Source: Rebecca billardiae RCC1528 (taxonomy: Eukaryota > Protista > Haptophyta). Taken from it: 64,000 nt of DNA. Positions 1-64,000 of the stretch are shown here, piece by piece. Below the pieces are notes generated by a model. The model had not been told where the DNA came from. It was given only the letters and a program-made list of their open reading frames with translations, and made no database searches. Position 1 is the first letter of the stretch, and each line of letters starts with the position of its first letter. A program made the position numbers and the translations under genes. The stretch is taken from contig OZ251234.1 of assembly GCA_965240325.2 (NCBI GenBank), forward strand, positions 1,054,001-1,118,000. The letters run 5' to 3'.

Positions 1-678
1 GGGGTGGGCACCGGCTGCCGCGCGCTGCAGGGGTACCTGACGGGGAGCAAGGCGTACCGCGCGCGCATGGCCTTCGGCGCCGAGACGGACTCGCAGGACT
101 CCACCGGCGCCGTCGTGCGCCAAGCCGCCTCTGAGCACGTCAGCCTGAGCGCGCTGCGCGAGGCGTGCGCCCCGCTTCGCGGCACCATCCTGCAGCGGCC
201 GCCCGCCTTCTCCGCGCTGCGGCGCGACGGCGTGCGCTCGTACGAGCTCGCGCGCAGGGGCGAGCTGACCGACGCGGACATGCCCGAGCGCGAGGTCCAC
301 GTACACGCGCTCGATATCCTCTCGTGCGCGCGTGAGCCCGACGGCCGCGTCGAGGCCGCTCTGGAGATCGAGTGCGGCGGAGGCGTGTACGTTCGCACGC
401 TGATTGTCGACCTCGCGCGCGCGGTCGGCAGCGCCGCGCACATGACGCAGCTTGAGCGCGTGAAGCAAGGGCCGTTCGAGCTCGACGACGGGGCGCTGCC
501 CGTGCTCCACGAGGCGGAGTTCGACGACGCGGGCGCGATCGTGCGCGCGATGGAGGGCGCCGCCGCCGTCCTGCGCAGCCGTGGCGCCGACGAGACCGCT
601 GAGATGGCAGCGCCAGCTGCGGAGCCCTCGGATGGCGCAGGTCAGCCCATCGCCGGAAGACAGGCAGCTTCTTTGTGA
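1..678 (+). CDS. truB: tRNA pseudouridine(55) synthase TruB family, 5'-truncated by window edge
   Basis: Motifs K.Y...FG.ETDSQD..G, Q.PPAFSALR..G.R.YELAR.G, ECGGGVYVRTLI.DL, L.R..QGPF. Confidence 0.9.
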   Translation, partial: GVGTGCRALQGYLTGSKAYRARMAFGAETDSQDSTGAVVRQAASEHVSLSALREACAPLRGTILQRPPAFSALRRDGVRSYELARRGELTDADMPEREVHVHALDILSCAREPDGRVEAALEIECGGGVYVRTLIVDLARAVGSAAHMTQLERVKQGPFELDDGALPVLHEAEFDDAGAIVRAMEGAAAVLRSRGADETAEMAAPAAEPSDGAGQPIAGRQAASL

Positions 679-988
679 GTAGTATCAGGAGCACCTCCGC
701 CGGCCCGCAGCCCTGGGTGACTGGCCAGGCGTCCTGGGAACTGACCGTCGTCGTTCTCGGAATGAAAATGACAAATGTCGTCAACAGCTAGACTGACTGC
801 TAGACCGAGCTGATATTACAGGCATATTCTCCTACAGAAAATATCTTACAGCTCCGCCAGTAAATAGTAATCCTGCAGACCTCAGTCATACATACTACAT
901 AGTGAGTATACGGACAGATTACGGTGTGAGCTGGCACTCTCGGCCCGCCCCGGCGCCTACTTAGAGTACTGAGCTGACGGATAATGCG

Positions 989-1079
<91 letters not shown>
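989..1079. repeat. Compound (TA)n(TG)n microsatellite
   Basis: Direct read. Confidence 0.95.
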
Positions 1080-1082
<3 letters not shown>

Positions 1083-1276
1083 ACGACCGTGGAGCCCTGC
1101 CACCCGTCCCAGAAAGCCTCTGAGCCCGTCTTCGGCTCAGCGGGCTCAAAAACTTCGGAGCGAGGGTTTTGAGCTCAGTGACTATGAATTAATGAAATGG
1201 GCTGGCTACGAATAGCTGCGCGGGTATTTTTTAATACCACGGGCCTTGATGTAGGGGGCTGGGACGGGTGGTACCC

Positions 1277-1400
1277 GAGTCGGAGGAGCCGACTCCGAGC
1301 CGAGGAGCTGAGCGGAGCGAGCCCGCGAGGCTCAGGTCGCTTACTGGACGGCGGCGGCCGCGGCGGGTCCTCCTCGGCTCGGAGTCGGCTCCTCCGACTC
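1277..1400. repeat. Perfect 31-bp inverted repeat (1277-1307 / 1370-1400), 62-bp spacer
   Basis: GAGTCGGAGGAGCCGACTCCGAGCCGAGGAG and its exact reverse complement. Confidence 0.9.
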
Positions 1401-1735
1401 ACACGTGACCCCGTCACGGCCCGCGGCACGGCGGCGCGGGCTGCGGCCATCATCAGCGGCTGCGCTGCCTCATCCGAGGCTGATGATCGATGCTGGACCT
1501 GACGCATCATGACGATGCAGCAACGTGAACCGCGGATTATATTGACGAGTCGTTAGTCCGCCTCGGCACTCTATCTGCACGTCATCAGCTGCTGCTGTCG
1601 TCAGAGTGGACCCGCGGGAGCGCGCGAGTCGTCGTGGCCTGACCTACTGTCGTGGGCGGTCAGCAGTAGTGAACCGTGCCTAGTGGCTAGCTACACTCTG
1701 ATACAGTACGCCAGTACGGTCCGTACGGCTACGAC

Positions 1736-1736
<1 letters not shown>

Positions 1737-1792
<56 letters not shown>
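1737..1792. repeat. (AG)n microsatellite
   Basis: Direct read. Confidence 0.95.
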
Positions 1793-1794
<2 letters not shown>

Positions 1795-1949
1795 CACACA
1801 CAGTATATGGCTCTGACGGCCTGCAGCTGACTGTCGCGCTAATCGGCAGCGGCTACTATGCCGCCTGGCGATAAGTATATATCTGATGCACGTCAATGTC
1901 GATGGGCATGATGGCCGGCCCCATCATGGGCATGGCGATCGCGATGTGA

Positions 1950-3234
1950 TGACCGCGTTCCGCGGTCCTTTTCTGCATAGAATCAACGCAGTTGGGGGCC
2001 CGCGGTGGCCGTGCAATCGCGGCTCTCCGCCGTAGTGGCAGTTCGCCAGTTGAAGTCGGTTCTGAGATGACTGAAGCTATATTAGTCCGACCGTCGCCCT
2101 GCCTGCGCGACCGCGAGACTCATTCACACTTCACACAATCACAGCAGCGGACCTGAGACCGCACCCGGCACCGGTCGTCAAATCGGACGTCCGTCTGACA
2201 ACTAGCTGCCAAATGTCCAACTGGCTGATCAGCTCGGATCCGACCCGTCCGCGATCGTGCCATCGGCATCGGAATTACTACTAGTAGCTGCCAAACTGTG
2301 TCCAACTCTGGCTGATCAGCTCGGATCCGACCCGTCCGCGATCGTGCCGAGTGAGTCGTGCCGCGGAGCTCGGAGTACTGAAGGAGTCGGGTGTGACAGC
2401 AGGGTGCTTTAGCGCTGCGGCCCGTGCCAGCCAACGACCAGACGTACTCTGGCCACTTGACCCGTTGCACGGGTGAGTGACCGTACGCCCTGCCTAGTGC
2501 CTACCGCGCGCGCCGCGCGACCGGCGACTCGGGGTGATGGAGAGCGGATGGCGACAGCAGCAGCAGTCCTCATGAAGACGATGAAACTGGCGGCACGGGT
2601 GCACGAGGTGGCAGGCGAAAGCGCGCCGACGAGACCGCATTTGACACACCTGAGCCGCACGCGCGTGCCGTTACGCCGAGCGGCGAGCGCTGCAAACGCG
2701 CAACCGTACCGCGCGCGCCACGACGGCGCGGCACTAGCTGATGCAGGCCGTACTGCCGGCACTGCTTCTGCGATCATGCGCCACGGTCGCAGCTGACTGC
2801 GTGAGCAGCAAGCGGGAGGCGGGTCCGGAGGCACGTGCAGGCCGCCGTCCCGCATATCCGCCATCGCCCATCGTGCCGGGGCACGTCACCTCCGACGATC
2901 CGGATGTGGCCCAGTCCGGACGTCACGCGATCCGGGAAGACGAGTACGATTCGCTCGTAACGAACCGTTACACTAATGTCACGTCCAGCTGACGTCCAGA
3001 TCTCACTTTACTTAAGGGAATCAGCTGGGCGCGGTTTTTTTTGGCCTGATAGACCTCTCAATGCGATCTCAAAAACTCGAAACTCGGTCTCCGCCAGCCC
3101 TAAAAATCGCCCCCCGTCCCTTTTTTTCCGCCGCCCCCCGTCCCTTTTTTCTTGATCAAAGATCTTTTTGAAACGTGGTTCGGGCCCGCTGGTGCGGGCT
3201 CCACGCTGCGCGCTCCGCCCTGCACCGCGGGCCA
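1950..3234 (-). mobile_element. Non-autonomous Helentron/Helitron2-like element, copy E1 (1285 bp)
   Basis: Near-identical inverted copy at 34036-36397; 5' end TGGCCCGCGGTGCA at 3234; subterminal inverted copy near 1997-2007; terminal GACCGCG-GAA-CGCGGTC hairpin at 1951-1967; A/T flanks; internal 41-bp direct repeat (2221, 2308). Confidence 0.75.
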
Positions 3235-3333
3235 TCATGATGATGATTCCTAATTCTAGCTGATGCGCCGCGCGGGCGTGCACAGTGACCTGACAGGGCG
3301 GATCGGCGCTCGCCTGATGAGCACAATGGCTGC

Positions 3334-4500
3334 TCATGGGGCACTACCGTCTGCGTCTGCGCCCGGGCCGCGCAGGCGGCGTCGCATCTCGTCCGCCGGG
3401 ACAGCCGCGACGGCCCTGAGCGCGCGCCAGCCCGGGGTCAGCGTGAGCGTGAGGTACGCGTTCTCGGGCTGCAGCGCGGCCGAGTAGGAGCCAAACACGA
3501 GCGAGGCCGCGATGCGCGCGCCCACCAGTGCGGGGAGCGCGGTCCACTCGGCTTCGGAGAGGGGCAGCGCCGCGTCGTACGCGCGGCTGAGCGCAGCGCA
3601 GCACTCCCACGCGCGCTCGGCCACGCCCGTCCCCACGTGCTGCTCGTAGTTGCACGAGATCAGCGTGTACGCCAGCGCAATCCCGAGCTCGCACGCGCGC
3701 CACGTGTGCGCCATGTCGCCAAAGTCAATCACGCCCAGCGCGCGCGCCGCGCCCTCGGCCGCGGGCGAGACGAGGATGTTCTGGTCGTTGAGGTCGCCGT
3801 GGATCAGCTGGCGGGGAAGCTCGGCGTCGAGCGGCGCGGCGAGCTCCGCGAAGCGCGCGAGCGCGCCCTCGACGAGCGCGCGCTCGTCCGCGCCGTCCGC
3901 GAGCGCGGAGAGAAACGGCGCGACGCTCGACTGGACGGTGCGCACGTCCCACGCATGCGGGCGCGCGGCGCACGCGGCGCACGCGGCACCGTCGAGGTCG
4001 GCGAGGGCGCGCGTGACGCCCGCGAGCATCCGGCCCACCTCCGCCATCAGCTCGGGCTCGGGCGCCACGTCGGCCAGCAGGCGCGCCGGCTTGAACGGCA
4101 GCAGCCGGACGGCGTGTGAGCGCGGCGGGGCACGCGCGGCGTTGGGCAGCGTGTCCACGAGCTCGATGGCGCGGCCGTTGCGCGAGGCGATGGAGACAGG
4201 CGCCCAGCACCCCGCGTGCGCGTGCACCCGCGCCATCGCCGTGTCCTGCGCCTGTATCAGCGGCAGGTTGTTCGTCTCAACGCCGTTGTGCAGCTTGAGC
4301 ACAAACTCAGCCCCGCGCCCGTCGCGCAGGAAAAAGTTGTTGTCGTCGTACGAGTCGAGCTGCTTGACGGAGGCGGGGTCGCACTCGAGGCCGTACAGCT
4401 CGCGCGCCAGGCGCACCGCATCGTCGCAGCTCGCCGCGGGCTTCTCCAGCTTCCGCTTCGCCTCGTCCGCCGTCGCCTTGTCCGCTGCAGATGGCGCCAT
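3334..4500 (-). CDS. Hydroxylysine kinase / aminoglycoside phosphotransferase (APH) family kinase
   Basis: 388 aa; L.SYDDNNF, FVLK, IHGDLNDQNIL (Brenner motif), VIDFGD. Confidence 0.9.
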   Translation of the reverse strand: MAPSAADKATADEAKRKLEKPAASCDDAVRLARELYGLECDPASVKQLDSYDDNNFFLRDGRGAEFVLKLHNGVETNNLPLIQAQDTAMARVHAHAGCWAPVSIASRNGRAIELVDTLPNAARAPPRSHAVRLLPFKPARLLADVAPEPELMAEVGRMLAGVTRALADLDGAACAACAARPHAWDVRTVQSSVAPFLSALADGADERALVEGALARFAELAAPLDAELPRQLIHGDLNDQNILVSPAAEGAARALGVIDFGDMAHTWRACELGIALAYTLISCNYEQHVGTGVAERAWECCAALSRAYDAALPLSEAEWTALPALVGARIAASLVFGSYSAALQPENAYLTLTLTPGWRALRAVAAVPADEMRRRLRGPGADADGSAP

Positions 4501-5820
4501 CGTGCCAAATAATCACGACGCGACGATCAACGATTCAACGGGCGCGGGTCGATCTTCTATTCTAGTATTCTTCTCAGCCGTGGTCGAAGGCGGTGGCGAT
4601 TGGCGTGCGGACGCGCATCTGCCTTCCACCCACCGACGATGCTTGCGGAGAAGCTCGGGCTGAAGAGCAGCTCGGGGCTCGCCATGATTCACAGCCCACG
4701 CGACGACAGGTTACTCCGTCGCGACGTGATCTCGCTGCTCACCTTCTTCTGCGCGGGCCTGACGGTGCTGTACTGCGCGGTGTCTGCGCTGCCGCCCATG
4801 GACGCCTCCGACCGCACGCACCTGCACAGGCCACGAGACATCGAGGAGTTCCACGCCATACAGGCGCGCGCATCCGCTCGCCGCCCCCCGCGGGCCCGAC
4901 TCCACCACCTCTCCCCGTGCTCAGCCCGCGCGCGCGCGCCCCGGCCACATTGTGTGCGCGCTTGCACATGTGCGCAGACGGTGCTGCTCAAGTACCGCGA
5001 CAACCCAGAGGAGGGGCAGCCACCAGCGCCGCGGTGACCCAGCAGCCACGCCGGCCGCCGAGCCGCGGATGCAGCCAGCGAGCGCGCGCAGAGAGGCGCA
5101 TCGCTTGCCAAGCTACTGCGCGGATCCGCGCCCACCCCCTGTCCGGGCCTGGCTCGGCTTGACGACCGGAAAACCTTCGGGCAGCCGGACCCGGGCTGCC
5201 AGCCCGCCCTCATGAGGGCTACCGGTGAGTTATACCCGCATAACCGAGCGGTTATACAACCTTCTCCAGCTTCCGCTTCGCCTCGTCCGCCGTCGCCTTG
5301 TCCGCTGCAGATGGCGCCATCGTGCCAAATAATCACGACGCGACGATCAACGATTCAACGGGCGCGGGTCGATCTTCTATTCTAGTATTCTTCTCAGCCG
5401 TGGTCGAAGGCGGTGGCGATTGGCGTGCGGACGCGCATCTGCCTTCCACCCACCGACGATGCTTGCGGAGAAGCTCGGGCTGAAGAGCAGCTCGGGGCTC
5501 GCCATGATTCACAGCCCACGCGACGACAGGTTACTCCGTCGCGACGTGATCTCGCTGCTCACCTTCTTCTGCGCGGGCCTGACGGTGCTGTACTGCGCGG
5601 TGTCTGCGCTGCCGCCCATGGACGCCTCCGACCGCACGCACCTGCACAGGCCACGAGACATCGAGGAGTTCCACGCCATACAGGCGCGCGCATCCGCTCG
5701 CCGCCCCCCGCGGGCCCGACTCCACCACCTCTCCCCGTGCTCAGCCCGCGCGCGCGCGCCCCGGCCACATTGTGTGCGCGCTTGCACATGTGCGCAGACG
5801 GTGCTGCTCAAGTACCGCGA
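4441..5820. repeat. 560-bp direct duplication (4441-5000 and 5261-5820) flanking a unique 260-bp insert (5001-5260)
   Basis: Both copies run CTTCTCCAGC...AGTACCGCGA and appear identical by eye; duplicated ORF starts are seen in the ORF track. Confidence 0.92.
4639..5037 (+). pseudogene. Truncated duplicate of the 5' part of the TMEM41/VTT gene
   Basis: Same exon 1 and intron 1 as 5459-5820; reads into the insert and stops at 5037. Confidence 0.75.
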
Positions 5821-6556
5821 GCTCAACTCCGGCGCGGTGCTGGCGGTGTTCATGTGCGCGTACATATTCATGCAGGCGTTCGCCATCCCGGGCTCGGTCA
5901 TCTTCTCCCTACTCTCCGGCCCGCTGTTCGGCCCGCTCTCCGGCTACGTTCTCGTGTGCATCTCGACGACGGTGGGCGCGATCGCGTGCTACTGCGTGTC
6001 CAACTGCTTCATGCGCAGGCTGCTGGCGGCGCGGTTCCCCGCGCGCGTGGCCTTCCTCGAGCAGAAGGTGAAGGAGAACGCGGACAACGTCTTCTACTTC
6101 ATGCTCTCGCTGCGCATGTCGCCGCTCCTGCCCAACTGGTTTGTGAACGCGGCCTCGCCGGTTGCGGGCGTCTCGCTCAGAGAATTCTCGCTCGCCACGC
6201 TCGTCGGGCTGATGCCGATCAACTTCCTGCACGTGCAGGCCGGTGCGCGCGCGGCGGCGCACGCACGGCGGCGTCCGAGTGCTCGCCGCGCGTGCGCTCA
6301 CGCGGCTCCGCCCGCCGCCCGCCGTGCCTGTGCGCGCGCAGGCCTGACGATTGGGTACGCGCACTCGCTCTCGTCCGCGCTGCAAAATTACCGGCGCGTG
6401 CTGCTGCTGCTCAGCCTGTCGCTGCTCGCGCTCGTGCCCGTCTACATCAAGGCGCGGCGCAGGCGAAAGGGGTCGGGCGCGGGCTTGTTGGGCGGGCACC
6501 ACTACCACAAGGCCAAGACGGACGAGGACGAGCTGGAGGGCAACCACCCGGCATGA
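5459..6556 (+). CDS. TMEM41/VTT (SNARE-associated Golgi, DedA family) membrane protein; introns 5684-5797 (GC-AG) and 6243-6341
   Basis: YIFMQAFAIPGS..FSLLSG.LFG, LRMSPLLPNWFVN.ASP motifs; splice sites restore a hydrophobic profile. Confidence 0.88.
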   Translation: MLAEKLGLKSSSGLAMIHSPRDDRLLRRDVISLLTFFCAGLTVLYCAVSALPPMDASDRTHLHRPRDIEEFHAIQARASARRPPRARLHHLSPCSARARAPRPHCVRACTCAQTVLLKYRELNSGAVLAVFMCAYIFMQAFAIPGSVIFSLLSGPLFGPLSGYVLVCISTTVGAIACYCVSNCFMRRLLAARFPARVAFLEQKVKENADNVFYFMLSLRMSPLLPNWFVNAASPVAGVSLREFSLATLVGLMPINFLHVQAGARAAAHARRRPSARRACAHAAPPAARRACARAGLTIGYAHSLSSALQNYRRVLLLLSLSLLALVPVYIKARRRRKGSGAGLLGGHHYHKAKTDEDELEGNHPA

Positions 6557-6926
6557 CGTTGACCGTCAAGGGTCGCCGGAGCGCGCGGCCCGCCGGCGGC
6601 CCCGTGTCCCCGGTGGCCACACTGTCTGAGGCATGACCCACGATCCGTCCCGGCCGCTGCCGCATCCTGCACGTCCATTGTGGCCCACTGGCCCAACCTG
6701 GAGGCTGCCTCGAGAGCAGCCTGCTGGCAGCTAGCCGCCCTTGTCGCCGTTCCGGTTGGGCTCGGCTGGATGTTTCGCACTTCGCAGCATTCAGAGTCCG
6801 GATGTTCACCATCCGGACTATCACGGCCACAGTGAAAAAAAGCTTGACCCGCCGGCCACACCCCTAAAATACGTGGACCTCGTCGGACGAGCGAACTCGA
6901 CGGTCATCAGGGCCAGCCGCGCGACC

Positions 6927-8434
6927 ATGTCGGCGCTCGAGACGGTGAAGGCGCGCAAGTGGAGCCCGAGCTCGTGGCGCGGGCTCGAGTCCCACCAGAT
7001 GGCCGAGTACGAGGACAAGGCGCTCGAGGCGAGCGTCATCGCCAAGCTCTCCAAGCTGCCGCCCCTCGTGCAGCCGGCCGAGTGCGACGCGCTCAAGGCC
7101 GAGCTCGCCGAGGCCGCGCGCGGCAAGAGCTTCATCGTGCAGGGTGGCGACTGCGCCGAGCGCTTCATGGACTGCGAGGGCGATCGGCTCGAGGCGCAGC
7201 TCAAGGTGCTCACGCAGATGGGAGCCATCATCACGCAGGCCACGGGCGCGCCGACCGTGCGCATCGCGCGCATCGCTGGCCAGTACGGCAAGCCTCGCTC
7301 CAAGCCGACGGAGACGGTCGAGGGCTACGGCGAGATCATGTCGTTCAAGGGGGACAATATCAACGGCTACGAGCCCACCGAGCGCAAGTGGGACCCCAAG
7401 CGCCTCCTCGAGGGCTACTTCCACTCGGCCGCGACGCTCAACTACCTGCGCTCGCTGCGCATGGGTGCCGACCTGTCCTCCTTCCTCGAGATCGACACGG
7501 GGTTCACGGCGAAGAGCCCCGAGCACGCGCAGAACCAGAAGATCGCGGAGGGCGTGCGCAAGAGCGCCGACGCGTCCGCGGGCTCCGCCTTCTACACCTC
7601 GCACGAGGCGATGCAGCTCAACCTCGAGGAGGCGCTGACGCGGCACGTGCCGGGCGGCGGCGGCGGCGGCGGCGCGCACTACAACCTGTCGGCGCACCTG
7701 GTGTGGATCGGCGACCGCACGCGCCAGCTGCTCGGCGGGCACGTGGAGTACTTCCGCGGGCTGGCCAACCCGGTGGGCTGCAAGGTCGGCCCGTCGATGA
7801 AGCCCGACGAGCTCGCCGAGCTCGTGCAGATCCTGAACCCGAACAAGGAGGAGGGCAAGCTGCTGCTGATCACCCGCTATGGGCACGACAAGGTCGAGGC
7901 CCACCTGCCGGGGCACATCGAGGCGGTGAAGGTGCGCGCGCGCGCGCGCGGTGTGTGCGTGCGTGGCGCGCGCGCGCGGCGTGCGGCCGCGGCCCGCTCA
8001 CTCGCGCCCCCGCGCGCCCGCGCGTACCCACCCACCGCTCGCCCTGCCTTCCGGCCACGCAGGCCACGGGCGTGCCGGTCGTGTGGCAGTGCGACGGCGT
8101 GCACGGCAACACGGTCACCGCAAAGTCGGTCGGGCTCAAGACGCGCGCGTTCGACGACGTGATGGCCGAGGTGACCAACGCGCTCGAGGTGCACCGCAAG
8201 GCGGGCTCGACGCTCGCCGGCATCCACCTCGAGCTCACCGGGCAGGAGGTGACGGAGTGCACGGGTGGCTGCATCTGCCTCTCAGAGGCCGACCTCAAGA
8301 AGAACTATGAGACCTACTGCGACCCGCGGCTCAACGCGAAGCAGGCGCTCGAGGCGGCGTTCACCGTCGCGCGCGCGCTCGGGCCGATGTGCGTCGAGAC
8401 GGAAAGTAAGCGCGCGAAGCGGCGCAAGGTCTGA
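6927..8434 (+). CDS. Class II DAHP synthase; intron 7932-8062
   Basis: W.P.SWR, QGGDCAERF, RIAGQYGKPRS, WIGDRTRQ, NPVGCKVGP, CDGVHGNT, GIHLELTG, CDPRLN. Confidence 0.95.
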
Positions 8435-9371
8435 GCGCGGGGTGCGCGCACGTGCGCCGCCGCTGCCGCGGCCAGCTGCAGCTGCAGCCCAGCCGGCCGC
8501 ACCGAGGGGTGCGGCGCACCGTGCTACCGCGCGGTGCGGCGGCCCCGACCCGCCCTTCGTCCCTGGGCCCCGGCGTGCTGTGCTGCACGCGCCGTGTGCG
8601 CAGAGTGAGGGCCGTCGCGCCGCTCGATCTCGGAGGAGAGGGCAAGCGCTCGATGAGTCGCCGCGCTGGCAATGCCTGACCCCGTCCGAGCCGCACGGCG
8701 GCACGCGCGTCATCGCGCGCGCCCCACTCATTCATAATTCGTTCATGTCAATGTACTGCAAGCTGGCGGCGATGGGCGTCTGCATTGCGTGCTTGCTTTG
8801 TCTGCGTCGTCACTCGCCCGATGCGCATGGCGGGCCGCGCACGTGGTTTGCGGTCGGCGTTGCCTGCGCTGCAGTGAGTCACTTCCTGGCCCTGGGCCCC
8901 GGCGCCGGGCGGCCGGCGGCCGGCCGGCCAGGCCGCTTGGGGCTGGGGTGTGACTGTTTGTCTGTTGAGTGTCACTGGGCATCTTGTAGTCTGATGACAA
9001 TGACTGCTCCTCATACAGACTCATCACCTGTAGTATCTATATATGATTACATTGACGCTTGTTGATGAGAGAGAGAGATCTCACGCCTGCTGAGCCTGAG
9101 TGCTGATGCGGGGTTAGACCTCCGGCGGGGAAGCGCACTGCGCTGTGCGCAGCACGGAACTGAGGAACTCTGCTGGAATCGCAGAATGGCATATGCTGTA
9201 TATCAGATCACCGCTGCGGTAATCTGTGCGCGCCAAGAAGATGGCAGCTGGCAGCAACCATCCCGCGCGAATCTGGGGTGCCATTGCGGCACGGGAGAGG
9301 CGCCGTGCCCTGCGCGCGTGACGGGTCTGCGCCAGCGGCGGTCCACCCGCGGCTGCGTCGGCTCCGTCCAC

Positions 9372-10028
9372 TCACGCATGCACGGCGCACGCGGGCGCGG
9401 CCGCGGTCGGTGCGCCGCCGAAGACGTACACGAAGAGCGCGGTCAGCAGGCAGACCAGCGCGGAGAATGACATCGGCCCGGTCGCCGAGTACAGCCGGAT
9501 CACGCCCAGCAGCCCCGGCGTGGCCACTTTGCGCGACCACCACTCGTGCAGCGCGTACACGCCAAAGCAGTGCAGCAGGAAGCCGAGCTGGTCGTACTCG
9601 ACCTGCACGGAGGTGACCTGCCGCTCCTCGTTGTACCAGCAGATCACCATCACCTTGAACGGAAAGGCTGGCAGGAACGAGAAGGACCGGTGGTTGTGCT
9701 CCTCGAGGATGAGGTAGCACAGCTTGCGCTCGGGCTCGTGCGTGAACGCAAAGCAGCGGTAGATGCGGCGCGAGATGCCGAGCAGCCTGGTGTAGCACTG
9801 CTCGGCCTGGAAGACGTCGTCCCATCTCTTGATCACGGCGTTCGAGCACATGTTGAATGTGACGTCGGGCCCCATCCACAACGAGAGCTCCTGCATGATG
9901 CGCGGCACGAAGTTCTTGAGGCCCACCTCCTCAACGTTGCATGGCGAGACGTGCACTATGCGACCGTCGGGCACCTGCTGACTCCACACCCGCTCGCGCG
10001 GGCCGCCGCCCAGCTTGCCATTGCACAT
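9372..10028 (-). CDS. Hypothetical membrane protein (possible NTF2-like fold plus C-terminal TM segments)
   Basis: Coding-like GC3 and non-Arg/Ala-biased composition from MCNGKLG; hydrophobic C-terminus; the fold is a guess. Confidence 0.6.
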   Translation of the reverse strand: MCNGKLGGGPRERVWSQQVPDGRIVHVSPCNVEEVGLKNFVPRIMQELSLWMGPDVTFNMCSNAVIKRWDDVFQAEQCYTRLLGISRRIYRCFAFTHEPERKLCYLILEEHNHRSFSFLPAFPFKVMVICWYNEERQVTSVQVEYDQLGFLLHCFGVYALHEWWSRKVATPGLLGVIRLYSATGPMSFSALVCLLTALFVYVFGGAPTAAAPACAVHA

Positions 10029-10403
10029 GGTGCTGTCGGATGGGCTAACCGGCGGCGTGTGCATGCAACTGCCCCAGCCACGTGTCCAGAACCGACCGAT
10101 GCGGGCGGTCGACGTTGTGGTGCGCGGTGCACAACTTGAGCGAGAAACCTGCAAAGATGCGCCCGCTGAATCGCACTGTTGATGCCGCCCCGGGCCGCGG
10201 CGCTGCCGGTCAATACTAGTAATTAGCCGGAGTGGGGGAGTGGGTGGACGAATTTTGATGGGAAGGCCGGACCGCCCGTCCCGGGTTGTTTGGCGTCGTC
10301 GTCGCTTGGTCGAAATTTCAGGATCTGATTTCACCGTCACACAACTGGATCCATTGTCATCCATCAGGTGAAAAGAACGTGAACCCACACGAACACCAGC
10401 ACG

Positions 10404-10739
10404 ATGGCGGCGGAGCCCGATGGTGAGACGTCGACCCCCTTGGGCGGCCTGGCGGACTTCGCGCGCACCGCGGGCGAGAGCGTCGACGGCGTGATAGAGA
10501 GCCAATTGCTACTCTCATCGCGCGTCGAGCGCGTCAGCGCAGAGCTGCAGACCTTCATGGCGTCGTGCGACCTGCCCCCGCTCGACCAGTACACCCAGCA
10601 GCTCTCGCACGCCCGCAGGAGACTGGGCGCGACCAACGCCATGCTCGTCCAGATTCAGGAGCGGCTCGTGCGCATGGAAAGGCTAGCTGCGCGCACTGCG
10701 CACAGCCGAGCCGTCTCGGCCGAAGGCGATGCAGATTGA
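10404..10739 (+). CDS. SNAPIN: Snapin/pallidin-family BLOC-1 subunit
   Basis: 111-aa coiled coil with SQ..L...V.....EL and LDQY.QQL..ARRRL...N..L..IQERL.RM pattern. Confidence 0.7.
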   Translation: MAAEPDGETSTPLGGLADFARTAGESVDGVIESQLLLSSRVERVSAELQTFMASCDLPPLDQYTQQLSHARRRLGATNAMLVQIQERLVRMERLAARTAHSRAVSAEGDAD

Positions 10740-11640
10740 CGTGGCAGCTGTACCCAGCAACGTCGCCCTGCGTCGCTGGCACGGTGACGGACAGACGGTC
10801 CGGCGCCCGATCGAGGCCCTGGCTATCATGGGCAAATTCTCCATGCGATGACTTGTTGTAACCACGCACAGTGATAGCTGATGCTGACTAGCTGCTCAAT
10901 TGTTGTTGGCCGTAGTAACTAGCTGATGTGCTGACAGTGTCGGGCAGTGCCTCTCGAGCGCGGCAGTCACTGAGTGACTCGACAGTGCCGATCATCGGTG
11001 ATCGGATGTGCTGCAGTGATTGACACTGACGACAGATTTGACAGTGATGTCAGTGATTCACTGTGACGAGTGATGACGATCATTGGAAGTGATCACGGTA
11101 CGGGACCGGGTAGCTTACTCTGATCTGACGCGGGCATGAGTACTCAGTGCCCGAATCGGATCTGCGCCCGTGCAAGGCCAAGGACCAGTCAGCATGAGTC
11201 TAGTGCAGCACCATATCAGGCATCACAGATCAACCACTCTGACTCATCAGCATTCCGCAGCTCCCGAGTCCGGCCGGGTCGGCCCGAAGGGCAGGCGCCC
11301 GAATCGCGAGACCGTGCGGCGGCCCGGCGCGGCACATCCGCGTGGCGGCGGGCGGCGCGAGGGCGGCCGGCGGTGCGCGCGGCCGCGCGGTGAGACTGGC
11401 AGGTGGCCCGGCCCGGCTGGCAGCCACTAGTGCGGGTCCCAAGCGCGTCGGGCCGTGCGGCGGCGTACATCACCCGGATGGTATCTGGCCGTTCTCCCGC
11501 TCGCATTCTGCTCCTGCTGCAGATGCGGGGCCGCACTCCGCCCAGGCTGCGGGGATCTGCACGCCCGCACCGTGCAGCACACGCACAGACGCGACGCGCG
11601 CGGCCCGGCTGGGCAGCTGGCTGCCGCGAGCGCGCCGCGC

Positions 11641-12161
11641 TCAGTTCAGGTACTTCTTGCCGAGCGCGCGCACGCGCGCGTCAAATGTCTCAGAGACGAT
11701 CCGCTGCGTTGGCCTGTGAAATGGGTTGAGCAGCACCTTGACGTACAGCTCGTGCACGTCGTGCATGAACGAGCGGATGCCGTCCTCGTTGCGCACGTCG
11801 TGTAACAACATGAACCGCGCCCTGCCGGGCGTCACGTACGCGGAGATGAGTTGGTCGTTGAACTTGTCCACGACCTTGAGGTAGCTGCAGCACACGCAAG
11901 CGCGGGTGGGAGCGCCTGTGAGAGGGCGAGGCCGCGCGAAGGCCCACGCCGTGAGCACAGCGTGGCATACGCCGCGACGCCAGGCACGCACATGGGGTTC
12001 GAGCTCCAGAGCATCTCGTCGACAACGTCAAGCGCGGCATGTATGATGAACTGGTTGAGGTTGGCGCTGTCCTGCGCCTCCTTCTTGTGCGCCGGGATGA
12101 ACTCCGCCTCGTAGACGGGCTTGTCGCCATCCGCGACGATGACAAAGGAGTAGCTCCCCAT
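11641..12161 (-). CDS. TRAPPC2: TRAPP complex subunit 2 (sedlin/Trs20); intron 11885-11991
   Basis: F.IV...DKPVYE, LNQFIIHAALDVVDE, YLKVVDKFN, SAYVT, RFMLLHD, HELYVKVLLNPF. Confidence 0.95.
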
Positions 12162-12299
12162 GCCGTTGGCGGGTCACTCCACGCCGCGGCGCGGTCGTCG
12201 TCGCAGCCGACGCCGCGCGGCGACAGACGTGCGACACGCCGCCGCCGGGCCGGGGTGGGCGATTCGCTCTCCGTTCACGATGGCTGCCGGCGACAGCCG

Positions 12300-13017
12300 C
12301 GAATAATAAAACTGTGCCCTGGCGGGCGGGGGGGTCGGCGGGCCGTGCCAGTGCTGTCGCAATGTTTCCTCTGCGGGTTCGCGTCTTTCCACAGCATTCG
12401 CTCGTGGCCGTGGGTGACGGACAGTCGGACCAGTGACACCTGTGAGTGTGCCAGTTCTCCAACGCGGTGCGGTACGCGTCCGTGTGCATCAGCGAGGCCC
12501 ACACCCACGAGGGAATGTGCAGCACGCGGGGCGAGGCGGGTAGCCCGTTGCTCCGCGCGAGCGCGGACACGTACGCGCTGTATGTGCCGCATCTCGACCG
12601 CGATGGCGTAATCGAGCGCCTCGTCCACCGACGAAGCCGCCAGAGTAGATCATGTGCATGTCCTCCTGCCGCCAGCCGAGAGCGGTCGTCGCGAGGACGC
12701 TTGCCGATGTCCGCTCTGGGCATGATGGGCTCGGCGCAGGTCGCGTTGACATCGTACACGGCCGCCACGCTGAGCGCCAGCGCGTTGACGTTCACGCCGT
12801 CGTCGCTCTTTGCATCTTCGACAGGTCTGGCGCTCGCATGCTCGGCGGCACGAGGAGCTGTTGGTTGTGCGCGCGCGCGCGCACAGCGACAGCGTGTGCA
12901 CTCGCGATCGAGAGTGGGCAAGCGCTGCTCACGCGAGCACACGAATCGCAGCGCATCCGTCACCGGCGTGACGACTTCCGCCTCGTCCCGCAGCGCCTGC
13001 GCCATGGACGAGGCCAT
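12300..13017 (-). CDS. Hypothetical protein, boundaries uncertain
   Basis: Open frame from MASSMAQ with protein-like segments (VWASLMHTDAYRTALENW); no recognised motif. Confidence 0.35.
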
Positions 13018-14061
13018 GGCGCGGCGATGTTGCATGCTCGACGATTCATCTCTCTGCGGATGGCATCACGGGCTTGTCTGTGTCGCGCTGCGGCGAGGGT
13101 CGCCAACTCGCGAAGACGCGGTTGCTGCCACGGCGACAGACCCGGGAGGTGCGTCCGCTGCGGGTCGCATTGGTCACCGTCGACGCCATGCAGGCCGGAC
13201 GTGTGCTTCGGCTGAGGGACCGGACCGCGAGCGAGGACGGGGTCCGGTGCGCGGATTCCGGCGATCGAGTTCGGAAGGCCGCGCCAAATCTTGCGTCGCG
13301 TGCGATGGCGCTTCCCGCCCGCGAGACACCTCGTGATGAGGGCCTTTCCGCACCGAGCCCGACGCGCGGCGGTGGATCGCGCGAGGCGGTCATCGTGCGC
13401 AGCGCTTGATGCTATGGCCGGTGCGAGCGTTCGACGTGCACGTCGGGTGAGGATCGCCCCAGGTCGCACGATCGTGTCGACGCGCCGAGCCGTACCGCTC
13501 CAAACGCGTCGATTTAGCCCCCGTTCGACCTGCACGCGAGACGACGAGGGCAGCAATCGTGAATCGGGCGAAAACCCCCCTCGGGAATCCTCGCGCGATG
13601 TCCGCGCCGGCGTTGGATTTGGCGCGCGCGGCCCACGCGCTCCGCGCCACCCGGTACTGTGTTTTCGGCCGAGCGTCCCCAGTGGGAGCTGCGAGGGCGC
13701 CCGGTAGTGAGCGAAGCGATTTTCTTTGCTTGGCGGACGATTTTACTTTTCATTTTTATTTTTCCCCCGGGCAACAAGGGGTAGATCTACGGCCCGCCAT
13801 TGCTGTTTTTGACCGTAACTCTACTCGCGTATACAGGTTACTAAAAATAAGAGACGCACTACCGACACAGGCTCAGCTGCTCAGGCAGGCGAGATTTAGA
13901 GTAGTAGTAGAGTTACCGGGTCATTGTCACCATCAGCCGTCGACATCACAATTCACATGCCGACATGCGTTGTGACACAGACCGTGATGTCGATGAGCGA
14001 CAGATGACGTGAGAGTTCCGCCGGGCAGCTGCATGCAGTGTGAGTGTCACTACTGTCAGAG

Positions 14062-14064
<3 letters not shown>

Positions 14065-14123
<59 letters not shown>

Positions 14124-14124
14124 G

Positions 14125-14179
<55 letters not shown>
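14065..14179. repeat. Interrupted (TA)n microsatellite
   Basis: Direct read. Confidence 0.95.
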
Positions 14180-14180
<1 letters not shown>

Positions 14181-14300
14181 TTCGGTACAGCGGCGTTACG
14201 TGATACGTCCGTGGCCGTGCAGCCCTGCGTCGCGTCTGATAACTCAATATATATAATAACTGATATCCCGTCGTACGGATGCTGTAGTAATATATATATA

Positions 14301-15910
14301 TGACCGCGTTCCGCGGTCCTTTTCCGTAGAACGAACGTAGTTCAGGGCCCGCGGTGGCGGTGCACCCTCCGTCGCAGTCGTCTATTGACAGACCAGTTGC
14401 ATATGCCCGTACAACTAGACTCCAGCGGCGCGCCGCCGCCCGCCGCGCCGGGCGGGCCCATTGCAGCCGCCGGCGCGGCGCCGATTGTGTACAGGCGGAT
14501 GCGACGAGGCGTGATCGACGCATGAGCGCGACGTACTCCACGTGCACACCAGGCCACGCGGAGCTGACAGCCAGGGAGCACGGTGCGGGGCCGCGGATTC
14601 GTTCGGGCCGCTGCTGCTGACCGCTGTCCCCGCCGGGTCACCCCCCGCGCCGCGGCAGCGCCCGGGATGATGCACTGGTCCGAGTAGGGTTCGACCAGCG
14701 CCTGCGCGACGGCCGACAGGCGGGCGCGAGGCGTGATCGACGCATGAGCGCAACTCTACGTGCACGCCAGGCCACGCGGAGCTGACAGCCCGAGGGAGCA
14801 CGGTGCCGAGGTGCGAGGGCACCGGTGATCCGGTTCGCGCACTCGCCGCGCGTGCACGGGCAGCTGACACACCTCGATCAGGCTCGGCACGCGTTGCAGA
14901 GGCACGGCCAGCTCTGGGGACGTCACGCACCACCGTCGCCCGCGCAGCTCGTCCTCCTCGTAGAGTACCGTTCAGTTCCGAGGCGTAGCCCTCGCTCAGA
15001 GTCGACCGACGATGGACTCCGGGATCGTCGGCGCGCCTGCTCTCTCTCAATCAAGAAGAGTTCTGGGAGACCCCGGAAAGGCATGGCAAGGGCGGCGCGT
15101 GGTGAAGTCGAAGGCTCAGAGATCGATCAGTCCGGCATCAGGCGCCGCTGCCCCCGAGCTTGCGAGAGCCCGAACACAGGGCGGCGGCTGCGGCGCCGGC
15201 TCGCGGACGCGCCGGGGCCGCGCAAGGCCGCGCCGAGGCATCGACAGGGCGGCAGGGGCGGCGGGGGCGCGCGGAGTGAGCGGGGGCACGACGAACGCGA
15301 TGTCGACGGCAGTCGGGACCCGCCGCAGCCGCGCGCTCCAGGCGCCATTCGCCGCGCGCACCTGCCCATCGCCGTCCTCACCCGTCGGTCGCTCGCAGCG
15401 TGAGCCTCGTGCCCGTGGCTCGCCTCCAAACGCGGGCCGCCTCTGGTGGGCCGCCGCCCGGGGCCACGCGCGCGCCCAACCAAGTCCGTTCGCGTCAGAT
15501 AGTATTGAGATATACGCCGAGCTTGGGCCCTCTGCTACTGGCCCTTGCCTTGTCGGCTCCTGATACAGATAGGGCGCGATTGAATAGTTGATCAACTGAT
15601 TCAAGGGACGTACATTGTCACATCGGTTCGCGGCAATCTCACTATCAAACTAAATCGCTCGTAACGAACCGTTACGTTAAAGTCACGGCCGCTCACGTCC
15701 CGTCCATCGATTGAATAGGGGAATGTCGTGGACGCGGTTATTTCTCCGTAATGCATGTGTAGAGAGGGTCTCAAAAATCGAAACTCGGTCACCGCCAGCC
15801 CTAAAAATCGCCCCCCGTCCCTTTTTTCTTGATCAAAGATCTTTTTGAAACGTGGTTAGGGCCCACGGAGCGGGCTCCACGCTGCGCGTTCCGCCCTGCA
15901 CCGCGGGCCA
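14301..15910 (-). mobile_element. Helentron/Helitron2-like element, copy E2 (1610 bp), different interior
   Basis: Same ~140-bp 5' block as E1 (15770-15910) and same 3' ATIR plus hairpin block (14301-14356); internal ~80-bp direct repeat (14506, 14728). Confidence 0.72.
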
Positions 15911-16179
15911 TCAGTAACTTTTCATCGTCATCAACTTAGTGATGAGCTCGCCTGACTGACGATTGACACCGTCAGGCGTCATGCACGGTCCGTAGATAAT
16001 CTAGAAGTGAGTGAATAATTATTATTCGTCGAGCCGACTTCTGACATTATATATATTATTAGTCCGACCGCCGCGTAACGCCAACGACGAGTCATCGATG
16101 CCAGGGAGTCCGCCGCAACATCATGAGAGTGATGATTGAGACTCATCGCACGCGTGAAGCCTCTGATGATCGTCAGGCG

Positions 16180-18633
16180 TCAGGCGGCTGTGTCACATCC
16201 TGCCGGCTTTTCGATGCCCTCGTACAGCGGCACGGGCACGAAACCTAGCTCGAGTCCGGGCGGCGGCTTCACGAGCTGCGCGCCGTCTATCTCAGCGAGC
16301 TCCTCGCCCTCCGCGCCACCCGGCTCGATCCAGCGCTCGCCCGCCGCGCACAGCCGGTGCAGCGCCTCCGCGCGCGCCTGCATGAACTCGCGCTGCTCCG
16401 CGGAGAGGCGCAGCCGCTGCAGCGCGGGCTGGTCCACGAAGCGGTACCAGCGGTATGCGATCCACGAGGGCGAGGTCGTGCGCACGCAGTGCAGCTCGGG
16501 GCGCGCCGGGCCGGGCGCGTCGAGGCAGCCACCCTCGGGCGCGGTGCGCAGCGCATCGTATGGACCCCAAGGCGGCTTCTCTGGGAAGGCCGCGTCGCGC
16601 AGCGCCGCGCCCGCCGCCGACTCGGGAGCGGGCGCGCGCTCGGGCCCCGCGAAGAAGCGCGGTGGTTCCTCCTGCCCGGCGGCGGCGCTGCTCGGCGGGT
16701 GATGCGCCCACACGCACTCGCCCTCCTCCACGGTGGTGCGCAGCGTGCCCACGCTCCCCGGCTGCACGGCGATCTCGCCCTCCAGCTTGTACGCCGCCGC
16801 GTGCGTTGCCTCGTAGCACTGAGTGCGCGTGCTGCTGCCCGCGGCAAAGGGCGCGCGGCCGAGCACGCCCCGCTCGAGCGCGGCACGGATGGCGCCGTGC
16901 ACGCTGTCCTTCGCGTAGCCGCGCTGCCCGCGCACAAGCACGGTGCGCCCGCTCTGCCGCGGAAGGCGCAGCCTTGGGATTCGGTACATGCCACCGGCGC
17001 CCTTGAGCGTGCTGATCGTATTCCATTCAAACGCGGCGCCTCCCCAGTTGAAGCCGACGCCAGCCGAGCCAAAGTCGGCGAGGTGCGCGCTCTCGGCGGC
17101 GTAGCCGTCGGGCCGGCGCGCCCAGAACTCGGGCAGCACGTAGGCCAGCGGGCCGCCAAAGTTGCCCGCGTCCAGGACGATCGTGACGAAGTTGCGCCCG
17201 TCCTCGGCGGACGTCTGGCCGAGCGGTGTCCGCGCGTAGCCCACGCCCAGCAGGCCCTCCCGTGAGAACGTGACGCCGTCCGGCGCGAGGAGCAGCCGGT
17301 TGCTCAGCTGCACGATCGCGTGCTCGCTGCACGGCTTGGGCGACGGGACGCCGAAGGCGAAGAGGCTCGGGTCCATCTCCGAGTAGCAGCCGGCGGTCAT
17401 ACCGTGGCGCCACTTGGGCCGCGTGGTGGGCAGCTGGCTCATCCAGTACCCAGGCCCGCCCTCGACTGTCTCGTACAGGTCCCTGCATTTATACGCGGAG
17501 TCGCAGCAGCCGAAGCGGCCGTCGCCCACGGTGGTGCTCGGCCAGCCCGCGGGGTCGCACGCGCACGTCTCGCCGAACTCGACGTTCGTCGGCGTGAGCC
17601 ACGTGCTGCCCATCCCCATCTGCATGCGCAGCGGCACGCCCTCGTCCCACAGTGCGAAAATTCGAGTGTACCACGAAAAGCCCTCGGTGCTCGCGCTCGC
17701 GCGCTCCGCAGCGCCCCAGTAGAAGGAGTGGGCGTACACAAGGCTCGGCGGCGCGGGCGGCACGGGCGGCGCGGGCGGCGCGGACGGCGGCACGGGCGAG
17801 CCACGCCCGGAGCACGGGCACAGCCGCGAGTAGTCGACGGCACGCGCGCCGCACGAGCCTTGAGGATCGGACTCGCCGAATGCGCACACGCCGACGCACT
17901 CGCCGCCACAGCAGCCGGCCGACGTGCACACGGCGGGCGTGAAGGGGTAGCCCCAGCCCACGGTGCGCGTGCAGCTCGTACCGGCCTCGCTCGCCGCGGC
18001 GAGCACCGCCGCGGCGCTGTGCGCGCCCACGAGCGCAGTCTCGTCGCACCAGCCGCCAAACTGGTCGCACGTGTCCGAGCAGGAGGCACCAGGCTTGCCG
18101 AGGTGCCAGGCAGGCGCAAGCGGTGGTGGCGGTGGTGGCTGGACGGTAGTGAGCGGCGGCGGCGGCGCTGGGGACTTGCCAAGCCTGTAGCATGGGCACA
18201 GCCGCGAGTAGTCGACGTCGCGCGCGCCGCACGAGCCTTGAGGATCGGACTCGCCGAATGCGCACACGCCGACGCACTCGCCGCCACAGCAGCCGGCCGA
18301 CGTGCACACGCCGGGCGTGAAGGGGTAGCCCCAGCCCACGGTGCGCGTGCAGCTCGTACCGGCCTCGCTCGCCGCGGCGAGCACCGCCGCGGCGCTGTGC
18401 GCGCCCACGAGCGCAGTCTCGTCGCACCAGCCGCCAAACTGGTCGCACGTGTCCGAGCAGGAGGCACCAGGCTCGCCGAGGTGCCAGGCGGTCGTCGGCT
18501 CGGCGTTCGCAGTGAGCGCGGCGGGTATGGAAGAGCGCGCCAGGCTCAGCGCGCAAATGGCCACGGCGCACGCGATGGCGAGGCACGCGGCTGCCGCCCT
18601 CGTGATCACCGCGCCGGACGACCCGCTCATCAC
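16180..18633 (-). CDS. Secreted/membrane-anchored protein with two tandem Cys-rich modules and an uncharacterised C-terminal domain
   Basis: 817 aa; N-terminal hydrophobic anchor; two near-identical WHLG.PGASCSDTC...SRLCPC units at 378-bp period, separated by Pro-rich linkers. Confidence 0.85.
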   Translation of the reverse strand: MMSGSSGAVITRAAAACLAIACAVAICALSLARSSIPAALTANAEPTTAWHLGEPGASCSDTCDQFGGWCDETALVGAHSAAAVLAAASEAGTSCTRTVGWGYPFTPGVCTSAGCCGGECVGVCAFGESDPQGSCGARDVDYSRLCPCYRLGKSPAPPPPLTTVQPPPPPPLAPAWHLGKPGASCSDTCDQFGGWCDETALVGAHSAAAVLAAASEAGTSCTRTVGWGYPFTPAVCTSAGCCGGECVGVCAFGESDPQGSCGARAVDYSRLCPCSGRGSPVPPSAPPAPPVPPAPPSLVYAHSFYWGAAERASASTEGFSWYTRIFALWDEGVPLRMQMGMGSTWLTPTNVEFGETCACDPAGWPSTTVGDGRFGCCDSAYKCRDLYETVEGGPGYWMSQLPTTRPKWRHGMTAGCYSEMDPSLFAFGVPSPKPCSEHAIVQLSNRLLLAPDGVTFSREGLLGVGYARTPLGQTSAEDGRNFVTIVLDAGNFGGPLAYVLPEFWARRPDGYAAESAHLADFGSAGVGFNWGGAAFEWNTISTLKGAGGMYRIPRLRLPRQSGRTVLVRGQRGYAKDSVHGAIRAALERGVLGRAPFAAGSSTRTQCYEATHAAAYKLEGEIAVQPGSVGTLRTTVEEGECVWAHHPPSSAAAGQEEPPRFFAGPERAPAPESAAGAALRDAAFPEKPPWGPYDALRTAPEGGCLDAPGPARPELHCVRTTSPSWIAYRWYRFVDQPALQRLRLSAEQREFMQARAEALHRLCAAGERWIEPGGAEGEELAEIDGAQLVKPPPGLELGFVPVPLYEGIEKPAGCDTAA

Positions 18634-19051
18634 GAAGGCATCGTCAGTCCGAGACTCCGCGCGCGGGCGGGTCGACGCCGAATTGAGAATGCACAGCTCA
18701 GGCAGCTTTCTCCAGACTGTACAGATTGACGCCCGCCAACTGTCAGTCTGTCACCGCCATGAATGATGAAGCCGTCGCCGAGCGCTATGCCTATGGGGGG
18801 AACGGCGCCCAGTGGCGGAGTCCTGTCATGTACTCTCCTCCGGACCGCGTCGCCATCGTTACAGTACTCGGCGGGCACGTCGGTAGCAGTGGCCTTGGCG
18901 GAGAGTACCAGGCGTACCACGGGCAGGCCCCAGTCGGAGAGTTTACCCTGGACGAAGACGTTTTTATTAACAGTTTTTTTTGTGGACGACGCGGCAAGCC
19001 GCAAGGGCCCTTGGACTGAGTCTAAGCAGCAGCGGTTACTATTAATAATAA

Positions 19052-19110
19052 TGACCGCGTTCCGCGGTCCTCTTCCGTCAGAATCAACGTAGTTGGGGGC
19101 CCGCGGTGCA
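19052..19110 (-). mobile_element. Orphan 3' end (hairpin plus ATIR) of the same element family
   Basis: TGACCGCGTTCCGCGGTCC...AGTTGGGGGCCCGCGGTGCA matches the E1/E2 ends; no matching 5' end found. Confidence 0.7.
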
Positions 19111-19932
19111 GCTGTGCCACCCGCTCCGTCACGGCACGCTGTAGCCTCGCCGCCGCGTCGATGCAGATTGCAGTGCGTTACGTGCGAGGGCCGCTGCGCG
19201 CTTCGGCGCCGCCGGCGGTGAGTGACAGTCGGCCGACCGGGGGCCGCGAAGCACGAGGGCGACTGCGAGCACGGGCGAGAGGGGAGCAAGGCGTCGTAGC
19301 ATATGCCACCTCGCCATCGTCGTGGACTCGCCGCTCGCAGATCAGCCTGTGGCTCTCGTGTCAGGCAGTCGTCGTGAGCGCCAGCCATTCGCTCACTCTT
19401 TTGTTGGAGTTGGACGTGGGGCGAGGAAGTCAGGAAGATGGGCGCTGATGGGGCGCCGCGAGGCGGCCGCTAACTCGCAGGCGGACCGGGCTGCATGAAG
19501 TATGAAGTATGAATATCTTATAACATTTAATTCCGAAATAAGGCGCCACTGAGTTTCGGCGACGGCTTCGTCTATGTAATGGCCCGCGGTGCAGGGCGGA
19601 GCGCGTAGCGTGGAGCCCCGCCGGGGGCCCTCACTACGTTGTCAAAAAGATCTTTTGATCAAAGAAAAGGGGACGGGGGACGATTTTTAGGGCTGTTGGA
19701 GGGTGAGTTTTCGCTTTTTCGAGGGGTACGTTGGCCCATAGTGCTCTGCATTAGCAACTACGCGCTTGACGAAATAAGCGCGCCCACGCCATTCCGCATA
19801 AGTCGATGGACGGACGTGGGATCAGATACCCCGGGGGTGAAACAAGTGAGTATTTTTGTCCTTCTTGTATGCTGGAGTACGAGTTTGCCGAGCGACGTTT
19901 GATTGTTTTGGGTCGAAACCAGCTATGAGGCC

Positions 19933-20152
19933 AGATTCTTTTGAATAGCGCTTGCGAAAATAAGTTACCCGTCTGTCTCGATGGATGAACCGCCTCATGG
20001 TATTGAAAGAGATTCTTTTAAATAAGGCTTTTAAACCAAGTTACCCACCTGTCTCGTTGGATGAACCTCCTCATCATATTGAAGAGATTCTTTTGAATAG
20101 CGCTATTTAAAGCCAGTTACCCGCTTGCCTCGATGGATGAACCTCCCGTCAT
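19933..20152. repeat. ~76-bp degenerate tandem repeat x3 inside E3
   Basis: AGATTCTTTT.AATA...AGTTACCC...TG.CTCG.TGGATGAACC recurs three times. Confidence 0.85.
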
Positions 20153-23100
20153 CCCGTGCCTGTAATGAAGAGAGAGGCGCTTGTGAGTTGCCGGAAAACA
20201 GGTTACCCGCCCGCCAGCGTTGCGGGAGGCCCGAGGGCGCTGGGCGGGCGAGGAAGTGCCGTGCAAAGGCGCGCACCGAGTGCGCCACGGGTGCCGGCCG
20301 GCCGCTGGTCTCGCCCTATCGCCTTCCGCCCTCCCCGAGCGCGCCTGCAGGTACCTCCGGACGCGCATTCGGCTTGCTCACTCGATCAGCTCACTCACAG
20401 CTGCCGGTCACGCAGCCGCGCGGCGGCCCCGCGCGACCTGAGGTCACCGCGGCCCAAAGTGTGCGTGCGCGCCGCGCCGGTGCCCTCGCGCCGGTGGCGT
20501 GGGCTGGCTGGCTGCTGGTCTCGCCCACGCGCCCCACTCACCCCAAGCGCGCAACGCCTGCGGGAAGCGCCGGCACCATACCGCTAGCTGACTACTGCCT
20601 GCACGTCGACGCCGTCGGCGCCGCGCCTCGATCGATCGTCGACTCGCAGACCGCGTTGCGACTCCGTCCGCGCCCGCGCGCAGGGTGGGAGATGCTGATG
20701 CAGGAGCAGATGCAGGACTCGGACGCCGAGCTGGAGTCGAGCGCCACGTTCCGCACCCACTGCTACGCATACGGCGCTCCTGCGCGAAGACTGGCCGTAC
20801 GGTGCTCGTGGTGCCGTCTGTCCGAGTCTTTGCGCGAACTACTTCGTTCGTCGGCTTGCTTGGAGATGATCTGATGAGAGATGCAAGGCGATCAATAGGC
20901 GGAATGAGCCCCGGGGTCGCGCGAGCTCGCCCACCTCGCCCGGCGCGCACGCCGACGCCGCCACCGCGGCTCGGCGGCCGGACTAATCTCGGCCCGCGGC
21001 GCGTGCCCGTCCCCCCGGCCGGGCGCACGCCGCCGCCGGGCGCCGCCGCCGCGCAGGCAGTGCACTCGGTGGACGAGGAGACGGCCCTGCTGCGCGCGGA
21101 GCGCTGCGCGCCGCGCGCTGCTCCTGCTGCGGTGCGCAGCAGTCCGCTCGTCCGCCCCGCGGGCTCGCCACGGAGCCGACGAGGCCGGACTAATCTCGGC
21201 CCGCCGGGCGCGTGCGTCGGGCAGCGTCGGCCCCCGGGCCGGCGGTGCGCGCCGCCGCCGCCGCCGCGCAGGCCGTGCACTCAGTGGATGAGGAGACGGC
21301 CCCGTGCGCAGACGAGGAGGTGCCCATCAGCGGCACACTTTACGCGCTGCGGCGGCGGCTGCGCGCATCATCGAGTTAGATTAGTTACCGTAGGCGCGGT
21401 GGCAGCAGCTCCGACTGCTCAGGCCCTCAGCTCAGGCGAACGCTAGGGGGTCCAAGCCAGCAGCCCACCGATTGGTGATATTTGACAACCATGCCATGTA
21501 GGCGTCTGATGAGCGTGACGCTTGCGGAGTCACCCTCAAATATGTCCCAGAGCCCAGCCCAGCCGCCAGAAGCACTAAAAACCGACTCCGCGTGTCGTCG
21601 CGCGGCCGCGCGCGCACGCAGCGGCGCCCGCTGTGTCACATAGAGATTCAGCCGAATGTTACCTACTTGTCATGGCAGCTAGATGACGATACGCGGTCGG
21701 ACTTACTTATTGACAAGCGCTGCCCTCTATCCAGAGGATTTTATGGTGAAAATACCGAAAAAGTGGGGCACAATGCTGTGCGCGTAGACGTCCATGAAAA
21801 ACGACTCCAAGATCGAGCACATTACCCATTTAATTATGGGAATGTACCCGCATATAAGCACCATGTTACCCACTATATATCGAATGCGGTTAATTTTGCC
21901 ATATGTATTCAAGTGAGTGTCTATACATGGGTACCTTGCTCACTACTTGCTGGGTCATCCGAATACGGAGTACGGCGGCGCCGAGACGGCTCATGCCACT
22001 GGACTCAGCACATCAGTGAGTGCCGGCCCGCGAACGCGGGCCTGATGCCGGTGGCGGGCTGCACGTGCTGCGGCACACGGCCAACTCCGCCACTAAACAT
22101 GCCGCCACCATCCCGGCGTGAGAGTCCTCTCCGCCGTCGAGGCTGGCGTGCGCAGACTAGCTCGCCATGTGCCGGGCGGCTTCCTTACCCGTACTCAGGT
22201 GTCACCGGCACCGTCGCCGTTCGTCGTACCCCAGCCCACGCGAGGCCGCCGCCGGTCCACCTCTGCTGCGGCTACAGCGCTTGCAGTCGAGGCTGCTCCA
22301 GCTTACCTCTGACTCTGCGAGCTGCTCGGTGGCGAGCGTTGAGCTCTCTGCCTCCACTGCCGCGCCCAGCAGCACTCCTGCCCCGAGCATCATGCAGTCC
22401 GCGCGCTGCTCCAAGACGGCCGCCAACAGTGGCGCAGGCACTCCCGAGACGAAGACACGGTGTGCAGATGTGGCAGCGGTCATAGCGGAGCTTGGCGGCG
22501 CGCGTTTGCTCCGCAGCAAGCTTGACGTTCGTGACAAGGTGCACGCTCTTCGCCTCAGCGCAGCTCGGCTGCTGCATGCAGCCAAGCGGCACGCCAAGTG
22601 GCACAACAAACAAGCCGACACGTGCCGGCTGGAGCTTCTGGCGATACTACTGTGAGCTGGAAGACAGGCCCCGCGCGTACACAGGGTCGCCGAGCTTGCT
22701 TACCACCCACGACTGCCGCGCACTCCCGTTTGCGAACGAGCGGCCAGCGATCGCGCGAGTGCATGCGCAGCGCGTGGGGAGGTGAGCACTGCACGCACCA
22801 GGCCGAGCGCCGGGGGGTCATTCATGCTCATCATGGACAAGCTAAACCAGGTGTAAACCAGCGCGCAGCGTGCACGCTTCACCTGAAACCGGGGCTGCGT
22901 TGTCCGCGCTCATCCGGATGAGAGTTCGAACGGCGCGCAGAGCGGGGCTGTGAAGTTCAAGATGTCCGGTGAGAGCGAGCTGCCAGCGATCATTTGGTCG
23001 ACCGCTGTCATGGTGGCCACCCTGACTCGCCCGCCCGCGCGCCTCTGACGCCAGAGCGCGCTCCGCCGCGCCGACGCGACGATGAAGTCCACCGCCCAGG

Positions 23101-23977
23101 CGTGCTACTCGCCCGATCTCGGGCTCGACCGTGCTCTGAACGGCCGCGGCCCGTGCTGCCGCAATTCGAGGCAACAATGTTCGGAAATGGTCACCGCGAA
23201 ATCGGTCAGTCGATTTTCGATTTTTAATTCCGCGGCTTGGACCCCCTACGAACGCTGAAGCTTGGCGATGACTCGCGAACTCAGTCATCAGGAAGTCAGT
23301 AGCTACATGTCCTAAGACAGACTCGCCGCCTGAGCCATATTGAAAGCGGTTAAATAAACAGTTCTGCTAACGATCCTTCGATCAAGCTCAATAGCAATCT
23401 CATCATCTATAGAATCTTTATACTGACCAAGGGGGTTCAATCAGAACTGCGCGCCCTTCAATCGAATATCATGAACGGTACGGAAACTGACTTTGTGCCT
23501 CAGATCACAAATGTGCCCGTCCTAATCGTACGACGTGCGTTAAGTTTTGTCGCAACATGGGGGTATGGGGGTAATCAGGGACGATTTGTTGTTGTTCGGT
23601 CTTTCACACCCGCGCCTTTTACCCCCTAATACTGAAAGATACTGACTTTGCGCACGCGCTCCTCCTAATCGTTCGTGCGTTAAGTTTCGTCGCGCAATCA
23701 TGGCCCGTTGCTGCTTGGTCTTTCACACCCTCGCCTTTTACCCCCTATGGGGGTAATACTGAAAGATACTATAATAGTTAATGATGAGGCCGGCCAGGTT
23801 CGTTCGCGAACGACCACTTATGAACGACGATATAATAAACTTCTCAAGCTCAATAGCAATATATCTCTATAAAAACATCTGACCCGCGCGCCCTCCAATC
23901 AAAAGCAGCATATACTTTACGACGATTGATGATCGTCGTCGGCAGCAAAAGTCCGTTGGCCCTTGAGCCGGGACGCC

Positions 23978-24667
23978 ATGCTCGAACAGAGTGCCGAACA
24001 GATGGGCAACGTCGACGAGTTCCCCGTGACGGCAGAAGAGGCCGCGCTCCTCGTGGCAGCGATAGAGGAGTACGAGCGGGTCGACGAGTTCCGTGACCCT
24101 GTACTCGACGCAGCCATGCTTGCAATCCCTGACGACCAGGTGGAGTGGCCGTGCGCTCTTCACCAATGCGCTCGCTCTCCCGACGGCCGGTCGACATCGG
24201 CAACGCCGGTGCAGCACGAGTCTGCCGAGTCCACGCCGCCCGACCAGCAAATCCCTGCTGCCAAGAGCTTCTCGCGCAGCTCGCGGCGCGGTCTCACGCT
24301 CGGCGTCGACACGAGCCGTGAGGAGTCGAGCGTTTCAAGGCCGGTCGACGAGCAGGCGATCATCCGGCAGCTCGACGCAAACGAGTCGCGCGCGCAGCAG
24401 CCTGCTCAGCCACCCCTGCCCACCATCGTCTGGCCGCAGCAGCAGCTCGCTCTGCCGGGTGGCGGCAACGGGATGTTTGGCATCTGTCTGTTCCCACAGC
24501 CGCCCGCCGGTTTACCAGACCGTTCTTCGTGCGGCGGTGTCTTGAGGCGACACCTCGCAACCTCGGGCTGGAGGACTAGCCAGCCAGTGTGGGCGTGCGC
24601 CCCCGGGCGGCATCGGCCGCCGAGTTGCAGGCAAGCCGACGTGCCGCTGCGAGCCGGAGCCTCATGA
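23978..24667 (+). CDS. Hypothetical ORF carried inside E3
   Basis: ~229 aa from MLEQSAEQ; acidic helical N-terminus; preceded by an AT-rich promoter-like region. Confidence 0.4.
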   Translation: MLEQSAEQMGNVDEFPVTAEEAALLVAAIEEYERVDEFRDPVLDAAMLAIPDDQVEWPCALHQCARSPDGRSTSATPVQHESAESTPPDQQIPAAKSFSRSSRRGLTLGVDTSREESSVSRPVDEQAIIRQLDANESRAQQPAQPPLPTIVWPQQQLALPGGGNGMFGICLFPQPPAGLPDRSSCGGVLRRHLATSGWRTSQPVWACAPGRHRPPSCRQADVPLRAGAS

Positions 24668-24876
24668 CGTTCATGCGGTCGGCGGACTCGGGCTATCGGC
24701 GACAGACCCGCTCACGGCCCGCCGGCCCGGCCCCGGTCGGCGGCAACCCGCGCGGCAACTGAGTTGGCAGCTCAGGCGAACTGTTACACATGCCAGACTG
24801 AGACAGCAGCCGACGGAGGGTGCACCGCGGGCCTCTAACTACGTTGGTTCTACGGAAGGACCGCGGAACGCGGTCA

Positions 24877-24932
24877 TATATATATGCAATATGTATATAT
24901 ATGTATATATATATGTATATATGTATGTGTGA

Positions 24933-25028
<96 letters not shown>

Positions 25029-25059
25029 TGTGTCTAGATCTAGATCTAGATCTAGAGAC

Positions 25060-25113
<54 letters not shown>

Positions 25114-25149
25114 AGAGAGAGAGACGGAGAGAGAGAGAGAGAGAGAGAG

Positions 25150-25191
<42 letters not shown>
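24877..25191. repeat. Compound (TA)/(TG)/(TCTAGA)/(AG) microsatellite block
   Basis: Direct read. Confidence 0.95.
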
Positions 25192-25194
<3 letters not shown>

Positions 25195-25421
25195 GCTTAG
25201 CAGTAATACACTCTGCTGTAAAGGTTACCGTACCGTAACAGGCGTAGCTGACCTATAGCAACGCTGGTACCAGCTAACTCTAATTAGTACTAGTTTATAT
25301 AAAAGTTTAATTTTAAATTAAATATCTACGGCCGCCCCGTGTATTCCGGAATCGGAATGGGACAGTCTGAAAGGCTGCCGCGCCGCCAACATGAACATGA
25401 AGAGTGCCGCATCTGACAGCC

Positions 25422-26417
25422 TCATGAGGCCAGGAGCTCGCCATCGTCCGGGAAGCTCTGGTCGATCCGAAGCTTGACCTGAAAGAACGTCACGCGCAAA
25501 GGCTTCACGTCATCCTCATCGACACCGCCGTCGGGCTGGGTGCCAGACGCATCTGCGCCGGTTGGGCGCTGCCCTAGGAGCGGGCCCGGGCTGGCGCGCG
25601 CGCTGTGCGAGTCCGTCGTGCTGCTCACGATCGCGGCGGGAGCCTCGTCACCCGCTGGTGGCGCCGATTCGTCAGCCGTGAGGTCGACTGGACGAGCGCT
25701 CGTGGCATCACGGGTGACAGGCCGTGCGCTGGAGCCATCGATCGCAACCATGCGGGTTGCTGCTTGGCGATCGACGCTTCGCCGCACCCAGCCAAGTAGC
25801 GTCTGCTGCGAGCCACAGCGCGCCCGGTTGGCCGCTGCTCGTCGCATGTCTCGCCAATGCGCCCCGGCCGGGCCCTCTGGCGACGCCTGACAGTGCTCCG
25901 GCCACTGGCCGCACCGCACAGCTGGCGTGTCGCACACCCAGCAGTAGCAATTGGCGCAGGTCCGCTCGGCCGTGTCCGGGCTGAAGGGGCACACAAGGCA
26001 CAGATGGCGCGGGTGCGGAGCAAGCACCATGATGCTGTCCGCGGCATGACCCGTCGCGACGACGCACACACCCTCATCATCCTCCGCGCACGTGTCGGCG
26101 GCCGTGGTTTTCTCGACCCCACCGCTTGCCGCTGCCAGCGATGGGCGCGATGGCGGCGTCCCATGCTCGAAGGCCTGCCCCGTGCCCCCCGCATGCGCAG
26201 CTGAGTCCCGCTCCATGAGCTCCCGGATCTTGGCGCTCAGCTTGCGCGTCGCTCTCTCGCCCAGCTTGCCGTGCATGAAGTTGGAGACGGTGGCCCCAGA
26301 GGTCTGCAGCTCCGCCGCCAGCCACAGCTGCTTGCGATTCTTACTCTGAAGCCACGCCTTGACGTCGCCGGACGCGACCTCGCGCTGGCGTTGCGGGCCA
26401 ACGCCGAGGTGCGTCAT
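25422..26417 (-). CDS. Protein with N-terminal Cro/XRE-like HTH and RIN13-like Cys/His zinc-binding module
   Basis: VKAWL.....KQLWLAAELQTSGATVSNFMHG; PHPRHLC..CPF......C.NCYCWVCD.PA..C..W..HC.A. Confidence 0.7.
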   Translation of the reverse strand: MTHLGVGPQRQREVASGDVKAWLQSKNRKQLWLAAELQTSGATVSNFMHGKLGERATRKLSAKIRELMERDSAAHAGGTGQAFEHGTPPSRPSLAAASGGVEKTTAADTCAEDDEGVCVVATGHAADSIMVLAPHPRHLCLVCPFSPDTAERTCANCYCWVCDTPAVRCGQWPEHCQASPEGPAGAHWRDMRRAAANRARCGSQQTLLGWVRRSVDRQAATRMVAIDGSSARPVTRDATSARPVDLTADESAPPAGDEAPAAIVSSTTDSHSARASPGPLLGQRPTGADASGTQPDGGVDEDDVKPLRVTFFQVKLRIDQSFPDDGELLAS

Positions 26418-26631
26418 CGGGGGCACGACGAGGGCCGATAGCCGACGAAAGGACCAACCGCCAGCGGCAGACAAGGATTGCCGCCACGGATCGCGCTTCC
26501 CAGTCCGGCAAGCCCTGGTTGCTGCGGCAGGCGGCAGCAGCGGGACTGGAGGACGGCCTTCCACCATCTTGGCCGCTTGCGCAGCCGCTTAATTTTGAGG
26601 CCGCCGGACGGAGCCTCGACGTGCATCGACG

Positions 26632-27336
26632 ATGCTGGCGATCTCGGCGATCGCGATCGCCGCCCTGTCCAATGGCGCGAAGCCGACGAGGAGCGCCTCC
26701 ATGCTGATCGCTCCCAAAGTGCCGACGAGCTCCTCGACGCTGGCCACCTCCATCGAGGTCCGCCGGCGTGCACTTCTGGCCAGCTCGTTCGGCTTGCTCG
26801 CCTCCCCGCTTGTCGCCGACGCCAAGTACGGTGACGAGCCCAAGTTCGAGATGCCCAGACAGGCCGAGTCCACGCTGGGCTCTCGCGCGCAAGAAAGTGG
26901 CTCGCGGCCGGTGTGGGATCTCGAGGCGGCTCGGCTCGCAGGAGAGGCGCTGGAACAGAAGAAGAAGAAGGTCGTTTCCGAATGGGTCGACCTGGAGGCG
27001 AGGGTGGATAAGCAACTCGCGAAGGGGCAGCTGCAAGAGGTGCAGAGCACGCTGGGCCTCAAGATGGCCACGATTAAGACCAACATGCGCGACACCGCGC
27101 GCGCGATGAACGGGGGAGACAACATCGTGTACAGGGAGGGATCGCGCGACCAGCCAGTCTTTGATTACAACATTGGCACGTACGAACTGACCGCTGAGGC
27201 AAAGCGTGCAGAGGACGTGTTCGCTGAAATCAATCGCCTCAGCGTGGCTGCTGGCCTACGGGACACAGATACGGCAGCCGACGCATGGGCGAAGAGCAAG
27301 CAGGCTTTCAAGGCCTACCAGGAGGGCCTGCTGTGA
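26632..27336 (+). CDS. Plastid thylakoid-lumen protein, PsbQ-like
   Basis: Signal peptide, transit region, twin-Arg RRALL...ADA cleavage motif, helical mature domain. Confidence 0.65.
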   Translation: MLAISAIAIAALSNGAKPTRSASMLIAPKVPTSSSTLATSIEVRRRALLASSFGLLASPLVADAKYGDEPKFEMPRQAESTLGSRAQESGSRPVWDLEAARLAGEALEQKKKKVVSEWVDLEARVDKQLAKGQLQEVQSTLGLKMATIKTNMRDTARAMNGGDNIVYREGSRDQPVFDYNIGTYELTAEAKRAEDVFAEINRLSVAAGLRDTDTAADAWAKSKQAFKAYQEGLL

Positions 27337-27477
27337 GTGACCTGGAACGGCCTGCCGCCTGCGAAACGGGCGGGCCAGTCGCGCCGCAGTCACTGAGTCT
27401 GACTATGCAGTCTGCTCGGCCTGCTGGTGCTGGCCGGCGGGCGCCGCACCCTGCAGGTCCTCGAGGCGTCATGGCGT

Positions 27478-27524
27478 CCCAGCAAAAACCGACGGCTTAG
27501 TGAATGCCGTCGGTTTTTGCTGGG
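27478..27524. other. Perfect 19-bp stem / 9-nt loop hairpin
   Basis: CCCAGCAAAAACCGACGGC-TTAGTGAAT-GCCGTCGGTTTTTGCTGGG. Confidence 0.9.
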
Positions 27525-29336
27525 CGGGCAGGGGCGGCACGCGCGCCCATGGCGTGCTCGTCGCGCCGACTCCGCCGTGGCGTTCAGCCGGTTCGGAGCG
27601 CGGACTCCGCGGAGCAGTCGTTTCCTTAGTCTAAAGCCTTAGTCCGGGCCGTGCCGAGCGTGCCGTTTTGCAGGTCTCTCACTCTCTGCGCGTCACGGGG
27701 GCAAGGCTTCACAAGTTCACTTGCGGCAAGGGCGGCCGGCAGCGCGGATTCCGCGGTGTCGACGAGGCCGCGGTTGCTACACGAACCGACGGGGGCTGAC
27801 CAGTCCGCGGCATAAGTTCCGCGCGGTACTCGGTCCGTACGCACTCAGTGACGGTACGCAGTCGCAGACTGACGTCGGAGTGTCTGAGTCACTCACTGAG
27901 TGACCGCCCCCGGCCCCACTGTCGGTCATAAGGTCACCGTCAGGAGATATACCGTCACCGTCGAGTATAGTTAGCTACCGCATGTCAGCCCGACTCCGTG
28001 TGACACTCGGAGTCTATAGTCGTACGCCTCGTCACGGTAACCGCGGAGTAATTCCGCGTGTCACCGTATCAGTGAATATCAGTAACCGAGCTCAAAATCA
28101 GTCAGCTAGCCGCTAGCTACCGGCCGGCCGATTGTAGGCCGGGCCGATTAATGTGGCCGCCAGGCCGCCCAGGCGGCCCCTTGCCCTTGCCCTTGGACGA
28201 TATGACGGCCAGATGCCGATGTCAGATCATCAGCCACACCTCCGAATCATAGGTTCAGACGATTCAATAAGACTGACAGCCCCGAATTAGACGGGACACG
28301 CGGGTGAGCCCGCGGGGCCTGCGCCGACATAGTCGGAGGCACTTCATAATACATCTCACAGTGCGGGCCCGCGGCCGCGGGCCGCCGAATGGCGAATCGC
28401 GTCGCGCCGCAGGCCCGAACGGTTCACGAGCGGCATTCCGCCGTTTGGACGGCAACTCCGTTCGAAAACGGCGGGCCCGGTTCGACCGGCCCCGCCGTCC
28501 GTCGCGGTCCTGAGGCAGGGGGCATCGTGTTATAAGTGTCCGGGGTCTGAAACGCCTCCGGGCGTGAGTGCCACTTTGGCGCCGACCGGATCAATGCAAG
28601 TCCCGGAGGGTGCCCGCGCGCTTGGTGGGCGCGGTGTGGTCGAGCACGCGCAGGCCGTCGTCATCGTCGGGTGTCTATCAGGTGATGAGGCGACCTAATC
28701 GCGGATTGATCATCCTTCAGACTATTCTGAGTAGTGCTAGAGTCATAAATCATCATCAATCACCGAGGAGATCGCGATCCAAACTATAGTCATAATATCT
28801 TATACAAAAAACCAAAGGAGTAGGTCGATACTATCTCCCAATTCATCAGAACTATTTTCATCGGTTTGAGGTTCATTGCGCTAACCCATTGTTACTGGCC
28901 TCTACCTGCGGTTAAAATGTACAGTGTAACCAAGTCGTGAAGTTACTGTGCTGTACCTACCACTTGCACCTTTTTTGTAGATTCCAATTGCCGTCGGGCA
29001 ACTTGTAATTACTTGCACCACGCAGCAGCAACGAATCTGTGGCAGTAGTGAGTAGCGACTCCAACCGCGCCAAATTCATCTAAACCATGTCGCTCTTGAA
29101 CTGCCTATTCATGCCTAACTTGAAAAAGCGTCGCTTCAACCATCGGGCCAAAATTTTGCCGCGGCAGGATTCAACCTCGATTCTATCTTGTGACCTTGTG
29201 AGTGTGTGTGGGTGGAGCAACAGGGGAACGACTTCTCAGCCCGGGCTGATCCCCTATCGTGCCCCTCTACGTGAACACCGGCGGCGTAGCCCTCTCACAA
29301 AGAGTGGACGCGCCCAGGCAGGTGGCGGGCAGCATC

Positions 29337-30128
29337 ATGTACGTACCGGTCGAGCTCCCGGCGGGCTACACCCACGGCGAGCTCTCCGGGCCTCCGCCGG
29401 GCCCGCAGGCATACCCACAGCCCGCACAGGCCGCGGCTCCGCTCACTGCCATGCCCGCGTCGTATCCACCCGCATCGCATCAGCCGCAGCTGACGCTCAA
29501 GCCTCCGCCCACGTACACGCTCGCAGTCCCGCCGGCGGCACAACCGTTCCCGGTGCAGCCGTACGCGTACGCCCCGCAGCCGATCGCGGCGTATTCGTAT
29601 CCGGCGCAGCCGTACTCGTCGCAGCCGTACTACCATCAGCTCGTGCCAGCGGTACCGCCTCTGCCGACGAGGCCGCATCCGATCCCGCCGGCGATCGCTG
29701 CGCAACCTCCGATGCCGCACCACCACCACCAACCACTTCTTCTCCAAGGCTTCCCTGGCGCGGCGGCGGCGCCGCCGCCGCCCGTGGCCGCGAGTGCCCC
29801 GCCGTACGACCCTGCCTACACAGCACGCGGCCCCACGTGGGCCGTTGACACGGGCTACGTGCCCGCGGGCGCGATGCCGCCGCCCCACAAGGTCGTGTAC
29901 GTCACCAACATGCACGCCTTCCCGCAGCTCGGGTACCGGCGCCGCATCGGCCGTATGAAGGCGGACAAGGGCAACTGCGCAAAGTGCGGCTCGCGCAAGC
30001 GTGGGTTTGGGACCGGCTACTGCATCAACAAGGACTGTCGCATGCGGAGCACTCAGCCTTCGGATGCCGGAAGCATGCCCCCGGCTGCCGCGACGCAGCA
30101 GTGCGTGGAAGTCGGTGTGGGTGTGTGA
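29337..30128 (+). CDS. Pro/Tyr/Gln-rich protein with C-terminal C4 zinc-knuckle-like motif
   Basis: Low-complexity PQPYAY region; CAKC-x11-C-x4-C next to a basic patch. Confidence 0.5.
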   Translation: MYVPVELPAGYTHGELSGPPPGPQAYPQPAQAAAPLTAMPASYPPASHQPQLTLKPPPTYTLAVPPAAQPFPVQPYAYAPQPIAAYSYPAQPYSSQPYYHQLVPAVPPLPTRPHPIPPAIAAQPPMPHHHHQPLLLQGFPGAAAAPPPPVAASAPPYDPAYTARGPTWAVDTGYVPAGAMPPPHKVVYVTNMHAFPQLGYRRRIGRMKADKGNCAKCGSRKRGFGTGYCINKDCRMRSTQPSDAGSMPPAAATQQCVEVGVGV

Positions 30129-30216
30129 GTACGCAGACACGGCACACGCTGAGCCCGCGGCTCCGACTCTTCCCGTGTGACAATGTGCCTCGTTCATCTT
30201 GAACATGCCCCCCCTG

Positions 30217-30556
30217 AGACCAAGCCGCGACAACAGATTGTCGACCATCATCGACTTCACCCGCCACACTACGTCTACGACCGCTGCGCAGCAGTCCTCG
30301 GTTGGCTCAGCCCCAGTTCAGGGCTCCCGCCAACTCGACCACTGCACGCCGCGCGGCGGCCGCAGCCCGCAGATCTCATCTTGGACGTGCCCCCTGGCCC
30401 TGTTACAAGACCAAGCCGCGACAACATATTGTCGATCATCGCTGGCTTCACCCGCCACACTACGTCTACGACCGCTGCGCAGCAGTCCTCGGTTGGCTCA
30501 GCCCCAGTTCCGGGCTCCCGCCAACTCGACCACTGCACGCCGCGCGGCGGCCGCAG
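30217..30556. repeat. ~150-bp direct repeat, 191-bp period
   Basis: AGACCAAGCCGCGACAACA...GCGCGGCGGCCGCAG at 30217 and 30408. Confidence 0.9.
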
Positions 30557-31200
30557 ACGAAGCCGTACTGTCACTACTGAATGACTAGATTCTTAGTCTA
30601 GATACTGGCATTGCGACTCGCCGATCAGCCGTCATCAGTGCCACAGTGGTCAGACGGACGTCGGTCAAAGCCTATAGTACGTCGTCGCATTGTGTGCCAG
30701 ACAGTGCGGGTCTGGCGCAATCCCGGCATCGGTACGGATGTAATAGAGTCGATGTGATATATTCGGCGCGGACCATGTCTTAGATGCGGCGACGCTACAT
30801 GTCGTAGACGTAGTAACTGATATATATCAACGAGTTTATAGCAGAGAGTTAACGATCTACGACGGGCGGCTGGGCGCTGGCGCCTGGGCCCCGCGACGGA
30901 GGGTGGGCACAGAGGCCCCCGGACGGTTCAGGTTCGGTAGTTAGTGCGTGACGCAGTACTCGTCGATAATGCTGCTCTCTCTCTCTCGTCTCTCTCTCTC
31001 TCACACAGTCCGTCATCTCTACTCTCTCTCTATGAATAAATATAGTATTTAAATATATTCATATATATATAATTTATATTAGTTATTCGTCGTGAATTCA
31101 AAGTGAGTTCTGCTGATTATAATAAAAGCTCGTCATCGCCAGCGGCTGGCAGCGGGCTGCCGGCCAGGCTGCTCATCGACATCGGCGGAGTCGTCATCAA

Positions 31201-33469
31201 TCAGTGGCCTTCGTGCTGATGCAGAGCGCTAAGCATGCTCTGCAGCGATGCCATGCCCTCCTGTGTCATCGCCGGCGTCTTGGCGCTCGCGGCCATCTCC
31301 GCCACCTTGAGACTCCGCTTGAGAGCATCGAGCTTGGCCGGCACGATGTCGACGCTTCGCTCGAGCGCGGCGTGGCGCGTGCCATCGAGTGCGCCCGCCC
31401 CGTCAGCGGCGGCGCCATCACGCGCGGCCGAGGCGCCGCCGCGCACGCCGCCGCCGTTCGCACGGCCGACGTCGCGCGCGTCGGCCGGCCGCACATACTT
31501 GCGCCGGCGGCCAGCCTCGTACGCGGCGGTGGTCTGCATGTGGTGCGTCGGCCCGTCGTAGTCGTGCTCGACCAGCGGGTGCTGCAGCGCGTACTTGAGC
31601 GCGTTGATCGCCGTGCGCACGTCGATGCCGGAGTCGATCAGCGCCTCTGCCTCATCCGAGAGCAGCAGAGTGTCCTGCAGCTCGCGCAGGTTGAGCGCAG
31701 ACTGCGAGGGCGCGCCGAGCGCGCTGCTATCCGCGCCGTCCGCCGTGCCCGCGCGCGACGCGCCGCCGCTGCCCCTCCGCTCACTCCCCTCGCCGCCGCC
31801 CGCGCGCACGGCCCCGCTCTGCGTGAGGAAGAAGCCGCCAGATCCGATCTCGGCGCCCGCGCCCTCCGCTTCGCGCTCTGCGAGCAGTCTCGCCTTCACC
31901 TGCGCGACGTGAAGGTTCTCCTTGCTGCGCGCGCGGCAGGGGTGGGGGCAGCGCTCCGGCGTGAGCGCGGCGTCGCGCCGCCCCGCGCGCGCGCAAGCAG
32001 CCCCACCTACCCCCCCGCGCGCGCACCTCTGCGCCGGCTGCGTCGGCTGCGCCCTGGCGCCCGTCCTCATCGCAATCTCCGCGGCGCGGTGGCTCTTGAC
32101 AACGGCGTCAAGACTGAGCACGGACTCCGGGTTGAAGCCGCGCGTGGTGCGCGGCGGCTCGGGCTCGGTGAGCACCAGCTCGACGCCGCGGTCCGAGAGC
32201 ACGTCGACGAACGCCTGCGGCACCTCCCTGCCCCGCCCTCCCCTCAGGAACGGGTTCCCCCACACGCTCAGCGCCGTGAGCTGCCCCATCTGCAGCACCG
32301 CGACTAACTCATCCTCGTGCTCGATCGAGTTGCACGCGAGATCGATCGCCTGGACCTCGGCGTAGCCGCCGTTCTGCACGGCGGCGTTGGCGATGCGCGC
32401 GAGCTTGTTCGACTGCACACTCAGCTCTGCGCCGCGCGCGGCGCGCGGCACGGCGCGTGGCGGCGAGAACTGAGCGGTCAGTCCGTGTCGGACGCAAGGG
32501 CAGCGGGGCGCGCGGTGGCCGTGAGCACGCACGCGCGCGCGCGCACCTCGCAAGTAGGGGACGGTGCCGATCGCGACGAGCGCGTCGTCGTCGGCGAGCA
32601 GGTTCCGGTCGAGCGTCAGCTTGCGCAGCTCGACGAACGCGGACCAGTCCGGCGGCAGCTGCCTCAGCTGGTTGCACGTGAGGTCGAGCTCGCGCAGCGC
32701 CGGCAGCGCGCCCAGTGCGCCGACCGCGTCCGCGTTCAGCCCGTTGTACCCGAGGTTGAGCACCTCGAGGCGTGGGAAGGCGCCGGCGGGGAGGGCGAGC
32801 GCGGTGATCCCGTTGCAGTCGATGTGCAGCTCCTGCAGCGCCGGCAGCGCCGCCAGCTGCTCGAGCTTGAGCCGGTTGTCGCCCACGTCTAGATGAGAGA
32901 GCCGAGAGAAGAAGCCAAGGTCGTCCTCGATCACTCGGACGATGCCCGAGCCCTCGAGCACGGCCTGCGTGGCGTCCTCGGGGTCGTCGACGTGGCACGC
33001 GTCGAGCAGCAGGAAACCGTCGAGAGACACCTCCTCCGGCTCGCGCGGCCCCGAGGGCGGCGGGATGCGCTTCGGTAGCGCGTTCACCGCGATCCACTCG
33101 CGCTGGTTACGCGGCGGCCGCTGCGGTGGTGGCTCCAGCGGTATCTCGCCGGCGCCGACCGGGAGCGGCTCGGGCGCTGGCCGCGCGCCCGCCTGCGAGA
33201 CGGCCTTCATGATGCCCCTGGCGAAGGGCGTGTACGAGCCCGCTGCGCGGCAGCGCGCGCCGAGCCGCGCGGCATCCCACGCGGGCACGCAGAGCGTCAG
33301 CGCGGCGCACGGGGCGCGGCTGCGGCGCAGCAACACGCCCGCCGGCGCAGCAGCGCGCACGTGGCAGTTTGAACTTCTCAGGATCCTCCTCATCGGGCTC
33401 GAGAGGCCTGCCATCGTCGATGTTCACGCGCGAGGTCTCCTCGAAACCGGGAGGCGGCTCGAACGCCAT
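31201..33469 (-). CDS. XRRA1: XRRA1-like leucine-rich-repeat protein; introns 33243-33360, 32427-32546, 31925-32026
   Basis: LDGFLLL..C, LRR units (L..LDVGDNRL, L.VLNLGYN.L, LRELDLTCNQL), GFFLTQ motif. Confidence 0.75.
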
Positions 33470-34035
33470 CGTGATGCCCAAATATGATGGGCCCGATGGC
33501 CTGTTCCACGCTGGTAACGGCGATGGCGTCGCTCATCGATTTTATTTATTTTGTCTCAGCAATAATCACATCGTGCAGCTCTGACACTGTGAACCGTGAC
33601 ACTGACGACGACGCCTGCCCGCTGTACATCAGACGATCAGTGCATGCCACCAAAGCAGCAAACGGGTGATTAAACGGGAGCACGGCCACCAGCAAATAGC
33701 AATATGACTCAGTAGCTAAGAGTAAGCCACTGACCTCCACTCTCCAGCCAGTGACTGGGCCGCCCTGAGTGCAAGTGGCAGTGGGCGTAACGTCGGACCG
33801 CATACAGTATTACGCCTAATACGTGTACCCTGGTGTAGTAACGTGGCTCTTCGTCTTACTCTGAACTCTATGAGTCCGTATTCGCAGACCGATTGTCTTC
33901 GTAGTTCGTACTAATCGTCGTAGGAAAATATTATTAATAATATAACAGTACAACATGCTGCCCCATCAGCTGACAACGAGCGAGCGTCCGCGCGTGGCTG
34001 CTCGGCCTCGGTGTTACTATTCGTATTCAAAATTA

Positions 34036-36397
34036 TGGCCCGCGGTGCAGGGCGGAGCGCGCAGCGTGGAGCCCGCACCAGCGGGCCCGAACCACGTTTC
34101 AAAAAGATCTTTGATCAAGAAAAAAGGGACGGGGGGCGGCGGAAAAAAAGGGACGGGGGGCGATTTTTAGGGCTGGCGGAGACCGAGTTTCGAGTTTTTG
34201 AGATCGCATTGAGAGGTCTATCAGGCCAAAAAAAACCGCGCCCAGCTGATTCCCTTAAGTAAAGTGCGATCTGGACGTCAGCTGGACGTGACATTAGTGT
34301 AACGGTTCGTTACGAGCGAATCGTACTCGTCTTCCCGGATCGCGTGACGTCCGGACTGGGCCACATCCGGATCGTCGGAGGTGACGTGCCCCGGCACGAT
34401 GGGCGATGGCGGATATGCGGGACGGCGCCTGCACGTGCCTCCGGACCCGCCTCCCGCTTGCTGCTCACGCAGTCAGCTGCGACCGTGGCGCATGATCGCA
34501 GAAGCAGTGCCGGCAGTACGGCCTGCATCAGCTAGTGCCGCGCCGTCGTGGCGCGCGCGGTACGGTTGCGCGTTTGTTTGCAGCGCTCGCCGCTCTGACG
34601 GCGACGGCACGCGCGTGCGGCTCAGGTGTGTCAAATGCGGTCTCGTCGGCGCGCTTTCGCCTGCCACCTCGTGCACCCGTGCCGCCAGTTTCATCGGGAC
34701 GGCGCCTGCACGTGCCTCCGGACCCGCCTCCCGCTTGCTGCTCACGCAGTCAGCTGCGACCGTGGCGCATGATCGCAGACTAGCAGTGCCGGCAGTACGG
34801 CCTGCATCAGCTAGTGCCGCGCCGTCGTGGCGCGCGCGGTACGGTTGCGCGTTTGCAGCGCTCGCCGCTCGGCGACGGCACGCGCGTGCGGCTCAGGTGT
34901 GTCAAATGCGGTCTCGTCGGCGCGCTTTCGCCTGCCACCTCGTGCACCCGTGCCGCCAGTTTCATCGTCTTCATGAGGACTGCTGCTGCTGTCGCCATCC
35001 GCTCTCCATCACCCCGAGTCGCCGGTCGCGCGGCGCGCGCGGTAGGCACTAGGCAGGGCGTACGGTCACTCACCCGTGCAACGGGTCAAGTGGCCAGAGT
35101 ACGTCTGGTCGTTGGCTGGCACGGGCCGCAGCGCTAAAGCACCCTGCTGTCACACCCGACTCGGCCTTCAGTACTCCGAGCTCCGCGGCACGACTCACTC
35201 GGCACGATCGCGGACGGGTCGGATCCGAGCTGATCAGCCAGAGTTGGACACAGTTTGGCAGCTACTACAGTCCCCTCAACAATTGGTTACCCTTGTGTTT
35301 GGCTGTCTATACCAGCTCAGTCACTGTTTGAGGCCCACTGCTGCATGCTATCTGTTACTGCACCTATAGCCCTCACAGACCAGGTGGGTATGAGCTGGGC
35401 GGGTGTGTGGGCTGAGTCAGTCAGATAAATTGAATGCAGGTGCACAGCCGGCTGACGGGTGCTGCGCGGGGGTGCTGGACCACCACGAGGGCAGGCAGGG
35501 ATGGAAATTCACCCCCTGAGCAGGCTGTGGGCTGGCTGGCTGGGAGTGTAGCAGCTGTATAGTGGGCCCTGGCGCTGCAGCTGGATGGCCTTTGATACTG
35601 CCTAGCAGCCAGCCTAGCAGCACAGCCTGGCGTGAGCAGTGCGGTTTCAGTGCGCAGGCCACGTCTCTGCGGGTGGTGGTCGGGGAATGGCCACCACAGT
35701 GCACCAGATGCACCTAGCCTGCCAGCGGCCCACCTGCTGATTTAGGGTATGCCCTGTAGCACAGCACACGAGGCTCCGCCGAAAATCAGCGGCGCGCTGT
35801 GCTACAAGCTGGGCTGAAAGGGGTGTGGGAGCCAGTCGAGAGCCTGTCGGCCACTGTCACGTCCGAGCTGGCCGGCTTCACGTGCTGCCCAGAGGAGTCC
35901 TCCAATTGTCACTCACCCGGCTGAAGTCATGATGGGCGGGTGCAGCTCGACCGAATGGAGAGTGCTGGGGCCGCAGGTGCCCGTCATGCAAGCCTAGGCG
36001 GCCAGGAGAAGGTGTGATGTGCAGGTGTGCTCTCCATAGGGTAATTTATTGTTGAGAGGACTGTAGTAGTAATTCCGATGCCGATGGCACGATCGCGGAC
36101 GGGTCGGATCCGAGCTGATCAGCCAGTTGGACATTTGGCAGCTAGTTGTCAGGCGGACGTCCGATTTGACGACCGGTGCCGGGTGCGGTCTCAGGTCCGC
36201 TGCTGTGATTGTGTGAAGTGTGAATGAGTCTCGCGGTCGCGCAGGCAGGGCGACGGTCGGACTAATATAGCTTCAGTCATCTCAGAACCGACTTCAACTG
36301 GCGAGGTGCCACTACGGCGGAGAGCCGCGATTGCACGGCCACCGCGGGCCCCCAACTGCGTTGATTCTATGCAGAAAAGGACCGCGGAACGCGGTCA
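34036..36397 (+). mobile_element. Helentron/Helitron2-like element, copy E4 (= E1 plus ~278-bp internal tandem duplication plus nested MITE)
   Basis: Reverse complement of E1 throughout; duplication ~34419-34696 / 34697-34966; ATIR at 36340-36350; hairpin at 36380-36396. Confidence 0.78.
35268..36063. mobile_element. Tc1/mariner-type MITE (796 bp), TA target-site duplication
   Basis: 26-bp TIRs CAGTCCCCTCAACAATTGGTTACCCT / CAGTCCTCTCAACAATAAATTACCCT; TA at 35266-35267 and 36064-36065; empty site (single TA, 2282-2283) in E1. Confidence 0.92.
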
Positions 36398-39167
36398 TAT
36401 ATACTCTTCCAGCTGATACTATGATCGGCTACGCCGATCTTCGGGTAGTAAACAACGAAGTTGAGGGCGCACGGCCCTAGCTAGTTCCGCGCGTGGCTGC
36501 GTGCGCCAGCTGCGCGCACCCGCTGCGCGGTGCGCCCGCGTTGAGCCCGTGCGAGCGCCGCGCCTCGAGCCTCACACGCAGCGGGCGCGGCTCGACACCG
36601 AGCCGCATGGCAGTGTCGCTCGTGCGCCTCGGCCGGTGATCAGTCTCAGCTCTGAGGCGCGCGCTCAGGAGGGCTGCGGCCGGGCCGAGCGCGATCTGCG
36701 CAGACGGTACAGCCCCGAGCCCGTGGCGGCTCATGGCAGCCCGAGCCCAATTCCCGCAAAGCCCGGCGCCTCCGCCATCCGCGTCACAGTCGGGGCGCTC
36801 CAGGCTCCACGGCCTCTTACCGTTACGCGTGCTGCGCTGCAGCCGTGCTCGGCCGAACGACGCCCGCCGAGCCCGCCGAGCACGCGGCTGATGAGCAGTG
36901 GTAGCCAGGCGAAGCCGTCGTCGTGGGCGAAGCTGCGCTGGGTGATGCGGCTTGACGGCCCACAGGCGGCTCACCCGGCTCGTCAGCCGTCTGACGCGTA
37001 GCGCGTCGACAAATGGCTGCTGACGGCGTAAAATCGGCCTGAGCGGCGGATGAAACGGCTGAAAGGCGAGACCACGACGCCACCCAACTGGCGCACGCGC
37101 GTGCGGCCGGCGGTGCGGCGCAGCTCGGTCACTGCCACCGCTCCCGCGGGCTGCTCACGCCGAGCGCTGTGTTGGCAGCTGCAACGGCTGATCGTGCGCT
37201 CGCCGCTCCCAGACGAGATCGGTCGAGATCGTGGGAGCAGACGAGCGGACCATCGCGCAGCAAGATGCAGCGAGCACGCAGACACTCGCGCTGCCCTCTC
37301 CTCGTGCGCCTGCGCCAGCCACAGTCTCGAACACCAGCAGAACGGAGCTTGCACCGAAAAGGCTGCGCGACGTCAGGCGCGCACGCGCGTGGAGTTGGAC
37401 GCGGGTCGGCAGGGCGGGGCGCGCGGGGTGAGCGAGGCACGAATGCGATGCCGACGGCCGTTGGGACCCGCCGCAGCTGCGCGCACCTGCGCTGAGTCTG
37501 TCGGATTGAACGATCGTGCGGCAGCGGCCTGCGTGGGCGGTGGACACCCTCCGAGCTGCCTCGGTTCAGCACTCCAACTCCTTCCCGGTGCCACTGCCTG
37601 CCCGCGCGACCAGGGTACATATCATATCAAGGGAGATATTATGATACTGCAATCTCGCCTGCCTGAGCTGTGTGCGTCTCTTAAATATTCTTAGTAAAAT
37701 GTTAACCAAGTGTGCACGTTAATAATAGTAAACTGTACTTTACTTCGCGGGCCACCCGGCACCCAGTGCCCACTTGGGTATTTTGAGCGCCTTCCGGCTT
37801 TAAAAGATATTACCCGTGTATGAATCAAGGGTAATCAAGGGGCTTTTAAAAGGGGCTTAACGAGTTAACGGCCTTAACCTGATGATATCCGCCACTGAGA
37901 AGCGACGGTTCATGAATCATGACTTCAGATGCCGGCATAATAATTCTTTACTTCAAGCGACATATAAAATATGACTCAACCTCTCTTTTCTATGGTTGGC
38001 GAGCTGTTTCAGGCTCTTACAATTCAAGCATCTTACTATGACGGAATGTTCGAACACACGGCTGGTGCTATGTGCTATTCCACCCGGCATTCCCCTAAGT
38101 GTTACTATCGTTAAAATTAGCATCTACTACAAACGCAATCATTGGCAGCGAAATCCACTCATACGTACGGTAAGGCCACCCACAAAAATCGATCCCCAAA
38201 ATCCTGCGCGCATCCTCTTTTTGATTTTGCGGAGCACGTGCGCCGCCCCCCCCCCCCCGGCTTTCGCTCACGCTCAGACCTTTCGGGGGGGGGGGCGTGC
38301 GCCATGAGCCGCCGGGCGCGGTCTGCATGACTACGACGGTGTGACAACTGACAAGTGCTTCATCAACAATCAACATGCAGCCGTCTACACATAGTGATAG
38401 TCTTAGCAGACTCCGCAATCCCGTACAGCATGCGCGCATGACGATACTCGTCATCATCGTCATTCGAGCGGTCGGGTGGAATTCCCATTTTCTGGCGCAC
38501 TTCTGCACTGGGGAGGCGGAAAAGCGGTATTTAATACGCGAATAAAGCAGAACAGAACAAGGGAATAAAGCGCACGCAGTGCGAAGAAATTTTTCCGGAT
38601 TATGCGAAGCACCATTTGCTGCGAGGCGGCCTGCTTGCGCACGCGGCGTCCCGAGCACCCTCGGGGCTCAGCTGCGGCTCGGCCTGCGCACGCTCAGCAA
38701 GCTCGCGTGCGGCCTGCACCTTGCCCGCCGCCTCGACTCTCGAGCAAGAGGATCGACGCATGAGTGAGCGTGTGCCGCCGAGCTGCTGTCCGGCCCGGCC
38801 ACCCCGGCTACTGCAGCCGCCTCAGCCGCCGGTGCCTGGCCTCGCCCCTCGTACTACTCGAGCGTAGCGCTTATTATAATTGCACTGATGACTGAAGCAG
38901 GCCGTCGTGGTAGTCAGCCTCAGCCAGTCAGCCGCCACGCGGGGTCGGGGTCCGAGCCGCGAGCCGGGCGGCCAGCGGCTGCTCACTGTACGTGAGGCAC
39001 TCGGTGAGGCGACTCGGTCTGTCCGAAGCTACCGACAACTGGTAAACTACTGATGGCGAGTCCAAGATGGCCGTGCTGAGCAAGACATCGGACACACCAA
39101 CCAAATTACGCATGCATGTGGTGGCGCGCGTACACCGCTCGTAGCAACGAGCCCGCAATTCAAATTA

Positions 39168-39628
39168 TTAGCAGCCGCCCGTTTGTGGGAGGAGAGCGTC
39201 GATCTGGTCATCGTCCTCCATGCCGAGCAACTTTGGCGTGTCCCCATCGTTGATCCGTTGGCCGTCTATGAGGAAGCGCACGGAGTCGCGAGTCGTTCCC
39301 TATTTCCAGCACGCGACGCGCACGAGAGGTGTTATGCGCAGTCTAATGAGTCACTGCTTCTTCGCCGCATCGCAGGCCCCCAGCAGGGTGGATGAGGGCG
39401 CGGGACGAAAGCAATGGCAGGGTGCGATGATGTTGCGCTTACCAATTGCTCACAATACGCGTCCATAAGCTTCTTAAGGTCAGTTGCAGCCTTCACCCTG
39501 AAAGTAATCTCGTTGCCTCCATCCTGCCCCTTGACGCGCAGCTGAATGCTCTCTTCACCGTCCGCCTTCGCGCCGGGCTTCACGTCTGGTGGCGGTGCGC
39601 TCGTGTTCGTGCTGTCGTGGATCGCCAT
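39168..39628 (-). CDS. SUMO: Small ubiquitin-like modifier; intron 39300-39442
   Basis: [27 protein letters not shown] / [10 protein letters not shown]...[13 protein letters not shown]....QTGG-C. Confidence 0.95.
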
Positions 39629-39797
39629 GGCAGACGTGGGAGTGGCTTAAGTTGTGTTATCTGCGGAAGAGCGCGAGTGCACAGGGTAGCGCTTGCATCA
39701 GCGCCATGGCTGCAGCGGGCATCACGGGCTGCGCGGAGGTCGTGCGCGCGCACCCCCTTACCCGCGTCGCCGCCGTGACTGACAGTTGGCCGAGCAG

Positions 39798-40862
39798 ATG
39801 CTCTATGGGGGTACGTACGGTATCCAAGGGCGTATCCGCCCGATGCGGGCCGATGGGCGATGGCGAGGATGCTATGCGGCGTCGCCTGGGACACGACGAT
39901 GGATCCCGTTTTGGGCGGCCACCGCGCTCACTCTAGCGCTGGCCCCGCACCATGACTCGCGCGGCCGACGTGACTACCGGCTACTCTTCATCCACGTGGG
40001 AAAGGCAGGCGGGGGCACGGTGCGAAGCTTCATGCGCGAGCACCGTGTCGCGTACCTCGAGTCCCACGTCCATCGCACATCTGCGAGCGACATTCGTTCA
40101 GCTGCTGACGGTAAAGTGGTGGTGGTGTTGAGAGACGCGGTGGCTCTGTTCACGAGCGGATTCTATTGGATGCAGAAGCCCGATCTACAGCGCGCACGCC
40201 CTGAATACACACAGGTGACAGCCTGTTTTGATGACGTGGAGCCGTTTACACGTGCGCTCCTCAATTTGGGTTCTGATGATGCACATGGCCAGCCGAATGC
40301 GTCATGCAAAGCCCAGGCGCGGGATTTCATGGCGACCCCTCAACGGGCGCACATCAGCAGGCGCATCGCGTACTACTTTGACAGCAGCGCCGTCCGCGAG
40401 CTCTCACGCATGGATGTGTTCGTTGTGTGCACAGAGCGCATTGAGCGCGACCTGGCAGACATGGTCCGCTGGTTGAAAGGCTCGAAGCCCGGGGAGCTGA
40501 TGCAGCGGGTGGACCGCGCGTGGACGTTGCCCTCGATGCACCAAGCCCCGTACGACCACGCGCGCGCGACCTCGCTGCTTGAAGAGCGCACGGCGGCTGT
40601 GCTTGCCTCCAGCAGCCTGCTTGCCGCTGACTACCACGCGGCGGCCATTGTGCTCTGCATGAGCTCCAACTACGGTCCCACAGTCTCCGTGATGCCCGTG
40701 CAGCTGGGCCGACTCAAGGTGGTCAACTGCTCGGGATCGCCGCCCCGCGCTTCATACCTAATCGACGACCGAGTACCACCACCCGCCGGACTACATGATA
40801 TCGCAGCGCCTCAGCAGGCCCAGCGCAAGCCAGCTGTGCTGCCAAAGCCGCATACGGCATAG
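39798..40862 (+). CDS. Type II membrane sulfotransferase-family protein
   Basis: 5'-PSB-like FIHVGKAGGGTV; 3'-PB-like VVLRD....F.S.FYW; N-terminal TM. Confidence 0.75.
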   Translation: MLYGGTYGIQGRIRPMRADGRWRGCYAASPGTRRWIPFWAATALTLALAPHHDSRGRRDYRLLFIHVGKAGGGTVRSFMREHRVAYLESHVHRTSASDIRSAADGKVVVVLRDAVALFTSGFYWMQKPDLQRARPEYTQVTACFDDVEPFTRALLNLGSDDAHGQPNASCKAQARDFMATPQRAHISRRIAYYFDSSAVRELSRMDVFVVCTERIERDLADMVRWLKGSKPGELMQRVDRAWTLPSMHQAPYDHARATSLLEERTAAVLASSSLLAADYHAAAIVLCMSSNYGPTVSVMPVQLGRLKVVNCSGSPPRASYLIDDRVPPPAGLHDIAAPQQAQRKPAVLPKPHTA

Positions 40863-41335
40863 GCTGAGGCAGCGACGTGTCTGCACAGGCGAAGGTGCGG
40901 TGTCCGCGCGCCTGGGCCTGGCCTTGGATCCTGGCTTCCTGTGGCCAGCGATCCGGCTGGTGCGAAGCAGCATGGAGGACGTCTGGCGGCCTCCGTGGCA
41001 GTCCGGGCTCCGGCTGCGGATTTATTGGATTGGCGGGATTAGTCAGACTCAGCTGCCACGAGCCTGCCCAACACGCTGGTTGACCCGATGGTTGGCAGTC
41101 ATCAACTCATCATACAGCCCGCGCGGCCGCAGTTTAATCGCAAACAGCGCAGTATTTAAGCAGTTCATGATTCAGATTAAGCAATAATCATGACTGCCTC
41201 CGACATACATGACTGAGCGCCAGTGTGAGACGGTCCCCCGGTCCCGATCCCGGACCGGACCGGCGGCGGGCGGCGCGCCGCTGGGCGCTGAGATGACTGA
41301 CACTGATCATCATCACTCATAAGCCATATATATCA

Positions 41336-44300
41336 TCACGGGGTGTACTGGAAGAAGGAGAAGACGGTGTTGTATGCAAGCAGCTGTTGGGCGGCAGGAA
41401 GCACGGGAGCGGCAAGGCCGCGCGCGGGGGGAGCGAGGGTCAGCTGCGCGTGCGCGAGGCTGCGCGCTGGATTGCTCGCGGCGGCGCGCGCACGGCGCGC
41501 GGGCGCGCACGGCGCGGCGCGCGCGCGCGCTCGTCCGTCCCACCTTGAGCATGCGCTCGTAGAGGGTGGAGGTCTCTTCGCGGAACTCGATGAGCGGATC
41601 GAGGCCGGCGACGGAGCGCAGCCCGACCATATCCTGCACCGAGCGCATGTCCGCGATGTGCTGCTTCCACAGCGTGTCCAGCTGGACGAGCAGCAGGTAG
41701 CGCGCGGTCGCGGCTGCGAGCGAGTCGCGTGCGCCGTCCAGCGCCGCCGCCTTGCGCTCGAGCGCGGCACGCGCGGCGGATTGCGCCTTGGACGCGTCGA
41801 GCTCGGCGCCGGCGGCGAGCTCGGCGTCGCCCAGCTCGAGCGCCGCGCCGAAGAACTGGCGCAGCTTGCCCACGGCCGAGGCCGACGCCTCCGCCGCGGC
41901 CGCCGCCGCGCCGCCGCCCTTCAACGTCGCGGACGCCTCCGACAAAATGCCATTGGCCGTCGTCTCGCACTGCTCGGCGAGCACGCCGAGTAGCTCATCG
42001 TCGGGCGCGCCGAGGATCTTGCGCCGCAGCGCGTACACGGTGAGCCGCTGCTGCGCCGCCACCACGTCGTACTGGTACAGCTGCCGCCGGATGTACCGGT
42101 AGTACGCCTCGACCTTCTGCTGGACGGTCGCGAGCGTCTCGGTGACCTGCTTCGACTCGACCGGCGTGTCCTCTGAGAGCCGCAGCGCCGAGAAGATCGA
42201 CTTGACCTTGTCGCCGCCGAAGACGCGGAAGATCTCGTCGTCGAGCGAGAGGATGAAGCGCGACGAGCCCGGGTCGCCCTGCCGCCCCGCGCGGCCGCGC
42301 AGCTGCGCGTCGATCCGACGCGACTCGTGCCGCTGCGTGCCCACGACGTGAAGGCCTCCCAGGGAGATCACAGTCTCGCGCTCCTCCGCGAGCGCGTCGG
42401 CAAAGGTGGCCTTGACCGCGCGGTACGCGGCGCGGAGGGCCGCCTCGAGCGGCATGCTCGCGGCATCGACCTCCACGTCGCTCGACGCGCGCGACAGCGC
42501 CAGCTCGAACTCGGTGCGCGTCATCGGCTCTCCGCGCGCGCCGAGCGCGTCGCGCGCCGCGGCCGCGAGGGACTCCGCCTCTGCCGGCACGTCGGCGGGC
42601 AGCTCGAGCGCGGGCGCGGCGGCGGCGGCGGGCGCGCCGTCGGGCGCATCGAGCGCGTCCGCGAGCGCGTTGGTCAGCCACATCCGCGCGAGCATCGCCG
42701 GGTTCCCCCCGAGCAGGATGTCCGTCCCGCGCCCCGCCATGTTGGTCGAGATGGTGACGGCGCCGGCGCGGCCCGCCTGCGCAATCACGAGCGACTCGCG
42801 CGCCGCAATGTCCGCGCGCGCGTTGAGCACCTCGTGCTCGATGCCCTCGGCCTTGAGCGCGTCGGAGAGCTCCTCCGAGTCCGCGATCGACGCGGTGCCC
42901 ACCAGCACCGGCCGCCCCGCCTCGTGCATCCGCTTCACCTCGTCGACGAACGCTTTGCGCTTGCCCTCCTTGTTGACGAAAACGACGTCCGGGTAATCAC
43001 GGCGCGCGACCGGCGCCGCGGTGGGCACGCTCACGACCGTCGTGCCGTAGACCGAGTCGAACTCGGCGAACTCCTGGGTCGCCGTGCCCGACATGCCGGC
43101 GAGCGTCGCGTACTGCGTGAACAGCGACTGGTACGTCACCGTGGCGATCACCTGCTCGCGCGCGCGCCGCCGTGAGGGCGGGATGGCGGGATGGCGGGGT
43201 GGCGGGGCGCGCGTCAGAGTGGCCGCGACTCGACCGTGTGCGTCGCACCCGGCGGCGCCGCCGCCGGGCCGCTCGCGCGCGGCGGCGGGCCAAGCGCCGG
43301 GCGTGGCGTCGATCGGTGTGGCTGGCGCGCTCGCTCGCGCGCGCGCGCGCGCACCTGCGACACGTTGGACAGCGACACGCCCTCCGACGCCTCCACCGCC
43401 TGCTGCAGCCCGTCACCCCAGCGCCGCCCCGCAAGCACGCGCCCCGTGAACTCGTCGACAATGGCCACCGCGTCCTGCTCGACAATGTACTGCTCGTCGC
43501 GCTTGTACAGCTCCTGCGCGCGCGAGGGGCGGGGCGGCGGGCAGTGCGCGTGAGCTGATGTGCGCTCGCCGCGTGCCGCCGCGGCGGCTTGAGCGCGCGT
43601 GGCGCGCACGAGTGCGTCGCGCGAGCCCGGCTGCGGGGCCGGAGCAGCGCGGCAGCAACTCTTTAACTCTCTCGCGCGAGCGCGCGCGCGGGGCGGCGCG
43701 AGCGGCGCGAGCGACGTGCCTTGGCCTTGAGCGCGTTGACGATGTACGGCGCCCACGGCGTCTTCGGGTCGAAGATGTTCTCCACGCCGAGCAGCTTGTT
43801 CGCCACGGCGATCCCGTCCGTCGTCAGCTCGACCAGCTTCTCCTTCTCTGAGACTTTGTAGTGCGTGGTGCGCTGCAGCGCGCTTGCAACCTTGGCAGCC
43901 GTGGTCGTCTTGCCCGTGTCCGCGGCGGTGGAGTCGGCGATGATGAGCGGCGTGCGCGCCTCGTCGATGAGGATCGAGTCGGCCTCGTCGACGATGCAGA
44001 AGTGCAGCCCGCGCAGCACCACGCCCTCCTTGTCCGTCGCCAGGTTGTCGCGCAGATAATCAAATCCGAGCTCCGAATTCGTCACGTATGTCACATCCGA
44101 GTTGTACGCGTCGCGCTTCTCCTCGGCGGGCGCGGAGACGCCGACGATGCCGACGGAGAGGCCGAGCAGCGTGTACACGTTGCCCATCAGCTCCGCGTCG
44201 CGCCGCGCGAGGTACTCCGAGCACGTCACCACGTGCGCCCCCTTCCCCTCCAGAGCGTAGAGGTACGCGGCAAGAACGCCCACCAGCGTCTTGCCCTCGC

Positions 44301-44829
44301 CGGTGGCCATCTCGGCGAGCTTGCCCGCGGCGAGGGCCATGCCGCCGACGAGCTGCACGTCGTAGTGGCGGAGCCCAAGCGCGCGCCACGACGCCTCGCG
44401 CACCACCGCGAACGCCTCCTCGAGGATCGAGTCGAGCGTGGCGCCGCCCGCGAGCCGCTCGCGAAACTCTGCCGTCTTCGCGCGCAGCGCCGCGTCGTCG
44501 AGCGCCTCGATCTCGGGCTCGAGCGCGTTGATGCGCTCGACGCGGGCGAGGTACTCGCTGACGAGCTTGTCGTTCGCCTCCTTCGAGAACTCAGCCTCGC
44601 CCCTCGAATCCGCCGGGTCGTTGAGCACCTTGCTCATTGTGTCGAGCAGGCCCATGCGCGCGAACGCGCGTCGCGAGTCAGCGACGGGCGCCAGCGCGAC
44701 CGGCGTGGGCCGCGCGGTCACCACCGACGCCGTCGTCGTCAGCCGCGACGCAGCCGGCGTGCGAACATGCCGCGTCGGTGGCGCGAAGGCCAGCAGCGCC
44801 GTGGCGCACGCGAAGACCGCGATCGTCAT
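41336..44829 (-). CDS. secA: Nuclear-encoded plastid preprotein translocase SecA; introns 43514-43719 (GC-AG), 43152-43354, 41384-41543
   Basis: [77 protein letters not shown]; signal peptide plus AFAP leader. Confidence 0.95.
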
Positions 44830-45077
44830 CAGGACGGCAATGACAGCGGTGCTCTGGAAGGTTCGCCGATGCTCCTGTGGCGGAAATGAATCCGGGCGCA
44901 GAGACTCCGGCCGGCAACTGGCCCTTGGTCTTGAATAATAATAGTTGATCAGTGGCGCACTGTCAAATGTGACCAATTCCTTTGATGATGTGATGACATT
45001 GACGATGATTGTTGATCATCACTCGTGATGATGAACACTCAGGCGAATGCGGGCCGTCACCTTGCCTAATACTATGA

Positions 45078-46016
45078 TCACCGCCGCTCGTCGCGCACCT
45101 CAAAGGTACACACTGACGAGGCCGCGTCCGCGCATTCGTAAGGCGCAAAGCGCGTGGGATCCGTGGCCGCGACGTCCGCCGCGACGCACGCGCAGCGCGG
45201 CGCCACCCCAACCTCGCGCAGCTCGCGCGGCACGAGGGGCGCTGACTTTGCAGAGCCTGACAGGCCGTCGCACCACACGGAGCGCATGCCGCGCTCGGCT
45301 CTGGAATGGCAATGCGGCGGCGGCGGCTCGGTCGGCACCGACTGCCGCCCCTTCGCCGCCTCCGCCCTTCGGTGCGCCGCGCCGCGCTCCCGCGCCGCCT
45401 CGAGCGCGGCCGTGGGCCGTCCGTCCGCGCCGTAGAACGCGCCGCCCGCCAGAACGCCCTCACGCGTGTACGTGTCGTGCTGCTCGTAAAAGTCGTGCCA
45501 GTGGAGCACGCCGGCGAACTGCGCGTCCTCGGTGAAGGTGGACAGGTCGTCCGTCAAGTCGGCGCTCTCGGTCGACGTGAAATCCCCGGTCACGAAGGCG
45601 CGCGAGCCGTCGCGGCCGGTGAAGTGTTCGTACGCGCCACCGGGCGCGTAGTACTGCTTGCCGGTCGAGACGTCGTACACGGAGCCGAGGATGGCCAGAA
45701 GGAGGCGCGGGCTGCGGCCAGAGAATGGGGCGAGCTGCTCGTGTGTGAAGAGCTCGTGGCGTGGCTCGCGCTTCGGCGGCGGCGCTGGTGACGAGTGTGA
45801 CGGCGCGCCCGGCAAGCGATCCGGCAGATCCGTGAAGCGGCGATGCACGAGCGCTAGCACGAGCGCCGTGGCCGCGGAGAGGGCGAGACGGCGCGTGCCC
45901 GCGTTGAGCATGCGCGCGAGCATGATCGCCGCAGTGAGGCACAGCGCGCCCAGCGCGGCCAGCGCCACCACGAGCTGCTGCTCGGCCGCGGCGAGGCCGA
46001 CCTGGGGCTCGGCCAT
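45078..46016 (-). CDS. CYB5D2: Neuferricin-like (MAPR) cytochrome b5-like heme/steroid-binding protein
   Basis: LLLAILGSVYDVSTGKQYY.PGG.Y..F.GRDGSRAFVTGDF; C-terminal C...WC...PR...RCACV...Y.C. Confidence 0.88.
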   Translation of the reverse strand: MAEPQVGLAAAEQQLVVALAALGALCLTAAIMLARMLNAGTRRLALSAATALVLALVHRRFTDLPDRLPGAPSHSSPAPPPKREPRHELFTHEQLAPFSGRSPRLLLAILGSVYDVSTGKQYYAPGGAYEHFTGRDGSRAFVTGDFTSTESADLTDDLSTFTEDAQFAGVLHWHDFYEQHDTYTREGVLAGGAFYGADGRPTAALEAARERGAAHRRAEAAKGRQSVPTEPPPPHCHSRAERGMRSVWCDGLSGSAKSAPLVPRELREVGVAPRCACVAADVAATDPTRFAPYECADAASSVCTFEVRDERR

Positions 46017-46234
46017 CGTTCACTTGGTTCACTTGTTCGTACAATGATGACAAGGCGACAAGCAAAAGAGCGCTCGCATTTGTTACAAGAGTGAGCTTAC
46101 CCTCATACTACTATTGTGATGATTCGTCCAAAGGGATTCGTCACAGTGACTCCAGCTTCAGTTCTCCAGACCTCCCGCCGAGAGATAGTCAGCCGCCGCT
46201 CGGTTTTAGCCGCCTACCCCTCCCCGCTGTGACA

Positions 46235-47994
46235 ATGATGATGAGCCTGGCGGCGGCCATCACCGTCGGCGTCCTGAGCGTGTTCGGCAAGCAGCCAGCC
46301 GTGCGGGAGCCCCACCCCCTTCAGCCGGGATGGAAGCTCGTGCACTTCACCGAGAGCCACCGTGCGTCCCTCGAGAAGTCGCTGCTCGGCGAGATGGAGA
46401 GCGGGATGGACAACAGCGGGGTTGAATGGGGCAAAGTGAAGGACCCAAACTTCCACGGCTTCACGGCCGCGGACGCGTCGGCGCGCATCGCCGGGATGCC
46501 CGCTGTCGCAGCCGTCGAGGGCCTTGCGGACACGATCGGCGAGAAGTGGATGGCCTGGAAGGATCAGTTCCAGACGGCGTTTGCAAACGCGCACGACGAG
46601 GGGCATGCGCTCCAAAACTACGCGAGCGCGTACGCGCAGATCGACGCGCGCAACCGCGATTCGGGCGGATTCGAGCTCGCCACGAACGAGGTACTGCCCC
46701 GCGCCAGCGCGCTCGCGCGCGCGCCGCCTCCCCGCGCTCGCACGCCCGCTCGAGACCGCGCGCCCGCGGCGCGCGCCCACCCGCTCGTCGCGCGCGCGCG
46801 CCTCATGCGCCTCAGTGGTCCTTCCTCTCGTCGGACGAGTTTGCTCAGCAGCTCGGCCTGGACGACATGATGGGCAACCGCACGCAGATCGAGCCGTTCC
46901 TCAAGGGCTCGAAGGGCGCGACGGACATCGAGAAGGCGGGGGGCCCGGCCGACGTGTCGTGGGTCGAGCAGCTGCCGCCGACTGGCAACCAGGAGGACTG
47001 CGAGTCGTGCTGGGCGTGGACAGCCTCGTCGCTGCTCGCGGCGTACGTGGCGATCGAGAACGGCGAGGCGCCCGTGCGGCTATCCGTGCAGCAGATGATG
47101 ATGTGCGCCGACTCGGTGGGCGCGCCGCTCTCGTGCAAGCGCCCTGCTCAGGGCCTGCCGGGCATGCCAGTCTTCTCGTGGCTCAGCCGCGGCATGGGTA
47201 ATTACGTGTGCCAGCATGACGATGTGCCGTACACGGGCACGGACGAGCCGAAGTGCTGCGAGGCGTACGAGAACGGGTGCGGCTCGTGGAAGCCCGTCTC
47301 GAGCACCTTCTCGCCCTTCTCGGACACATCGCGCATGGGGACCTTTGGAGGGATCTCGCCCAACGGGCCCGCGAGTGACGCGGTCGAGTCGGAGCTGGCG
47401 ATGGCGACGGCGCTGCAGCGCGGGCCGCTGGGCGTCGCCGTCGACCTGTCGTGCTTCAACTTTCAGAACTACGCCAAGGGCGTCTCGCGCAACTGCGACA
47501 GCCCCTCCGTCAACCACGCGGTCACGCTCGCCGGTCTGGGCACGTGCGCGGAGGGCGACAGGGCGCCGCCGTGCGACAAGGGCTACATCGGCCGGTACTG
47601 GATCATCCAGAACTCGTGGGGCGCGCAGTGGGGCCAGGCGGGGTACATCTACGCCGAGTACGGCGTGAACTACGCCGGGATCGCGTTCTGGCCGGGCACG
47701 AGGCCCGAGAAAATCAAGCACCTCGACTGGAGCGACCCGGACAAGGAGGGCCTTGACGGCTGCAACGACCCCAGCGGCGGGTTCGGCTTTGGCAGCGGGC
47801 CCACACTCGGCGGCTCGCTCAACGGCGGCGCAAAGGACACGGCTGACTTCGTCAAGAAGGCCACCCTTTCGCTCGCGCAGATCCTCGGCATCGCCGCTGG
47901 CGCCGTGTGCTGCTGCGCGTGCTCGGGTCTCTTCATCCTCGTCGTCGTGCTGCCGCGAACGATGGTCGACAAGCAGGGCCGGTCGCTCCTCTAA
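46235..47994 (+). CDS. Papain-family (C1A) cysteine protease with C-terminal TM anchor; intron 46691-46815
   Basis: NQEDCESCWA (catalytic Cys), VNHAV (His), YWIIQNSWG..WG..GY (Asn). Confidence 0.92.
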
Positions 47995-48583
47995 AGGCTA
48001 GGAGTGCAACGAAACCGCTAGGAGTACTACTTCATGCCGGGCTCTCACGACGGCCATCAGGGATGCCACGCAGGCCTGGCTGGGACATCTGCGGCCGACG
48101 TCACGACGGACGTCTGGCACTGCGACACGTCGCCGAGACGGCGGACCGCAGAGTTCCCGCGGCCGATTATCATCGGCGCGATATGCCGCCTGTGAAGATG
48201 ACGACAGGCGGCCAGTGGGTGCCCAGTGGCAGTGAGCCAGCACCGCACCGTAATAATTCGATGACGAATTGACTGATGGACGCGCGGACGAGTGTGAGCG
48301 CGATGCGTCGATCGACTGACTGATGAGTGATGTACTCGGTCCGATTACCGATAACTATACGCGGCTAGCTGAGTTATAGTCACCGACTCTGCAGTGACTC
48401 TGCTCATCTGCGGCCTTATTATCTCGGACGAGGCCGATGCCCATGGCCATCAGCAGCAGGCCCTAGGCCTAGTGCGCAGCACGGTGAGACTGAGTGACCG
48501 AGTGCAGCAGGCGGGGCCAGGCATAATTCACATCGTCATCAATAACGCTTACGCGCGCTATACTTACTCTCTCAGGCTCTCTC

Positions 48584-48586
<3 letters not shown>

Positions 48587-48627
<41 letters not shown>

Positions 48628-48788
48628 GTGATCAGAGCTATTAATCTATTCTATATCTAGATATAGATGATAGCGCTCTCTCTCTCTCTCTCTCTCTCTA
48701 TAGCTAGAGAGAGAGAGAGATTTAGATATAGTGAACGACGAGTTCATTAGTACTGGACACAGTACAGTCAACAGTGTCATACACTTAA

Positions 48789-48823
<35 letters not shown>
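48587..48823. repeat. Cluster of (CT)/(AG)/(TA) microsatellites
   Basis: Direct read. Confidence 0.9.
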
Positions 48824-48824
<1 letters not shown>

Positions 48825-48890
48825 TACAGTATTGCTGATGTCACAGAGTAAGTACTACGGAACTTTATCTAGGCTTCGACGAACAGCGGC

Positions 48891-51800
48891 CTATACGACA
48901 GTCGTGACACGATGACGCGAGCGCGCGGCTGATGCGGCCGACGACGTTGATCCGGACGATGACGCCGCCGAGGACAAGACTGCGCTGCTCGACGTGCTAG
49001 CGGCCGAGGGCGGCCGCGGCGGGAGCATCAGACTCGAGCTGCTGCTGGCGGTCGCGGCCGATGCGCGCCGCCCGGCGCGTGAGACGACCCGCTCGTGCGT
49101 GGGCGAGGGCGCGATGCGCTCGTACATCCCGAGGTGCGCGGGCATCTCCCCGTACCCCCTCTCCCGCCCGCCCGACAGGAGCGCGTGCAGCTCGTGGTCA
49201 AAGGGCGGGCTCACCAGCCGGCTGGTGCGCCGCCCGCTGCGGCCGAGCTCGGCGAGGCGCCAGCTCGCCATGCGCGACAGCACCGCGCGGTCGAAGGCGG
49301 GCGGGTCCACCAGCCGCACCGTGTCGGCGATCAGCCGCTCCTTGAGCGCGGCGTCCAGCTGCGTCTCGCGCTCGAGCGAGGGCGACGAGTTCACCTCGAT
49401 CAGCCACGGGCGCAGCGTGCCCGCCTCGATCAGCACGTCGTAACCGAAGAGCTCGAAGGCGCACGGGTGCGGCTCGATCGAGTGCTCCACGGCCACGAGC
49501 GAGCGGACGACTGTCTCACGCACGCGCGCCCACACGCGCGCGAAGTCGATGCCGTCGGCCTCGAGCGCGGCGCGCAGCTGCGCGAGCGAGATCTTGGTCG
49601 CGGCGGCGGGCGCGGCGCCGTGTTCGCGCGCCCCGTCCGCGGCGGCGTCCGCGGCGTCGGTGCCACCCTGGTTGTCGTCGTCGTCGTCGCCGTCGCCGTC
49701 CGAGCCGCCGGCGCTGCTGCCGTCCGCATCGTGCGCGGCGGCCTCGGCGCGCGAGCTCGCGTGCCGCTGCACCGCCGTGTTGGTGAGGTGCACCAGCGGG
49801 TCTGAGAGCGCGGCGCGCTCGAGCGTGAACGGGCGCGACGCGAGCCGCGCGAGCCCCTCCGTGTACAGGAACGCCTCCAGCGGCTGCACGCTCGTGAGCA
49901 GCACGTACAGCCGGAGGTCGAGCTTGCGGCCGCCGAGCGTGAGCGGCCGCGGCACGTACCGTTGCACGACCGTGCGCCGCGCGTAGTGCACCTGCGAGAT
50001 GCTGTCGACCAGCCGGATGCCGCGGCCGCGCGAGGAGTCGGCGGGCTTGAGGATCCACACGTTCGGCGCAGGCTCGGCCCCCGGCTGCGGCGCGGGCGCG
50101 GCGCGGGCCGCCGCCTCCGCCTCACCGAACGCGTGCGCGAACTGCACGTACTCCTGGGGGAGCGCAAACGTGAGGGGAAGGAGCTCGGAGAAGGCGGCGC
50201 CGTGGCGGCGGGCGTGCGCGTCGAGCGCGCGCTTGAGCCGCTCCTTGTCTGAGAGCACGCGGCCGGAGGCGCGCGGGAAATGGTTCACGCGCTGGAACCG
50301 GAGCAGCCGCGACCAGTCGATGCGCGGCGCGCGCCACGTCCACAACAGGTTGAAAGGCGGCGCCCACAGCGGCGCGTCGCCGCCGGCTGTGCTCCCGCCC
50401 GCCGCGCCGCCCGCCGCGCCGCCGAGCTCGGCCGGCGCGGGAGGCACCATGGCCGCGTCCGGCGCGCGCGCCCACGCCCCCGCGCGCACGCCCGCGCGGC
50501 CGCCCTGCAGCAGCACGTCGTTCACAATGCCCACAACATCCGCGCGCGCGCGCTGCACGCAAAAGTAGCGCGGCTCAGCCGCCTTCTCGACGAGCGGCGG
50601 ACGACGCGCGGCCGGCGACTGAGCGGCAGGCGCAGACCGCCCGCCTGCCGCGCCGGCGGTGTCGCTGCCCTCGCCCTCGCTGCCCCGCGCCTCGGCCTCG
50701 GCACCGCCACGCGCGCCGTCCGGCTGTGCGCAGCCCGCTGCGCGCTGCGCCGAGCGCCACGCGCGCAGGGAACACTCAAGCGCGTCCAGTGCGCTTGCCA
50801 GGGCCGAGGCCGGCCCGTGGGGCGCGCCGCCGGACAGCGCGGCCGCGCCGCGGTGCGGCAGCGTGAGCAAGTCCTCGATTGAGCGCAGCTGCGGCCCGTA
50901 GCCGCGCACAGCGCCCGGGGCGGGCCCGGGGCCCTGCGCCGACTCCGCGCTCCGACACGCCGAGCCCGTGGGCGGCGCAACGGCTCGGCGCGAGCTGCTG
51001 TGGTGCGTGGCAAGGGTGTCGGCCAGACTCACGCCGTCGCCGAGGACCCACCGGTCGAACAGGGCGCTCACCGCACGCTCCCACTGCCCCTGCGCGGCCC
51101 GCGCGGCCGCCACGCACGCCGCGGCCGGCGCAGCTGGGAAGAGCGGCTGCAGTCGCTGTGCCATTCGCTCCAAGTCCGACTCGGCCGTTGAGGCGCCCGC
51201 AACGGCGCGCGCGCGCGCGGCCGGCGCTCTGGGCGCATGCTCGGCGCAGGGTGTGAAGCCCTGCTCCGCCGCCGCCGGTGCGGCGCCGTGCGCGCTGCGT
51301 GGGCTGCACGCGCTCGTCGGCTCCTCCGGGCTCGAGCGCTCGTCGCCCGCTCGCTCGAGCGTATCCGCAGAGAGGCTGGCCGTGGCGTCGGCTCCGACGT
51401 CGTGTGTCGGCGCCCCACCCTGCGCACCCACTTCCACTGCAGCGGCCTCGGCGCGCGCGGTCGAGTGATGCGCCGCGGGAGCGCCGTCGAGCAGCGCCGA
51501 TGGAGGCTCTGCCGCCCACACTCCGTGCGCGCCACCCGGCAGGGCCGCGGCGGCAGCGGCGCCCTTCTGCGGTGGCCAATCCGCGGCACAGGCGCCCTCG
51601 TGCGTTGGCCAATCACAGCGCAGCTCCTCGAGCGCTGCCGGAGCCGGCGCACCCCCTGCGCGCGGCGGCTCGGCTTGCAGCGGCTCAGCCGGGGGTGCGC
51701 TCGCGTGGCTGTCGTCTGCCGCGGGCGGAGGCTCGGCTGAGCCGCCATCTGCCGCGGGCGCACGCTCAGCTGAGCGCGCGGAGGGCACGCATGGTGGGGC

Positions 51801-52877
51801 CGGGCCTGCATCTGCCGCGGGCGCAGGCTCAGCTGAGCGCGCGCAGGGCACGCATGCCGAGGCCGGGCCTGAGGCCGGGCCTGCGCCGCCACGAGCGCGA
51901 CCGTCGGTGTCGCCTGCGGCCGCACGGCACGGCACCGCGCTCGCACCTGCCTCGGCGTCGGAGAAGGGCGTTTCGCCGACGTCGTGCACCACGAGAATGT
52001 CGGCCGGCCTCGCGGCAGTCAGCTGCGCCAGGCTCGCAGCGGGCGGCTGCGCGCCACTCTCCGCTCCACCCGCGCCCTCGGCATCCTCCCGGGCGCCATC
52101 GCGCACGGCGGCGGTGGCCCAGGCGCGCAGAGGCGGCGGAGCGGGGCGTCCGTCCGGCGGCGGATGCACATGTGTGCGTGCCGTCGTAGCTGACGTCGAT
52201 GGCCGCCCGGCGTCGCGCGTCGGCGCCGTCCGCGCCGAGTGCGCGCGCGGCGTGGAAGCTGCGCTGAGCGGCGTGCGCAAGCGCGGCGTGCTCACGCCCG
52301 GCTCAGCCGCGGGGCCAGGCAGCGCGGCGCGCGCCGTGTGCGGCCGGTGATTGCGCGCCGAGAGTGGCGGCACCGTCGCTTTCGAGGGCTCGGGCCCAGG
52401 CTTGGGCGCGGTGCGCTTCCGCCGGAGCGGCTTCGCGCCCCTTCCGTCCAGCTCAGCCGCCGTCCATTTTGGAATCACTCGTCTAGGGGCCGGCGCAGGC
52501 AGCTCCGGCGCGGGCAGCTCCGGCGCCGGGCTGGGTGTGGCTGTGGAACGATCCGCCTGCTCGCAGCACTGCTGCTCGCAGTCGAGCGTGGGCACGTCCG
52601 CCAGATGCGGCGGCGGCGGCGGCGGCTCGGCGGGCCACGCCGCGCGCAGCCCGAGCGCGACGCGTTCGCTGCGCTCGCGCTCCTCCAGCTCAAGTGATGC
52701 GCACTCCCGCTGCCTGAGCGCGTACACGGCGGCAGCCGAGCCGCTTGGCGCGTGCTGGAGGTATGCATCTAGAGCTGCGACGACATCGCACAGCGCGTAT
52801 GTCTCCAAGTCGTACAGCTCGACGAGGTGCAGCTGAGCGAATGGCGCTGGCGCGTCCTCAACCGCCGCACTCGCCAT
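48891..52877 (-). CDS. Tubulin-tyrosine-ligase-like (TTLL) polyglutamylase with long low-complexity N-terminus
   Basis: QRVNHFP, WILKP..SSRGRGI, VQRYV..P, KLDLRLYVL, HLTN, FELFGYDVL, PWLIEVNSSPSL. Confidence 0.92.
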   Translation of the reverse strand: MASAAVEDAPAPFAQLHLVELYDLETYALCDVVAALDAYLQHAPSGSAAAVYALRQRECASLELEERERSERVALGLRAAWPAEPPPPPPHLADVPTLDCEQQCCEQADRSTATPSPAPELPAPELPAPAPRRVIPKWTAAELDGRGAKPLRRKRTAPKPGPEPSKATVPPLSARNHRPHTARAALPGPAAEPGVSTPRLRTPLSAASTPRAHSARTAPTRDAGRPSTSATTARTHVHPPPDGRPAPPPLRAWATAAVRDGAREDAEGAGGAESGAQPPAASLAQLTAARPADILVVHDVGETPFSDAEAGASAVPCRAAAGDTDGRARGGAGPASGPASACVPCARSAEPAPAADAGPAPPCVPSARSAERAPAADGGSAEPPPAADDSHASAPPAEPLQAEPPRAGGAPAPAALEELRCDWPTHEGACAADWPPQKGAAAAAALPGGAHGVWAAEPPSALLDGAPAAHHSTARAEAAAVEVGAQGGAPTHDVGADATASLSADTLERAGDERSSPEEPTSACSPRSAHGAAPAAAEQGFTPCAEHAPRAPAARARAVAGASTAESDLERMAQRLQPLFPAAPAAACVAAARAAQGQWERAVSALFDRWVLGDGVSLADTLATHHSSSRRAVAPPTGSACRSAESAQGPGPAPGAVRGYGPQLRSIEDLLTLPHRGAAALSGGAPHGPASALASALDALECSLRAWRSAQRAAGCAQPDGARGGAEAEARGSEGEGSDTAGAAGGRSAPAAQSPAARRPPLVEKAAEPRYFCVQRARADVVGIVNDVLLQGGRAGVRAGAWARAPDAAMVPPAPAELGGAAGGAAGGSTAGGDAPLWAPPFNLLWTWRAPRIDWSRLLRFQRVNHFPRASGRVLSDKERLKRALDAHARRHGAAFSELLPLTFALPQEYVQFAHAFGEAEAAARAAPAPQPGAEPAPNVWILKPADSSRGRGIRLVDSISQVHYARRTVVQRYVPRPLTLGGRKLDLRLYVLLTSVQPLEAFLYTEGLARLASRPFTLERAALSDPLVHLTNTAVQRHASSRAEAAAHDADGSSAGGSDGDGDDDDDNQGGTDAADAAADGAREHGAAPAAATKISLAQLRAALEADGIDFARVWARVRETVVRSLVAVEHSIEPHPCAFELFGYDVLIEAGTLRPWLIEVNSSPSLERETQLDAALKERLIADTVRLVDPPAFDRAVLSRMASWRLAELGRSGRRTSRLVSPPFDHELHALLSGGRERGYGEMPAHLGMYERIAPSPTHERVVSRAGRRASAATASSSSSLMLPPRPPSAASTSSSAVLSSAASSSGSTSSAASAARSRHRVTTVV

Positions 52878-53027
52878 GCTGCAGCATCAAGCCGGCCGTT
52901 GTTGAGTGTTGACCAAAGTCCGGGACTCCGGGAGAGCTGGAGAGGCAGGAGATGCCCGAGCGACGGGCGGGACCACCCTTGGCCGCGGGGAGAAGGTCGC
53001 CGCGACGTCCGGGCGGCCGCAAGGGCG

Positions 53028-54974
53028 ATGGGTGGCAAGGGTCGACTGCATGCCCTGCTCGACCGCCCGGGGGACGTTGGAAAGGACTCGGTCCACACAG
53101 CTCTCGGCGCTGATCCCGGCGCGGCTACGAAGCGCGACAAGTTCGACCAATACCCGCTACACCGGCTATGCAATATGATGAAGGTCACGCCCGAGCTGTG
53201 CCGCATCGTGCTCGATGCGTATCGCGCGGCGGCTTCGAAGCCGGACGACGACGGCCTCTACCCCCTGCACTTGCTGTGTAACAACACCAGCATCAGCGTG
53301 GAGCTGTGGCACCTCGTGTACCAAGCGCATCCCGCCGCGGCCAAGCAGCCTGCCAAGGTCGGCGGGCGCTACCCGCTCCACTGTCTCTGCGCCAACGAGA
53401 GTATCACCCTCGAGCTGTGCCGCCTCGTCGTCGACGCGCATCGCGGCGCCGCGGCAGAGCGGCAGGGGCATAAGGACCGCCTCCCGCTGCACAATCTGTG
53501 CGAGAACCCGAGCGTCAGCTGGGAGCTGTGCCGTGTCGTGCTCGACGCGCACCCTGCCGCAGCCGACCAGCCGGACAAGGGCGGCGTGTACCCGCTGTAC
53601 AAACAGAAGCGCATCACGATGGAGGACCTCCCGACGAGCGCGCGCGCACGCGACCGCAGCAAGGCGAGCGCGGGCAGCTCGGCTGGCGGGACGAAGCGCC
53701 CGCGAGGCGACGCGGCTGGCGCGGGGCCCGAGCAGGCGGCGGGGCCATCGCCTGTGGGCGTCAAGACGAAGGGCGACCGCAGCAAGGCGAGCGCGGGCAG
53801 CTCGGCTGGCGGGACGAAGCGCCCGCAAGGCGACGCGGCTGGCGCGGGGCCCGAGCAGGCGGCGGGGCCATCGCCTGTGGGCGTCAAGACGAAGGGCGAC
53901 CGCAGCAAGGCGAGCGCGGGCAGCTCGGCTGGCGGGACGAAGCGCCCGCGAGGCGACGCGGCTGGCGCGGGGCCCGAGCAGGCGGCGGGGGCATCGCCTG
54001 TGGGCGTCAAGACGAAGGGCGACCGCAGCAAGGCGAGCGCGGGCAGCTCGGCTGGCGGGACGAAGCGCCCGCGAGGCGACGCGGCTGGCGCGGGGCCCGA
54101 GCAGGCGGCGGGGGCATCGCCGGTGCGCGTCAAGACGGAGGCCCCCGCAGCTCCACAGATCCCAGGCATCGCGCCGGACGTCGGGACCTGGGGCCAGGAT
54201 ATATTCTCTGTCGCCGTGATCTGCGCGCTCCCGGAGCGGCTCGGCAAGAAGAGAGGGTTAATTGGCCAGCTCAAGGAGATCGCGAATGCGGCGAGCATCA
54301 GCTCCAAAGCGGCGCGCGTTCACACCAACACCGTCCCCAACCAGTACGACTCCAAGTACCTGCACACGCTCGCCGATATCAACGCGTACGCGAAAGATGT
54401 GGACGCGGGCCGCGAGCGTCCGCCTGTGGTCGTGCACGTGATCGCTCACTCCAACGACTCGGACGGCACATTCGAGCTGGCCCGCGCCGGCAACCCCGGC
54501 GTCCCCGAGGGCGGCGAGAAGCTGCACGTGACCCAGCTGCGTACGCTCTTTCCGTCGGAGCACACGCACTTCTTCCTCAACACGTGCTGCAGCTGGCAGC
54601 ACAAGGGGGCGGAGCTCGCCAAGCGCCGCACGCCGCCGGCGAGCATTGTGGCGTACACGCGCGATGTGAACGACAAGGAGTGCCTGCGCGTCGCGACGCA
54701 GTACTACACGGCGCTTCAAGAGCACGGCCACGGCCCTGGGCTGGTGGCACACTTCTTGGCACGCGCAGAAATCCGCAGCTTGCGATTTGAGCGCAAGTCG
54801 TGCGAACGGCCGCCAGCAAATGAGCCAGCGCTGGCGCCAACAGAGGCTCAGGCTTGCCCAGATGGCCGCAGGTGTAAGTGCAAGCTGGTGCGCGACCTGA
54901 CTGCCCGTGACATCCTCATCACGTGGCCCACTGACCACGCCTCGGGCTCGGCGGCGGCATCACTTGAGCCATGA
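53028..54974 (+). CDS. Ankyrin-like (YPLH) repeats plus 4x41-aa repeat plus CHAT (caspase-like) protease domain
   Basis: Four G.YPLH.LC.N repeats; VVHVIAHS (His), FFLNTCCS (Cys) and IVAYTRDVNDKE...ATQYY.AL match the CHAT consensus. Confidence 0.75.
   Translation: MGGKGRLHALLDRPGDVGKDSVHTALGADPGAATKRDKFDQYPLHRLCNMMKVTPELCRIVLDAYRAAASKPDDDGLYPLHLLCNNTSISVELWHLVYQAHPAAAKQPAKVGGRYPLHCLCANESITLELCRLVVDAHRGAAAERQGHKDRLPLHNLCENPSVSWELCRVVLDAHPAAADQPDKGGVYPLYKQKRITMEDLPTSARARDRSKASAGSSAGGTKRPRGDAAGAGPEQAAGPSPVGVKTKGDRSKASAGSSAGGTKRPQGDAAGAGPEQAAGPSPVGVKTKGDRSKASAGSSAGGTKRPRGDAAGAGPEQAAGASPVGVKTKGDRSKASAGSSAGGTKRPRGDAAGAGPEQAAGASPVRVKTEAPAAPQIPGIAPDVGTWGQDIFSVAVICALPERLGKKRGLIGQLKEIANAASISSKAARVHTNTVPNQYDSKYLHTLADINAYAKDVDAGRERPPVVVHVIAHSNDSDGTFELARAGNPGVPEGGEKLHVTQLRTLFPSEHTHFFLNTCCSWQHKGAELAKRRTPPASIVAYTRDVNDKECLRVATQYYTALQEHGHGPGLVAHFLARAEIRSLRFERKSCERPPANEPALAPTEAQACPDGRRCKCKLVRDLTARDILITWPTDHASGSAAASLEP
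53652..54138 (+). repeat. Coding tandem repeat, 123 bp x4
   Basis: Units start at 53652, 53775, 53898, 54021. Confidence 0.95.
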
Positions 54975-55288
54975 CCGCCACTACTCATAGCAGCTCATCG
55001 ATCATAGATATATATATTATATATACTAGCAAGTAGCGGTCAGATTTTAATTCGTCGACGACTCGTCAGCAGACTCCGAGACTGATGAGGCTGCGTAGAT
55101 GAGTCCGCGCGCCGTCCGCGCCCGCGGGCCCCGCTGCCCCTGACTCCTGAGGCCTGAGTCCTGACTACTGCTCTTTGGAGCTGACCGCGGGCCTGATGAC
55201 AGACGGCTGACAGCCTGACTCGTCCGAGACCGAGTCCGTCAATGTCGATTGATGACGGCCGCCTCGTCCGGATCAGACGGCGTACGTC

Positions 55289-55388
55289 NNNNNNNNNNNN
55301 NNNNNNNNNNNNNNNNNNNNNNNNNNNNNNNNNNNNNNNNNNNNNNNNNNNNNNNNNNNNNNNNNNNNNNNNNNNNNNNNNNNNNNNN
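55289..55388. other. Assembly gap (100 N)
   Basis: Run of N. Confidence 1.
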
Positions 55389-55625
55389 CCATGATATATA
55401 TCGTCCCGCTGCTGCTTAGCAGATAGTGATTGAATCATTGATCATATTGCTAGCGACTGACGATGATTGAGTATATTGACGACTGCTGATGAATGTCCGC
55501 CGATGTCGCGGATGAACGTTCGCCTGCTGCTCGTTACGAGTCGTGATGATGAGGTTATGCCATATTATTTCATCATCATCAGCAGCAGTACTGTCAGTAT
55601 ATATAGACGACAATAACTCCCAGGA

Positions 55626-56990
55626 TCATGCTGATGCCACTGGCCCGCCGAGCTCGGCGTAGCTGTGGCAGACGCGCTCGAGCGCCGCGAGCTGCAGGCA
55701 CAGCTCATCGGCAGCCATCCCATGGCGCTCGTACTGGTGGACGTACGCGCGCGCCGAGAAGAGCGCGCATGCGCGCGACACGATGCGCTGCATCGGCGGC
55801 AGCACAAGCTGCGAGTTGCTGACGAGCGTCGCCGTCTTGTCGTGCCCCTGCACGTGCCGCTCGCTCGCGCTCGTGAGCAGCGGGGCACCCGGCACCCACC
55901 GGCTGAACATGTCCGGGCGCGCGAGCGGGCCGGGCGGCTCCTCGAGCGCGCCAGGGCCACGCAGCACGAGCCACGCGGCGAGCGCGCGGCTCGCCGCGCG
56001 CGCGACCGAGCCGGAGGGCGTGCCCCTCCAGTCGATCTGATCCTCGAGCCTGCCGTCCGTGGCGGCCATCTGCGCGAGCGGGCGGAGCACCGCCGTCCAC
56101 CTGTCGGCGGTGTACCCGAGCGAGGCCGCCGGCGTCTGCGGCACCATGCGCACGCAGAGCAGCTTGTACGCCGGGTGCGGGCACAGATGCTGGAGGGGCG
56201 CGCCGAGCAGGCTGAGGCTGCCGCTGGCATCGGCGGCGGCTGTCGGCGCGCGCGCGCTTGGGGTGACCGAGCCGCCGCCGTGCGAAGCGGCGGAGGGCGC
56301 GGAGGGCGCGAGGATCGGGACGAGGTGGCGCGCGAGGAGCTTGTTCAGGTCGTCGTGCGACGGCCGCCCGATGCGCAGCACGCGCGAGCACACGTGCTCG
56401 AGCACGTCGTTCTCCAGCAGCAGCACCGCGTCGGCGGCGCCGCACAGGGTCGAGAGTGAAAGCGCGCAGTTGTACGGCTGCACGGCCACGTCGCCGCGCT
56501 CTCGGGGCCACACGGCCACGTTGGCGCGGAAGAGCTCGGGCCACTCGTCGCGAAGCGCCGCGGTCAGGTGCGCCCCGACGCCCGAGCCCGTCCCGCCCGC
56601 GAGCGCCTGGTACAGCAGCACGCCGTTGGCGCGGTCGCATGCCTCCAGCTCGGCGCGCACGAGCTCGCGCACCGACGGCCAGCACTTGGGCCCGTGCTCG
56701 CAGTAGCCGTGCGCCCAGTTGTTGCCCGAGCCGCCCTGCTCGTAGTGCTCGCGTGACGAGGCGTACGACCATCGGCCCGTCGCGAGCGCCGTGGCGGCCG
56801 CCGCGCGCACCGCCTTGGGCTCCATGTCGACCAGGACGGCGCGCGCCACGATCGCGTCCTCGCCGCCACCGCGGCGGGGCACGCGGCGGAAGTAGCGCTC
56901 GTCGGGCCCAGCGTCATCGTGGAGTGCATCGAGCGCGCTTTGGCCGACCTGATTGCCGCACTGGCCGAGCTGCAGAGTGATCGTGGCCAT
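55626..56990 (-). CDS. TUBD1: Delta-tubulin
   Basis: TLQLGQCGNQVG, ARAVLVDMEPK, GSGNNWAHGY, AGGTGSG, VQPYN, F.ARAYVHQY..HG. Confidence 0.92.
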   Translation of the reverse strand: MATITLQLGQCGNQVGQSALDALHDDAGPDERYFRRVPRRGGGEDAIVARAVLVDMEPKAVRAAAATALATGRWSYASSREHYEQGGSGNNWAHGYCEHGPKCWPSVRELVRAELEACDRANGVLLYQALAGGTGSGVGAHLTAALRDEWPELFRANVAVWPRERGDVAVQPYNCALSLSTLCGAADAVLLLENDVLEHVCSRVLRIGRPSHDDLNKLLARHLVPILAPSAPSAASHGGGSVTPSARAPTAAADASGSLSLLGAPLQHLCPHPAYKLLCVRMVPQTPAASLGYTADRWTAVLRPLAQMAATDGRLEDQIDWRGTPSGSVARAASRALAAWLVLRGPGALEEPPGPLARPDMFSRWVPGAPLLTSASERHVQGHDKTATLVSNSQLVLPPMQRIVSRACALFSARAYVHQYERHGMAADELCLQLAALERVCHSYAELGGPVASA

Positions 56991-57137
56991 GCGAGGAGCT
57001 GCTCTAGACGCCCGCAGACGCCATTCTTGATTTCTGAATGTGACCAACGACCGAGCAGATTTTCAGATTTCGTCACTTCAGCCCGCCGCTTCGCCGTCCG
57101 GTTGCCCACGTCGTCGTCGTCAAGCGAGTTGTGGGCG

Positions 57138-59273
57138 ATGACGACGACCGGGACGGCGGAGGATCTCGCCGCCGAGCGCGCGCGCGCCTCCTTCGACCCC
57201 GCCGAGGTGGAGGCACTTCTGCGCGGAGGCGCGCGCGCCGTGGAGGCACGCCACCGGCTGCTGGCGCGCATCGCCGCCGACCCGCTGCTCGGCACCGGCC
57301 GGCTCGATGACCACTTCCTCTCTCGCGCCGAGCGGTTCAAGCTGGGCTGCGCGCGCATGCGGCGCGTGTTCGAGCTGGGGCTCACGCGCGAGGAGGGCTT
57401 CGCCGAGCTCCGCCTCTTCCGCGAGGGCGGCGCGCTCGACAAGAACGGCGCGTTCGGGCTGCACACGGGCATGTTCATCCCGACGCTCGAGCTGCTCGGC
57501 ACCGACGCGCAGCGCGCAGAGTGGCTGCCGCGCGCGCGCTCGTGCGCCATCATCGGCACGTACGCGCAGACCGAGCTGGGCCACGGGACGAACCTGGCAG
57601 GGCTCGAGACCACCGCCGAGTACGACGCGCGCACGCAGGAGTTCGTCCTGCACACGCCCACCAAGACGGCGACCAAGTGGTGGCCGGGCGGTCTCGGCAA
57701 GTCCAGCACCCACGCCGTCGTGATGGCGCGGCTCACCACCCCCGACGGCGTCGGGCGCGGGCAGCAGTCGTTCGTCGTGCAGCTGCGCGACCTGCGCACG
57801 CACCTGCCGCTCCCCGGCATCGAGCTGGGCGACATCGGCCCAAAGTTTGGATACGGGAACGTCGACAACGGCTACTTGATCCTCGACCGCGTGCGCGTGC
57901 CGCGCGCGCACATGCTCGCGCGCTTCTCGTGCGTCGAGCCGGACGGCTCGTTCTCGACGACGGCGGACAACCCGAAGGCGGTGTACGGCACGATGCTCCA
58001 CGTGCGCGTGTACCTCGTCGAGGAGGCCTCGCTCGCCCTCGCGCACGCGACCACGATCGCCGCGCGCTACTCGGCAGTGCGCAGGCAGGGCGGCGGCGGC
58101 GGCGGCGGCGCGCACGGCGCCGAGCGCGCCGTCATAGACTATCAGACGCAGCAGGCGCGGCTGCTGCCGCTGATCGCGGGCGCGTACGCGGTGCACTTCG
58201 CCGCCGCCGCCGTGCGCCGGCGGTACGACCGCTTCCGCGAGACCTCCGACCTGCGCCTGCTCCCGGAGCTGCACGCCACCTCGAGCGCGCTCAAGTCGCA
58301 CTGCACGGGCCTCGCCGCGCGCGGCGTCGAGACGTGTCGCCTCCTGTGTGGTGGGCATGGCTACTCGATGGCGTCGGGGCTGCCGTCGCTGTACATGGAG
58401 TTCACGCCGTCGCAGACGTACGAGGGCGACAACGTCGTCCTGCTGCTGCAGTGCGCGCGTTGGATGGTTAAGCAGCTCGCGCACGGGGCCGCGGGCGGCG
58501 GCGAGCACGGCGGCGGTGACGGCGGCCGCAGCGGCAGCGGCGCCGCGCGCGCGGGCGCGAGCGGCGCGCTCATCGACCCGGACTCAGAGCTTGAGGACGT
58601 CGGGGCGTACCTGCGCAGGGCGGGCGCGGCGCCGAGCGAGGCCTCCGAGCCGCTCGCTCTCGCCCCGGCCGAGCTCGCCACCGAGCCGCGCGCGCTCCTC
58701 GGCCTGCTGCGCGAGGTGGCGCGCGTGCGTGCCATCCGCGCAGCGGCCGAGCTTGCACGGCACAGCGCCGGCGGGGGCGAGGCGCGCGCGGCGGAGGTGG
58801 CATGGAGCGAGCGCGCGAGCGTCGAGCTCGCGGCGGCGGCGAGCGCGCACGCGCGATACGTGCTCGCACTCTGCTTCCACTGCGCCGTCGCCCGCGCGCA
58901 CGCCGAGGCAGTCGCCTCGCGAGCCGCGCTCGCCGCGCTCGCGGCCGCCCGGGACCTCCACCTGCTGAGCGCTGCGGACGATCCGGACGTTGGCCGCACG
59001 CTGCTTGAGAGCGGGCGTGTGCGCGCCGAGCACACGCACGCGGTGCGCACGCGGCTCGGCGAGCTGCTCGCACGCGTGCGCCGCGACGCCGTCGCGCTCG
59101 TCGACGCGTTCGGCCTGACCGACCTCGAGCTCAACTCTGCCCTCGGCCGCGCCGACGGCGACGTGTACGGCGCGCTGTTGGACTGGGCGCGCCGCTCGCC
59201 GCTCAACCGCGCGCACGTGGTCGAGGGCTTCGAGGAGCACATCCGCCCGATCATGGGCGCGTGCAGCCTGTGA
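57138..59273 (+). CDS. ACOX1: Peroxisomal acyl-CoA oxidase
   Basis: LH.GMFIP, GTYAQTELGHG, KWWPGGLG, GDIGPK.G...VDNG, CGGHGYS, TYEGDNVVL, LNSALGR.DGDVY. Confidence 0.95.
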   Translation: MTTTGTAEDLAAERARASFDPAEVEALLRGGARAVEARHRLLARIAADPLLGTGRLDDHFLSRAERFKLGCARMRRVFELGLTREEGFAELRLFREGGALDKNGAFGLHTGMFIPTLELLGTDAQRAEWLPRARSCAIIGTYAQTELGHGTNLAGLETTAEYDARTQEFVLHTPTKTATKWWPGGLGKSSTHAVVMARLTTPDGVGRGQQSFVVQLRDLRTHLPLPGIELGDIGPKFGYGNVDNGYLILDRVRVPRAHMLARFSCVEPDGSFSTTADNPKAVYGTMLHVRVYLVEEASLALAHATTIAARYSAVRRQGGGGGGGAHGAERAVIDYQTQQARLLPLIAGAYAVHFAAAAVRRRYDRFRETSDLRLLPELHATSSALKSHCTGLAARGVETCRLLCGGHGYSMASGLPSLYMEFTPSQTYEGDNVVLLLQCARWMVKQLAHGAAGGGEHGGGDGGRSGSGAARAGASGALIDPDSELEDVGAYLRRAGAAPSEASEPLALAPAELATEPRALLGLLREVARVRAIRAAAELARHSAGGGEARAAEVAWSERASVELAAAASAHARYVLALCFHCAVARAHAEAVASRAALAALAAARDLHLLSAADDPDVGRTLLESGRVRAEHTHAVRTRLGELLARVRRDAVALVDAFGLTDLELNSALGRADGDVYGALLDWARRSPLNRAHVVEGFEEHIRPIMGACSL

Positions 59274-59597
59274 GCTCGAGCGCGAGCCGGGTACCAGGAT
59301 GATGACTCGTGACGAGTGTGGCGGCTGTCATCATAGTTAGACCAGCACATCATGTCTCAGATGTCTGGCCTACAGTATTGTACATGATACAGTAGTAACT
59401 AGTAGTAGCTAAACTTTAGCTTACTGAACTACAAGACACTGATGAGTGAACACTGACAGTGCAGTACTGCAGTGGGTGCGTCTTGCTCGTCGGCCGACGG
59501 CCGGTGACGATCGAACGATGGCGGCCATCCGCGGCGCGTGAACGAGCCAACTACACTCTGCCTGCTGGCCAGCAGGCAGCCTCCTGCGGCGCACGCG

Positions 59598-61851
59598 ATG
59601 CGAGGCCGCCTACTCATCGCCGCATGTGTCGTCGGGGCCATCGCGTTCTACGGCATGACGGCCGTGTGGCATCTGCTGCACGTCGACCAGCGCAGTTTTC
59701 CACGGGTCGCGTCGCCTGAGCGCGTGCGCGCGCGCGCGAGGCCTGTGGCTGCTGCGGCTGCGGAGATCTCGCCCGCGAGCACGGGCGCCCAGCCTAGCAC
59801 TCTCGACTGGCGCGAGGCGCTGAGACGCAGCCGCGCGGCCCGCTGCGCAAGCGCCACTGCGGGGCCCGTGCCCGGCTGCGAGCGATTGAGCGCGAGCGGT
59901 GCAAAGCCCAAGCTCACGCGCGCGCTCGTCGAGGCGCACGCGGACGAGTCGCGCACGATCTTCGTGGCGTTCACGAACTACGACTACATGGACTTCGCGC
60001 GCTCGTGGGTCTCCAACCTCGTGCGCGAGGGCGTCACCTCCCTCCTCGTCGGCGCGATGGACGAGGCGGCGCTGCTTGCGCTGGACGGGCTTGATGCGCC
60101 GTGTTTCATGATGAGCACGCCCGACGCGCTGGTCGGGCGGACCGACCTGCAGGGCAGCTCGCAGGGCCAGACGGAGTACCTCAAGCTCGGCTCGTTCAAG
60201 ACCGCCCTCGTCGCGCAGATCATCGGCTACGGCGTCGACGTCGTGCTCTCAGACACGGACAACATCATCATGCGAGACCCTCGGCCGTTTTTTGCGCGCT
60301 TCCCGCGCGCCGACGTGCTCTCGACGGCGGACCTGCTCGCGACCACGTCGACGGACGGCGGACTCGAGCGGCGCGTGCCGGAGGGCACGGCGCTCAACGT
60401 CGGGCTCATGCTGCTCCGCACCACCTCCGCGCCGCTCCTCCTCGAGTGGGCGGAGCACATGGCGAAGCACCCGATGCACTGGGACCAGGCGCGTGCACTG
60501 CCAGCGCGCGCCGCGCGCCTCGCGCAGCAGCCGCCACCGCCCCGTGCGCGGCGAGGCGAGGCGCTCGCAGCGAGCGCGCGCGCGCGTGCCCGTCGCGCGC
60601 CCGCGCGCTGCTCGCCCACACCACCCCGCGGGCCACGCGCGCGGCGCGCCTCAGGCGATCTTCAACGACTTTGTGAAGCGCGGCTGGGCCCCCTTGGGCA
60701 AGGGGCGTGAGCAGACGAGGGACAATGGACAGCTCGTGCGCTGCTACGGTGGGACGCTGTGGTGCGGCGTGCTCCCGGTGTCGCTCTTCTGCGGCGGGCA
60801 CCACTTCCACGCCGAGCACCTGCCGCACAAGCTCGGCCTCCGGCCGTACGCGCTGCACACCACCTTCATCAACTCCGGCACGCAGGGCAAGCGGCACCGT
60901 TTGCGCGAGGCCATGGTTTTCGAGGACCCGCCGGAGTACTACGACCCGCCGCAGGGGGTGCTCAGCTTCGCGATCGACGTGCCGTCCTCGCTGTACACGC
61001 CGCGCCGCTTCTCGCTCACGCAGCCCAGCGGCAAGCCGCAGTTCACCCTCGAGGAGCACTTCGCCCTCATCAACCACCAGCTCGCGCAGATCCGAGACGC
61101 GCTCGCGCTCGCCAACGCGACTGGCCGGCTGCTCGTGCTGCCGCCGCTCGTGTGCGGGCTCGACCGTTACTTCTACAGGCACGACGGTGTGTCGCCGGGC
61201 TCGGCGGTGCACCTGCCGCTGTGGGACTGCCCGGCGGACATGGTCCTCGCGCTCCAGCTCGGCATCAAGACGCCAGAGCGATGGCTGCGGGAGGCGCCGT
61301 TCCTGAGCAACCCGCGCACGCCGCCGAGCATCGCCGACCCTGCGCGCGGCGCGGAGCTCTCGCTCGAGCCCGCCGTGCTCGGCGTGGCGCCAGAGGGCGA
61401 CCGGGGCCTGAGGCACTCCGCCGCACTGCGCGACGCGGTGCTCGGCGCGCTGCGCGCGCCCGCCGTCGCGTCGGCGCGCGCGGTGCGACTGGTTGGCCGG
61501 CTGCCTGATGCGCAGGCGTGGATGGGTGAAAGTGAGTACCTGGCCTTCGAGGCGTTCGTCAGGCCCTGGGGCGACTTTTGGTGCTGCGGGCCGCTCGAGG
61601 GCTCGATGCCGCCGGACCAGCTCAAGCGCGTGAACGCCAACCACGAGCTCGGGCTCAAGACCAAGACCCACATCTATTACGACATGTTCTGGGACAAGGT
61701 GCCACACACGGACAGGCTCGGGCGCACGTGGAGGAGCAAGTGGCGCCCCATATACGGCGAGAAGTGGAACGTCACCGACGCCATGACCGACCCGTGGCGC
61801 TCGATGGTCGTGTTCGGCGTCGACCCGCGCGAGGCCAGCGCCAGGCACTGA
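59598..61851 (+). CDS. GT77 nucleotide-diphospho-sugar transferase, XEG113-like arabinosyltransferase; intron 60489-60654 (GC-AG)
   Basis: TM anchor; SDTD (DxD), WDQ.IFND, LFCGGH, GKRHRLREA..FEDPPEYY, LVLPPLVCGLDR, CP.D. Confidence 0.88.
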
Positions 61852-62293
61852 TCGGGCCAGGCTCGCGTCCGTCCTGCGGCGCTTCTTGCTCGCCGTCTCA
61901 GCCCCGATGATTGTATCCGCCACACACGTGACACACGCCATCGGCATCATGACGGGCCGTTTACATCTAGCTAGCTATGCCGGGGCAGACCGTCCGGGAA
62001 GGGCGTCCGAGGCGACTCATCCGTCAGGCGGACTCTGATCGACATTCTCATGATGCTGCTGCGACGACTACAGTAGTTTTACTATATACGATCATCTCTC
62101 ATCTCCCGATCTGCTCAAAGAGATTCTCTCGCGGCGATCTCTCTTACTCTCGATCTCACCAGGCTGACCAGCAGCAGCCAATAAGAAATATGATGGCGAT
62201 GCATATATCATCGCATGCTGACGATGTATGCCAATAATATGCGCTAAGCGCCTCAGACGCGAGTGTTCGTCCAGCCGCGCAGGGCTCGGTCAG

Positions 62294-64000
62294 TCAGTCG
62301 GTGCTGTGCCGGCGCACACGCAGCAGCGGATGCAACCACGCCTCCGTGCTCGCAGTGCACCCGCCGCTGCTGCGAGTGCTGACGCCGGCGTCGGCATCTG
62401 CTTTGGCGGACGTGGACGCGGGCATCAATGACCACAACCACGCCGCTGTGCTCGCGTTGCACGACGAGGAATGGGAACTGCGTGCGCCCGATAGCTCGCT
62501 ACCCGCGTCGCTGCCACTGCGGCTGCCGACATCGGCGGCGGGTGGCGCGCCACACGCGTCGCAATTCTGGCTGGGTCGGCGCGGGCTGGCCGGGCCCAGC
62601 GCGAACCGCTCCAGCATGTCGCCGATCGCGCTGACGCCTGCCCTGTCCTTGTCGTGGCACGCGTTCAGGCCGGCCGCCTCGAACGCGTTGCGCTCCGGGC
62701 AGCCTATCGGGTCGCCAGTCATGCCCACAATCACGCCGGTGAAGCCGCGATCGCGCAGCGCGCGCGCCGCCTCCTCGCCCGTCATTCTCGGCATCTGGTT
62801 GTCGAGCAGCACGACGGAGTATGCGCGGCCCTCCTCGGCGATCATGCGCACCGCCGCCGCGCCGTCCTCCGCCACGTCGAACGGCACGCCGAGCGGGCGG
62901 AACACGCGCAGCAGCATCGTGCGCCGCAGCATGGCGTCGTCCTCGACGTGAAGCACGCGGAAGTCAGCCGGCCAGGCGAGCGGCGAGGGCGTGCGCTTGC
63001 GCCGCGGCGGCGAGGGCTCGGCGGAGGCGGGGTCTGCCGCACACGGCTGCTCCGCGACGGGCGGCGGCACGCTGCCCTCGGGCGCGCGCGCCAGCGCGAG
63101 ATGCAGCCTGAACGCGGTGCCGCGCCCGGGCCCGTCCGAGCAGATCTCGAGCCTCGAGCCCTGGCCGTGCAGCTCGACCAGCTGCCGCACGATGCTCAGG
63201 CCGAGCCCGGTGCCGCCGCTGCCCTGCAGCTGGCCGCGGCCGACCTGCGTGAACGCCTCGCCGCTGTTGATGTCGCGGAGCTCGGCCTGCGAGAGTCCGC
63301 AGCCCGAGTCTGTCACCTCGACCACGAGCGCGTCCACGAGCGCGACCGTGGGCGTGACCGCGCCCGGCGGTCCCGCCGGGCCGTCGCCGGTCGCTGCGTG
63401 TGTCACGTCGGCGCGCAGCGTCACGCTGCCGCCCAGCTCGGTGAACTTGATCGCGTTGGAGATGCCGTTGTTAAGGCACTGCTGCAGCCGACGCGCGTCG
63501 CCGGTGTACGCCGTGTGCACGAGCGAGTCCGGCAGCGGCCGCGCGCGCAGCCGCACGCCCTTGGCCTTGGCCAGCCCGCCGAACGACGCGAGCGCCGCGT
63601 CGAGCAGCTGGCCGAAAAAGAAGGGCGCGGGCACGAGGACCAACCGGCCCGACTCGATGCGCTCGAAGTCGAGCATGTCCGAGACGATGTTCTGCATGAG
63701 CTCGGAGCACGTCGTGAGCGAGCGGAGGCTCCCAACGACCTCGGGCTCGGAGAGGCAGGTGGACGGCGGCGCCTCGGCGAGCACAGCGGCGAGGTTGGCC
63801 ACGGAGAGCAGCGGGCTGCGCAGGTCGTGCATCACCATCCGAATCAGCCGGCTCCGCGCCGCCTTGGCCGCCTCGCGCTCCGCCTCGTCGCGGACGCGCA
63901 GCTGCCGCTCGTACGCGCCGTGCTCGACGGAGCGGTAGAAGTGGTACGCGCCGCGGTGCACGCGCGAGATCTGCGCGTTCGTCACGATCAGCACGACGAC
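62294..64000 (-). CDS. Hybrid sensor histidine kinase (HisKA-HATPase-REC), 5' part outside window
   Basis: H-box MHDLRSPL, N-box NGISNAIKFT, DSGCG, GTGLGL; receiver VLHVEDD, LLDNQMP.MTG. Confidence 0.93.
   Translation of the reverse strand, partial: VVVLIVTNAQISRVHRGAYHFYRSVEHGAYERQLRVRDEAEREAAKAARSRLIRMVMHDLRSPLLSVANLAAVLAEAPPSTCLSEPEVVGSLRSLTTCSELMQNIVSDMLDFERIESGRLVLVPAPFFFGQLLDAALASFGGLAKAKGVRLRARPLPDSLVHTAYTGDARRLQQCLNNGISNAIKFTELGGSVTLRADVTHAATGDGPAGPPGAVTPTVALVDALVVEVTDSGCGLSQAELRDINSGEAFTQVGRGQLQGSGGTGLGLSIVRQLVELHGQGSRLEICSDGPGRGTAFRLHLALARAPEGSVPPPVAEQPCAADPASAEPSPPRRKRTPSPLAWPADFRVLHVEDDAMLRRTMLLRVFRPLGVPFDVAEDGAAAVRMIAEEGRAYSVVLLDNQMPRMTGEEAARALRDRGFTGVIVGMTGDPIGCPERNAFEAAGLNACHDKDRAGVSAIGDMLERFALGPASPRRPSQNCDACGAPPAADVGSRSGSDAGSELSGARSSHSSSCNASTAAWLWSLMPASTSAKADADAGVSTRSSGGCTASTEAWLHPLLRVRRHSTD

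Follow-up and report, generated by a model that had tools for sequence, protein, structure and literature searches.

The window analysed here, a stretch of 64,000 nucleotides from the GC-rich genome of the haptophyte Rebecca billardiae RCC1528, carries four complete elements (E1 to E4) and one stub (Ex) that have their ends in common and lie in intergenic DNA (Table 1). Exact searches of the window found the 5′ 20-mer TGGCCCGCGGTGCAGGGCGG four times, with a chance expectation of 0.08, and the 3′ 18-mer GACCGCGGAACGCGGTCA five times. The 5′ and 3′ ends pair in one fixed orientation, giving the four complete elements with the limits and lengths listed in Table 1. The fifth 3′ end has no partner, and the 20-mer search detected no fifth 5′ end across the window; 79 nt of this stub align with the 3′ end of E2. 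Ex does not appear among the elements listed in an earlier note on this DNA.

Table 1. Elements of the family and their internal features, numbered from the first base of the window.
Feature	Position	Strand	Description	Basis
E1	1950..3234	-	Complete, 1285 bp; 5′ end 3234, 3′ end 1950; short form of E4	Exact ends
E2	14301..15910	-	Complete, 1610 bp; 5′ end 15910, 3′ end 14301; interior of its own	Exact ends
Ex	19052..19130	-	Lone 3′ end at 19052: inverted-repeat copy and terminal hairpin	Exact 3′ 18-mer and repeat copy
E3	19580..24876	+	Complete, 5297 bp; 5′ end 19580, 3′ end 24876; longest interior	Exact ends
Tandem repeat in E3	19933..20146	+	76-bp unit, 2.8 copies, near the E3 5′ end	
E4	34036..36397	+	Complete, 2362 bp; 5′ end 34036, 3′ end 36397	Exact ends
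5′ hairpin of E4	34037..34087	+	Inverted repeat GGCCCGCGGTGC pairs with downstream GCACCAGCGGGCC	DNA fold
Conserved 5′ box	34100..34118	+	Two overlapping palindromes, AAAGATCTTT and TTGATCAA	Palindromy read from sequence
Tandem duplication in E4	34418..34967	+	Period 271-277 bp, two copies	
E4-only segment	35266..36063	+	798 bp, missing from E1, between imperfect 59-64-bp direct repeats	BLAST
3′ copy of inverted repeat	36340..36350	+	CACCGCGGGCC; distance to the 3′ end of E4, 47 nt	Found in all five 3′ ends
Terminal 3′ hairpin	36380..36397	+	GACCGCG-GAA-CGCGGTC, then final base A	Invariant in five copies

What the copies have in common is limited to a 5′ stretch of 100-285 nt and a 3′ stretch of 58-79 nt. 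In BLAST comparisons, E2 matches E1/E4 over 285 nt of the 5′ end (76%) and over 66 nt of the 3′ end, E3 matches the other copies over 103-140 nt and 58-74 nt, respectively, and beyond these ends the interiors of E2 and E3 match no other copy. E1 and E4 are 98-99% identical outside the 798-bp segment and the tandem duplication of E4, so the family has been active recently. The word depth of contigs gives a multicopy signal, at about 148 at the 5′ end versus 1.2-7 on the flanks. In a generic structural scan for further families that combine a hairpin with a repeat, nothing rose above noise except the four copies already known.

Ends and insertion sites

The two ends are each marked by a hairpin and are linked by an inverted repeat that is placed asymmetrically. 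The 5′ copy of the repeat, 11-13 nt long (GGCCCGCGGTG(CA)), begins at nt 2, i.e. 1 nt from the 5′ end, whereas its complement, (TG)CACCGCGGGCC, stands upstream of the terminal hairpin in five of five copies, at a distance of 43-47 nt to the 3′ end. The 5′ hairpin (nt 2-51) folded for E4 is present also in E1, E2, and E3; as DNA, it reaches -23.5 kcal/mol in E4 (z = -3.3), -20.5 kcal/mol in E2 (z = -2.9), and -17.4 kcal/mol in E3, with a z of only -1.2. The 3′ hairpin has a 7-bp stem and a GAA loop, lies 1 nt from the end, and folds in every copy. Both search and alignment of the 5′ ends recovered the conserved blocks AAAAAGATCTTT(T)GATCAA and CGATTTTTAGGGCTG, and the palindromic 5′ box of Table 1 is identical in E1, E2, and E4 and has one T more in E3.

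The four full copies and the fifth 3′ end have A|TGG...GGTCA|T at every junction and show no duplication longer than AT, and the insertion context of every copy is T-N-A|T. There is an AT-rich target bias: a T occupies position -3 in all six known 5′ flanks, including two from other copies in reads, and three of the five 3′ flanks start with TATATA (P about 4e-8, or 9e-6 given the leading T). The 5′ and 3′ flanks are unlike each other, which fits oriented insertion. These observations agree with the earlier note, which had described four complete units with common ends, the conserved 5′ blocks, a reverse-complement repeat 43-47 nt from the 3′ end, interiors that are unrelated between E1/E4, E2, and E3, and AT junctions without a longer target duplication.

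As read, the element starts with T, and the boundary is ambiguous by one base either way; because no empty site was recovered, this ambiguity stands and a 2-bp AT duplication is still compatible with the junctions. Paralogous empty sites were sought within the window, where only microsatellite matches emerged, and an empty allele was not seen in sequencing runs, of which only two hold the family and in which contigs break at the repeat. The Logan contigs with the APH gene adjoining E1 (ERR14847151, ERR14847148) end 22 nt inside the E1 5′ end, and the contig with the LRR gene adjoining E4 ends 13 nt inside the E4 5′ end; contigs with these neighbour genes show the same junctions as the window and no empty site. 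A look-up with the TTL protein as a further host-gene handle returned no record. Two further readings of the termini are rejected: a Tc1/mariner-type TA duplication on account of the 5′ flanks, which end TGA, TGA, TAA, and TTA, and the view of TG...CA as LTR- or retrovirus-like termini on account of the absence of LTRs and reverse transcriptase.

Interiors and the search for an autonomous partner

The interiors vary in length as well as in sequence. In run X2, the joined E1-type form has a depth of 41 versus 8 for the 798-bp segment specific to E4, and the same short form is found also in a marine sediment metagenome (run X1). Host-like coding signal is absent. The interiors do not display the codon-position GC pattern of host genes, and the ORFs of E2 amount to Arg/Ala/Gly/Pro-rich noise. 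The ten longest ORFs that overlap E3, of 127-297 aa, contain no significant Pfam family, the sole sub-threshold match among them being Bflower (E 0.007, 17 bits versus a 25-bit cut-off), and the one faintly coding-looking ORF of E3 (23963-24667) has no homologue by either word-indexed or exhaustive search. Rfam and tRNA scans of the window returned nothing. The acyl-CoA oxidase ORF, used as a check on the taxon of the host, was uninformative: its best matches reach 68% and 61% identity, and those from named organisms 45% at most. Moreover, no Rep or helicase family occurs in the window ORFs of at least 250 aa or in the ten longest E3-overlapping ORFs, just as the earlier note had reported from inspection of the ORFs. 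Its statement that the elements "carry variable cargo" is too strong, given interiors with neither host-like coding signal nor homologues: they look like variable, mostly non-coding filler rather than demonstrable captured genes.

The search for a partner was extended to other sequence collections. A scan of metagenome contigs with the 5′ 19-mer returned 61 loci, all of them chance matches in GC-rich bacterial DNA and none with the downstream 5′ block or the 3′ end, and scans of viral contigs with both ends gave one chance match (L062), which has no inverted repeat, and nothing else.

Proposed mobilisation of the family, and similar systems

We consider it about 75% probable that E1-E4 and Ex are non-autonomous members of one Helitron2-type (HLE2) rolling-circle transposon family. 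Helitron2 is defined by a short asymmetric terminal inverted repeat whose 5′ copy is set back by 0-2 nt and whose 3′ copy is subterminal, ahead of a terminal or subterminal 3′ hairpin; a 5′-terminal T and the lack of a target-site duplication belong to the same definition (PMC3627910, PMC11417382), and in its layout the 5′ repeat forms a hairpin with downstream bases (PMC3627910). The family in the window has the asymmetric inverted repeat, the 5′ hairpin, and the terminal 3′ hairpin. In these features, the end architecture behind the Helitron2/Helentron reading of the earlier note agrees with the published structural criteria, but the junction does not: HLE2 insertion is generally at T|T (PMC11417382), whereas every copy here lies at A|T, a departure that the note had already pointed out. 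Against the HLE2 reading stand this departure, the failure to find a Rep-helicase in the window ORFs or one with these ends in the contig scans, the failure to find an empty site, and a 3′ hairpin nearer to the end than in HINEs. Departures from T|T are known, however, in accepted HLE2 members, namely FoHeli1/2 (PMC5148889). We take A|T as a quirk of this family, which is new but belongs to a known group; the "possibly undescribed lineage" of the earlier note goes too far where HLE2 families already differ in target (FoHeli TNAT|A, PMC5148889).

From the ends we infer that the elements would be mobilised by a Rep-helicase transposase of the HUH, two-tyrosine type (RepHel), whose gene would lie at another place in the genome. 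This enzyme would recognise the only two parts kept in the copies, end modules of about 100-285 nt (5′) and about 60-80 nt (3′), each of which has a G+C-rich hairpin. It may nick one strand at A^T immediately before the 5′ hairpin and make a second nick at A^T one base past the 3′ hairpin, and the single strand would then be carried to another A|T site, probably by way of a circle. The preferred target would be T-N-A|T bordering a (TA)n run, with orientation fixed and no target duplication resulting. Because only the ends would matter, the interior would be free to be deleted, duplicated, or replaced, and this freedom would yield copies with common ends and unrelated, mostly non-coding bodies.

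It is unlikely that the family represents a distinct HLE2 sub-lineage with HLE1-like A^T cleavage, one-sided T-N-A|T targeting at (TA)n edges, tens of cargo-swapping copies, and an unusual driver, either a RepHel fused to a Ulp1 protease or a helicase-less CRESS-like Rep. If a non-RepHel enzyme did drive Helitron2-type ends, enzyme and cis elements would be combined in a new way. We also regard as rather improbable an HUH-type single-strand transposition in which RepHel is replaced by a Rep that lacks a helicase or is of viral type (a Replitron-like one with a single tyrosine, or a CRESS-like one). Replitrons are HUH-type elements of algae and protists with a one-tyrosine Rep and no helicase; they carry short direct repeats close to or at their termini, have a right-end palindrome and mostly no duplication, and include putative haptophyte members (PMC10288648). 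Similarly, a direct repeat of ~21 nt (CCGNGGGCC..AAC.ACGTT) lies near both ends of E2 and E3, where it is 40-62 nt away from the 5′ end and about as far from the 3′ end, and its score exceeds all shuffles. Most of this repeat, however, is forced by the inverted-repeat geometry, given that each of its copies has to be complementary to the 5′ repeat, and in E1/E4 it does not rise above shuffles. The Replitron hallmark is instead a terminal direct repeat of roughly 6 bp, and neither an asymmetric inverted repeat nor twin hairpins have been described for Replitrons (PMC10288648), whereas the HLE2 layout fits the ends. In addition, the loop of the 3′ hairpin is GAA only, so that there is no viral-type nonanucleotide origin loop.

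Enzymes outside the HUH class fit less well. Insertion of a circle by a serine or tyrosine recombinase, with crossover within the AT common to the circle junction (GGTC-AT-GGCC) and the target, would agree with the AT found at both junctions of every copy, but a palindromic AT core would not fix orientation and yet the flanks are asymmetric; with an end layout that is specifically that of HLE2 and no recombinase family in the long ORFs of the window, this route is very unlikely. Tandem arrays would not favour it either, as rolling-circle transposition predicts them just as much (PMC5148889). Harder still to credit is a DDE transposon that moves by cut and paste, has a short imperfect terminal inverted repeat (GGCCCGCG / GACC-GCG), and duplicates a 2-bp AT target. 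With AT read as host, alignments of the outermost 8 nt do match in inverted orientation at seven of eight positions, with one gap, but the conserved ends are grossly unequal (100-285 nt versus 60-80 nt), the long repeat is at the very tip of one end but 43-47 nt inside the other, the flank preference is one-sided, and no transposase is present. To our knowledge, no superfamily has an AT target duplication.

Our literature searches found no published report of a Helitron in a haptophyte genome, including that of Emiliania huxleyi, and the HELIANO text does not mention haptophytes. A young and abundant Helitron2-type family in this lineage would be one more sign that HLE2 elements are not bound to T|T targets. 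It reveals no new mechanism. For genome annotation, it explains a large repeat class with the same ends and different bodies, and the exact end motifs can be used for masking copies and for finding the autonomous copy.

Among known systems, canonical Helitrons (HLE1, e.g. Helraiser) resemble the family in A-T insertion, a 3′ hairpin, variable interiors, and, as the junctions read here, lack of duplication, but they have 5′-TC and 3′-CTRR termini and neither a terminal inverted repeat nor a 5′ hairpin, whereas the elements here run TGG...GTCA and have the 11-13-nt asymmetric repeat. HINE/DINE-1 elements, non-autonomous Helentrons whose partners encode a RepHel fused to an AP endonuclease, are likewise protein-less and of high copy number; they contain tandem repeats or microsatellites in their interiors, have a palindrome towards the 3′ end, and leave the target unmodified (PMC4067079). 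In them, the inverted repeat is set back by 2-4 nt at the 5′ end and by 38-60 nt at the 3′ end (PMC4067079); we count the 1 and 43-47 nt found here as agreement. In contrast, HINE elements occupy T-rich TT sites and have the 3′ palindrome 8-35 nt from the end (PMC4067079), whereas the sites here are A|T and the hairpin is only 1 nt from the end, closer than reported for HINEs.

FoHeli1 and FoHeli2, Helitron2-type elements of Fusarium oxysporum, agree with the family in the window in several respects: their asymmetric repeat is 38-51 nt away from the 3′ end, GAA forms the loops of their hairpins, their target is AT-rich, one-sided, and of the T-N-A-T form, they were active recently, and, as the junctions read here, they show no duplication (PMC5148889). 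[quoted passage not shown] Finally, the Helitron2 elements of the alga Chlamydomonas reinhardtii and other species (Helitron-1_CRe, Helitron-1N1/1N2_CRe, CRe-1,2,3; Bao & Jurka 2013, PMC3627910), compared here by published layout, have the 3′ repeat about 20-30 nt from the end rather than 43-47 nt and do not have the A|T junction. Like the family in the window, they have the asymmetric repeat, whose 5′ copy makes its own hairpin; they also start with T and usually show no target duplication, in line with the junctions as read here, and their non-autonomous families have about 200 nt (5′) and about 50 nt (3′) in common with their partners (PMC3627910).

Paired ends, junctions and target

The 5' 20-mer TGGCCCGCGGTGCAGGGCGG occurs exactly four times in the window (chance expectation 0.08) and the 3' 18-mer GACCGCGGAACGCGGTCA exactly five times, and their pairing on the same strand delimits four complete elements, E1 to E4, of one protein-less family. 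These exact counts bear out the coordinates and motifs that an earlier note had assigned to the four elements, but its list of family ends missed a fifth 3' end (Ex). Some 510 bp separate this lone end, which lies tail-outward, from the E3 5' end; it may have lost its 5' part or be a one-ended copy.

Elements of the family and neighbouring microsatellites (window coordinates)
Feature	Positions	Strand	Description
E1	1950-3234	-	5' end paired with 3' end
E2	14301-15910	-	5' end paired with 3' end
E3	19580-24876	+	5' end paired with 3' end
E4	34036-36397	+	5' end paired with 3' end
Ex	within 19052-19579	-	lone 3' end; fifth 3' 18-mer at 19052; no 5' partner within the window
Compound microsatellites	989-1079, 1731-1803, 14065-14179, 24877-25191, 48792-48823		

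The 5' junction reads T-N-A|TGG in all four full copies and the 3' junction GGTCA|T in all five 3' ends. Two more copies, found at loose contig ends, read ATTA|TGGCCC, and a T therefore occupies position -3 in 6/6 known 5' flanks (four window copies and two loose contig ends); the frequency of TNAT in the window, which is 66% GC, is 0.0084. On the other side, TATATA starts three of the five 3' flanks (P about 4e-8, or 9e-6 given the leading T). With an AT content of 80-85%, the pre-insertion sites of E2, E3 and E4 (20 nt each) rank among the window's top 1%. The 5' and 3' flanks have no mirror symmetry, which fits oriented insertion. Since A and T are present at both junctions, the true boundary could be shifted by one base, and a 2-bp AT duplication may be compatible with these copies. 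Long compound dinucleotide microsatellites of (AT)n, (TG)n and (AG)n cluster in the element-bearing intergenic spaces; a (TA)n(TG)n(AG)n run adjoins E3, and an (AT)57 array lies 120 bp from E2.

Conserved ends and variable interiors

The copies share a 5' module of 100-285 nt and a 3' module of 58-79 nt, as delimited by two alignments of element ends (A1 and A2) and all-against-all BLAST. At the 5' end, a hairpin spans nt 2-51, in which nt 2-13 (GGCCCGCGGTGC), following the first T, pair with a downstream arm; the predicted folding energy is -23.5 kcal/mol in E4 (z = -3.3), -20.5 in E2 and -17.4 in E3. The 5' repeat, 11-13 nt long, has its complement in (TG)CACCGCGGGCC, present in 5/5 3' ends at a distance of 43-47 nt from the terminus. 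The last 18 nt consist of a 7-bp stem, a GAA loop and one A, with no variation among copies. In the 5' hairpin, the 5' arm is invariant and its local partner arm differs from copy to copy, so that what is constrained seems to be the 5' repeat itself together with its copy near the 3' end. In E2 and E3 the 3' arm of this hairpin resembles the 3' repeat region over ~21 nt (…GGGCC..AAC.ACGTT), above all shuffles; no such likeness above shuffles was found in E1/E4. The 5' block also holds two overlapping palindromes, AAAGATCTTT and TTGATCAA, which are plausible candidates for protein-binding sites.

Between these modules, BLAST finds the interiors of E2, E3 and E1/E4 mutually unrelated, as the earlier note had described, but its "variable cargo" would more aptly be called variable filler, mostly non-coding and with tandem repeats inside. 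This wording is preferred because codon-position GC contrast in the interiors is low, averaging 0.07-0.13 (host genes of the window have a median of about 0.2, up to 0.45, and a GC3 of 0.86-0.92), and because matches to known sequences are lacking: the ten longest overlapping ORFs of E3 (127-297 aa) gave no significant Pfam family and one sub-threshold match, and scans of the window found no RNA families or tRNAs. One ORF alone (23963-24667) has a faintly coding pattern; it had no relative by word-indexed search, and exhaustive search returned one low-complexity match only. E1 and E4 are 98-99% identical; relative to E1, E4 has a tandem duplication of 271-277 bp and an extra 798-bp segment, which lies between imperfect direct repeats of 59-64 bp. 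Within E2, nt 572-647 match window positions 37416-37487, outside any element (76 nt, 83%); the latter is probably a further dispersed repeat with a fragment inside E2, because its contig depth in sequencing run X2 is raised (15-39).

Genomic context and copy number

All copies are intergenic, and their neighbours are ordinary eukaryotic genes, encoding an APH-family kinase, DAHP synthase, SecA, an LRR protein, tubulin-tyrosine ligase, a papain-like protease, acyl-CoA oxidase and a hybrid histidine kinase. Rep, helicase, DDE transposase, recombinase and reverse-transcriptase families are absent from all window ORFs of at least 250 aa, in agreement with the earlier remark that no Rep/helicase ORF was visible. 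Other repeats occur in the window. An 817-aa ORF without a Pfam family (16180-18633, minus strand) holds a 300-bp direct repeat with 378 bp spacing (17747-18046 and 18125-18424, 90% identical), an exact 300-bp direct repeat with 820 bp spacing (4441-5560) lies beside the APH-family gene, and a 123-bp tandem array of about 6 units, 98-99% identical, lies within a long ORF (53527-54264).

Over the 5' end, run X2 has a contig word depth of about 148, vs 1.2-7 on unique flanks; at the E1-type joint (35265>36064) the depth is 41, vs 8 for the E4-only segment. Contig word depth is not copy number, and these figures are therefore taken only as a sign that the family is clearly multicopy and its short form the commoner. 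The E1-type joint is also present in a marine sediment metagenome. Searching metagenome and viral contigs for the end sequences gave chance matches only. Logan contigs (ERR14847151, ERR14847148) with the genes beside E1 and E4 stop within the elements, after 22 and 13 nt respectively, the behaviour expected at a repeat; the sites in them are filled as in the window, and none of these contigs shows an empty allele. The Logan contigs L063, L064 and L065 of these two accessions are short public sequences that match the window without differences, include its host genes and end where the elements begin; thus, proteins of the same organism are present in the protein collection.

Relationship to known rolling-circle elements

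Helitron2 (HLE2) was defined by Bao & Jurka through four features: a 5' T, an asymmetric terminal inverted repeat whose 5' copy lies 0-2 nt from the end and whose 3' copy lies upstream of the 3' hairpin, a 5' hairpin built from the 5' repeat, and the 3' hairpin itself (PMC3627910). With the boundary read as A|T, all four are present here, and the canonical Helitron ends TC...CTRR are absent. The main HUH rival, a Replitron-type element, has a short terminal direct repeat as its hallmark (PMC10288648), but this is echoed weakly in the window family. E1 to E4 are well supported by structure as non-autonomous Helitron2/HLE2-type rolling-circle elements, a reading to which we give a probability of about 0.75. 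The earlier reading as HUH transposons stands on structure for the Helitron2/HLE2-type ends; mobilisation by an HUH enzyme we infer from those ends.

The repeat offset of 43-47 nt falls within the ranges of both the Fusarium oxysporum Helitron2-type elements (FoHeli; 38-51 nt, PMC5148889) and HINEs, the non-autonomous Helentrons (38-60 nt, PMC4067079), and HINEs have likewise been described with variable, mostly non-coding interiors and internal tandem repeats (PMC4067079). The departure from Helitron2/HLE2 lies in the target, A|T here and usually T|T in HLE2 (PMC11417382). In FoHeli1/2, however, insertion follows TNAT (T|A) (PMC5148889), and target choice therefore already varies within HLE2. 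The window family is not a new class but a new family within a known kind, with a target quirk, A|T (TNA|T, at a (TA)n edge).

Follow-up and report, generated by a model that had tools for sequence, protein, structure and literature searches.

The locus is occupied by a single-exon open reading frame on the forward strand of the 64-kb stretch of DNA analysed here (referred to below as the window). Its product is composed of three parts: an N-terminal ankyrin module, a tandem-repeat linker and a C-terminal domain with a predicted CHAT-like fold (Table 1). A longer open frame extends back to position 52827, and the first ATG in it is the one at 53028. In the segments encoding the globular parts of the protein, in-frame GC3 is 0.82–0.92 and GC2 is 0.38–0.50, and the codon statistics of the frame follow the pattern of the neighbouring genes. 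We take it to be a genuine coding gene of a eukaryotic host genome that is GC-rich (61–78%) and intron-poor. No paralogue was found within the window. The exact 648-aa protein is missing from a collection of 15 billion proteins, so any existing annotation may use a different gene model. The flanking genes encode a TTL-family protein, a tubulin-superfamily protein and an acyl-CoA oxidase. The TTL-family gene (1,328 aa; Pfam TTL, E 2.5e-60) lies upstream and is divergently transcribed, and the intergenic region between the two start sites is presumably a bidirectional promoter. The tubulin-superfamily neighbour is a divergent member whose first 220 residues score about 130 bits against beta-tubulin. 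The identities of the flanking genes give no hint of function for the ankyrin/CHAT-like gene.

Table 1. Features of the ankyrin/CHAT-like locus (positions in the window; residue numbers refer to the 648-aa product, model numbers to the predicted structure of the C-terminal domain)
Feature	Position	Strand	Details
Divergent intergenic region	52878..53027	.	150 bp, head-to-head with TTL-family gene
Single-exon ORF	53028..54974	+	648 codons and a stop; encodes ankyrin repeats, a repeat linker and a predicted CHAT-like protease
Ankyrin repeat domain, residues 42–201	53151..53630	+	four repeats of 36–37 aa plus truncated fifth
Tandem array	53650..54141	+	TRF: period 123, 4.0 copies, 98% matches
Predicted caspase-hemoglobinase-fold (CHAT-like) domain, residues 392–632 (model 6–246)	54201..54923	+	AF2 model, Foldseek, VIA, Atlas
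Codon for His474 (model H88), candidate catalytic residue	54447..54449	+	directly follows predicted strand 3
Codon for Cys520 (model C134), candidate catalytic residue	54585..54587	+	in the N-x-C motif; directly follows predicted strand 4

The repeats of the N-terminal module start at residues 42, 78, 115 and 152 with the pattern YPLH/LPLH-x-LC-x-N, and the truncated fifth repeat starts at residue 188 (YPLY). Taken alone, the N-terminal 211 residues score 25.1 bits with Pfam Ank_3, above the cut-off of 22.3. In a phmmer search of the PDB, residues 33–186 align in register with a designed ankyrin protein over four repeats (E 1.8e-5), and gankyrin is also matched by the N-terminal part. The haptophyte and diatom ankyrin clusters returned for this part by an ESM-Atlas feature search score 0.96–0.97. 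The module thus belongs to the ankyrin repeat class, with a period of 36–37 aa compared with about 33 aa in ankyrin repeats. The four ankyrin-like YPLH.LC.N repeats proposed in the preliminary description are borne out by all three lines of evidence, and its broader account of the frame, which listed the ankyrin repeats, the tandem array and the C-terminal motifs, is confirmed.

The ankyrin module is followed by a linker in which each 123-bp unit encodes 41 aa, rich in Ala, Gly, Ser, Pro, Lys and Arg. The four units differ from one another in five of 123 aligned columns. A 40-mer taken from the unit has four occurrences in the window, all of them inside the array (0 expected). The basic motif KRPR is present in three units and reads KRPQ in unit 2 (TKRPR versus TKRPQ), and the units carry VGVKTK, except for unit 4, which has VRVKTE. 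The near-identical repeats and the TKRPR/Q and VKTK/VKTE motifs of the preliminary description are thus confirmed. The near-identity of the units points to recent duplication or homogenisation, and the linker may be expanding, a term whose basis lies solely in that near-identity. Should copy number vary, the linker would provide a natural set of tethers of different length. KRPR conforms to the K-[KR]-x-[KR] pattern that we take to describe monopartite nuclear-localisation signals; its enrichment in the protein arises solely through repetition of the unit. VKTE (residues 368–371), earlier proposed to be a SUMO site, is the one match to psi-K-x-E in the protein and is at chance level, as at least one such match occurs in 27% of shuffled proteins.

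The C-terminal domain spans ~260 aa and contains three conspicuous motifs: VVVHVIAHS, which includes His474; HFFLNTCCS, which includes Cys520; and DVNDKECLRVATQYYTAL, a predicted helix at model residues 163–180. All three had been quoted in the preliminary description. The domain has no match in Pfam, NCBIfam or PADLOC at E<=10 and no meaningful match in a phmmer search of the PDB. In particular, the Pfam models for CHAT (PF12770), Peptidase_C14 and DUF6642 (PF20347) match neither this protein nor any of the six relatives scanned at that threshold, and those relatives have no match to any other Pfam family either. A word-index protein search likewise returned nothing for residues 372–648 or for the domain alone.

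Relatives were identified by more sensitive searches. An exhaustive HMMER search of 1.84 billion representatives gave four at E<1e-3 (best 4.2e-7; 34–40% identity). Three more came from a profile word search, for a total of seven. All seven lie on short marine-metagenome contigs (0.5–3 kb, 55–69% GC), some of them from Tara Oceans. On one of these contigs an intron appears to precede the conserved block directly, consistent with a eukaryotic origin. P0005 (238 aa) is the sole complete relative; it has its own start and consists of the domain alone, and the gene upstream of it runs on the opposite strand. None of the relatives shows the ankyrin-linker fusion, which is seen only in this window. 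No related loci were found in viral contigs, nor in metagenome contigs when the window protein or P0005 was used as the query. Searches of plasmids by tblastn gave matches at E of at least 4 only, and the longest of them, to a Cupriavidus megaplasmid, was rejected as spurious since it runs antisense to an outer-membrane efflux gene.

The family alignment is shallow, comprising seven sequences with this protein's domain included, and the relatives in it are 26–33% identical to this protein. All seven sequences share Cys520 and the Asn two positions ahead of it, and His474 is kept in each of the six that cover its position. A basic residue a few positions after Cys520 is also conserved. When the family profile was compared with the PDB, the best match was weak (caspase-2 p18, E 0.27); it places the family His on the SHG His of the caspase, followed by the same ‘...F’ helix pattern. 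Pin1, which appeared at E 0.11 in the first family-profile search of the PDB, was discarded as a chance-level match.

A single-sequence AlphaFold model of the domain was unusable (pLDDT 38). AlphaFold2 run with the family alignment and no templates gave a model with pLDDT 70.6 and pTM 0.71, and pLDDT is 74–93 around the His and Cys motifs. The elements of this model are ordered β1–α–β2–α–β3–[His]–hairpin–α–β4–[Cys]–α–β5–α–β6, as in the caspase-hemoglobinase fold. The hydrophobic segments VVVHVIAH and HFFLNTC are the strands that precede His474 and Cys520, with His474 positioned after the strand at model residues 80–86 and Cys520 after that at residues 128–131. Placement of the His and the Cys each after a hydrophobic strand is the signature of clan CD. 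The predicted domain shows this signature, with the two residues after strands 3 and 4, conserved in the family and 46 residues apart where about 40–50 are expected.

Structural comparisons of the model place it closest to CHAT proteases. In a VIA-align search of 48,161 PDB representatives, the CHAT domain of SAVED-CHAT ranks first (8tl0_A, Z 16.6), aligning over 186 residues with an rmsd of 3.5; the matched segment, chain residues 299–505, is the CHAT domain. A second tier at Z 9–12 consists entirely of clan-CD or caspase-like proteins, among them Dronc (11.8), the DdvA CHAT domain (11.4), caspases, metacaspases, legumain, MALT1, Raptor, GPI transamidase, C11 peptidases, Csx29, separase and gingipains. 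In a Foldseek search of the PDB, chains of the SAVED-CHAT filament 8tl0 lead (E 9e-7 to 3.5e-5), followed by caspases, C11 peptidases and Craspase. An ESM-Atlas shape search returned PF12770 CHAT proteins in eight of the 10 matches listed, the other two being DUF6642. The CHAT clusters match with TM 0.56–0.65, including HetF with TM 0.65 over 204 residues, and the DUF6642 proteins with TM 0.56–0.58 by query and 0.66–0.71 when normalised by the DUF6642 model. A separate Atlas feature search independently gave a CHAT cluster at 0.94, and DUF6642 is likewise among the matches listed.

Assignment of the domain to a clan-CD, CHAT-like fold is therefore well supported, with the qualification that the fold is a prediction from a single model built on a seven-sequence alignment. 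The caspase/HetF fold anticipated for the C-terminus is the one that the predicted model adopts. The further proposal that the protein is a CHAT protease stands in part: predicted fold and dyad spacing agree with it, but the Pfam CHAT model does not match. We file the domain as a divergent, CHAT-like family and do not count it within Pfam CHAT, whose own model fails to recognise it. Because the His and Cys are conserved, the domain is likely to be catalytically active.

The best structural match, SAVED-CHAT, shares only about 14% identity with the domain. In SAVED-CHAT, the catalytic dyad H375/C422 is separated by 47 residues in sequence and about 4 Å in space, and the H375A/C422A substitution abolishes activity (bioRxiv 10.1101/2023.06.23.546230). 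The corresponding spacing here is 46 residues. As in CHAT proteases generally, the predicted model places the His after strand 3 and the Cys after strand 4, although the motifs differ, being H-S and N-x-C in place of the usual H-G and S-A-C. The overall layout resembles that of TPR-CHAT proteins, in which the C-terminal protease domain is likewise preceded by a repeat-type interaction module. The partner module here, however, is ankyrin and not TPR, SAVED or NACHT, and a disordered tandem-repeat linker separates it from the protease domain. CHAT proteins are not rare in eukaryotes: the preliminary description considered eukaryotic examples beyond separase to be sparse, which is wrong, given the approximately 276–304 TPR-CHAT genes of Acropora corals and TTC28 of humans (PMC12314368), and the fungal TPR-CHAT proteins, which cleave gasdermins (PMC8851545). 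Our literature searches found no paper on CHAT proteins in haptophytes and none on DUF6642.

Three other groups invite comparison. DUF6642 proteins (PF20347) are bacterial, short and stand-alone, and at about 200 aa they are similar in size to the stand-alone P0005. The present family has no HMM match to DUF6642, and it is seen only in a eukaryotic genome and on eukaryote-like marine contigs. Caspases and metacaspases (C14) share the predicted fold at Z 10–12, and the N-x-C motif echoes their Q-A-C. The domain does not, however, qualify as a C14 member: there is no Peptidase_C14 match, the QACxG pentapeptide is absent (L-N-T-C-C-S here) and the structure is clearly closer to CHAT. Separase (C50), at Z 9–10, resembles the present protein as a eukaryotic protein of clan-CD fold whose C-terminal catalytic domain lies behind repeats. 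The repeat region of separase is large and helical, and separase itself is far larger and conserved across eukaryotes, whereas the protein described here is small, lineage-restricted and without sequence relation to separase.

Taken together, these features support the architecture of ankyrin module, repeat linker and caspase-like protease that was proposed at the outset, and the locus probably encodes a regulated, site-specific protease in which an ankyrin module is joined by a repeat tether to a CHAT-like clan-CD domain. The gene product would be a soluble three-part protein. Its ankyrin module, about 4.5 repeats long, most likely serves to bind a partner, a substrate or a regulator. The middle would act as a low-complexity tether of roughly 165 residues, built from the four near-identical 41-residue units; long and basic, with KRPR in three of the units, it may direct the protein to the nucleus. 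The C-terminus would be a clan-CD cysteine endopeptidase domain, closest to CHAT, with His474 and Cys520 as the candidate dyad. In such a protein the ankyrin module could recruit or gate the protease, which would then cut a defined target. Activation may follow self-association, the mode known from caspases and from SAVED-CHAT.

In bacteria, fungi and animals, immunity and regulated cell death are driven by caspase-like proteases that carry a fused sensor or adaptor module; bacterial examples include CRISPR- and CBASS-linked CHAT proteases and gasdermin activators. For the present protein, a role in immunity or cell death is suggested by analogy only. A role in the cytoskeleton or in division, as for separase or TTC28, is an alternative that stands equally with it. 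Under that alternative, the protease would act in cytoskeletal, centriolar or cell-division biology and not in immunity or cell death. Several observations point in this direction: the gene shares its presumed 150-bp divergent promoter region with a gene of the tubulin-modifying TTL family, a divergent tubulin-superfamily gene adjoins, TTC28 is reported in cytokinesis (PMC12314368), and separase is among the structural neighbours. The argument from location involves two neighbours only, however. Gene order in eukaryotes rarely reflects function, and we regard a cytoskeletal or division role as fairly unlikely.

The second alternative concerns the gene model, which could be wrong mid-way: the 492-bp array might be intronic, or its copy number mis-assembled, so that the true linker is shorter or absent. 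The assembly has draft status, a gap of 100 N lies at 55289–55388, 315 bp downstream of the frame, and no RNA run containing the locus was found. In this GC-rich DNA the array is open in further frames as well, and four of the five differences between units alter the amino acid, with one silent. The coding reading is favoured, however, by a unit length that is an exact multiple of three, by an array that contains no stop and keeps the ankyrin part in frame with the protease part, and by an in-frame GC3 across the array (0.86–0.90) that is highest in the frame shared with the flanks. The differences between the units also show that the array is no simple duplication made in assembly. An error of this kind is unlikely.

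We consider just as unlikely a third alternative, in which the domain adopts the caspase-like fold as a non-catalytic scaffold or pseudo-protease used for binding or oligomerisation only, as in Raptor and c-FLIP. Both of those proteins are among the structural neighbours (Z 9.4–10.6), and the HS and NTC motifs depart from the HG and the QAC or SAC of canonical CHAT proteases and caspases. Pseudo-proteases, however, usually lack at least one of the two catalytic residues, whereas His474 and Cys520 are among the very few positions conserved in a family whose members are only 26–33% identical to this protein.

It is extremely improbable that the domain lies outside clan CD as a generic three-layer α/β structure, receiver-like or Rossmann-like, that was modelled near caspases by chance: the single-sequence model is poor, and receiver and Rossmann (dehydrogenase) domains appear in the VIA search at Z 8.3–8.8, but these matches cover only about 110–140 residues and lie 8 Z units below SAVED-CHAT, clan-CD or CHAT proteins come first in Foldseek against the PDB, VIA and Atlas, a viral structure library also returned caspase-like proteins, and the conserved His and Cys fall exactly at the clan-CD dyad positions of the predicted model.

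What is new is a sequence-orphan CHAT-like family with very few detectable relatives (seven among about 15 billion proteins, none of them annotated) that is fused here to ankyrin repeats via a recently amplified repeat linker. A marine alga thus carries a CHAT-like family invisible to standard annotation, so that tallies of cell-death proteases in phytoplankton genomes fall short. Viral infection and bloom collapse of coccolithophores are accompanied by measured ‘caspase-like’ activities that, to our knowledge, metacaspases do not readily explain. A bolder possibility, and a very unlikely one, is that the sequences define a new clan-CD family restricted to haptophyte-like marine protists which, with its N-x-C motif, the basic residue conserved after the Cys and its recruitment through ankyrin repeats, could supply one of the enzymes responsible for these activities. 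The family should be easy to study biochemically, given its small stand-alone relative and the simple layout of ankyrin module, linker and protease; cleavage specificity is the obvious first question, including whether the family has any share in haptophyte caspase-like activities. Among sequencing runs, the locus is present in one environmental sample only, where it is represented by five 151-nt contigs at a depth of 2–3.

The protease domain of the ankyrin–CHAT-like gene occurs alone as well as in fusion with ankyrin repeats, since one relative from a marine metagenome, P0005, is complete at 238 residues. Its two neighbours on contig L006 are a small gene without annotation and a weakly GH16-like one, and a TPR fragment is found at the start of the same contig. 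Two other metagenome relatives differ in the domain's N-terminal strand: in L003 this strand is in a different frame (1–250 versus 244–744), and in L005 a Cys/Pro-rich stretch stands in its place (~90–300). These features suggest short introns or frameshifts that were overlooked by prokaryote-style gene calls, and hence that the database entries for this protease-domain family are truncated.

Features surrounding the ankyrin–CHAT-like protease gene, and the stand-alone relative
Feature	Location	Strand	Remarks
TTL-family (tubulin-modifying) gene	window 48891–52877	-	1,328 aa; head-to-head with the protease gene, 150 bp between
Assembly gap	window 55289–55388		100 N; just 3' of the protease gene
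Divergent tubulin-superfamily gene	window 55626–57047	-	other flank of the protease gene
Acyl-CoA oxidase gene	window 56919–59273	+	intact; all five ACOX/ACAD Pfam domains
P0005	L006 1104–1820		complete stand-alone protease domain, 238 aa; marine metagenome contig, 3,038 bp

The protease gene has a tubulin-related gene on either side. The divergent tubulin-superfamily member matches beta-tubulin with only ~130 bits, over its first 220 residues, and is therefore not an alpha, beta or gamma tubulin. The two flanks could be a co-regulated cytoskeletal neighbourhood or a coincidence. The gap, located within the AT-richer 3' intergenic region, marks the assembly as draft at this place, and the copy number of the nearby 123-bp repeat should accordingly be read with caution. 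The open frame of the acyl-CoA oxidase begins with a GTG lying within the 5' end of the opposite-strand tubulin-superfamily gene, and the true start is therefore probably an ATG further downstream.
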